Notes under the pieces: generated by a model | What the model saw: only the letters and a program-made list of their open reading frames with translations | The model's database searches: none | What the model was told of the DNA's origin: nothing | Shown: in pieces, positions 1 through 39,079 of the stretch | Numbering within the stretch: position 1 is the first letter of the stretch | Layout: each line of letters starts with the position of its first letter | Source of the DNA: a virus | Taxonomy: Duplodnaviria > Caudoviricetes | Virus record (IMG/VR): IMGVR_UViG_3300024254_000255 | Coordinates: 1 to 39,079 of that record | Length of the DNA: 39,079 nucleotides | Strand: one strand, 5' to 3' | Program-made: the position numbers and the translations under genes

Positions 1-131
1 TAGCCTATGATGCGCCTATTTGGGATGTAACGCATCAATATTACCCCTTTCGCACACCATGGGGTCGGTGGTTCAAATCCTCAAAGACAAGGCTGAGAGG
101 TATGCCTCTGTTACAGGCGCAACAGAATTTA
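1..131. repeat. Terminal direct repeat, copy 1 (circular assembly overlap or terminal redundancy)
   Basis: 1-131 equals 38949-39079 except position 5 (c vs t); 126 bp exact match. Confidence 0.95.
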
Positions 132-259
132 AAATAACTAAATCATGACATTCATCTGATTCAATCATAAAATGTACTTAAAATATTTAAAGCAGAAGTA
201 TATATCAAAATAAATTTAAGTTAAACTATAGTTTAGTAAATAAAAGGACTATTTTTAAA

Positions 260-538
260 ATGAAGATAATGAAAGTTAATGGAATGGTGCGTGATTCTAT
301 TCCTGAGCCACATGAAACAATTGAAGATGATTTTTATTTAGATAGAATTATTCCTGTGCTTAGAGATTATAGTGTTTATAGAAGAAGCCCTGAAGAATGT
401 CCTTTTGGCCGCGGTAACTTAGTCTTGGATATGCATTTAAAAAATGGAGAAATATATGCCATTAAATTTCCATTGAGTATGACTCGTAAACAATTGACTA
501 TTTATTTAAAGCCACTAAGAAAAAGGATTGAAAATTGA
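260..538 (+). CDS. Hypothetical protein, 92 aa
   Basis: ORF with AAGGA RBS; palindrome TAAACTATAGTTTA upstream at 222-235. Confidence 0.7.
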   Translation: MKIMKVNGMVRDSIPEPHETIEDDFYLDRIIPVLRDYSVYRRSPEECPFGRGNLVLDMHLKNGEIYAIKFPLSMTRKQLTIYLKPLRKRIEN

Positions 539-539
539 A

Positions 540-671
540 TTAGTCATATATTTCATAATTTACATCTTTAAGAACTTTCTTAAATTCATCTGGAAGGTCT
601 TCAGTATCTTCCAGAATGTTATTTACTAAATCCATTAATTCATCATGTTCAGTTTTATCATTTATTTCCAT
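540..671 (-). CDS. Small acidic protein, 43 aa (MEINDKTEHDELMDLVNNILEDTEDLPDEFKKVLKDVNYEIYD)
   Basis: Read manually; AAGGA RBS upstream; follows the DUF1003 gene. Confidence 0.6.
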   Translation of the reverse strand: MEINDKTEHDELMDLVNNILEDTEDLPDEFKKVLKDVNYEIYD

Positions 672-683
672 TTACTAATCCTT

Positions 684-1040
684 CTAATAAACGCCTTTAT
701 TTTCTTTCAATAAAATTAATAATTCATCCATCTTAACATGAAGTTCCTTTATCTCAAGCTCGGCCAATACATCCACATTAAAATCACTTTCAGCGCGTAT
801 TCTATCTTTATCTGCCTGGCGATTCTGGCTCATTAGGATAAAAGGTGCCTGGAAAACTGATATACACGACAGAATTAAATTTAACAGAATAAATGGATAG
901 GCATCAAATGAATAGGATATACAATTAAATACTACCCAGCTAATGCAGAAGCACATAAATGACAAAATAAATGTCCAGCTTCCACCAAATTCTGACACTA
1001 TATCAGCAGCTCGTTCTTTCCTTGTTAGATTATCATCCAT
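684..1040 (-). CDS. DUF1003 family membrane protein
   Basis: Motifs GGSWTFI, FDAYPFILLNLILS and QAPFILMSQNRQADKDR are characteristic of DUF1003. Confidence 0.85.
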   Translation of the reverse strand: MDDNLTRKERAADIVSEFGGSWTFILSFMCFCISWVVFNCISYSFDAYPFILLNLILSCISVFQAPFILMSQNRQADKDRIRAESDFNVDVLAELEIKELHVKMDELLILLKENKGVY

Positions 1041-1053
1041 ATTTATTCCTAAT

Positions 1054-1263
1054 TTATCCGTGTATTGCCCATTTTTGTAAACAACCTAAACCACAGAAAT
1101 GCTTATCAGAGTTTATCGGAGGATAAATAAGCATATCCGTTACAGCCCCTTCTGCGCATAGTTTTCTTTCTGATTTAAGCACTAATCTATAATCTATAGA
1201 GTTAGTTGTTAAAGTGAGGTCGCGCTCACAACTATCACAAGTTATATTAGATTTTATTGCCAT
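1054..1263 (-). CDS. Small zinc-finger phage protein
   Basis: CDSC ... HFCGLGC. Confidence 0.7.
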   Translation of the reverse strand: MAIKSNITCDSCERDLTLTTNSIDYRLVLKSERKLCAEGAVTDMLIYPPINSDKHFCGLGCLQKWAIHG

Positions 1264-1288
1264 TCTTTAAGATTCCTAGTTAATATCA

Positions 1289-1510
1289 TTATAAACATAT
1301 GGATCCGTAATCATGGTATTTATCACCACAACTACACATACTTTTGCGCAATGTTGCTCCATCTTCTATAATGTTTTCAAGGTCTATTAAGGCTTGCTTA
1401 TAACCTGAATTGAAACCACATGAGAAGCTTGCAGGTTCCGTATGAACTAGTGTGGGAAGCTTGCTAGCAATCTCAGCGTATTTATTTTTAATCCAATCCT
1501 GAATGAACAT
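1289..1510 (-). CDS. Hypothetical phage protein (probable start MFIQDW at 1510)
   Basis: ORF; AAGGA RBS in a hairpin loop just upstream of 1510. Confidence 0.65.
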   Translation of the reverse strand: MFIQDWIKNKYAEIASKLPTLVHTEPASFSCGFNSGYKQALIDLENIIEDGATLRKSMCSCGDKYHDYGSICL

Positions 1511-1590
1511 AATCAATCCTTGATATGGCACCGATTTGCTACGCTGGCTCGGTGATGGCCTCTATACATCCCTTATCGATGGGTAAGAGA

Positions 1591-1821
1591 CTAAACAATA
1601 ATAGCTCCTAAATTATAAGCCATTATCTTTTGATAACATGGATCACATACTTCCACTATTTCGTCATTCAAGTCGTAATCTAGAAGCATCTTTGCCCTTT
1701 CTTCATGCTCTCTTTGCTGTTTTTCTATTGGAGTAATTCTTTGATACTGTTTATGGCAACTTGCACAGGTAAAGCTATTAGGACATTTCATCAATACACA
1801 TCCCCTATAACAGCTTTGCAT
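1591..1821 (-). CDS. Small zinc-binding protein (likely start MKCPNS)
   Basis: CASC ... CDPC; coupled to the upstream gene. Confidence 0.6.
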   Translation of the reverse strand: MQSCYRGCVLMKCPNSFTCASCHKQYQRITPIEKQQREHEERAKMLLDYDLNDEIVEVCDPCYQKIMAYNLGAIIV

Positions 1822-2018
1822 TTACCACAATAAATACAAATACCTTCATTATCAATAGGATTAGCTCCTATCAGTTTAATTTGATGTTCGCAATAGTTAT
1901 CAATCATGGATTGAAGTTTTTTAATAAGCTCTTCAGGATATTTAAGTGAGTATTTATTTTTATGTAGCTCTGTGAAGAAATATAATTCTTCTAGCTCTTC
2001 TATCGTGAAGTCATTCAT
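1791..2018 (-). CDS. Hypothetical protein with C-terminal Cys cluster
   Basis: ORF in tightly packed operon; YCEH ... CGKC. Confidence 0.65.
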   Translation of the reverse strand: MNDFTIEELEELYFFTELHKNKYSLKYPEELIKKLQSMIDNYCEHQIKLIGANPIDNEGICIYCGKCKAVIGDVY

Positions 2019-2196
2019 TACATTCCTTAATCTTATCTAAACAATATACATAACCTCTAGTAAAAAACCAAAGAGCTATTACACTTAGATCGGTCTCTAC
2101 TTTTTTAATTCCTTCCTCGCATGTTTCTAAAGAACATTGAAATTCACGTGAATCCATTACTAAAGCCATAAGGGCATGTTCTTCTTCATTTGTCAT
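2011..2196 (-). CDS. Hypothetical protein, 61 aa
   Basis: Operon packing with both neighbours. Confidence 0.6.
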   Translation of the reverse strand: MTNEEEHALMALVMDSREFQCSLETCEEGIKKVETDLSVIALWFFTRGYVYCLDKIKECNE

Positions 2197-2198
2197 TT

Positions 2199-2663
2199 TT
2201 AAATAATTTCCTTCCGTATGATATCACTGTCAATTAATTCCAAAACGAATTTCAACTCATTGATTCGGCCAATCATCTGCTGTAGCTCAATACTGTCTAG
2301 CACACCAGGAATGACTCCTTGTTTAGCGCAGTGCTCCATAAATTGCAATCTTGATTCAAGGACTTGGCGAATGCTTAGTCTTTCTTGTTCTGTGGTCTGA
2401 TTAAATCCCCAAAATTTATCCATTTCATTAATAACCTGTTCATTGGATTGTATATTGTAATTATTAGCAACATCATTCCATATCCTTGAGGAATAAGTTC
2501 GTCCTCCAGTGCAATTACAACCATGGTCAAACTCTACTAACTCATGATTGTTATCGAATATCCATGCTGTCATATATCCACATATACTGCACTCATGTGA
2601 ATCCCAATGAGAAATATTATGCTTGATTGCAGCTTGCTTAAATTCTTCGCCAGTGCGTGCCAT
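2199..2663 (-). CDS. Hypothetical protein with N-terminal zinc ribbon
   Basis: CSICG ... GCNC; operon packing. Confidence 0.7.
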   Translation of the reverse strand: MARTGEEFKQAAIKHNISHWDSHECSICGYMTAWIFDNNHELVEFDHGCNCTGGRTYSSRIWNDVANNYNIQSNEQVINEMDKFWGFNQTTEQERLSIRQVLESRLQFMEHCAKQGVIPGVLDSIELQQMIGRINELKFVLELIDSDIIRKEII

Positions 2664-2687
2664 GTAATTTTCCAGAAAATAGGTAGC

Positions 2688-3245
2688 TTAAACCATTTTG
2701 TTGCGCTTACCAATACGATTAAACATTTCAAATAACCATTTATCTTTTTCATCAATCTTCATTTGTGGATTTTTTTCATACCAGGCTATTTGCTGTAAAT
2801 CTTCTTGTGAGAGAAATCCCTTTTCTTTATGTTTTAAAGAAGAAGATGTTTTTATATTCCCAGAAACTGGGCTAATCGGATCTAACTCACCCAGTTTCTG
2901 GGCTAACGTACAATTATTTACCAGTACTTTATTTATACGAATCTGGGCTAACGAGCAAATCTTGATCAGTATACTTCCCTTGATAAATTTAACTCCATTG
3001 GTACAGCCAATTCTTTGAATTAATCTATAGGTTTCTAGGAGGTTTAATGCTTCATCAAGTGAACTTTTAGAATATCCGGTTAGCTCCGATAATGATTTTC
3101 TACTAAATGGAAATGGCTTGTCATTCCGGATAAGGAATCCGAGGAGACGTTGTAAGATAATTTTTTCACGGCGTTTGAGTTTTAATCGCTTGTAGGAAAT
3201 ATCATATACATGTCCATTAAAAGACTTTGAATTTTTACTAGACAC
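2688..3245 (-). CDS. Winged-HTH replication-initiator-like protein (second Rep candidate)
   Basis: FPFSRKSLSELTGYSKSSLDEALNLLETYRLIQR HTH typical of phage/plasmid initiators; internal CTGGGCTAA repeats; GTG start with AAGGA RBS. Confidence 0.65.
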   Translation of the reverse strand: MSSKNSKSFNGHVYDISYKRLKLKRREKIILQRLLGFLIRNDKPFPFSRKSLSELTGYSKSSLDEALNLLETYRLIQRIGCTNGVKFIKGSILIKICSLAQIRINKVLVNNCTLAQKLGELDPISPVSGNIKTSSSLKHKEKGFLSQEDLQQIAWYEKNPQMKIDEKDKWLFEMFNRIGKRNKMV

Positions 3246-3260
3246 GATATATAATCCTTC

Positions 3261-3324
3261 TGTTATTAGCGTAACACATAGCCAGCAAATAGAGTTAGTC
3301 GCTCTAGCTGGCTTTTCTTTTTTT
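3261..3324 (+). ncRNA. Putative antisense RNA to the leader of the 2688-3245 gene
   Basis: TTGAAT-17-TATAAT (3227-3255), hairpin 3261-3276, terminator hairpin 3280-3313 and T tract to 3324. Confidence 0.55.
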
Positions 3325-3701
3325 CCTATATTAATTCAACTTATATTCTTAATCTATCTTTGTTTGCTGCCCTATTTATTATCTTGAACAGAATGTTTAA
3401 AAAAAATATTGGATCACTAAGTTTTAAAATTTTAAATTTTTTTTGAAATTTTTTGGGGATTTTTTTTTATTATTTTTGGGGAATTATTTTGCTGATATTT
3501 ATAAGGGATATTTTTATTTAATTTTTTTTGGATAAAATTTATTCATTTGTTTTTAAAATTGATTTATTTTGTGATTGGGAGGGGCTCCAGCAATCGCGAA
3601 GGGGGTCGTTTGCCTGGGGTGTACCCCCTATGAAGTCTATGGCATACCTGGCTACCAGGGCACCATACCAGGCCAGCATTGGATCTTATGCGTTTACGCA
3701 T

Positions 3702-3820
3702 AGTGCAACCAAAGTATACTTTGACTGACTCATATGATTTACATATTAACCTTCATATAAATAATTAAATTAAATAACTTTGATTGACAATGTAAACCAA
3801 AGTTATTATATTGTTTACTG
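3702..3820. promoter_or_regulatory. Putative res site and overlapping sigma70 promoter of the resolvase
   Basis: Palindrome CAAAGTATACTTTG (3710-3723); inverted AATAACTTTG/CAAAGTTATT (3773-3782/3798-3807); TTGACA-17-TATATT (3784-3812). Confidence 0.65.
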
Positions 3821-3843
3821 TTTAACTTAATAAGGGCAATCAA

Positions 3844-4401
3844 ATGAACATAGGATATATAAGAGTATCAACCAAAGAACAAAGCACAGCGCGTCAGCTT
3901 GATGGCATTAAGCTTGACTTAATATATGAAGAGAAGATAAGTGGTGTAATTAAAGAACGCCCCAAGCTACAAGAATGCCTCATAGCGTTGCGGAAAGGGG
4001 ATACGTTACACGTACATAGCATGTGTAGACTTGCGCGTAATCTCAAGCATTTACAAGAGATTGTGGAAGAATTAATAAGCCGTGGCGTAGATATTCAGTT
4101 CCACAAAGAAGGATTAATATTTAAGGGTGACTCAACTAATGCATTCTCTATGCTTATACTTCATTTACTTGGAGCAGTAGCACAGTTTGAAAGAACTAAC
4201 TTAAAGGAACGTCAAGCGGAAGGAATAACTCAAGCTAAACTCAAGGGAACTAAAACAGGCAAACCATTCGGTCAAGTTCCCTTAGACATGAGTAAGGCTA
4301 GCATAGCCAAAGACTTACATATCAATGGAATGAGTAAAAGTGCCATTGCAAAACATATGAATCTATCAAGACCAAGTGTATTAAAACTAATCAACAGCTG
4401 A
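3844..4401 (+). CDS. Small serine recombinase (resolvase/invertase family)
   Basis: IGYIRVST catalytic Ser, EEKISG, RPKL, GDTL, RLAR, AVAQFER, C-terminal HTH. Confidence 0.95.
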   Translation: MNIGYIRVSTKEQSTARQLDGIKLDLIYEEKISGVIKERPKLQECLIALRKGDTLHVHSMCRLARNLKHLQEIVEELISRGVDIQFHKEGLIFKGDSTNAFSMLILHLLGAVAQFERTNLKERQAEGITQAKLKGTKTGKPFGQVPLDMSKASIAKDLHINGMSKSAIAKHMNLSRPSVLKLINS

Positions 4402-4461
4402 GGTAAACGAAAGATACTAATTAAATATCCATACAAAGCCTCAAATAGCCTTTACAACACA

Positions 4462-4827
4462 TCAATAGTCTCTCTTATACTTCTCCTCAAGGTCAATAAT
4501 ACTGGCCTTGATATCTTTTAAGTCATCACTATTAACAGTCTCTACAATCTGCTTTTCAACCCAACCATATTTTGCACCCTTAGTCTTCATATATAGTGAC
4601 TGAGATTTCTCATTCCCATTAAGAGCTTGCATAACAACAGTCTTAGAAACACGTTCAATAGCTTCAGGTTCAGCGCATGTGAGCTCAAATTCATAATGTT
4701 TCTTAAGTGTAGCTTCATCAATACCAATAACCTTTGCAATCATATATTGAGGAATACCAGCAATAGCTAAATCGCTAACACGCTGTTTCAATTTAAAAGA
4801 CGGTTCGTGTGGATTATGTACAGCCAT
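4462..4827 (-). CDS. Putative terminase small subunit (N-terminal HTH)
   Basis: GIPQYMIAKVIGIDEATLKKHY-EL HTH and LYMKTKG--GWVE pattern of TerS-like proteins. Confidence 0.65.
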   Translation of the reverse strand: MAVHNPHEPSFKLKQRVSDLAIAGIPQYMIAKVIGIDEATLKKHYEFELTCAEPEAIERVSKTVVMQALNGNEKSQSLYMKTKGAKYGWVEKQIVETVNSDDLKDIKASIIDLEEKYKRDY

Positions 4828-4839
4828 GATTACATTTCC

Positions 4840-5115
4840 TTATGCAGTTTTACGTTTATACAAAGCACGTTTAAGTTCGATTTTTTTAGCTTTAGCTGAA
4901 TCAGATAATTCCAAATTAGAAACTGGAAGAGCAGATTCAACCGCTTCAATAATCTCATCCACATTAACATTTGGTTCATTAACAATTGGCTTAACCACAT
5001 CACATTCTTTTATTTTACCAGTACCATCACAGGCATTACATTCACCAATAATGTTACCCAGTTTAGGAACTTTTTTAGCTCCATTACAGCATGGACACCT
5101 TACTAACTCTGACAT
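4840..5115 (-). CDS. DnaJ-type zinc-finger small protein
   Basis: CPCCNGAK ... CNACDGTG (CxxCxGxG-like repeats). Confidence 0.7.
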   Translation of the reverse strand: MSELVRCPCCNGAKKVPKLGNIIGECNACDGTGKIKECDVVKPIVNEPNVNVDEIIEAVESALPVSNLELSDSAKAKKIELKRALYKRKTA

Positions 5116-5211
5116 ATTAATCCTTTAATTATCAAAACTGTTTAAACTATACCCTAAAACTCAATAAATTAAAATAAATCAAAAACAAGTAAAAATAAAT
5201 GAAAATAAGCA

Positions 5212-5240
5212 TTGACTAGTAAACTATGCTTTATTATAAT
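5212..5240 (+). promoter_or_regulatory. Strong sigma70 early promoter with A-rich UP region
   Basis: TTGACT-17-TATAAT; A tracts at 5161-5210. Confidence 0.8.
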
Positions 5241-5273
5241 CACCACATATTAACCAACATGAGGACAATCAAA

Positions 5274-5645
5274 ATGAGCAGAAGCAGTGAAAGAGAGTTA
5301 ATCGAGAACTTAGAATCAACAATCAAAGAGCGAATCACTTGGAACAAAGAAAATGGGCATTATGACGGCTTTGACCGTGACCAAGTGCTGGAAGACTTAG
5401 AAGACGTGCGTTTGGAGATAATTGACGGTGAATTACCGATTTATTATCACGATATGGCAAAGCTACTCGCTGAAAATACAAGATTCGCGGATGTTGACGA
5501 CACGGGCATTTTACCAGAAAACCCCACTGCATGGGATATCATTACAGCGTCAGTGATGGAATGGTTAATCGGTGAATTTTTCGAATTAGCTTGTGATGCA
5601 GTAGACGAGTTAATGCCAGAATTGAGTGAGGAGTACGCAGAATGA
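5274..5645 (+). CDS. ocr: Ocr-like DNA-mimic antirestriction protein
   Basis: Very acidic 123 aa; IDGELPIYYHD...DDTGILP...IITASVMEWL aligns by eye with T7 gp0.3 ADNAVPHYYAD...EDSGLMP...ILQARIYEQL. Confidence 0.75.
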   Translation: MSRSSERELIENLESTIKERITWNKENGHYDGFDRDQVLEDLEDVRLEIIDGELPIYYHDMAKLLAENTRFADVDDTGILPENPTAWDIITASVMEWLIGEFFELACDAVDELMPELSEEYAE

Positions 5646-5851
5646 GCGATTTTGAATTTAAAGAATCAAAGCCTATACGAAACTTAAGGGTAGGCGATTG
5701 CATCAGCGTTTCAGGTTATTCGAAAGATGCAGCCGAGATTGAGGAAATACGTCCTATTTCAACCTGTCTGATGGTTACATTATCGAATGGTGACGCAAAA
5801 CTATTTAACTCAACCGATTTTGATAAGCTTATACGCTGCTATAAGATTTAA
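5642..5851 (+). CDS. Hypothetical early protein (possible SH3/KOW-like beta fold)
   Basis: ATGA overlap with ocr; GAGGAG RBS. Confidence 0.7.
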   Translation: MSDFEFKESKPIRNLRVGDCISVSGYSKDAAEIEEIRPISTCLMVTLSNGDAKLFNSTDFDKLIRCYKI

Positions 5852-5860
5852 GGGGATACA

Positions 5861-6058
5861 ATGAAGAATGAACTAGAATGGCGCACAATTTATTATCACG
5901 AAGAATTAGACATAGACGGGAGTTTAATTCATGTTGAATGGGTCGAAGAGGCCAGCTATAAGCACGGGCTACTGATTCGAAGCATATTCGATCAGACCTA
6001 TAAGGAGCACATGCTACAAGTGAGGAATGAATCAATAACATTCGTTCCAAGCATTTAA
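5861..6058 (+). CDS. Hypothetical early protein
   Basis: AGGGGA RBS; operon position. Confidence 0.65.
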   Translation: MKNELEWRTIYYHEELDIDGSLIHVEWVEEASYKHGLLIRSIFDQTYKEHMLQVRNESITFVPSI

Positions 6059-6082
6059 CATTAACAAAAATAGGACAATCAA

Positions 6083-6238
6083 ATGCATAACAAACTAATA
6101 TTTAAAATTCTAGATAAACAAGCAACAGAAGTTGTTCAAATAGCAATGCTTTTAAGCGAAAACAAAGAAGAGGCAGAAGATTTAATTCATGAAATATTAG
6201 ATGAAGCCCTTCGACAACTATGGAGACTTAAAGATTGA
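6083..6238 (+). CDS. Hypothetical protein, 51 aa (MHNKLIFKILDKQATEVVQ...)
   Basis: Read manually; AGGACAATCAA leader shared with ocr. Confidence 0.65.
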   Translation: MHNKLIFKILDKQATEVVQIAMLLSENKEEAEDLIHEILDEALRQLWRLKD

Positions 6239-6432
6239 AAACATATACTCAAAGTGAATTAGAAATAGAACTTTTAAAACAAAAAAATGAAGAAATCTAT
6301 AGAACTTTTGGACTCATTTACAAGGTATTAGACAATTTAGAGCGTAATCAATATTGGCTCTTAGGTTTAATGGGAACTGGATTCTTAGGGCTATTAGGAA
6401 TAATGGCTCATGGATTTAAGTGGATTATTTAA
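6235..6432 (+). CDS. Coiled-coil protein with C-terminal TM helix (XhlA-like topology)
   Basis: Heptad N-terminus then WLLGLMGTGFLGLLGIMAHGFKW. Confidence 0.65.
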   Translation: MKTYTQSELEIELLKQKNEEIYRTFGLIYKVLDNLERNQYWLLGLMGTGFLGLLGIMAHGFKWII

Positions 6433-6449
6433 ATAAAAATAAGGAAATC

Positions 6450-6728
6450 ATGAACAACAATGAAAGCTATCAAGAAAACAAAAGTTTTTTCTTAAATTTC
6501 ATGTTAGCAGCTTTAGATAGTGAAGATGAAGTAAGCATTTGTGTATTAGCTACTTTAGTTCAATTCATTAAAATATTAAGAGGTAAAATTACCGCTATTG
6601 CTAATAAAAATGATGGTCATATAGATACAATTCAGGTTATCGATTCTGAAATTGAAGCGTTGAGAAGTTGTATTTTAGATTTAAATAATTGTAAAGAATT
6701 TATAATCAAGGGAGTAAAAAAGCAATGA
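6450..6728 (+). CDS. Hypothetical helical protein
   Basis: AAGGA RBS before ATG 6450. Confidence 0.65.
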   Translation: MNNNESYQENKSFFLNFMLAALDSEDEVSICVLATLVQFIKILRGKITAIANKNDGHIDTIQVIDSEIEALRSCILDLNNCKEFIIKGVKKQ

Positions 6729-7009
6729 ATCTTACCCATGGACAGTCTAAAATTTTAAATGCATGTGAATTTAATATAATTTCTTTACAGAATTTAAAAA
6801 AAGGATTGATTGAATGTACCAAAGAAAATCATCAAGGGAGCTGGGCTATTGCTGGAGTAATTATTAGTTTAAGTGCCCAATTAATGGCAGTTATGAATGA
6901 AGTAATACTTAAATCTAATTTGAGTTCAAACCCTAATGCCAGAGATGATTTAAGAGAAATTCAATTAAAATTTAACGAATTTATTGAAGATATGATTAAC
7001 CATGAATAA
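6725..7009 (+). CDS. Hypothetical helical protein
   Basis: ATGA overlap; GGGAG RBS. Confidence 0.65.
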   Translation: MNLTHGQSKILNACEFNIISLQNLKKGLIECTKENHQGSWAIAGVIISLSAQLMAVMNEVILKSNLSSNPNARDDLREIQLKFNEFIEDMINHE

Positions 7010-7057
7010 ATGCCTAAAAATACTTATTAGAAAATAACCGCCAAATTCTTCGTTTAA

Positions 7058-7079
7058 AGGGGTATAAAATTTTACCCCT
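7058..7079. terminator. Hairpin between convergent operons
   Basis: AGGGGTA-N8-TACCCCT. Confidence 0.45.
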
Positions 7080-7142
7080 AGTCAACATATACATTTTATA
7101 TTATCTCTTAACCTGAATTAATTTTGATGCCTTAAATTTGAT

Positions 7143-7177
7143 TTATCCACATAATCTGTGGGTATGTTTGTGCATAA
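7143..7177. promoter_or_regulatory. DnaA-box cluster
   Basis: TTATCCACA (7143-7151, +), ATACCCACA (7157-7165, -), TTATGCACA (7169-7177, -). Confidence 0.6.
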
Positions 7178-7179
7178 GG

Positions 7180-8556
7180 CTAAAAATGTTCTATTTTACA
7201 ACCGAAAGCTGAATGCTCGGGATTTTTACTCTTTGCGTAAGGCTTTCTAAAATATCCGGGTTCTATAGCTAAAAATGTTCCTTCGTTAAAAGCAAAAACA
7301 AGCTCAAAAGTATCGCCAAAACGATTTTTTCTGCATTTAACAACAAATTGATTTTTATAACTGACATCCTCTTGATAAAGTTCCGGCCTATCAACTCCTA
7401 GCCATAAAGTTGAGCTTCTATGGCCGCCACTAGAATCAGCTGCATCATGAGGCCATGGGCATCTATCATCATTCGCACGGTTAGAAGCACCGCGATTAAT
7501 TTGGGATAAGGCAATCACTGTGCAATTTAATTCTATAGCTAACTGAGCAAGTTTTGAGGTCACATCAGATTGTTTTAAATCATTTCTTTCAAACTGAGTT
7601 TTATTTTGCACTAATCCTAAGTAATCCACGACAATTACAGAGATTTTATTTTCCATAGCCCTTAACCTGGAAGTTGTTAGTATAAAATCTATATCCGAAA
7701 CTGCATGCGACATTGAGGTGTCATAAATCTTAATTGGAATTTCTTCCCGACTGGCTATAGCTTGGAATCGTTCTTCAGAATTGAGCTTTTCAAATTGCTT
7801 TCCACCACAAATTCCAACATGCCTTAGCCAAATATGCTTAGATTCCATTTCAATTGAAAAAAATAAGCTTTCAGTATTAACTTGGGCTCTGGCTATACAA
7901 TCCAGTAAAAAAATAGAAAATCCTGTCTTCCCTACACTAGCTCCGGCTGCAACAATAATTAAACTTTTAGGCATGATGCCGCCATTTAAAGCATCATTAA
8001 GTTGAGAGCAAGTAGTCGCAATCTTAGAATCTTCACCAAGTTTTCCATCATAGTAAGCTTCAGCTAATTCATTTCCACTGATTCCAATTTTATTTACGGA
8101 ATAATTTAAGTTGGAAATTTCATTAATTCTATTTTTCAAAATCATTTGCGCTTCAATTGGATCATGGCAATTTCTAACTTCATCTAGCATAAATTCAGTA
8201 ACTCTTAGTTGTTTGCGTAAATTATTCAGGATTATAAGGCGGTCTATGTCAGATTCAAAAGTAGATTCTGAAACATGATACTTTTGGTAATTATCCATTA
8301 TCCAGGCTAAACAGGCGGATAGTTCTTTGTTATCTGCTCCTAAAATAACCAAAATATCTACAAAATGAAATGATTCCTGCTTTATAAAACAATTCTTTAC
8401 TATAGAAAATAGTTTTTTTGTATCTGGATTGTAAAAGCATTCATGAGTTAACTTTAAAAAAGCTTTTTGAACTTTTTCAGATTTATGATTTTCAAAATGC
8501 ATTAAATTTTCAAGAACCCTTTGTTCAAGCTCAAATGAATAATTAACTGGCGTCAT
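7180..8556 (-). CDS. dnaB: Replicative DNA helicase, DnaB family
   Basis: Walker A AAGASVGKT, FFSIEM, IVVDYLGL, IALSQINR, KNRFG. Confidence 0.93.
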   Translation of the reverse strand: MTPVNYSFELEQRVLENLMHFENHKSEKVQKAFLKLTHECFYNPDTKKLFSIVKNCFIKQESFHFVDILVILGADNKELSACLAWIMDNYQKYHVSESTFESDIDRLIILNNLRKQLRVTEFMLDEVRNCHDPIEAQMILKNRINEISNLNYSVNKIGISGNELAEAYYDGKLGEDSKIATTCSQLNDALNGGIMPKSLIIVAAGASVGKTGFSIFLLDCIARAQVNTESLFFSIEMESKHIWLRHVGICGGKQFEKLNSEERFQAIASREEIPIKIYDTSMSHAVSDIDFILTTSRLRAMENKISVIVVDYLGLVQNKTQFERNDLKQSDVTSKLAQLAIELNCTVIALSQINRGASNRANDDRCPWPHDAADSSGGHRSSTLWLGVDRPELYQEDVSYKNQFVVKCRKNRFGDTFELVFAFNEGTFLAIEPGYFRKPYAKSKNPEHSAFGCKIEHF

Positions 8557-9326
8557 GAATAGGCACCCTCTAGAAATTTAACCAATGTATTCCAGCGTGC
8601 AAAAGTTTCTAATCCATTTTTTTTCTTAATTCCACTTGGCAATTCATATTCGCGTAAAGCGAATTTAGGGGCTAATTCTTTCAAAGCAGTTAAATAAAGC
8701 TTAAATCCTTCTGGAGTTAACTCGCGCTGCTTAGGGTCTGCTTCTGGCCATCGCTTAATTAAAGTCCTCAAAACCTTTTCAAGAGAAGTGGATATCAAAG
8801 ACCTGTGAGGTTGTGGATTGTCAGGGAACACCTCTCGATAAATGTCAATCAGCCCCATTAACTGGTTTTTGGGGTTTTTATTTTTTTTATTTTTAATTGC
8901 TGTTATTGGCGAATTTTCAAATTCGCTAGTAGTAGTATTATTATCTTTGTTTTTTAAAGGAAGTATATTTGTTTTATATGTTTCCTGATTTTCAGTTTCC
9001 TGATTTTCAGGATGCGGTAAATTGTAAGGTTTAAGATGTAACTTGTAATTGTATGTAAGGAAATGACCTGCATGACGTTGTTGAGTTCTACTTAAAAGTT
9101 TTAAATCGAGTAAAGCTGTCAACAATCGATAACATTTGTCTTTAGACATTTTGAAGTGATTCATAAGCTCTTTTGCTTGAATATTCCAGCCGGGGGGTTT
9201 GGTTAAAAGATAACAATATATGCCTAAAACAGCGGGATCGGTGATATTTTGAATGGTTTCATTTACAACAATCGTGCAACCTAAATCTTCTTTCTCAAAA
9301 TTTCCTGTGAATTTTTCAATAGCCAT
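8553..9326 (-). CDS. Phage replication initiator (N-terminal HTH); probable start MAIEKF at 9326
   Basis: LGIYCYLLTKPPGW...ELMNHFKMSKDK HTH, ENQET repeat linker, coupled to dnaB; AGGA RBS. Confidence 0.8.
   Translation of the reverse strand: MAIEKFTGNFEKEDLGCTIVVNETIQNITDPAVLGIYCYLLTKPPGWNIQAKELMNHFKMSKDKCYRLLTALLDLKLLSRTQQRHAGHFLTYNYKLHLKPYNLPHPENQETENQETYKTNILPLKNKDNNTTTSEFENSPITAIKNKKNKNPKNQLMGLIDIYREVFPDNPQPHRSLISTSLEKVLRTLIKRWPEADPKQRELTPEGFKLYLTALKELAPKFALREYELPSGIKKKNGLETFARWNTLVKFLEGAYS
8980..9010. repeat. 15-bp tandem repeat inside the initiator gene (iteron-like)
   Basis: GTTTCCTGATTTTCA x2. Confidence 0.7.
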
Positions 9327-9411
9327 GATATAATTTTCCTGTATTGCCATGATATATACACTCATATTGCCATGATCGTATTGCCATGATCGTATTGCCA
9401 TGATATATACA
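9318..9411. repeat. Direct-repeat array upstream of the initiator
   Basis: TATTGCCATGAT at 9342, 9365, 9379 and 9393, plus a degenerate copy over the start codon. Confidence 0.9.
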
Positions 9412-9552
9412 TGTTATAAATTTAAACAGTTAAGGCAAAGAACCGGGTAAAGTTACTAATGCTTTAACAACTTTTTAGACATAGACAAGGATGTCTACTT
9501 TTATCCTACATGATGTAGAATAGCCTTCCTAATCATAACATTAATAGAATTA

Positions 9553-9771
9553 TTAATAATCATCATTTTTTATTTTATTCGTGATAAAAATCTTTTTAGC
9601 AAACCTATTTGTAAATGTTAGCCACCGCATTAAACCATAAGATAATAGTAAAATAGCAGCCCACATTGGTATAAAATCATACAAAACTGCAGTGGGAAGA
9701 AGAATGCTATAAGAAAATTGGAAGGCTAAAAAAAACATGCAAATATTAAAAACTGTAACTTTCATAATCAT
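9553..9771 (-). CDS. Small two-TM membrane protein
   Basis: Two hydrophobic segments and a basic C-terminus. Confidence 0.6.
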   Translation of the reverse strand: MIMKVTVFNICMFFLAFQFSYSILLPTAVLYDFIPMWAAILLLSYGLMRWLTFTNRFAKKIFITNKIKNDDY

Positions 9772-9786
9772 CCTTGGTAGTTTGTT

Positions 9787-10026
9787 TTAAATATGTGGGA
9801 TAGATGTAATTCCTTTACGGTGTTTGAATTTAGGAGATGGATCTAACTCATCAGGGAGTAAATATCCATTAGTCATTTCTGCAATACGATATTGTTGCAA
9901 TAATGGAATATACCCTTGTTTCTTCCATTTTGTAATATTTTGTACTGTTATATCTAACATTTTACATGCTCTATAAAGTGTTCCAAAATAGATTTCTGTT
10001 TCATCAAGTGTCATGTTTAACCTCAT
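9787..10026 (-). CDS. Cro-like HTH regulator
   Basis: YFGTLYRACKMLDITVQNITKWKKQGYIP..QYRI..MTNG-L pattern of Cro/YdaS proteins; divergent from the recombination operon. Confidence 0.8.
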   Translation of the reverse strand: MRLNMTLDETEIYFGTLYRACKMLDITVQNITKWKKQGYIPLLQQYRIAEMTNGYLLPDELDPSPKFKHRKGITSIPHI

Positions 10027-10050
10027 TTATTTTTATTTCATCAAGTCCGT

Positions 10051-10079
10051 TTGATTTAAACTCTAGTTTACTCTATAAT
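10051..10079 (+). promoter_or_regulatory. Sigma70 promoter of the recombination operon with palindromic operator in its spacer
   Basis: TTGATT-17-TATAAT; spacer holds TAAACTCTAGTTTA. Confidence 0.75.
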
Positions 10080-10102
10080 AATTACTTAGAAAAGGAGTTT
10101 CT

Positions 10103-10933
10103 ATGCTAACGGATAAGCAAAAGGCCATGAGGGCTAGTGGAATTGGTGCATCGGATTCGCCAATTATTATGGGATATTCTAATTACAAAACACCATATCA
10201 ACTTTATTTAGAAAAGACAGGCTTGATCACGGATGAACAGGAAGAAACTGAACAACAATATTGGGGTAACGCCATGGAACCCCTCATTATTAAACGCTTT
10301 GCTGAAAAAAATAAGTTTGATATTACATTCCCAGATACTATATACCATCCTGATCACCCTTTTATATTTGCCAATTTGGACGGTTGGATTGAATCTGAAA
10401 ATGCCGTTATTGAAGCAAAATCTGCCAATTCTTATCAACGTAAAGAATGGGATTCAGCCACTTCGGACGGGATTCCGTTAGTTTATTTAATCCAAATTGC
10501 TAAACAAGTCGCAGTGTCTAATGCTTCAATAGGCTATTGTGCTGTATTAATTGGCGGTAGCGAATATAAACAATTTATCTATGAACGTGATAAAGCCCTT
10601 GAAGAACTTATTATACAATCCGATATCGATTTTTGGCATTGTGTAACGAATCGCATTGAACCTGCAGCTAAAAATACTAATGACTGTCGTCTTAAATATC
10701 GTACGGTTTCTCCAGATAAAGTCACTGTAATCTCCTATAAAACATCCAATGCTTTAGCTGAATTAATGCATGTTAAAAGTGAACTTAAAAAATTATTAGA
10801 AGCTGAAGAAGAATTTAAAATGAATCTTATGAGTCACATGGCTGATGCTGAATATTTAATGGGAACTGATGGGGAATTATTAGCTACTTGGAAAGCTAAT
10901 AAAAAAGGAACACGAGTTTTTAATATTAAGTGA
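10103..10933 (+). CDS. YqaJ-like viral recombinase exonuclease
   Basis: RASGIGASD, TPYQLYLEKTG, WGNAMEP, ANLDG, IEAKS, YLIQ. Confidence 0.92.
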   Translation: MLTDKQKAMRASGIGASDSPIIMGYSNYKTPYQLYLEKTGLITDEQEETEQQYWGNAMEPLIIKRFAEKNKFDITFPDTIYHPDHPFIFANLDGWIESENAVIEAKSANSYQRKEWDSATSDGIPLVYLIQIAKQVAVSNASIGYCAVLIGGSEYKQFIYERDKALEELIIQSDIDFWHCVTNRIEPAAKNTNDCRLKYRTVSPDKVTVISYKTSNALAELMHVKSELKKLLEAEEEFKMNLMSHMADAEYLMGTDGELLATWKANKKGTRVFNIK

Positions 10934-11922
10934 GGGATCACATGGTTAATATGGGCGTAGCTGTAACTTCTGAATCATTTCCGGAAGTAAGAAATATAAA
11001 AAACACAAGATTAGATGATAGTTTATTCTCAAAAGAATTGGCTCCCCATTACATGCAATTAGCATCTAAATTAGCAAATTCAGAATTAGTCCCAAAATGC
11101 TACCGTGGTAAGCCGCAAGACTTATTTTTGGCTTGGGCTATGGGTTACTCTATGGGAATGTCACCTGAGCAATCTATGCAGTGTATAGCGATTATTAATG
11201 GACGTGCTTGCATGTGGGGAGATGAAATGCTGGCATTATGTATGACGCATAAAGATTTTATCGACATTATTGAAGAGACTGTGCTTAATGGAAATTCAAT
11301 CATCGGCTATCAATGCACTGTCAAACGTAAAAATATGACCGATCATGTTTATACTTTTACGGTTGATATGGCTAAAAAAGCAGGATTGTTATCAAAGCCT
11401 GGAACCTGGAGTCAATATCCTGAAAGGATGTTACAACTTCGAGCGCGCGCATTTGCTTTGAGAAATAGATTTCCTGATGCACTTAAAGGGATTAAATCAC
11501 GGGAAGAAGTAGAAGATTACATTGATGTAGAATATAAATCAATTGATGACAAAATATCTAGAACTGAATTTTTAAAAAAGGATTTATTAACTAAAGGGAA
11601 CTTAAATGTTGAAAATATTTCTGAAACCGCTCATGTCACTTGTTCAATGGAGAATCAATCAGATTCACAAGAAGCAGACCAAATCAACAAATCCAATACT
11701 GTGGATGAATTTAGAAAATCAGAAAATAACTCTGATGCAGAATCTCATATCACTAATAACACTCTCCCAGAAAAAATCACCCTTATTCACCAACTTTTGG
11801 AAGAAAAAGGATTCACTAATGATCGACTTCTTAAAGCTCTAAAATATTATGAAATAGATGATATTCAATCTATGACAGATGATTTTGCAGATCACTTTAT
11901 CAGTCAATTAAACAAATCTTAA
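10930..11922 (+). CDS. recT: RecT-like single-strand annealing protein
   Basis: LVPK-YRGKP-D, IAIINGR, AKKAGL, WSQYPERML--RA-AFALR--FPDAL-G; between exonuclease and SSB. Confidence 0.8.
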   Translation: MRDHMVNMGVAVTSESFPEVRNIKNTRLDDSLFSKELAPHYMQLASKLANSELVPKCYRGKPQDLFLAWAMGYSMGMSPEQSMQCIAIINGRACMWGDEMLALCMTHKDFIDIIEETVLNGNSIIGYQCTVKRKNMTDHVYTFTVDMAKKAGLLSKPGTWSQYPERMLQLRARAFALRNRFPDALKGIKSREEVEDYIDVEYKSIDDKISRTEFLKKDLLTKGNLNVENISETAHVTCSMENQSDSQEADQINKSNTVDEFRKSENNSDAESHITNNTLPEKITLIHQLLEEKGFTNDRLLKALKYYEIDDIQSMTDDFADHFISQLNKS

Positions 11923-11931
11923 GGAATTATT

Positions 11932-12324
11932 ATGGTCAATCAAGCGACAATATTGGGTCGAATTGGGAAAATTGAGACAAAAATATCTAAAAGTGGTATT
12001 TCATATACCAATATGAGTATGGTGACTTCTAAAAAATTCATGAAAAATGGACAAAAAGAAGAAAAAGTTACTTGGCATAATGTCACTTGCTTTGGAAAGC
12101 TTTCTGAAATAGCAGAAAAATATGTAGCAGTAGGTGATATGCTTTATATCCAAGGTGAAATGGATAGTCAAAAATATGCAGGACAAGACGGTATAGAAAG
12201 AATTAAAAATTATGTGATTGCTGGAGAATTAAAATTACTGCCAAAGGCAAAAGAACATAAATCCGAAACTAAGCCAGCTGCTTCTTATATGTCTGATTTT
12301 GGTGATGATGCAATCCCATTTTAA
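11932..12324 (+). CDS. ssb: Single-stranded DNA-binding protein
   Basis: VNQATILGRIG, TWHNVTCFGKLSE, acidic DDAIPF tail. Confidence 0.95.
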   Translation: MVNQATILGRIGKIETKISKSGISYTNMSMVTSKKFMKNGQKEEKVTWHNVTCFGKLSEIAEKYVAVGDMLYIQGEMDSQKYAGQDGIERIKNYVIAGELKLLPKAKEHKSETKPAASYMSDFGDDAIPF

Positions 12325-12691
12325 TTCCTATCATTTTAGAAAGTGTTATGTCTAAACATCCATTTAATTGAGGTTGTCTTGTAATTAAAATTGAATCAAT
12401 TTGGTAGTCATCTTCATATACTCCCGCGTGCTGAAGAGAATCTAATAAACTCTTTAGCACATTATCTAAGTCTCTGCGTCTTTTATCAGGAGGATAGGCT
12501 TCAATTACAATAGATAGTTTCTCTTCAGGCCTAAAGAGTCCTTTAAATTTGTGACAAAGTATTACAGTATGAGCACGAAACTCATTTCCTTTTTTACTAA
12601 TAAAATAAGTGGCTCCATTTCTGCGCCAATATTGATTGACACTTGGAGGCCATGGTAATGTTACATTTACCAAGCGGCTCGATTCATCCAT
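12269..12691 (-). CDS. rusA: RusA Holliday junction resolvase
   Basis: LPWPPSVNQYWR, PPDKRRRDLDNVLKSLLDSL, DDYQID. Confidence 0.93.
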   Translation of the reverse strand: MDESSRLVNVTLPWPPSVNQYWRRNGATYFISKKGNEFRAHTVILCHKFKGLFRPEEKLSIVIEAYPPDKRRRDLDNVLKSLLDSLQHAGVYEDDYQIDSILITRQPQLNGCLDITLSKMIGIKMGLHHHQNQTYKKQLA

Positions 12692-13212
12692 CCGTTTCTA
12701 AAAATCTCCAATTCAGGTTTAGCTGATAAAATTCTTATGTAAGAAAATTTAGCTTCCTCTCTTAATTTTTGACGCAACAAATAGGGATCTAATCTATTTG
12801 CTGCACCAAAAGTTAATCCACCTAAAATTCCGTCAACAATTATAGGCTTCTCATTGAGCTGATTTATGGCTATCTGAAGCAACTTATGAGCCGCATAGCC
12901 GCCCATGTTGACAGCAAGGTCGAATACTTTTTCAACAACTTCTAAAGCATTAAACGCTGAATATTTATAGTGATCCCACCAAAATTCCCGATAAATCTCT
13001 ATAGCATCCTGCTTTGGTAGGCCAATAATATCTTCTCTATCGATAATTCCATCTCCATTAACATCATAACCAATAGAACGTAAATATCTTAAGGAAATTC
13101 CCCATTGGGTTATTCCTCCTAAATCATTTTTATTGTCAATTAATCCACCTTCATGTTCTAAAATAATATTTACACAATCATTAAACATTTCTTCAGGTGT
13201 TAAGGCATCCAT
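12667..13212 (-). CDS. Endolysin, glycosyl hydrolase family 108 with peptidoglycan-binding C-terminus
   Basis: HEGG, D-GG-T-WGI, FDLAVNMG, VDGILG-LT, GWMNR. Confidence 0.92.
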   Translation of the reverse strand: MDALTPEEMFNDCVNIILEHEGGLIDNKNDLGGITQWGISLRYLRSIGYDVNGDGIIDREDIIGLPKQDAIEIYREFWWDHYKYSAFNALEVVEKVFDLAVNMGGYAAHKLLQIAINQLNEKPIIVDGILGGLTFGAANRLDPYLLRQKLREEAKFSYIRILSAKPELEIFRNGWMNRAAW

Positions 13213-13682
13213 ATTTTATCCTGTTTAAAACATGTATTTTCATGTTCTTCATAATGAGAGGCACCAAATAAACGTACCACAACAAAGAATTTCATGGCTG
13301 TTAATCGTGTTACCCCACTTTCTACTAAAGATGAATAAAGTACTTCATCAGACCACTCACGACTACCAAGATTGCCGCAAGTATAAAGATAATCATGTAG
13401 AATCGCGGGAGCAACAAAAGCCGTATACTGAGGCGCAAATATAGACCATAGAGGGCGCGGGATACTCGCCAAATTCGTCTTGAAATCCTTGGGCACAACA
13501 TATTGTCCTCCGTCTATAAGTACATGCATTGCTTCACATGTATGATAGATATAGTGTTTAAATGGTTTAATGCAAGCTTCGTCTTGGAAAACAATGGTGT
13601 GAGGAGTTGCGCAGGCTATTAAAACTGCTAGAAAGAAATAAACTATCATCACAAACACCAATCCTTGGCGTATTTTCTTCAT
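13200..13682 (-). CDS. DUF1353 protein with lipoprotein-like signal
   Basis: VPKDFKTNLASIPR, AILHDYLY, VRLFG; N-terminal hydrophobic helix ending LIAC. Confidence 0.85.
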   Translation of the reverse strand: MKKIRQGLVFVMIVYFFLAVLIACATPHTIVFQDEACIKPFKHYIYHTCEAMHVLIDGGQYVVPKDFKTNLASIPRPLWSIFAPQYTAFVAPAILHDYLYTCGNLGSREWSDEVLYSSLVESGVTRLTAMKFFVVVRLFGASHYEEHENTCFKQDKIWMP

Positions 13683-13693
13683 AAAATCCTTGG

Positions 13694-13746
13694 GTACCTA
13701 TAGGAAAATGGAAGAATATATGGAGTATATTGAAACCTATAGGTAC
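13694..13746. repeat. 11-bp inverted repeat in the lysis-cassette leader
   Basis: GTACCTATAGG (13694-13704) / CCTATAGGTAC (13736-13746). Confidence 0.85.
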
Positions 13747-13783
13747 AGATTTAGTATAGCAGTATTTAAGCGGAAGAATAGAC

Positions 13784-13841
13784 TGAGCGGATTAATCTTA
13801 TCTTTTAGGACAATCAATCGATAAAGGGATTAATCCGCTCA
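13784..13841. terminator. 14-bp inverted repeat, probable terminator of the structural operon
   Basis: TGAGCGGATTAATC / GATTAATCCGCTCA directly after the last tail gene. Confidence 0.7.
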
Positions 13842-13845
13842 AGTT

Positions 13846-14040
13846 TTAACATTCTACAGTAGGTTCATCATGAGTAACAACAGGTTCATCAACTTTAGTT
13901 TCATTATTAATTTTATTTAATTCAGAAATTTGATAATCAACTTCAGCTTTATGTCCTTGAAGAATATAAACTTGCTGGGTGCCCAAATTGATAGAATTTT
14001 CTAATTGTTGTCTTCTTTCCTGTAGTTCAACTAATGTCAT
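13846..14040 (-). CDS. Small coiled-coil protein (possible fibre chaperone)
   Basis: Heptad pattern; AAGGA RBS. Confidence 0.7.
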   Translation of the reverse strand: MTLVELQERRQQLENSINLGTQQVYILQGHKAEVDYQISELNKINNETKVDEPVVTHDEPTVEC

Positions 14041-14050
14041 TTTAACTTCC

Positions 14051-15355
14051 TTATTTAGTGATTATATAATTAAAAGTTCCTACACCTGCATCAGCGGAAT
14101 TTGTAACAACAAAACTACCGTTTCCAGGAACAATTTTCAATACTGAAGCCGCATTAGCTTGCGTATTCCAATTACCTACAACCATACTACCAGTTGTACA
14201 AAAATCATCAGTAAAGGATTGTGCAGCATTTCCTCCACCTGCAGCAGCTCCTGCTACTGATTTCATGCGAATAGCAGATGTAGCAACAACGATTCCACCT
14301 GTAGCAGCACCAATGTCACCCATAGTATAAACTGTGGATTGATTCATTGTTCCATTGCTGATAGTAGTATTAAAAGCACCACCTGCATTAACAGCTGCTA
14401 ATATTAAACTACCATTTGCGGTGGTTCCTGGAAATGAAGTGACAGTTCCTGGGGCTCCAGAAATACCAGCCGTCAAATTACCGCCATCAATCTGTAAATT
14501 TCCTACAGTGATATGTTGGGTTCCAGTGGTTTTTGATAAAATGAAATTAGCTGTTGCTGCGCCTGAGTCAGGGATTGTGATAACTTGTGCTTGACCTAAA
14601 CCCGCGATGTCACTCACAGTAGTTGCAAAGTTTCCTACGTTACCAACTGGTGTTAATCTTAAACTTCCATTGGTTGTGGTTGCAGGATAAAGCAATAAAC
14701 CACCAGCTGTTCCGCCTGTTGCAATACCCGAAGATATTGTGCCAGCATCTACTGCTAATGAACCTACTGTAATATGCTGAGTTCCTGTAAGCTTGGAAAT
14801 AATAATATTTGCAGTAGCAGAGCCTGAATCTGGAATACTATAAACAGATGCCTGCCCATGTGACGCATTACTAATAGTAACCAGTGTGTCACCTGTATTT
14901 GCAACAGCTGTTAATCGTAAAGAACCCTTAGCTAATGTAGCTGGAAAAGAAGCTAGATATCCAGCTGTTCCAGATAACCCGGCTTGTATATTTCCACCAT
15001 TTATTGCAGTCGCAACGTCTTCAGATAAAGTTCCTAATGCATCTGTAAATATTGCCATATGATTTGCAATAGTTGGTAGAGTCACTCCTCCTGGACTTGT
15101 AGTAGGAAGAATAGACCAATTGGAGCCCGAATGACTTATTTGATAAGTTCCTACTTTAAATGCTGAAGTAGGAGTGGCTTTTGTACTTACAATAGCCAAA
15201 CAAGGAAGTTGAAATGAAATTCCATTTTGAACTTCACCATTTAAAAATCCAGCAGTTAAAACTTGAGCTTCAGTGCTGTCTGTATAGATATATGCAACGC
15301 TTGGTAATACGCCTACCAGACCTGCCTGGACGGTTTGAATATTAATTATAGCCAT
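14051..15355 (-). CDS. Fibre-like virion protein with three internal repeats
   Basis: G/A/T-rich; GSLRL/GSLIL three times, IPDSG and TGTQHITVG twice. Confidence 0.75.
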   Translation of the reverse strand: MAIINIQTVQAGLVGVLPSVAYIYTDSTEAQVLTAGFLNGEVQNGISFQLPCLAIVSTKATPTSAFKVGTYQISHSGSNWSILPTTSPGGVTLPTIANHMAIFTDALGTLSEDVATAINGGNIQAGLSGTAGYLASFPATLAKGSLRLTAVANTGDTLVTISNASHGQASVYSIPDSGSATANIIISKLTGTQHITVGSLAVDAGTISSGIATGGTAGGLLLYPATTTNGSLRLTPVGNVGNFATTVSDIAGLGQAQVITIPDSGAATANFILSKTTGTQHITVGNLQIDGGNLTAGISGAPGTVTSFPGTTANGSLILAAVNAGGAFNTTISNGTMNQSTVYTMGDIGAATGGIVVATSAIRMKSVAGAAAGGGNAAQSFTDDFCTTGSMVVGNWNTQANAASVLKIVPGNGSFVVTNSADAGVGTFNYIITK

Positions 15356-15398
15356 TCTATCTCTCCTTAGATTATTTTTGACGTCATGTCATTTAAAG

Positions 15399-16157
15399 CT
15401 ATTTAAATCTTATGCCATTGTAAACTACCCAAATGCTCTCTGCATCTTGGAATTTCCATGCGCAAGTTCGGCTATCTAATTTTACACCTTGAGTTACATT
15501 ATCCATCAAAACGCCATTAATTGAACCGTTTAATGGAATAAAACAATCAACATTTAATAAATTTATGCCCCTGGCCTTATTTAAGTAAATTTGTGAGACA
15601 TTAGTGCCAGAAATAGTGGTATTGATGACCTGTGTCATTCTAATGCCTGCTGCAATTCCTTCGGTATTATCAGAATTTAATGCGCCATCTAAATAAATTC
15701 CGTGATTCCAGCTCGTATCAATTCCTGATTCACGACCAATTATAATGCCACTTATGGTAAATGTATGTCTATTATAAGAATTTATACTGCTATCAGTATC
15801 TTTATCGGCCTGAACATAAATAGCAATGCCATTATTAGTTCCTTTTCCTGCTAGAATAGTTAAGTCCTTAATAGAACCACCGGAATGGTCAGTCCCTCGC
15901 ATCCAATGAAAAAATGCGCCACCCTGAAAATCACGTATTAAAGTTGTCGAACCTATTCCATCACCCACAATGTTTAGAGCACATGGGAATGGATCTAAAG
16001 GTGTCATAAAATGATGCTCTCCATTCCCCACATAAATTGTGCGTGATATTGATGAAGAACACGCTTCTTTCGCATATTGATTAAATTTTAAACTAAAATC
16101 TTCTGCGGCTAATAATGGACAGGATATAATCCATAATAATGTTATAAATTTATACAT
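15399..16157 (-). CDS. Signal-peptide protein with pectin-lyase-like beta-helix
   Basis: MYKFITLLWIISCPLLA signal; TIYVGNG...LNIVGDG-GSTTL N-terminal motif; GSIKDLTI, NGIAIY rungs. Confidence 0.65.
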   Translation of the reverse strand: MYKFITLLWIISCPLLAAEDFSLKFNQYAKEACSSSISRTIYVGNGEHHFMTPLDPFPCALNIVGDGIGSTTLIRDFQGGAFFHWMRGTDHSGGSIKDLTILAGKGTNNGIAIYVQADKDTDSSINSYNRHTFTISGIIIGRESGIDTSWNHGIYLDGALNSDNTEGIAAGIRMTQVINTTISGTNVSQIYLNKARGINLLNVDCFIPLNGSINGVLMDNVTQGVKLDSRTCAWKFQDAESIWVVYNGIRFK

Positions 16158-16934
16158 TTAGGAGAATTCCCACACTACTATAAGTCCAGCTGTTCCTGGG
16201 CCTCCAGCCCTATTTGTGGCCGCGCCTGTTAGAGCACCTGAACCACCAGCACCATAATTAGAAGCCCCATTTCCTGTGGCTGCTACTGTTAGTGGCGCTC
16301 CTCCTCCTCCATAAAATGAATTACCTCCAAATCCAGATTGGCCTGCATTTGCTGATAATACAATTCCTACGCCTCCCGATTGGCCACCAATATTTACATC
16401 TCCATTTGTACCTGTACCGCCTACTCCACCCAATGTAAATAATCCTGTTGTGGATCCAGCTGTACCAATTCCTCCAGCGCCTCCAGTTGCCTGGAGTGAA
16501 GCACCAAATGTTGTTGTTCCGCCTGGACTTCCATTATTTGTTCCTGCAGTTCCTCCAGCACCCAACGCTCCTACTGTGTAGGTATAAGTTCCTGACGCTG
16601 AAGCTATATAAAGTCTTGCATAGCCTCCGCTTCCTCCGCCGCCTGCCGCAGATACAGATGCAGCTGTTGCAGTTACACCTCCTCCACCGCCTCCTCCACC
16701 AAGTACTTCAACTAAAATTGAAGTTACATTTGCAGGTTTCGTATAAGTAGCAGCAGATCCTGAAGTAAATACCTGGAAACTTCTAACACCACCAGTTGCC
16801 GTTAAATTGGTAGCCACACCAGATGTAGGCGTTCCAAGTAAAGGTGTTACAAAAGTTGGCGACGTAGTTCCGGCATGACTTCCAGTTCCAGACTGCCCCG
16901 ACAAAGTCACATTATGTTGATTATTAGTTGCCAT
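16158..16934 (-). CDS. Glycine-rich fibre/receptor-binding protein
   Basis: VFTSG...YTKPANV, VEVLGGGGGGGG, GAGGSG, GLIVVWEF. Confidence 0.8.
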   Translation of the reverse strand: MATNNQHNVTLSGQSGTGSHAGTTSPTFVTPLLGTPTSGVATNLTATGGVRSFQVFTSGSAATYTKPANVTSILVEVLGGGGGGGGVTATAASVSAAGGGGSGGYARLYIASASGTYTYTVGALGAGGTAGTNNGSPGGTTTFGASLQATGGAGGIGTAGSTTGLFTLGGVGGTGTNGDVNIGGQSGGVGIVLSANAGQSGFGGNSFYGGGGAPLTVAATGNGASNYGAGGSGALTGAATNRAGGPGTAGLIVVWEFS

Positions 16935-16945
16935 GATTTAATCCT

Positions 16946-17623
16946 TTAAGCGACTGTCAATCCAGTTGATAATACATAATCAACCGACCATGTAGTATTG
17001 GCTACAAGACCCGTAACTTTAACCGTATCATACTGATTAGCAGAGGTTAAGCTTCCGGCTGAGCTTGTCACTGATGAGCCAATTCTTATAGTAGTGGCAG
17101 TTCCTGCAGCTAATACCCAACCTCCAGCACCAAGGCCTTTGATTTCAATCTCATCACCAATAGCGAATGTTGTAGGTAGGGTCACAGTAACAGCTCCAGC
17201 ATTATTGGTTATATAACCATTATTTACTGCAGCTGATTGTGTTGTACCAGTCACCGTTGACCAGCTCATGCCTGAAGTAGATGAGGAGATCGTGATACTA
17301 GCCGCCCCATTGGTAATGGTAATCCCTGATCCAGCAGTTAACGTAGCAGCTGTAGGCGTTGCACCAGTTGATCCAATAATAAGCTGTCCATTGGACATGG
17401 TTCCAGACCAAACAGGCGTACCTGTACTTCCGGTTACTAATGTTGAACTATTAGTTCCTGCTACTAGTCCAGTTCCCACAGGTAAGCCTGTGCATGAGGT
17501 GAGCACTCCGGCTGTTGGAGTGCCTAAAGCTGGAGTTGTAAAGCTTGGCGACACATTTCCTGCAAAATTTCCTGTGCCTGAGGCGCCTGACAAGCCTAAG
17601 TCAATCTGATTTCTAGTTGCCAT
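16946..17623 (-). CDS. Fibre protein, paralogue A
   Basis: SPSFTTPALGTP, NGQLIIGSTGATP, AAVNNGYI, VTLP, GLGAGGW. Confidence 0.8.
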   Translation of the reverse strand: MATRNQIDLGLSGASGTGNFAGNVSPSFTTPALGTPTAGVLTSCTGLPVGTGLVAGTNSSTLVTGSTGTPVWSGTMSNGQLIIGSTGATPTAATLTAGSGITITNGAASITISSSTSGMSWSTVTGTTQSAAVNNGYITNNAGAVTVTLPTTFAIGDEIEIKGLGAGGWVLAAGTATTIRIGSSVTSSAGSLTSANQYDTVKVTGLVANTTWSVDYVLSTGLTVA

Positions 17624-17636
17624 TTCTAAAGTCCTT

Positions 17637-18503
17637 TTATGAAATTGTTAATCCTGCGGAGTTTGTAGTCCTTACTCTCCATGTTAAATTTGCGACAATA
17701 CATGTTACATATACATTGTCACTGATTGCCACGCTCGAAAGACTTCCAGCACTTGAGGTTGTAGCTGAACCAATTTTTATCGTTTGACCTGCATTAGCGG
17801 TTAATATCCAGCCACCTGCTCCTAGTCCTTCTACTGCGATTTCACTTCCAATTGCTGCAGTTGCTGGTAATGTAACAGTTACAGCTCCTGCATTATTTAC
17901 AATATAGCCATTATCAACAGCCGCTGATTGTGATGTGCCTGAAACTGTAGACCAAGTCATGCCGGATGCAGTTGAATTTATTGTAATGCTTGCAGCACCA
18001 TTAACAATTGAAATCCCTGTTCCTGCTGTTAAAGTAGATGCAGTTGGAGTTGCTCCAGTAGAACCAATTATTAATTGGCCGTTGGTCATTGTATTTGACC
18101 AAGCAGGAACGCCAGAAGAATTCGTAACTAATACTGAACTATGAGTTCCTAAAGATAAACCTGTGCCTACTGGTAATCCTGTACAATTAGTCAATATGCC
18201 ACTAATTGGAGTACCTAAAACTTCATTAGAAAGTGTTACAGAATCAAGAGTTCCTCCTGTTATAGCCACAGAGGAAGCATTTTGAACAGCCATGGTTCCA
18301 AGACCAAGATTTGCTCTAGCACCAGTCGCCGTTGTCGCTCCTGTTCCGCCATTTGCAATGGGTACAACTACACCAGGAGGTAAAGCACCTGTATAGGTAA
18401 AGCGTGTATTTAAGCCACCTCTTAATCCTACAATGATGTCATTTACTAAAAGCGTGCCTCCATCAACAAAGGTACTAAATTTCTGATCGGGTAGTAATGC
18501 CAT
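17637..18503 (-). CDS. Fibre protein, paralogue B (start MALLPDQ)
   Basis: GGTGATTATGARANLGLGTMAVQ fibre motif; C-terminal two-thirds paralogous to 16946-17623. Confidence 0.8.
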   Translation of the reverse strand: MALLPDQKFSTFVDGGTLLVNDIIVGLRGGLNTRFTYTGALPPGVVVPIANGGTGATTATGARANLGLGTMAVQNASSVAITGGTLDSVTLSNEVLGTPISGILTNCTGLPVGTGLSLGTHSSVLVTNSSGVPAWSNTMTNGQLIIGSTGATPTASTLTAGTGISIVNGAASITINSTASGMTWSTVSGTSQSAAVDNGYIVNNAGAVTVTLPATAAIGSEIAVEGLGAGGWILTANAGQTIKIGSATTSSAGSLSSVAISDNVYVTCIVANLTWRVRTTNSAGLTIS

Positions 18504-18530
18504 AATCCACACTCCTTGTGAGATTAATTT

Positions 18531-18920
18531 TTAACAAGCAGGTAAAGCGTAAAAGACTACACTTATATCTGTGGCAGCTACTGGAGCCATAAAATGAAGC
18601 ACATCTGCGGCTTTAACTTCTCTCGCATAATATTCACTTCCGATAATTAATTCAGATGTAGTAGCAGCAAAACTAGTTCCCGCTGGCACTGCGGCTGTTG
18701 CATTTAATGCGCACCAGACTTCTGCATTAGCCTTCACTTGGATAATTGCTAAAAATCTATTAACTTCATTTAACGGTGCACCAATAGCTCCGCTACTAGG
18801 AACTGTAAGAGTAGTGTCAGTTGTAATGGCTAACGCCGCACTGAATTTTAGATCAGAAAATGGCAATCCAAATCCATTGTAACCTGCAATGTCCTTTTGT
18901 AACTTGTATTGTGTAGTCAT
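18531..18920 (-). CDS. Putative small virion protein
   Basis: Beta-rich ORF within the tail cluster. Confidence 0.7.
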   Translation of the reverse strand: MTTQYKLQKDIAGYNGFGLPFSDLKFSAALAITTDTTLTVPSSGAIGAPLNEVNRFLAIIQVKANAEVWCALNATAAVPAGTSFAATTSELIIGSEYYAREVKAADVLHFMAPVAATDISVVFYALPAC

Positions 18921-18935
18921 AATTATCCTTAATTA

Positions 18936-21119
18936 TTAAACTATTCCTAGTCGTGCCTCTATAGTATAATGCGCAGCTATATAAGCGGATGAGTAATCAC
19001 CAACCGTTGCAAATGTGTAAAATTTTGTGTTGTTAGCTGCATCATAACTTGAAAATTTAGATCCTAAAGTCAATTGAGTCCAGTTTGCAGATGACGTATC
19101 CACTGGAGTCTGAGAAACTCCTGCATAAATTAATACAACTCTTACATTATTTATTGTGCCTGCTACAGGGTTGTATAATGTTACCGTAGGATTGGTAACA
19201 CGTTTAGCTGTACTAAATCTAATAGTGAAAGGTGATTCACCCACTAATGTATTGCCGCCACTTACTACAGTCTGTGATGGAAATATAGGATAAGTAGTTG
19301 TAGATGCTGTACCTGGTGCAATACCTGAATCATAACTATTCTCATAATAATATTGGCATTCTCTTAATACTTCATCAGGAGTTTGTGGCGCGGGTCTAGT
19401 AGGTATATCTCCAGGAATTAAAGATACAGAATTTACAACGACCACTGTAGATATTGCGACATAAGCAAATGTCACAATGATACAGAATTTATTAGTATCT
19501 GAAATTTCAGTCGGATCTGTTACTTCCCAGCCATTAAATCCATAATCATTATTGGTAGAATCTATTTGGTCATTAGTTACTACAGTAGATAAAGTACCTT
19601 TCCCAACTATATTTAAGTTTCCTCTAGGAATCTCAGTCCAATTTAGTCCTTGACCGGCTGTATTGTTTTTAGTGAAATTGCCATTGATATCTAAATTTCC
19701 AATTAAATTTCCTAATGTCGGAAAAACTGCAGCAGATGAACCGCGATATAAGGAAATCTGAAATGTAATTGCTCCTCCAGCTGAACCTCTATAGGCATTT
19801 AAATTTACAGATAATTTTGAACCCAGAATTTTTGAAGCTTCTGCACCACTTAAATATTGACAGATTAAAAAAGCATCAGGAACCGCCCCTGCTGTTGTAA
19901 ATTGTAATCCACCTGTAATGCTATTTCTTGTATATGCAATATTTGTAGCCCCACGCGCTGCTATAGTCTGATCCCATATGTAGGCACCTGCTCCAGACAA
20001 ATTACCAGTTTGACCAAGTTGTGCAGGATTTAATGGAAAATCCCATCCTGTTAACAGACTAGAAATGGGTTTAAAATTTATTTGTGATTGATAATAATGA
20101 AATAGATGATCAATTTGTCGGTATTGAGATTCTTGGTCATATACAATATCACTTACAACTGCCAATCCTGTAGGTGCAATCATCACACTTGTAATGGCTA
20201 TGTTTACTCCTACAGGCAAAACTAAATCAATGTCTATATAAGAATTTGGAAAAAATTGAAGACTATCTGAAATAGGAATATTTCCAGTTCCAGGGAATGC
20301 ATCATAATTTCCATTGCCGTTTAATATGCCAGCAACTATTAATTTATCAATAACTGTGCCATCTGATTGACTATAAACCATTGTTATTGTAGTACTCGTG
20401 CCACCAAATGTTTTTGCAACAAATGATGCTGCCAAATTACCTGAGCCCCATAAATTTGGTGAACCAAATATTCTTTGACGTAATCTTAAAGCACTTAACC
20501 CTGCCGAATTTATTTCTAAAATAGTCCCTGGATTAGTAATTATATTAATATCACCAACAGGAGTTATTTGATTGACTGTTACAGTTCCTATCCCAGGTGA
20601 TGTCACAACCAAATCCCAATTGGGAGCTATATTTACAGTTTTTGTTTCAGTATTAAAATTATATGTATAGGTTGAAACTGTTGTATCAAATAGAACTTCA
20701 GCAAATTGAGGATTGGAGATTTCATTTTCAAATGCACTTGATACGCCATTTTGACCAGACATTGGAATAAAAGGAACTGGATCACGAACAAATTGAGGAA
20801 CTAAACCGGAACTTTGTACTATGACTCGATAATAATCAACAGTAACTAAATCAGAACCATAAGGTAGAAAATAGGGGATTACAGGATTTCCTAATGAATC
20901 TTCAAATGTGCCGATTGAACTCAATATCATTGGATTTGGTAATTGAATATAGGTAAAATTTGGATCTGCACCAGTTATTTGATAAACAGGCTTCAATGTT
21001 CCAGGCTGTAAAGAACGTTCAAATGTGACTATTCCGCCAGATAATGGGGCACCTGTATCTTTATCTAGAAATACCGTCTCTAAACTAAAAGCGGGGATAA
21101 AATGTTGGTCTGTAGCCAT
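18936..21119 (-). CDS. Major tail fibre/tailspike-like protein
   Basis: N-terminal FLDKDTGAPLSGG..NPMILSS-G anchor; ELxxCQxYY-like motif (EVLRECQYYYE) near C-terminus. Confidence 0.75.
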   Translation of the reverse strand: MATDQHFIPAFSLETVFLDKDTGAPLSGGIVTFERSLQPGTLKPVYQITGADPNFTYIQLPNPMILSSIGTFEDSLGNPVIPYFLPYGSDLVTVDYYRVIVQSSGLVPQFVRDPVPFIPMSGQNGVSSAFENEISNPQFAEVLFDTTVSTYTYNFNTETKTVNIAPNWDLVVTSPGIGTVTVNQITPVGDINIITNPGTILEINSAGLSALRLRQRIFGSPNLWGSGNLAASFVAKTFGGTSTTITMVYSQSDGTVIDKLIVAGILNGNGNYDAFPGTGNIPISDSLQFFPNSYIDIDLVLPVGVNIAITSVMIAPTGLAVVSDIVYDQESQYRQIDHLFHYYQSQINFKPISSLLTGWDFPLNPAQLGQTGNLSGAGAYIWDQTIAARGATNIAYTRNSITGGLQFTTAGAVPDAFLICQYLSGAEASKILGSKLSVNLNAYRGSAGGAITFQISLYRGSSAAVFPTLGNLIGNLDINGNFTKNNTAGQGLNWTEIPRGNLNIVGKGTLSTVVTNDQIDSTNNDYGFNGWEVTDPTEISDTNKFCIIVTFAYVAISTVVVVNSVSLIPGDIPTRPAPQTPDEVLRECQYYYENSYDSGIAPGTASTTTYPIFPSQTVVSGGNTLVGESPFTIRFSTAKRVTNPTVTLYNPVAGTINNVRVVLIYAGVSQTPVDTSSANWTQLTLGSKFSSYDAANNTKFYTFATVGDYSSAYIAAHYTIEARLGIV

Positions 21120-21160
21120 TGCAAAATCCTTTTGCAGTTTTATATTTCTAAATTAAATTA

Positions 21161-21259
21161 TTACTCATCGTCACAACAATCACATGATGAATGACAATCA
21201 CACTTATTCAACCATAATACTAGATATATACAAAATGATAATACAAATGCATTCCACAT
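21161..21259 (-). CDS. 32-aa membrane peptide with Cys-rich tail (MWNAFVLSFCIYLVLWLNKCDCHSSCDCCDDE)
   Basis: Read manually; GGAG RBS and upstream TATAAT. Confidence 0.6.
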   Translation of the reverse strand: MWNAFVLSFCIYLVLWLNKCDCHSSCDCCDDE

Positions 21260-21333
21260 GTTATTCTCCAAATGAAATTTTTATTATACCTTATTTTGAT
21301 TAAAATAAAATCATTTTATTAAACCAAAGTTTA

Positions 21334-22626
21334 TCATTTGTGTAACATCCTACCAATCTCTTCTACACCTAGAGCAGTTCCAGCAATTTTACCAGCACTT
21401 TTTAAAAGACCCATATTTCTTTTATGTTTTAATGCTTTACCAAGCATCTTCTCAATTTCAGGATGAGCTTCAAAGAATTTCTTCATTTCTGTAGATTCTT
21501 CAGTTAATAATGTGATTGGATTTTTAGGTACTTTCTGACTCTTACCAAATACCTTAGCTAAAGCTGGATTAGAAAAATATGTTCCTTGCAAATCAGCATA
21601 ACCTTCTTTAGTTTGATTTAAAAGTTTAGCTAAATCTTTATGACCAGATTCTTTAAAATGTTCTTCTATTGAATTATTAATCTGTCTACGTGTGGATAAT
21701 GCTTCTTTACCAATCTTTCTTTCTGTCGTTAATTTATTAGATAAAGCTGTCTCCCCAATTTCCCTTAAATCTGCCTGTAAATCTCTAAGAGCATTATAGT
21801 CGCCATTCTTGGCTCGTATGATTAAATTTTTTGATTCTGGAGTTTTATCTAGAAATTTTTGAGCCTGACTTATTATATTTTTATCAATTGGTATATTACT
21901 AATTCCCCGTTTTTCAACTTCTTCTGCTACTGTTTCAAAAGCATTCCCAAGTTCTTTCTTGGCTGAATTAACTTTAGCCTGAGTTTCTCTTATAGCCATT
22001 TTTAAATCAGGATTCTTAGCTGCATTATAAATAGATTTAATACCTTTAGTTCCAGGAATTGCTAATGCTGCTATATCTGGCAATGCTCTAATGAGCTTAT
22101 CACCTCTCTCTGGCTTAACTTCAAGTCCCAAAATTTTTTCTAATCCAGTGTCTTCAGGAATATGAGGAATCAAATCACTTGTATTTAAGTTAGTTCCAGG
22201 AATAGGAATATCAATAGCTAATTTTTTCTTAAGCAAATATTTCAATAAATCATGTGGAGAGTTCGCTATAGTCTTGCCTACTTCTGCAGTTCCTGCGCCT
22301 AATTGACCTATATTATGAAAAATTGAGCTGACAGGATTTTCTTCAATATATTTTCCACTTTTTTCTAGATTAGATGGAATGTCTTTAATGAAACCACGTC
22401 CGGTCTTTAATGCATTGGATAAATTGTTCGCAACATCAGATGCTAATCCTTTAAATCCTGTCCCCTCGGGTTTAATAGATTGAATATTATTATATGGAGT
22501 TGGTTCTATTGTAGATTGATTTTCAGGCGGAAATTGTTTCTGTAATACAGATTCTATTTCTTCATGAGACATTTCATCAGGAAATTCACCAATTTCTCCA
22601 TTTGGTAATTTTACTCTAATAGCCAT
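21334..22626 (-). CDS. Putative DNA ejection protein (P22 gp16 position)
   Basis: VKLPNG-I-EFPD N-terminus, helical; synteny. Confidence 0.65.
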   Translation of the reverse strand: MAIRVKLPNGEIGEFPDEMSHEEIESVLQKQFPPENQSTIEPTPYNNIQSIKPEGTGFKGLASDVANNLSNALKTGRGFIKDIPSNLEKSGKYIEENPVSSIFHNIGQLGAGTAEVGKTIANSPHDLLKYLLKKKLAIDIPIPGTNLNTSDLIPHIPEDTGLEKILGLEVKPERGDKLIRALPDIAALAIPGTKGIKSIYNAAKNPDLKMAIRETQAKVNSAKKELGNAFETVAEEVEKRGISNIPIDKNIISQAQKFLDKTPESKNLIIRAKNGDYNALRDLQADLREIGETALSNKLTTERKIGKEALSTRRQINNSIEEHFKESGHKDLAKLLNQTKEGYADLQGTYFSNPALAKVFGKSQKVPKNPITLLTEESTEMKKFFEAHPEIEKMLGKALKHKRNMGLLKSAGKIAGTALGVEEIGRMLHK

Positions 22627-23762
22627 TATTCAAGCCTCCCTGTAGAAGGATTAAATATTTTAACACCTATTTCAGATTTTTTTTGCGCATTTGATCTTAA
22701 TCTTCCATAATCTTCCATGGTTCTATTAAATTCATTAGCGGCTTCTTCTAAATATTTAGTCATATATTTTTGCATTGCTATATATGTAGGACTATCTACT
22801 AAGCTTTCTAAAATCTTTAAATTTCCTAAAGATTTATCTTGAAGTTCTCTAATGGCTTCAATTCCTATATTTCCTCCAGCTACTTTCAATCTCAATGCTG
22901 CTAATTCAGGCTGAAGTGCTCTTGCTGCTAATACTTTACCTTGTTCTTCTGGATTTTCACCAGATAATGCATCAGCCATTTGCTCTAATGAATACCCATA
23001 TAATTTATTTTGATATTTGCCCATACCACCAATAATCTTATCTTCTAGATTTTTAATTTCATTTACAAATCCTGAACGCTTTTGAAGCTGCTTCACATTT
23101 TCTTCGCCCAGAGGATACATTGGTGTTAATTCTTCTAATAGAAAACCTTTACTATCGGCTATATCTCTTAATGATTGCCCACTTCTAAGCAACTTAAGTC
23201 CTTCAATTGGATCTATGCCCATTGCTGTAGTTAACCCAATAGCGCGTTTTTTTTCATTAACAGGTTGTTTATCAAAAGAGCTGCCTGATGTAATATCTTC
23301 ACTTCTTCCTGTCACTGCTTCAGTATGTCTTAATTGTGACTGTAAAACTTGATCGGCAAATGCTTTTATTTCATCTTGAGTTGCTTCAGGATGAGTAGCT
23401 ACAAAATTGGCAACCATACCATTAACTTTTGCACCACCTTTCCCTCCTGTACGTTGTAATTGCTTAAGTTGTTCTTCTTTTAATGCATCTGCAAGGCTAT
23501 ATTCTTTTGGTTGATGCTTAAGAGCTAAATCTTTTAAAGAATTCGCTAATGTTTTTTCCTGGTCGCTTAATGAATATTCTGTAGGTTTATGTTCCACTTC
23601 AAGCTTTTTAAGCTTATTAGATAATTCACGCTGTTGAGTTTCTTGTGCCATCTTAGCGGGTTCTTGCTCAATCTTATAACCTTGTAAGACATTTTCAAAT
23701 AAATTTTTCCAAGGGGAAGCAATAATTGGTGCTCTTGAGAAATCTGTGAAATTAATAGCCAT
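22626..23762 (-). CDS. Putative DNA ejection protein (P22 gp20 position)
   Basis: Q/K/E-rich helical; synteny. Confidence 0.65.
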   Translation of the reverse strand: MAINFTDFSRAPIIASPWKNLFENVLQGYKIEQEPAKMAQETQQRELSNKLKKLEVEHKPTEYSLSDQEKTLANSLKDLALKHQPKEYSLADALKEEQLKQLQRTGGKGGAKVNGMVANFVATHPEATQDEIKAFADQVLQSQLRHTEAVTGRSEDITSGSSFDKQPVNEKKRAIGLTTAMGIDPIEGLKLLRSGQSLRDIADSKGFLLEELTPMYPLGEENVKQLQKRSGFVNEIKNLEDKIIGGMGKYQNKLYGYSLEQMADALSGENPEEQGKVLAARALQPELAALRLKVAGGNIGIEAIRELQDKSLGNLKILESLVDSPTYIAMQKYMTKYLEEAANEFNRTMEDYGRLRSNAQKKSEIGVKIFNPSTGRLE

Positions 23763-23778
23763 TTAATGTTTCCTATTT

Positions 23779-24423
23779 TCAACCGAAAATGCTTGAGCCA
23801 ATTTTACCACCAGCTACTGCACCTGGAAGGCCTCCAAATAATGCTCCTGCGCCTACGCCTAATGCTTTACCTAAAGTTCCAAATATATCGTTTCGATTAG
23901 AATTTTGATTTTGAGCATTTTGGAATGCTAATCCACCTTGTTGATTCAATGCACCACCTAACAGATCGGCTAATGAACCTGATGCTTGGAATCCTTGATT
24001 AGCTATTCCTTGTTCGCCGCCTAATCCTATATCATATCGTCCTAAGACATTCTGAAGAAATTGCTGCATGTCCTTGGACAATAATCCTTGAGTGCCTTTA
24101 GCTTGATTCATTTGGTCAAGAGGAGTTCCAGCAATACCTCCTGCAGCTGCTGTGTTACCCATTCCACGCGTCAATTCTTCATTAGCGAATTTATATCCTT
24201 CTGAAGGCTTATATCCTTCCATCAATTTATTAATAAAGCCTACTGGATCTGCCAGTAACATATCATATTGACTCTGAGCCTTTTGACCTGCTGCTTGACC
24301 TTGATTGATAAAAGGATCGTAATATTGATGACCTACACCAGGAATTTGACTAAGATATTTATTAGCCTCTTCCATAGGATTATTTTTTTTGCCACCGCCA
24401 AATAAACTATCTAATATGCCCAT
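23779..24423 (-). CDS. Putative DNA ejection/pilot protein (P22 gp7 position)
   Basis: G/Q/A-rich, YDPFINQG, PSEGYKF, AAAGG. Confidence 0.7.
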   Translation of the reverse strand: MGILDSLFGGGKKNNPMEEANKYLSQIPGVGHQYYDPFINQGQAAGQKAQSQYDMLLADPVGFINKLMEGYKPSEGYKFANEELTRGMGNTAAAGGIAGTPLDQMNQAKGTQGLLSKDMQQFLQNVLGRYDIGLGGEQGIANQGFQASGSLADLLGGALNQQGGLAFQNAQNQNSNRNDIFGTLGKALGVGAGALFGGLPGAVAGGKIGSSIFG

Positions 24424-24447
24424 TTCATATCCTTATGAAATAACCCT

Positions 24448-24774
24448 TTATGGGTAAGCTACTTTTGTTAATTTATATAAAGCACTTGTTCCCATTCCTG
24501 TGCCATCATCTAACTTTACTACTATTTCATTATATGTTGGATTAACTGCAGGACTTGCCACATACCAAATTGTTCCATTCGGTAAAGCATTTATTCCCGT
24601 TAATGCATTAATTTCTGTTAATTGAGCCTGCGTAACTGTAGGTAATGTCCAGCCATTATCACTTAATCCATTGCGTAAAACTGTATTCAATTGGTCATTA
24701 TACATCTGCATCTGTGCAGTAAGAAAGCCATCATTTTTTGTAAATTGTATATTAGCAAAAGTAGGAATGTTCAT
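24448..24774 (-). CDS. Small tail protein (P22 gp26 position; start MNIPTF)
   Basis: ATGA overlap with the gp10-like gene; GGAGG RBS. Confidence 0.6.
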   Translation of the reverse strand: MNIPTFANIQFTKNDGFLTAQMQMYNDQLNTVLRNGLSDNGWTLPTVTQAQLTEINALTGINALPNGTIWYVASPAVNPTYNEIVVKLDDGTGMGTSALYKLTKVAYP

Positions 24775-26372
24775 TGATAGACCTCCAAGAAGCCATCTTG
24801 AACAACAAATCCACCAAATCCCCAAAATCTCATTTGAATTGTAAATTGATTGGCTTCACCTAATTTATTAAATCGTGGCTGATTTTTATAATTTCCTGTG
24901 GAATGCATAAAGTATGAAATAGCATTGCCGTAAGTTTCACCACCATTTTTAGAGCATGTTACATCTATTCTTGGTTTATAGATTTGACATGAACCACCTT
25001 CTATTAATAAAGGTTCATCATCTTCAGAAAACATAGTTAATCCGCTAACTTCGCCTATTATGAAACCTTCACATTCAAATTGAAAATCTACATTCTGTTC
25101 AACACCATTTTCTATGGTGAAACTGAATTGATTTACAATAAAGCGGTCGCTAGCTGGTAATCTATAGGTATTACAAATTCTAATTCTTGGAATTTCATAT
25201 ATATTTTCAATGCTGGTTGAAATCGTAGGAATGTCTGTGCTCATCCTCATCAGACTTCCTTGCTTTAATGATATAAAAAATATCTCATTTGCAAAATAGG
25301 CTATCTGTCTCGCAGGATGATAGCTAAAATCCCAATCAGTTAAGTCAAAAAACTTTTTAGTTGTAAAATCATACATGATAGAAAAATTATCAAGTTCATG
25401 GAAAAAAGTTAGAATATAGAAAATATGTCCATCTTCTCTATAAAATAATGCTGTAGAACTATCAGGTCTATCCACATGACTTAATAATTCATCAATTCCA
25501 TCTGTAGATAATCTTTCGGCTTGTCCGCCTTGCATGACCATTATCGCTGGTGATGATTTTTCATTGATTCCAAGCCATACAATCATGTCATCCATTGTTG
25601 CTATAGTTGCAACACTGGCAACACCATAGTCTATGTTTATTGAGGCATTACGTTCATAGACTTGTAATCCACCAGTATTTGACCATAATTCGCCAACGAT
25701 GTTTCCTAAGACTAAAAGATAATTACCGTGACCTGGGATTCTTATTGCCGCTTTGGCAAAGTCTGGCTTTGTCTGTAAAGTAAGAACCTGGACAAAATGT
25801 AAATCAAATGCTGTAGTAGCTACGCCACTGTTATCATAGCCACTCTCATAAACATACCATTGTGAGCCTGAATGAGAGGTTAAGGCATTTCCAAAGATAA
25901 AATAGGTGTTTTGATATGTCACATAATTTGGAATGAAATTTTGTGGCGTTCCTGTATAATTAATTGGAGCTACAAAATCCACACCCACAGAATAATTATA
26001 TATATATGCTTTTGCATTTCCATCTATAATTACTATTTGAGAACTTAAATTCTCATCCATAAACACATCACCAGTACTAGTTCCAATACTTAGAAGAAAT
26101 CTAAAACCTAGATTTTGGTCAATTCTATAGATATTACTTCCTATTACAGCTAATAAAAAATTACCTCGTGTTGAATGAAACAGACCTCGTCCTTCATTAC
26201 CTATAGATAAAATATTTACAGCTGGACTATATCCTGAAAAGTTTAAAAGCCAATTATCACTGATGTACATATTCCATGTGCGCTCATCAGAAATAATAGG
26301 ATGACGACCGAAAATGCTAGATCCGACTATGCGAACAGGAACTTGTGTAGCATTTGGAGTCAATATTACCAT
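24771..26372 (-). CDS. Tail hub / packaged-DNA stabilisation protein (P22 gp10-like)
   Basis: GRGL, ELWSNTG, YGVAS, RLSTDGID, GHIFYILTF, SKNGGETYGN. Confidence 0.85.
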   Translation of the reverse strand: MVILTPNATQVPVRIVGSSIFGRHPIISDERTWNMYISDNWLLNFSGYSPAVNILSIGNEGRGLFHSTRGNFLLAVIGSNIYRIDQNLGFRFLLSIGTSTGDVFMDENLSSQIVIIDGNAKAYIYNYSVGVDFVAPINYTGTPQNFIPNYVTYQNTYFIFGNALTSHSGSQWYVYESGYDNSGVATTAFDLHFVQVLTLQTKPDFAKAAIRIPGHGNYLLVLGNIVGELWSNTGGLQVYERNASINIDYGVASVATIATMDDMIVWLGINEKSSPAIMVMQGGQAERLSTDGIDELLSHVDRPDSSTALFYREDGHIFYILTFFHELDNFSIMYDFTTKKFFDLTDWDFSYHPARQIAYFANEIFFISLKQGSLMRMSTDIPTISTSIENIYEIPRIRICNTYRLPASDRFIVNQFSFTIENGVEQNVDFQFECEGFIIGEVSGLTMFSEDDEPLLIEGGSCQIYKPRIDVTCSKNGGETYGNAISYFMHSTGNYKNQPRFNKLGEANQFTIQMRFWGFGGFVVQDGFLEVYQ

Positions 26373-26373
26373 A

Positions 26374-27078
26374 TCAAGTTATCCACCCATGGCCAAGATT
26401 TATTTGTCCATAATTTATGCCACCACGTTTTTGTAAGCTAGAAAGCTTGATTATATTTAAATCTAATGGTCCACTTTTCTTGCTTATTTTATCTACATAA
26501 GCTGCATGTTGTTTTGCTACTCCTGGAGGCACCGAATAGTTATATTCAGTACATAATCTCATTGCTAAATCATATTTAAGATAGGTTATATAAAACTGAT
26601 CTAAAGTTAAGGATAAATCTTGATTTATTACTACATTTTGTAACCTAAATTGTCCCCATATGGTTAATGGGAAATTCTGATTGGGGATAAAATATATATA
26701 TAAATTTGCGCCACCAAAACATCTTTCCATATGCCAGCTTCCTGGTAAAGATTGAATGTTATTAGCACGTGATGTTCCAAAGTATTCGCGTCTACCACGA
26801 TTTTGTGTTTGATATCTAATTGTATCAATGAAGAAAACAAATGTGTCAATTTCGATAAGATTAGGAATAAAATATTTTTCTTGACCTATAACAGCTGCAA
26901 AATCTAATTCTAAATAATATGGGATAAGACAATTATCTACTGTCTTATCCTGAAGTAATTCATTAAGAAATTCTAATCCATCCGTAGCTTGTTGGCCTGA
27001 CACAGTTTCAAAGCCACGGGAGACAATGCCTGATTCATAATAAGCATTGTTGATTAGCTGTAAAGTTGTGTAGGCCAT
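26374..27078 (-). CDS. Head-to-tail adaptor (P22 gp4-like)
   Basis: T--QLINNAY---GIV----T...DGL--LN; LKYDLAMRL--EY. Confidence 0.8.
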   Translation of the reverse strand: MAYTTLQLINNAYYESGIVSRGFETVSGQQATDGLEFLNELLQDKTVDNCLIPYYLELDFAAVIGQEKYFIPNLIEIDTFVFFIDTIRYQTQNRGRREYFGTSRANNIQSLPGSWHMERCFGGANLYIYFIPNQNFPLTIWGQFRLQNVVINQDLSLTLDQFYITYLKYDLAMRLCTEYNYSVPPGVAKQHAAYVDKISKKSGPLDLNIIKLSSLQKRGGINYGQINLGHGWIT

Positions 27079-27087
27079 TTAAGCATC

Positions 27088-27903
27088 CTAAGTTAATTGT
27101 GGTTCCAATTGATCAAGATACCCGGATACAGAAATAGCTGTAGCTGATCCAGTTACAAGATAATCCACTGCATCTGTATAAGGAGAATCTATAGGACATT
27201 GCATCATCACAGTTGTTGCAACTGCTGCTACATCACCTGAAGCTCTGCTGTAACCATTTGTGGCACTTGATAAACCTGGACGTAATTCAACAGTGTTATT
27301 AGCTGCAGTAGGAGTAAATACGACTAAGAAAATAGCATCACTGATTGTTCCCATTGCAGGAATCCCAGCACTACAATCTACAGAAGCGAAAGTTGCAGAA
27401 GAACCCGCTGTGATACTGGTAGCTATAGCCACATCCCACCACATCCATCTATCAGCTGTAACGCCATATTGACGGAAAGCTAAAATATGAGAAGAACCAT
27501 CAGTTTTAATAAAACCGATTCTTCTAAACATGTCATAACCTTTTGGTAAAGTTGGAGCAGTTAAGCTTAGAGATAACAAGGCTGAACCTGGATTAACTCC
27601 ATAGCTATCACCGATTGCATGTACGGCATAGAAAGTGGATGCTGCAACTGTTCCAGTATCGATACCACCAGCACCAGATAAAGTGACATCAATGGTTACT
27701 GCACCTGCTCCAGCGGCTACGGGCTCAACACCTGTTTGAGTGGCGGCGACATTTAAAGGAAGACCTACCTTGATATCATTAGTATTTGTAGAGTCGCGGC
27801 ATAAGCCTTGACTAACTGTCATTGTAGTAGTTGATACAGAAACTAGACGAAGACCATTTACGTACATCAAGTCTCCATTTACGATAGGTGTAGAAATATT
27901 CAT
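27088..27903 (-). CDS. Virion accessory/decoration-like protein
   Basis: GGIDTGTVAASTFYAV, LPKGYDMFRRIG; position after coat. Confidence 0.65.
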   Translation of the reverse strand: MNISTPIVNGDLMYVNGLRLVSVSTTTMTVSQGLCRDSTNTNDIKVGLPLNVAATQTGVEPVAAGAGAVTIDVTLSGAGGIDTGTVAASTFYAVHAIGDSYGVNPGSALLSLSLTAPTLPKGYDMFRRIGFIKTDGSSHILAFRQYGVTADRWMWWDVAIATSITAGSSATFASVDCSAGIPAMGTISDAIFLVVFTPTAANNTVELRPGLSSATNGYSRASGDVAAVATTVMMQCPIDSPYTDAVDYLVTGSATAISVSGYLDQLEPQLT

Positions 27904-27923
27904 TTTAATATCCTTATAAAGTG

Positions 27924-27942
27924 GGGGAACCTCATGTTCCCC
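27924..27942 (-). terminator. Hairpin, likely the original coat-gene terminator
   Basis: GGGGAAC-N5-GTTCCCC. Confidence 0.55.
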
Positions 27943-27950
27943 TTCCTAAA

Positions 27951-28874
27951 TTACTTCTTTTCGTTCTTGTGGTGATCTGCGTGGTGCTTTTTACATAACC
28001 ATCTTACATTTAATGGTTTAGTGTAATCATCATGATGCGCCTCAACATTTAATTGCGTCTTGCATATTTCGCAAGGCCTTCGAATTAACTGACCTCTTTT
28101 AATAGCGTTGCTAGTTAAGCTTCTAACGTAAACTTTGACCATTTCATCAGGGTCTTTCCTACGTCTTTCATTGCTACGCTCATACATTTTTCGCTTAACA
28201 TCAGGGTGAGAATCAAGATAATTTTTTCTCACTTCCGATGCACAATCAACACAATAGCAATTGCTATAAGATGCGAATGGCTTTCCACATTGACAAGCCC
28301 CTGTTCTGTGCTTTAGGGTTCTGCCCGTATTTAAACGCCATTCACGATCAATTTGCCTATGACAACTATGGCAATATCCAAGCTTAGGATTTTCTTTAAT
28401 CTTATCACATCGATTACAAGTATCTTTGCGACCAGAACCCCATGGCTTTAATCCCAAATGCTCTCTGGTTAATGCAGTATCTAGTTTCCTTCTTTCTGAG
28501 CAACACTTCCGGCAATATCCACTGGATGCATGCTGTTCGTCTTTAATTTCACCACACTTACTGCATTTCAAGCTTCTTCCTAAACCATATTGAGGCTTTC
28601 CATCCTCGATTCGCCTTTGTTGCCTACGCAGTTTATTAGCCTCACTCCTGCATTTTTTGCATACGCTATCATTCATGTAATTAGGCTCTTTATTAGAGCC
28701 GCATGAATTGCAAATAGGGTTAGCATTAGAGCCAAAAAGGGGAATACCTTTAGCTTTCTTTTCAGCCCTCAACGCTCTCTTTCTGGTGTTTATGCAATAA
28801 CTACACCATGAGCTACCTAACATTTTTTCATTAACATCACATTTGCTACAACTAACACCACACTTTACAACCAT
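27951..28874 (-). CDS. Multi-zinc-finger protein with C-terminal HNH-like domain
   Basis: Five paired CxxC/CxC units then PCEIC...EAHHDDY-KPL-V-WLC--HH. Confidence 0.75.
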   Translation of the reverse strand: MVVKCGVSCSKCDVNEKMLGSSWCSYCINTRKRALRAEKKAKGIPLFGSNANPICNSCGSNKEPNYMNDSVCKKCRSEANKLRRQQRRIEDGKPQYGLGRSLKCSKCGEIKDEQHASSGYCRKCCSERRKLDTALTREHLGLKPWGSGRKDTCNRCDKIKENPKLGYCHSCHRQIDREWRLNTGRTLKHRTGACQCGKPFASYSNCYCVDCASEVRKNYLDSHPDVKRKMYERSNERRRKDPDEMVKVYVRSLTSNAIKRGQLIRRPCEICKTQLNVEAHHDDYTKPLNVRWLCKKHHADHHKNEKK

Positions 28875-28937
28875 TCGATTCTTCTATAATTAAATGTTGC
28901 ATTATATAGGAGAGCCAGATAAGATCCTAATTATATA

Positions 28938-30176
28938 TCATAGCGGAAAGATAATTGACATCGCGTACTCTGGGACGAGCTTCTTTCCCCATATCGCGTC
29001 GTGTATCATCCCTCTTTGGTTCTGGCCAAACAAAGAACCGTAATACATTCGGAGACTTACCGCAGTATCAGGGTCAATTTCATTACCTGTAGGAAATGGA
29101 ACTTCTTCAGGAAGCATTGGCATACCAAGGAATAAAGGATTACCAGCAGTAATCACGCCCGCTCTATGCGAAGGAAGAAAAGTCACTTGCATACCTGCAA
29201 CAATTGCAAAATTCAAGTTCTGATCATTACCTGCATTAGCTTGTAGAGGCGGAAATACGCTAACAGTAACGTTACCACCACTTGATGCTGAATCTGCTGT
29301 AACTCTGAATTGAACAGGATTACTAGATACTTTATGGCCAATAAATGTCAAATATCTAAGATTAGGTTGCCCTGCAACTCCATCATTGAATTGACCTTTA
29401 TCGTAAAGTTTAATTGCATTTGCATCAGTACCAGCACCAGAAAATACGATTTGGATTACTGCTCCATTTGCATCAAGCACTGTAGAGACAACAGTCAAAA
29501 CTGTACCAGCTTGACCAATAGTTCCTGATGTATGAACTGGAAGTAAGTTAGATACATAGAATTCAGCTCTATCAAAATTACCTACATCCCATGAATTGGC
29601 AATCTCATCATTACGTCTTGGTACGAATTGATTCAAACCAGTATTAACGATTGCAGATTGTGCAATATCACTTAGATAGAATTTGGTATTGTCTTTAGCA
29701 GCACCATAGTTTCTATACATGGCAAGAGCTGCAGCTAATTGACCATAAGAATTAATTTGCGTGATTCCATCACCAAAGAAGCGGTAAGGAGAGGTTACAC
29801 AGACTTCTGCAATATTAGATTCAATAGTTGCAGACATTTCCATTACTGCAGATTTACCGAATTTATCCATATAGTCTTCTACGTTGAAGATAAATTGTTG
29901 TGCAGTAAAGGCATAAGATACGTTGATAGCTTGGTCTACAGTTAAATTTTCTACCCTTTGATCTGCGGGTTGAAATGTAGCCACCAAACTATTTGCGGTT
30001 GTAAATCGTGGTGGTAAATCGAAAGTCACTGTATCACCAAGGTTGGCGGTCAGTTTTTCGAAATTCTTGAATTTAGTATTTGCTGTTGCTACGAAGCAGT
30101 TTAAGTTCTGTAGGTAAGCCAAATTTGACAACTGGTAGGTTTGTACCTGTTGTAAAATGTTATTTGGAACGGCCAT
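28938..30176 (-). CDS. Major capsid protein, P22 coat (gp5) family
   Basis: LGDTVTFDLPPRF, SNLLPVHTSG, SLRMY, DAIWG--L-PE; follows scaffold. Confidence 0.9.
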   Translation of the reverse strand: MAVPNNILQQVQTYQLSNLAYLQNLNCFVATANTKFKNFEKLTANLGDTVTFDLPPRFTTANSLVATFQPADQRVENLTVDQAINVSYAFTAQQFIFNVEDYMDKFGKSAVMEMSATIESNIAEVCVTSPYRFFGDGITQINSYGQLAAALAMYRNYGAAKDNTKFYLSDIAQSAIVNTGLNQFVPRRNDEIANSWDVGNFDRAEFYVSNLLPVHTSGTIGQAGTVLTVVSTVLDANGAVIQIVFSGAGTDANAIKLYDKGQFNDGVAGQPNLRYLTFIGHKVSSNPVQFRVTADSASSGGNVTVSVFPPLQANAGNDQNLNFAIVAGMQVTFLPSHRAGVITAGNPLFLGMPMLPEEVPFPTGNEIDPDTAVSLRMYYGSLFGQNQRGMIHDAIWGKKLVPEYAMSIIFPL

Positions 30177-30236
30177 GTCTTCTTCTCCAATAATATCCTT
30201 ATTAAGAGAACAGACATGACCAGTTTTGGTAGAACT

Positions 30237-31004
30237 TTAACCTCTTAGAAATGAGGCATTCTTAAAGTCCCGTACTGTTTTAGTACCATTGTCTGTTCCC
30301 ACTGGCGAAGGTTTCAGACGGCTTAAGGGGTCTTGTGCTTCTTGCAAGTTTGATTTAGCTTCCTGATTGGTCTTGATAGACTGACTCAATTTAGCTAATT
30401 CAGCTCTGGCCATATTAGGTGATCTCTCAACTAAGGTGGCTAGAGTGGCTAATTTAGACGGATTCTTTTGCAGCTCATAAATAATTGCTGCTGTGTTATC
30501 TGTCTGTGTAGCCAAATATACTAATTGCGGGAATGCAGCAGGATCAAAGCCTGAGGTGATAGCATCAAAGTCTTCATATAATTCTTTACCTTGAGCCAAT
30601 TTACCAAAGTACTGTTGAGCTACTTCATTCACTTCCTTTTCGAGCTGTGCTAGATGAGCTTGATCAGCTTGTTCTTGCTGCTTTTGTTGCACCATCTGCA
30701 TTACCTGTTGAAGTTGCTCTGGCGACATACCCTGGTTGCCTTGTTGCTGCATGATGGGTTGTTGCTGCGGCGTCTGAACTGGTTGTTGCGTTTGCTGCCC
30801 TTGAAGCTGCTCAATTTGCTGTTTAGCTGCGTCTAGTTGCTCTTGCATTTTCTGCTCTCCTTTGCGTTTAGCCTTTTTAATAAGCTCATTCACTTGGGAA
30901 GCAGGAAGCATTTTCTCGGGAGGTGCAGGTTCTACGTCTTTCAACGCATCCTCTTCACCCACATTAGTATCTTGCAATTCTTCTGCAATATCCTTTGCAT
31001 CCAT
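30237..31004 (-). CDS. Scaffolding protein (start MDAKDI)
   Basis: Coiled-coil, Q-rich, YEDFD, IIYEL-KNP, APxPl-like C-terminus; between portal and coat. Confidence 0.8.
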   Translation of the reverse strand: MDAKDIAEELQDTNVGEEDALKDVEPAPPEKMLPASQVNELIKKAKRKGEQKMQEQLDAAKQQIEQLQGQQTQQPVQTPQQQPIMQQQGNQGMSPEQLQQVMQMVQQKQQEQADQAHLAQLEKEVNEVAQQYFGKLAQGKELYEDFDAITSGFDPAAFPQLVYLATQTDNTAAIIYELQKNPSKLATLATLVERSPNMARAELAKLSQSIKTNQEAKSNLQEAQDPLSRLKPSPVGTDNGTKTVRDFKNASFLRG

Positions 31005-31221
31005 TTGAAACCTCACTGTTTCCGGTGTGACCGTGATCACCTACCATCCGTGGTAGTTCCGACTATTTATCCCGCATAGTTGCGTATATGGCCTAGCATC
31101 CATCCTGGCTAGTCAGGTACTTCTTTGCATTAGTATATCAACAAATAATCAAATTAGTACAGATAATAACTATTAGTTTAAATCCTGTCTACAATAAAAA
31201 CACAAATAGCTAAATTTGCAC

Positions 31222-31344
31222 TCATTGCAAACAACTACCTTTAACCATCTTCTTAACCATCTTTTTATCTTGTTTGACATCGTTGTATTCCTCCTTCATT
31301 TTCTTTTTTTTCTGATTCATGCCACCTTTGGGTTTATCTTTCAT
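31222..31344 (-). CDS. Small basic protein, 40 aa (MKDKPKGGMNQKKKKMKEEY...)
   Basis: Read manually; ATGA overlap with the upstream gene. Confidence 0.6.
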   Translation of the reverse strand: MKDKPKGGMNQKKKKMKEEYNDVKQDKKMVKKMVKGSCLQ

Positions 31345-31520
31345 TTTTTCATTTTCCTTAAAGTTTCTGCCAATCTGGCGCGTTTGCCTTCTATTCCTTT
31401 AGCTTTTGCAGCTTTAGCTAATTTCTTAGCAGGAATCTTTTTTCCCATTGGAACTCCAAGCTCCTTATGAAGAGCACCTGGATGTTTTATAGCTTTCTGA
31501 ATGAATTTTTTATCAGCCAT
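31341..31520 (-). CDS. Small basic protein, 59 aa (MADKKFIQKAIKHPGALHKELGVP...)
   Basis: Read manually; recurrent phage family with IQKAIKHPGAL and KRARLAETL. Confidence 0.8.
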   Translation of the reverse strand: MADKKFIQKAIKHPGALHKELGVPMGKKIPAKKLAKAAKAKGIEGKRARLAETLRKMKK

Positions 31521-31654
31521 TAATATCTCCCTTTATTTTTTACTGTTCTTTGTCCGCGCTTTGGAAGTTCCTTTGCTTCAGATTTTTTCTCTGATTTAAC
31601 TTTCATTTTCATGCTTGGATTACCTTTGGTTTTAACTTTAATTTCAAGTGGCAT
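31520..31654 (-). CDS. Small basic protein, 44 aa (MPLEIKVKTKGNP...LPKRGQRT...)
   Basis: Read manually; AGGAG RBS; TAATG overlap. Confidence 0.65.
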   Translation of the reverse strand: MPLEIKVKTKGNPSMKMKVKSEKKSEAKELPKRGQRTVKNKGRY

Positions 31655-31663
31655 TTATTTCTC

Positions 31664-31828
31664 CTAATTATTTTCTTCAATCGTTAATTGACGCTCTACT
31701 ATCAATTTAATATCATTTTTAGATAACAAAGGATTTTCCTCTATTATAGCTATTATAGTTCTATAAGCTGTCTTAATTCCTCTAAGGTAATCATCGGAAA
31801 TCTTTATTTCCTCAACTCCTGATATCAT
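31664..31828 (-). CDS. Hypothetical protein, 54 aa (start MISGVEE)
   Basis: Fills the operon between basic peptides. Confidence 0.5.
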   Translation of the reverse strand: MISGVEEIKISDDYLRGIKTAYRTIIAIIEENPLLSKNDIKLIVERQLTIEENN

Positions 31829-31970
31829 TTTTTTTCTTCCGTTTTTCACTAGCTTCACTATATGCAATTGCTACTGCTTGCTTTTGTGGTTTACCAGCTT
31901 CCATTTCGCGTTTCACATTTTCGCTAAAGCCTTTTTTAGTCTTTGCTTTCTGTCCCTTTACTAGTGGCAT
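31812..31970 (-). CDS. Small basic protein, 52 aa (MPLVKG...SENVKREMEAGKPQKQAVAIAY)
   Basis: Read manually; recurrent phage family with GKPQKQAVAIA. Confidence 0.8.
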   Translation of the reverse strand: MPLVKGQKAKTKKGFSENVKREMEAGKPQKQAVAIAYSEASEKRKKKNDIRS

Positions 31971-34116
31971 TTTTGGTCTCCATTGTTTGTTTTTTTAAAT
32001 CATGCTCTTTACCAGCTTGCGCCACATCATGATGATGCTTACTTACATCAATTGCCATATTAACAGCGGTTCTTGCGTTTTCAGCATCAACTGACTCTTG
32101 TTTAATAGCGACTTCAGCATCGGCTCCTTGTACTTGAGCCAATACTTTAATCATCTCAATATCTGCCAACTTGTTCTTTACAGCATCATCTGTAGCAATT
32201 TTAGTTAATTGAACTTGAGCATTTTGAGATGCTGCTTCGCGTTTTTGTTGTGTCTTGCCAACTTCGGCTTGTGCTTGCATCATTAATGCTTGTTTTGGAT
32301 CAATTTGTTGAGATGCTTGTTGCATTGCCATTTGTTCAGACTGTGCTTGTTTTTGTTCAATTTCTTTCATGTATTCGCCAGCAGCTTGCCTTAATCCTTC
32401 AATGCCTCTGATTTCAATGTTATCTAATAAGATACCTAAGCCTTTTGCATTCATAAATGCTGCAAAGGATTCTGATGTTTGCATGAGTTGGATTATTGTT
32501 TCTAGAGATATTTGTTTTTGTACAGCGAAGTTAACACCTGCTTCTACTTTGACTTCAAGACTCATTGGATCATAATCCATAAATGGATTTCCAATTTTAT
32601 TAATGACTTCATAAGAACGTTTGCCATCTGGTTCTACTATTGGGATACTTCTTGGTGTCACATAGTATTTGGGTATTAAATCCAATATAATCTGACACAC
32701 GCGGTTCAGTCCTTTCATAAATCCGACAGTGTAGGGCATAGCTGCTGCATTAGAATGCATAGCACCCTGCATAATGGCTACTCCTGATAGTTCGTTGTTC
32801 TGAATTCCTAGAGCCGCGTCATAGCTTCCTAAAATACCTTGCATCAAATTATCTGACATTTGAAATGTTTCACTAATTTGAGGTGGTATTGGTGTTCTTA
32901 CGATTTCACGTGGTGGGACTAAAGGTTGATTTGGATCGCCATCATTGTATGCGTTATAAAGTAAAGTTGCGGGTTTTTGTATATTAATATAAGCATCTAG
33001 ATAATCTTCAGGAATAGATTCCACGCTAGCTATAAATTTATGTTCTACGGTATTTTCAAGTTCATTTGCTAGCGATTGACCAGCATAATTCTTAAGCCTT
33101 TGGGCATCACGTACATTGTATATATAAGGACGCGTCATCTGCTCAGCTGTTGAATCATTATTATCTCTAAGAATGGCTGAGTTTCCATCAAAGAATATTA
33201 ATGGAAGCATTTTGTATGGGGTTTTCTGTACATCTACAAGATGAGCTCCTGAAAATGTATAGCGTGTGATGCTTTCAAATGTTGATTCACGAGTTTTACC
33301 TATCGGAATTGGTGGTTGTTCAATATGTCCGGCTTCTTCCCACATCCCTAATAGTTCTTCATAATTTTTAAGTGTTACAACACGGCCATTAGATAATTTA
33401 GTTATGCGCTCTTTTTTATATTCTTTTTTATCATATTGACACATTAACACAATATCTTTTTTTGCAGCTCTATAAGACCAATTAAATCCTGAAAAGCTTC
33501 TGGCATATTTCAATCCTTTTAATGCATCTGAACCATATATCTTCTCTACCTCTTCAGCTTCTTTGGGAAATAATTGAAAGCAAAAATTACCATCCCCTTT
33601 ATGCGATTTACGAGCCAGAGGATCGAAACCACATAGGGTTGGGTCAAATGCACGTTGGGTACATATTTTCTGATCCATGGACATTTCTGATATGTAATCC
33701 GTATAGCATTCGACAACAGAAAAACCGCCCACCAACAAATCAGTATATACATCATAGCTAAATCCATCATTATCTGAGTCCACTAATATTGATCTAAAAT
33801 GTGCTTCAAGGATAGAAAGCAGTCTTGGGTCGACATTATCAAATCCATCTTGAGCTCTTACTATAAATCCTGGTTCCATTCTTGAGAATTCACCTCTTAA
33901 TCTAGAGATGTATGCTTCAACCATATTGAATTCAATTTGAGGTCTTTGTAGGGATGCAAGAACTGCTATATCATCTTCAGTTAGCGTTGATTTATAAACA
34001 AAACGCATGAATTGATGGTATCTTTCATAATTTGGTCTGAAGTAGGTATAGGCTTGCTCTACAGATTGTTTAATCTGATCAAGCTTAGTTGTATGTCGTT
34101 TTGCTATCACTGCCAT
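31936..34116 (-). CDS. Portal protein, P22 family (start MAVIAK)
   Basis: RPQIEFN, FDPLARK, RDAQRLKNY, ELSGVAI, long Q/A coiled-coil barrel; follows TerL. Confidence 0.9.
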   Translation of the reverse strand: MAVIAKRHTTKLDQIKQSVEQAYTYFRPNYERYHQFMRFVYKSTLTEDDIAVLASLQRPQIEFNMVEAYISRLRGEFSRMEPGFIVRAQDGFDNVDPRLLSILEAHFRSILVDSDNDGFSYDVYTDLLVGGFSVVECYTDYISEMSMDQKICTQRAFDPTLCGFDPLARKSHKGDGNFCFQLFPKEAEEVEKIYGSDALKGLKYARSFSGFNWSYRAAKKDIVLMCQYDKKEYKKERITKLSNGRVVTLKNYEELLGMWEEAGHIEQPPIPIGKTRESTFESITRYTFSGAHLVDVQKTPYKMLPLIFFDGNSAILRDNNDSTAEQMTRPYIYNVRDAQRLKNYAGQSLANELENTVEHKFIASVESIPEDYLDAYINIQKPATLLYNAYNDGDPNQPLVPPREIVRTPIPPQISETFQMSDNLMQGILGSYDAALGIQNNELSGVAIMQGAMHSNAAAMPYTVGFMKGLNRVCQIILDLIPKYYVTPRSIPIVEPDGKRSYEVINKIGNPFMDYDPMSLEVKVEAGVNFAVQKQISLETIIQLMQTSESFAAFMNAKGLGILLDNIEIRGIEGLRQAAGEYMKEIEQKQAQSEQMAMQQASQQIDPKQALMMQAQAEVGKTQQKREAASQNAQVQLTKIATDDAVKNKLADIEMIKVLAQVQGADAEVAIKQESVDAENARTAVNMAIDVSKHHHDVAQAGKEHDLKKQTMETKNATSKGTESKD

Positions 34117-34118
34117 AA

Positions 34119-35675
34119 TCAAATCCTTTTGGTATAAGCACGTTGCTTTAATTCAATAACATTGTTATGTCTATTAAGAGCAGCAATTGTTGTTTGTCTT
34201 GAAGTATTATTTTTTGATGTAAATATAGATAAATTTTTATCTATTAGAGCTATTCGCACTGCATCTGAACAAGTATCTGCTATATCATCATGGGCATGAG
34301 AATCATTATTTGTAATTTTTTTCATGTGATTCACACACATTTCAGTGTGAACACCATGTAATGGTAAAGAGACTTGCTTGCTAGCTATATAAGGCTGTAT
34401 ATCAATGAATCTTTGTGATTTGCTTCCAGATTTACGCGTTCTTTCAATTTCACGAACTTTTAAACCTCTCATATTATTTAATATAGAAATGAGAGTGACT
34501 CCGGTGGATTTTTTTTCTATATAAGCAACTAGAGGAGGATTGGTGTGACGTGCGCAATCTTGCCAGAAATCTAAAAATTCATTTTCAAGATGTTTTGGTT
34601 CAACACGAATTTCACGGCAAGCTAGCCAATGAAGCCCAATTATTCCAGTTTTACGTCCTTGTGTTTCTATGTTGTACATTCCCCAAAATGAAAATACTGT
34701 GGCATCATTTCTTAAATCTTCTGTCTCAGCTGTATCTGCTGTTATGAATGTAATATAGAAATTGGGTTCTACACTTAATAAAGGAAAATCTTCAGGCATA
34801 AATAGACCACCACCTGCTGGTTGGGGATCTTGTTGATGTTGCGCTGCAAATACGTATCTGTCTTTTTCCTGACGAATTTTCAACATATCTAAGGGGAAAG
34901 CTTCGGGATAAAGTGCATTACCTGCATCATCTAATGATTTCAGTATTACTTTATCCCAGTCATAGCCATCCTCACCTGCAAGGAAGTAGGCAGGCAAGTC
35001 TTGTTCATGTAATCGTTGTCCTATGAAAACTATAGGAACATTGATGCCACGAGGTCTTTGTTGGATTGTTTCACGGAAGTTGGTAATTACACCTTCACGG
35101 ATTAAATCGGAATGGACTTCATCTGGTTTATGTGAATCATCGATGACGACCGCACCTGAGAATCTATCAAGCCCTGGTAATCCAGCATTACGCCCTGTGA
35201 TTGAGCCTGCTGAGCCAAACGCTGAAACTGTTCCACCAGCTGTTGTGGTAAAAGAGTCTTTAGCTTGTGAGTCATCTCTGAGGTATACATCAAAAAGAAC
35301 CTTATATTGTGATAGTGACATTATTCGCTTTACCACATCCGTGTGGGTAGCTGCTAAAGTTTTTGAGTAGGATATATATAAAAAATTACTGTCAGGCCAC
35401 TTAGCTAGACACCAAGCAATCCAGAAACTTACCATCACCGATTTGCCGTGGCCTGGAGGCACATTAACTAAAAGCCTGAGAGCTTGAAGATTTGTACACT
35501 TAGTTAAGGCACGGCAAATTGTAATGAAATGACTTTCCCGACTCACAGGACATGAAATGATAAACTCACGTCCTGTAAGGATAGGAAAAAATGCTTGTAT
35601 GAAGAGTAGTAAGCTACCCTTCAACTTGGCCGCTATTTCTGCGTTTTCAAGTTTTAGCTGTAGAGCCTTGTCCAT
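34119..35675 (-). CDS. terL: Terminase large subunit
   Basis: NVPPGHGKS Walker A, VVIDD Walker B, QRLHEQDL, QQDP-P-GG, ADTA, HDDIAD nuclease motif. Confidence 0.95.
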   Translation of the reverse strand: MDKALQLKLENAEIAAKLKGSLLLFIQAFFPILTGREFIISCPVSRESHFITICRALTKCTNLQALRLLVNVPPGHGKSVMVSFWIAWCLAKWPDSNFLYISYSKTLAATHTDVVKRIMSLSQYKVLFDVYLRDDSQAKDSFTTTAGGTVSAFGSAGSITGRNAGLPGLDRFSGAVVIDDSHKPDEVHSDLIREGVITNFRETIQQRPRGINVPIVFIGQRLHEQDLPAYFLAGEDGYDWDKVILKSLDDAGNALYPEAFPLDMLKIRQEKDRYVFAAQHQQDPQPAGGGLFMPEDFPLLSVEPNFYITFITADTAETEDLRNDATVFSFWGMYNIETQGRKTGIIGLHWLACREIRVEPKHLENEFLDFWQDCARHTNPPLVAYIEKKSTGVTLISILNNMRGLKVREIERTRKSGSKSQRFIDIQPYIASKQVSLPLHGVHTEMCVNHMKKITNNDSHAHDDIADTCSDAVRIALIDKNLSIFTSKNNTSRQTTIAALNRHNNVIELKQRAYTKRI

Positions 35676-35823
35676 AAAGGGGCAATCCTTTGCCTAAGTT
35701 GCGTCCTGCAAACCTCATGGATAAAATAACATAGATTAGAGCAAAATCACTATAGATAGTATGAAAATTTATTTAAATCACTATATATAGTATTAATTTA
35801 GATAAGTATTAACTCAATTAAAG

Positions 35824-35938
35824 TTAAAACTTTAAAAATTCATATGGAAGTAAAATATTATCTAATGCTTTTGCATAAAGCGGCTCCAGCTCCATGGATA
35901 CCCATAAGATTACTGCCGAATACAAATATATCAATCAT
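35824..35938 (-). pseudogene. Internally deleted relic of the IFVFGSNL-G-HG-GAA phage protein family (A1S_2505-like)
   Basis: MIDIFVFGSNLMGIHGAGAAL then stop at 35858; the shifted frame continues YAKALDNILLPYEFLKF. Confidence 0.6.
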
Positions 35939-36005
35939 TTATTTGCCTTAATAGTAAAATAGATACCAATTCTGTACCTGTCATGTACTATTTATGATGA
36001 TTTGA

Positions 36006-36081
36006 TGGCTCCCGAGGACAGATTCGAACTGCCGACAAAATGGTTAACAGCCATGCGCTCTACCAGCTGAGCTACTCGGGA
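36006..36081 (-). tRNA. tRNA-Asn(GTT)
   Basis: 76-nt cloverleaf: TCCCGAG acceptor, AGCTCAGCTGGTAGAGC D arm, CTGTTAA loop, GTTCGAATC T loop, encoded CCA. Confidence 0.95.
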
Positions 36082-36257
36082 TTAGATGATTTTGATTCCA
36101 ATTTTATATTGCTTTCCATTAATTTAGAAATAATAAAAAAAAGTTTATCCATAATTTCATTATCTGTTTTGAATAGTGTAAGTAATTTCCAAAGAGTAAA
36201 TACATTTGTTATTACTGAAATAGATAATAATAGTTGAAGAATCTGTGTAATTATCAT
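36072..36257 (-). CDS. Small N-terminal TM protein
   Basis: ATGA overlap with tnpB; hydrophobic N-terminus; stop lies inside the tRNA. Confidence 0.5.
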   Translation of the reverse strand: MIITQILQLLLSISVITNVFTLWKLLTLFKTDNEIMDKLFFIISKLMESNIKLESKSSNPE

Positions 36258-36604
36258 GCATGATGCTCCAGGACTCTCTGTTTAGTTTCCATAGGTATTG
36301 GCGAAAATCCAGATAATAATACTTCTAACTCATCAGCTGTTATAGATTCTATGGATTTCATCATTTCTTTAATTTTGAATTTACATTTATCAAGTCTTTT
36401 ATAATATAAAACAAATCCGTTTCTATCCCAAAATAAACATTTAATTTTATCTCTGTTTCCATTATAGAATACATATATACTGCCATCATGAAGGTGTGAT
36501 TTTTTTTCATGTTGAATAAAATTTGAAAGACCATCTATAGACATCCTGAAATCTACAGGTTTTGATGCAATAAATATTTTTTTATTTTCATAAGGTATAA
36601 GCAT
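36254..36604 (-). CDS. tnpB: IS66 family accessory protein TnpB (Orf2)
   Basis: PVDFRMSIDGL, IYVFYN--RDKIKCLFWD-NGFVLYYKRLD, EL--LL-G. Confidence 0.92.
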   Translation of the reverse strand: MLIPYENKKIFIASKPVDFRMSIDGLSNFIQHEKKSHLHDGSIYVFYNGNRDKIKCLFWDRNGFVLYYKRLDKCKFKIKEMMKSIESITADELEVLLSGFSPIPMETKQRVLEHHA

Positions 36605-37248
36605 TATAAATCCTTTAATAATTCTATAATTTTAATAATTTTTAATGGTTCTATGTTAGGAGCAATAGATACTTTTACGCCCTTAGCAATATTAATTTCT
36701 ATATCATTCTTTGATTCTATAATTTCTGGTGATTCAGGAGAAAAACCATTTGAGTTTAATGGAAATCCTAATAATCGATTTTTATTAATTTTTTTAGAAT
36801 TTAATTCATTTGTTTTATTCTTAACTTGATGAAAATTCATATTCGACTTTTCATCTAGAATTGATACTGAATTTTTTTTAATTGTTTCCATATCTATTTC
36901 TGGTGGATTTAATTTCAAGTCTTCAATTATAGATATATAACGAATATGAGTTAAAGCTGCTGAAAGTTGAGTATGAGTAAGTCCATATTTTTTTGCATTT
37001 TGTCTTGAAGCGGGTAATCTTTCTTCATAAAGTTTTTTAGCGATAGGAATTACTTTTTCATATAGGGTAGGATTAGAAAATTTACAATAATTAATTCTAT
37101 AAATTCTGGAATTAAATGTTGCATAATTGAGTTTATTTAATTCACAATATTGAGGTTTATTAAGTTTGGATTTAATTGCGCCTTCAATGTGACCATACCA
37201 GAACCAAATATCTTTTATATCAAATATACCCGTATTTCTATTATTCAT
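36604..37248 (-). CDS. tnpA: IS66 TnpA-like protein, apparently with a duplicated HTH
   Basis: W--HI-----S-L----YC----L-YATF HTH, second HTH-like segment, C-terminal IEINI--GVKVSI module; TAATG coupling to tnpB. Confidence 0.65.
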   Translation of the reverse strand: MNNRNTGIFDIKDIWFWYGHIEGAIKSKLNKPQYCELNKLNYATFNSRIYRINYCKFSNPTLYEKVIPIAKKLYEERLPASRQNAKKYGLTHTQLSAALTHIRYISIIEDLKLNPPEIDMETIKKNSVSILDEKSNMNFHQVKNKTNELNSKKINKNRLLGFPLNSNGFSPESPEIIESKNDIEINIAKGVKVSIAPNIEPLKIIKIIELLKDL

Positions 37249-37251
37249 TTT

Positions 37252-37446
37252 CTATCTAATACTCCTTAAAAATATCTCACCTTGAGATATTAAATCACCA
37301 AGGGTAGATGAAAATAAATCTGTAGAATTATCTACAGTTGTCATTTTTCCGAAAAATTTATCACCTTCTTTATTGCTCCAAAGATTTACCATAACCCTTG
37401 GATATTTAGTCGTCCAATAATCCTGAATCTCTTCTAAGTCCGTCAT
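37252..37446 (-). CDS. Hypothetical protein, 64 aa
   Basis: GAGG RBS; first gene of the tnpA-tnpB run. Confidence 0.65.
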   Translation of the reverse strand: MTDLEEIQDYWTTKYPRVMVNLWSNKEGDKFFGKMTTVDNSTDLFSSTLGDLISQGEIFLRSIR

Positions 37447-37689
37447 CCTTGGCCTCTCTTATTTTATTAATTCAGTTTTAAATGCTTCACAGATTATAAT
37501 ATAACTAAAATCATATTTCTCAAGAAATGTATTAAACTACAGTTTATTATAAAAGACAATAGTATGTAGAAGAGCTCACTCAAAGAGAATGGTCAACTCC
37601 TTCTGCCATTGGTAGATGAGATGGATTGACTTCGAGAGGGTCATCTTTGATGATCATATGCGCAAGACGCTGCCGAAGCCATTTGTAAT

Positions 37690-38460
37690 TTAAGAGATAT
37701 CTATTTTTTTAGCAAGTTCAATCACGTCATCATTCATCTGCTTTGAATAATTCATATTTGCACATTCTAATGTATGAAAATTTTCATTATCATACCATTT
37801 CAAAGAATAAATATATCCTGACATTTCATTACCTTCAGGTGATAGAAGAACTGTTGCTTTATTATTAATTGTATAACTTACATCTTCTTGAGCTAACTCT
37901 GTTGCAGTATTAGAAACACTTACATTCATTATGTCATAGGAGCAAGTGCCTATATTATTTACAGTAAAAAATTGAGAGGCACCAGACCAACCGCCTTTTT
38001 CTTCATGAAATCCACCCATAGGTGTCGCCGCAAGCATATGCATGCCATTAGAACTCATTAGTGATTTAGAGAGATTAGGAAATTTAAATGCTAATTTTAA
38101 ATTAGATATACTAGGACTTAATCCTGTGCTTCTTTCGTGACTCATATCTTCTTTTATAAAATTGCTATTGGCAAATGTTTCATCTATTTTCAATAATTCC
38201 TTTGGTCTCATAGTGAATTTCTCTATAAAACCTTTTTCAGCATATTCTTTTTCTTCTTTTTGACCTTGAATTATTATGTCTTCAGGAAGATTCATTAATG
38301 CACGAGGCACTAATTTAATACCAGAACCTGGAAGCGGTAATCCCAATTCAGCTAGAATTTTCATATTTGCTTTTTCTTGATCTGCTTTAGACTCAGCACT
38401 TTGTGCATTTCCATTTAAACTTATTGCCATTAAAGCAGCACTTATTAATATATTTTTCAT
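37690..38460 (-). CDS. Secreted protein, 256 aa
   Basis: Sec signal MKNILISAALMAISLNGNA; two Cys; AGGAG RBS. Confidence 0.8.
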   Translation of the reverse strand: MKNILISAALMAISLNGNAQSAESKADQEKANMKILAELGLPLPGSGIKLVPRALMNLPEDIIIQGQKEEKEYAEKGFIEKFTMRPKELLKIDETFANSNFIKEDMSHERSTGLSPSISNLKLAFKFPNLSKSLMSSNGMHMLAATPMGGFHEEKGGWSGASQFFTVNNIGTCSYDIMNVSVSNTATELAQEDVSYTINNKATVLLSPEGNEMSGYIYSLKWYDNENFHTLECANMNYSKQMNDDVIELAKKIDIS

Positions 38461-38471
38461 TATTTTATCTC

Positions 38472-38834
38472 CTAAACCCAGCCGTCAATAATTTCACACC
38501 CTGTTGCATAAGTAGAATCAAATGGTGTTTTGTCATGATAACCTTGCAAATAATGATATCCCCAAACTTCAAAAAAATTAGCCATTCCTTCACCCCAATG
38601 AATTGCAGCTTGCCTATCATTATATTTATATCCAGTATCAATACTGTGCATTAGTGACCCATACTTATGTATGCTAACCACTCTCCAATTGTATGGATGG
38701 TTATTCCACCATGTTATAGATTCATTGTTTATGCAATTGGCTCTGCTATGGACTGTGGTTTTGAATAATCCAGCATGTGAACTTGATATTATTAAGAGCA
38801 AAGCTCCGCCTGCAATTGTTGATTTAAAACTCAT
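38472..38834 (-). CDS. Secreted protein, 120 aa
   Basis: Sec signal ending SSHA; HSRANCINNESITW, AAIHWGEG, GCEIIDGW; AGGAG RBS. Confidence 0.8.
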   Translation of the reverse strand: MSFKSTIAGGALLLIISSSHAGLFKTTVHSRANCINNESITWWNNHPYNWRVVSIHKYGSLMHSIDTGYKYNDRQAAIHWGEGMANFFEVWGYHYLQGYHDKTPFDSTYATGCEIIDGWV

Positions 38835-38948
38835 GTATATACAACTCCTAATTACGTGGCAACTCCTTGTAAATTATTATTTCCTTATAATGCCAGGTAC
38901 TGCAATTTCATCACGCCTGGCGCGTGATCTCATGACGCTCTAGCAGCT

Positions 38949-39079
38949 TAGCTTATGATGCGCCTATTTGGGATGTAACGCATCAATATTACCCCTTTCG
39001 CACACCATGGGGTCGGTGGTTCAAATCCTCAAAGACAAGGCTGAGAGGTATGCCTCTGTTACAGGCGCAACAGAATTTA
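38949..39079. repeat. Terminal direct repeat, copy 2
   Basis: Matches 1-131 with one mismatch. Confidence 0.95.

Follow-up and report, generated by a model that had tools for sequence, protein, structure and literature searches.

CsrA recognizes an ANGGAN hexaloop on a short stem, with a SELEX consensus of RUACARGGAUGU, and a CsrA dimer bridges two sites over a range of 10–63 nt with an optimum of about 18 nt, according to the accessible part of one source (PMC7652899). For Legionella pneumophila CsrA, the available text of PMC5338858 gives A(N)GGA loops as the binding sites. CsrA targets on host mRNAs and csrA genes in phages are already known; a role for CsrA in the phage cycle is described as not previously tested, and no targets are named, in the available portion of PMC11879866. 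Legionella phages have been isolated only recently, and the trigger that activates one of them, LME-1, is undefined (PMC12407071). A literature search of main texts, mostly outside subscription journals, turned up no report of CsrA sites located at virion genes of phages.

Here we analyze a phage in which many gene starts carry a short hairpin with GGA in its loop, either ANGGAN or AGGAN. The sites overlap or adjoin the SD or start codon, except those of the coat and scaffold genes, which lie 19 and 45 nt upstream. The pattern fails at the upstream terL site, where the loop has no GGA in 12 of 21 relatives (AUGAU in 10, AAGAU in 2) and the stem is retained.

The phage, its relatives and their hosts

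The window, by which we mean the whole 39,079-nucleotide stretch analyzed, is a P22-like podophage of soil origin with a GC content of about 0.35. PHROG matches identify P22-type portal, coat, Hc3 head closure and ejection genes, present in order. The closest named relative of the capsid protein is from a prophage of Legionella maceachernii, a host that has CsrA (Table 1), and is labelled 'P22 phage major capsid protein family' in one source. Portal relatives in GenBank phages are all below 60% identity, the 25 matches listed being at 21–25%, and plasmids searched for capsid relatives yielded none. None of the listed sequencing runs with the region is RNA; in four other soil runs, contigs covered the region patchily and contained no new stem variants.

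A probable Legionella-type host possessing CsrA, as supposed in the earlier note, is supported by a survey of 206 Legionellales genomes (3 of them unscored): CsrA is present in all three genomes that carry a related capsid gene. Three MAGs holding relatives gave no CsrA match, and MAG-based host assignments were set aside. G025, labelled Acidoferrales, looks chimeric, as the phage joins 54%-GC DNA at the portal gene and there is no terL match; G024 is a phage-sized 41-kb contig and G026 a far-clade 28-kb contig, and neither was retained as host evidence. An LME-1-like dif palindrome (10-bp arms, 4-bp centre), searched by geometry, is absent from the window; the dif-like palindrome of the L. 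maceachernii record was discarded, its best match in the window having 5 mismatches.

The window has no csrA of its own, as previously noted (0 matches, and no CsrA-like ORF in a six-frame search). Among 19 virus records csrA occurs in one, that of relative G004, where it lies among early genes and its product has L4 and R44. The window was also said to have no recognizable CI; we find no CI-type HTH_3 match, though a Cro-like gene is present, and no match to a tyrosine integrase or antiterminator. The only Rfam hit at gathering score is tRNA-Asn, with one chance snoRNA match at E=1.5. For a stand-alone RNA with many GGA hairpins there is no Rfam match, and no cluster of strong hairpins occurs outside gene starts.

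GGA-loop hairpins exceed chance expectation

All 16 stem-loops listed in the earlier note are present at the coordinates given there, 15 on the minus strand and that of recE on the plus strand. When left flanks were swapped between genes, which preserves position bias, stems of at least 3 bp occurred at 14 of the window's 30 A(N)GGA start sites versus 2.8 expected, and stems of at least 4 bp at 9 versus 0.9. Shuffling the flanks while keeping the ANGGAN core, a comparison suggested earlier, leaves stems above the shuffles in late and other genes: at least 3 Watson-Crick pairs occur in 10 late genes out of the 18 that have an A(N)GGA site (0.85 expected; 0 of 200,000 simulations) and in 7 of 23 other genes (1.46 expected, P=2e-4). 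As a loop control, in 562 orthologous leaders, stems of at least 4 bp close 77 of 705 hexaloops with GGA at positions 3–5, compared with 146 of the 18,403 that have any other core; the next-ranked cores are ACG (16/153) and TGA (17/343). Loop position 1 is A in 35 of 36 distinct hairpins and position 6 is U in 23. GGA would be needed anyway at most sites, because they double as SDs.

The enrichment extends to 14 close genomes (103 of 376 sites versus 14.8 expected), every one of which exceeds its own null. Hairpins account for 27–47% of A(N)GGA starts in the phage family and 13% in host genes (14/110 sites, 4.0 expected). Six unrelated phages have 3 hairpins at 139 sites (4.7 expected) and 75 other csrA-bearing viral loci 16 at 398 (10.7 expected); VvAW1, in which csrA is present, has 0 hairpin starts in 24. 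In one of the three Legionellales genomes with a related capsid gene, the distant prophage G216 has stems at 7/26 sites versus 0/12 in its flank (P=0.07), and G072 has none at 7 sites.

The proposal that stems change in relatives while the GGA loop stays is borne out by conservation and compensatory changes. These changes are found in the scaffold hairpin and, by loop-anchored counts, in orf727, coat, orf434 and recT; those in portal and orf129 are weak. Neither the coat nor the orf727 leaders yielded a consensus structure with RNAalifold on their MAFFT alignments; because the register of the stems changes as the loop varies between 5 and 6 nt, counts anchored on the loop were used. The terL covariation count was beaten by one slid control, with 2 of 8 pairs falling in gap columns and the upstream helix only partly counted. 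Six of the 16 hairpins fold alone with only 0 to -0.3 kcal/mol (portal, coat alone, orf225, tail-fibre assembly, orf91 and 38876). Could the stems be accidents of AT-rich leaders? The low GC content and several all-A-U stems point that way. For the set, however, chance is rejected by nulls that preserve composition and position, by AT-rich controls among the phages and by covariation, and we consider it extremely improbable; the single sites at portal, 38876 and orf73 may be fortuitous.

Table 1. Features of the window (coordinates from its first nucleotide).
Feature	Position	Strand	Observation
orf73 hairpin	1512..1524	-	present; few orthologues
orf121 hairpin	4831..4846	-	6/16 relatives
orf91 hairpin	5116..5129	-	8/16 relatives
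Second AUGAU hairpin	9506..9518		
recE (YqaJ-type) SD hairpin	10087..10103	+	11/14 relatives; most have a different stem around the GGA loop
recT SD hairpin, AGGGAU loop	10930..10941	+	11/13 relatives; absent from earlier list
orf434 SD hairpin	15359..15372	-	12/15 relatives
Tail-fibre assembly gene SD hairpin, 3 bp	16938..16949	-	present as listed
orf225 SD hairpin	17627..17639	-	3/3 relatives
Tail-fibre orf291 SD hairpin	18508..18520	-	13/16 relatives
orf129 SD hairpin	18919..18936	-	6/18 relatives
orf727 SD hairpin	21120..21136	-	19/20 relatives; several pair types at each of bp1–bp4
DNA-ejection (pilot) gene SD hairpin	24423..24440	-	18/21 relatives
orf271 SD hairpin, 2 perfect pairs here	27905..27920	-	at least 3 bp in 17/29 relatives
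Major capsid protein gene	28938..30176	-	88% identity to L. maceachernii prophage protein
Long stem predicted to bury coat SD and AUG, A[A/U]GGAU loop cap at 30191–30204	30168..30225	-	close-relative comparison
Likely scaffolding protein gene	30237..31004	-	assigned by location, with portal and coat on either side; no family match
Scaffold pseudoknot 3, pairs with part of scaffold SD	31013..31033	-	invariant in close clade
Scaffold non-SD ACGGAU hexaloop hairpin, ~45 nt before AUG	31041..31056	-	GGA in 20/22; missed by the earlier note
Scaffold pseudoknot 2	31062..31084	-	covariation; far-clade versions exist
Scaffold pseudoknot 1	31093..31117	-	GGA in connecting loop in 17/22
Possible extended -10 promoter element before scaffold leader	31132..31140	-	TGnTAYACT in 13/21 relatives
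Portal SD hairpin, 3 bp, overlaps terL stop	34120..34131	-	stem in 10/27 relatives; weakly conserved
terL SD hairpin, 4-bp stem, AAGGAU loop	35681..35694	-	retained in 21/21 close relatives, with a single compensatory change
terL upstream hairpin, 18 nt from SD site, loop ANGAY	35699..35711	-	GGA in 9/21
orf116 (IS66 TnpB-like) SD hairpin, 3 bp	36607..36617	-	10/14 relatives
Hairpin ~50 nt upstream of orf120	38876..38891	-	present as listed

Hairpins mark head, tail and recombination genes

Counted over orthologous leaders, which are mutually non-independent, stems of at least 4 bp occur in 64/102 head and packaging leaders (6.0 expected), 71/231 tail leaders (17.8 expected), 12/42 recombination leaders (4.3 expected), 2/94 replication and maintenance leaders (4.3 expected) and 2/42 lysis and other leaders (2.1 expected). 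We call a gene marked if at least 50% of its orthologues carry a hairpin. By this measure the claim that most virion and packaging genes have hairpins narrows to 8 of 15 virion genes, versus 0 of 6 early genes (P=0.046). The marked virion genes are all eight that start at least 24 nt after the upstream gene; none of the seven at 16 nt or less is marked. Coding sequence constraint may explain why the closely spaced genes lack stems. Hairpins also occur outside morphogenesis, at recE, at recT and in part at ssb. As described before, ocr has a 1-bp stem and the resolvase leader has no GGA. For orf121, called terS in the earlier note, no family match was found. One detail of the earlier description does not hold: the hairpin at 38876 is off the RBS, the next start being some 50 nt away.

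The coat, scaffold and terL leaders

The coat hairpin had been placed on the RBS. The AUG of the coat gene is instead preceded at 9 nt by its SD, GGAG, and at 19 nt by the GGA of the hairpin, which caps a predicted long stem. In close relatives the AUG is paired in 32/32 sequences and the apical loop has GGA in 31/32; in the far clade these counts are 9/13 and 1/13. Ahead of the scaffold gene lies a conserved triple-pseudoknot leader that also contains a GGA hairpin, with double changes at 4 of 5 pairs and 99% of cells paired. The first stem of pseudoknot 3, read by eye, is reversed in the far clade. GGA motifs off the SD number 2–7 per 153 nt in 21 scaffold leaders. The long coat stem and the scaffold hairpin occur in the far clade mostly without GGA, which means that both serve a CsrA-independent role.

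These two leaders are informative because sites off the SD allow binding by CsrA to be told apart from binding by ribosomes, something that SD-only cases do not permit. Their loops retain GGA while N is C (scaffold, 20/22) or U/A (coat, 31/32), and the frequent ACGGA or AUGGA at conserved non-SD sites argues for a protein reader. The stems might otherwise act without any reader, as weak structures that tune initiation rates or virion protein ratios or display the SD in a loop. Such an explanation, quite unlikely in our judgement, is consistent with the loop being the SD at most sites, with a long coat stem older than its GGA loop, and with the marked genes being those with independent initiation, but it leaves unexplained the GGA loops that lie 19 and 45 nt upstream and have U or C as N, and the absence of hairpins from six unrelated phages and from the family's own replication genes.

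If a protein reads the loops, it could be the phage's own: the scaffolding protein or a small ORF product, which would recognize ANG(G)AY loops and repress in the manner of RegA or by autoregulation. The AUGAU and AAGAU loops at terL and the AUGAU hairpin at 9506–9518 are compatible with this, as are the many small ORFs in the window that lack a family match and the implication of the P22 scaffold N-terminus in translational autoregulation, reported in the accessible part of bioRxiv 2022.12.13.520362. We nevertheless rate it rather unlikely: the commonest loop corresponds exactly to the CsrA consensus, the six-frame search found no CsrA-like ORF, and the same motif occurs at a lower rate in host genes.

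For a CsrA dimer, a second site at 10–63 nt would matter. The terL pair is spaced by 18 nt in 18 of 21 relatives, within the bridging range and at its stated optimum, with a second loop that often has no GGA. The coat leader offers its apical loop and the GGA of its SD, and most tail genes have one site.

A model for late-gene control

Sequence comparison demonstrates the hairpins, their conservation on changing stems, two off-SD sites, the marked gene classes, and the presence of CsrA in genomes that host related prophages. We suggest that host CsrA probably represses the A(N)GGA(N) sites as a titratable delay, and that it is likely to hold back the particle proteins. Where packaging, virion and recombination genes are entered independently by ribosomes, their hairpins are candidate operators for CsrA dimers. 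Until free CsrA falls, the bound dimer would block translation: it could cover an SD loop, span a pair of sites such as that at terL, or clamp the long stem of the coat leader. Downstream genes that follow at short distance would come under the same control by translational coupling. As phage mRNA accumulates, it would titrate CsrA and, past a threshold, release particle proteins late and together. Host Rsm small RNAs may shift that threshold, so that host state could influence output and need not be the sole switch.

A special case of the titratable delay is a strict gate by host phase, in which CsrA silences the phage while the host is replicative, and virion production must await the removal of CsrA by Rsm RNAs and proteolysis as the host turns transmissive. 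The lack of CI-type HTH_3, tyrosine integrase and antiterminator matches in the window would fit such a gate, as would unmarked replication genes, a possible extended -10 element of host type ahead of the scaffold leader in 13/21 relatives, and the drop of CsrA in transmissive L. pneumophila described in the available text of PMC6853998. However, lysis genes are unmarked too, a csrA carried by a relative would counter sensing of the host CsrA level, and abundant late mRNA could titrate CsrA whatever the phase. Titration by accumulating phage mRNA accounts for the same anatomy; phase-switch gating is unsupported, and we regard it as unlikely. We give the same low probability to a broader picture of a widespread P22-like Legionellales family without CI, in which host CsrA would serve as the late-gene repressor at every independent virion-operon entry and at recombination genes, phage DNA persisting in amoeba-replicating cells and particles forming only in the transmissive host.

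Titration could also be the point of the sites rather than their release mechanism: late mRNA would act as a sponge for host CsrA, pushing the host to a motile, exit-ready state, with repression of phage genes incidental. The several off-SD GGA motifs of the scaffold leader are in keeping with a sponge, but most sites lie exactly on SDs, where binding costs translation, and no separate multi-hairpin small RNA was seen; we hold this to be decidedly improbable.

If host CsrA does act on these sites, the phage lytic programme would be a CsrA regulon, a new layer of phage timing, and host physiology would be linked directly to virion output. The family is a concrete lead on Legionella phages.

Comparison with known systems

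The T4 gene 32 leader contains a pseudoknot. The scaffold leader resembles it in having small pseudoknots with a one-base first loop, and resembles P22 scaffolding autoregulation, as far as the available account goes, in placing a structured leader, potentially a translational operator, before a phage gene. It differs from both in combining three tandem pseudoknots with a GGA hairpin, and an Rfam search gave no match. LME-1 is likewise a Legionella podophage but is T7-like in morphology, which sets it apart by description from the P22-like family here; the term 'CsrA' is absent from the main text of that paper (PMC12407071). The phage-encoded CsrA homologues gp28 of PTXU04 (PMC11879866, accessible part) and gp26 of VvAW1 indicate use of Csr by phages, as in relative G004, while the window has no csrA. 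The L. pneumophila CsrA regulon (fleQ, lqsR) shares A(N)GGA loops in 5' regions and the host order; its targets are host genes, and the word 'phage' is absent from the main text of PMC5338858 as available. There is also a likeness to the CsrA/RsmA/RsmE operators of hcnA and glgC, where, in the accessible part of PMC7652899, a short stem on or near the SD carries a loop of the form ANGGAN or AGGAN, with twin sites at bridging distance. Unlike those operators, the candidate sites described here lie on phage lytic mRNAs and make up 27–47% of A(N)GGA starts.

Hairpins at gene starts exceed chance

The hairpin feature is real, spread through the phage family and not a general phage trait. All 16 stems listed in the earlier note were confirmed as written. 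With curated starts and shuffled flanks that keep the ANGGAN core, the stems exceed the shuffles: at least three Watson-Crick pairs lie outside the loop in 10 of the 18 late genes that have an A(N)GGA site (0.85 expected) and in 7 of 23 other genes (1.46 expected). We also applied a flank-swap null, with one uniform automatic rule, to the window, its relatives, host genes and csrA-bearing viral loci. Stems are found at 14 of 30 sites in the window (2.8 expected), 103 of 376 in 14 close genomes (14.8 expected), and 38 of 193 in nine far-clade genomes (9.5 expected), three of which are not above their own null. Host genes of Legionella maceachernii give 14/110 (4.0 expected) and 75 other csrA-bearing viral loci 16/398 (10.7 expected). 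The window differs from the host genes at P=1.4e-4 for 3-bp and P=4.5e-5 for 4-bp stems. Six control phages (P22, VvAW1, BA3, HTVC010P, 80alpha and HP1) have 3 of 139 sites stemmed versus 4.7 expected, and the window 15 of 40 under the same rule; VvAW1 has a csrA and lacks the hairpins. The distant prophage in G216 has 7/26 sites versus 0/12 in its flank (P=0.07), and G072, a genome with related phage genes, 0/7.

Virion and recombination genes are marked

Orthologous leaders were drawn from 26 relatives, whose records are whole or partial, and from capsid-centred loci. A leader was scored if it had a stem of at least 4 bp, G-U allowed, with the site at most 55 nt away; close-clade counts leave out rows of the far clade and any start displaced by more than 6 codons. 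Stems are present in 64/102 head and packaging leaders (6.0 expected), 71/231 tail (17.8), 12/42 recombination (4.3) and 9/32 orf121/orf91 leaders (3.1), versus 2/94 for replication and maintenance (4.3) and 2/42 for lysis and other genes (2.1). With each gene counted once, and called marked if half or more of its orthologues are, the marked genes are 8 of 15 virion, 2 of 3 recombination and 0 of 6 early genes (virion versus early, P=0.046). Morphogenesis genes do carry hairpins as the earlier note proposed, but the mark is not confined to them. The portal stem is kept in 10/27 relatives and that of orf129 in 6/18.

All eight marked virion genes start at least 24 nt past the upstream gene, and all seven unmarked ones at most 16 nt past it. 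This split fits one gate per independent ribosome entry; coding constraint could produce the same pattern.

Sites away from the Shine-Dalgarno (SD) sequence

Because GGA is needed at SD sites regardless, hairpins off the SD are the telling cases, and their sequences point to a protein as the likely reader of the GGA loops. Of 22 sequences of the scaffold-leader hairpin, about 45 nt upstream, 10 have CACGGAUG and 6 have CACGGACG; GGA is kept in 20, and both sides change at 4 of 5 pairs, the stem covariation looked for in relatives. The hairpin lies among three tandem H-type pseudoknots in the 105 nt 5' of the gene. In this fold 97% of cells are paired and both partners change at 13 of 29 pairs; no shuffle of 500 matched it and every slid control was far lower, the latter comparison being biased in its favour since the structure was derived from the same 22 sequences. 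Pseudoknot 3 is invariant among them. A model without the pseudoknot stems locates the leader in loci of the far clade, at the same position and with E from 7e-5 to 0.05, and has no match in P22, VvAW1 or BA3; Rfam gave no match to the leader. Read by eye, far-clade leaders keep the three pseudoknots with changed pairs, and the middle hairpin mostly lacks GGA.

The coat GGA loop (AAGGAY or AUGGAY), 19 nt upstream, tops a long stem in which the true SD and AUG are predicted to be buried (predicted mean -27 kcal/mol, 32 relatives). The AUG is paired in 32/32 relatives and the apical GGA present in 31/32, versus 9/13 and 1/13 in far-clade leaders. As the far-clade structures mostly lack GGA, the loops appear to have joined older, pre-existing folds in the Legionella-linked clade.

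A spacing of 18 nt separates the terL twin hairpins in 18 of the 21 sequences, and the upstream loop is AUGAU or AAGAU in 12. CsrA sites are described as ANGGAN loops on stems mostly of at most 4 pairs, with bridging over 10-63 nt and a stated optimum above 18 nt (PMC7652899); fleQ and lqsR have A(N)GGA loops to which L. pneumophila CsrA binds (PMC5338858). Six of the 16 sites hardly fold in isolation, and RNAalifold gave no consensus structure for two leaders.

Coordinates of features in the window and in two relatives
Feature	Position	Strand	Remark
DUF1003 protein	684-1040	-	
ocr-like DNA mimic	5274-5645	+	weak match
Direct repeats, about four, short	9346-9405		GCCATGAT-type, at rep gene start
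Twin hairpins	9482-9497, 9506-9518	+	AAGGAU loop near SELEX consensus, then AUGAU loop
Coat long stem	30168-30225	-	
Scaffold leader, three tandem H-type pseudoknots flanking GGA hairpin	31013-31117	-	covariation
tRNA-Asn(GTT)	36006-36081	-	upstream of terL
IS66 TnpA-like and TnpB-like genes	36254-37248	-	TnpA-like weak, below cut-off
rep-like ORF, L. maceachernii record	L112 12668-13438		prophage edge; palindrome, 10-bp arms, 4-bp centre
csrA, relative G004	L089 14527-14679		among early genes

The phage and its host

The 39-kb window is a phage contig whose ends overlap by 69 bases. It encodes terminase, portal, coat, Hc3, ejection, tail-fibre and endolysin proteins, together with RecE/RecT/SSB, DnaB, a Cro-like HTH protein, a small serine recombinase and tRNA-Asn. 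No match to csrA, an HTH_3 repressor or a tyrosine integrase was found in it, bearing out the earlier statements that it has no csrA of its own and no recognisable CI.

Scoring of candidates gave about 3,000 relatives of the coat protein, which shares 88% identity with an L. maceachernii protein. A related coat gene occurs in 3 of 203 scored Legionellales genomes (identities 88%, 55% and 53-55%), all three with CsrA; in G216 a 3.3-Mb contig encloses the phage genes. Three MAGs with other taxon labels also carry relatives, with a CsrA match in none; we give them little weight, as one looks chimeric (G025), one is a phage-sized 41-kb contig (G024) and one a far-clade 28-kb contig (G026). We infer that the host is a member of the Legionellales.

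Several other elements were observed. The twin hairpins lie on the strand opposite the cro-rep genes and are possibly an antisense RNA; a GGA hairpin follows cro on that strand in 3/4 testable relatives. The direct repeats make the rep gene start ambiguous. The IS66-like pair is adjacent in close relatives, mostly directly upstream of terL, and is possibly domesticated; an IS66 transposase matched in 0/5 records tested. The palindrome in the L. maceachernii rep-like ORF resembles LME-1, where integration splits repO; its dif test was based on bioRxiv 2021.09.12.459815, and the window has no match to this type.

A proposed model for CsrA control

In Legionella, CsrA repression is relieved by RsmY/RsmZ. 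From the sequence patterns, we think it fairly probable that host CsrA would occupy the hairpin loops at gene starts and repress initiation. Particle and recombination proteins would stay low while free CsrA is high, with release when it is lowered through titration by phage mRNA or the host's Csr switch. In L. pneumophila the CsrA level drops during the transmissive phase (PMC6853998). The earlier note's strict host-phase gate would be a special case of such repression; two observations fit it, the missing match to a CI and the possible host-type promoter ahead of the scaffold leader (13/21), but the lysis genes are unmarked and G004 has its own csrA, and we regard it as unlikely. That gene, found in 1 of 19 virus records searched, has L4, R44 and an SD, and its start position reads ATA; G004 retains the hairpins alongside it.

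Relation to known systems

The components, CsrA-type sites, are textbook knowledge; a phage lytic regulon built of them was not found in the literature searched. PMC11879866 states that CsrA's part in the phage cycle was previously untested and reports that plaques were smaller when a phage csrA was knocked down. A term search of PMC12407071 found no mention of CsrA, and bioRxiv 2025.07.22.666180 has host-encoded csrA loci and flagellin as its subject. The present case contributes a host group with a much-studied Csr system, covarying non-SD sites and the entry-point rule.
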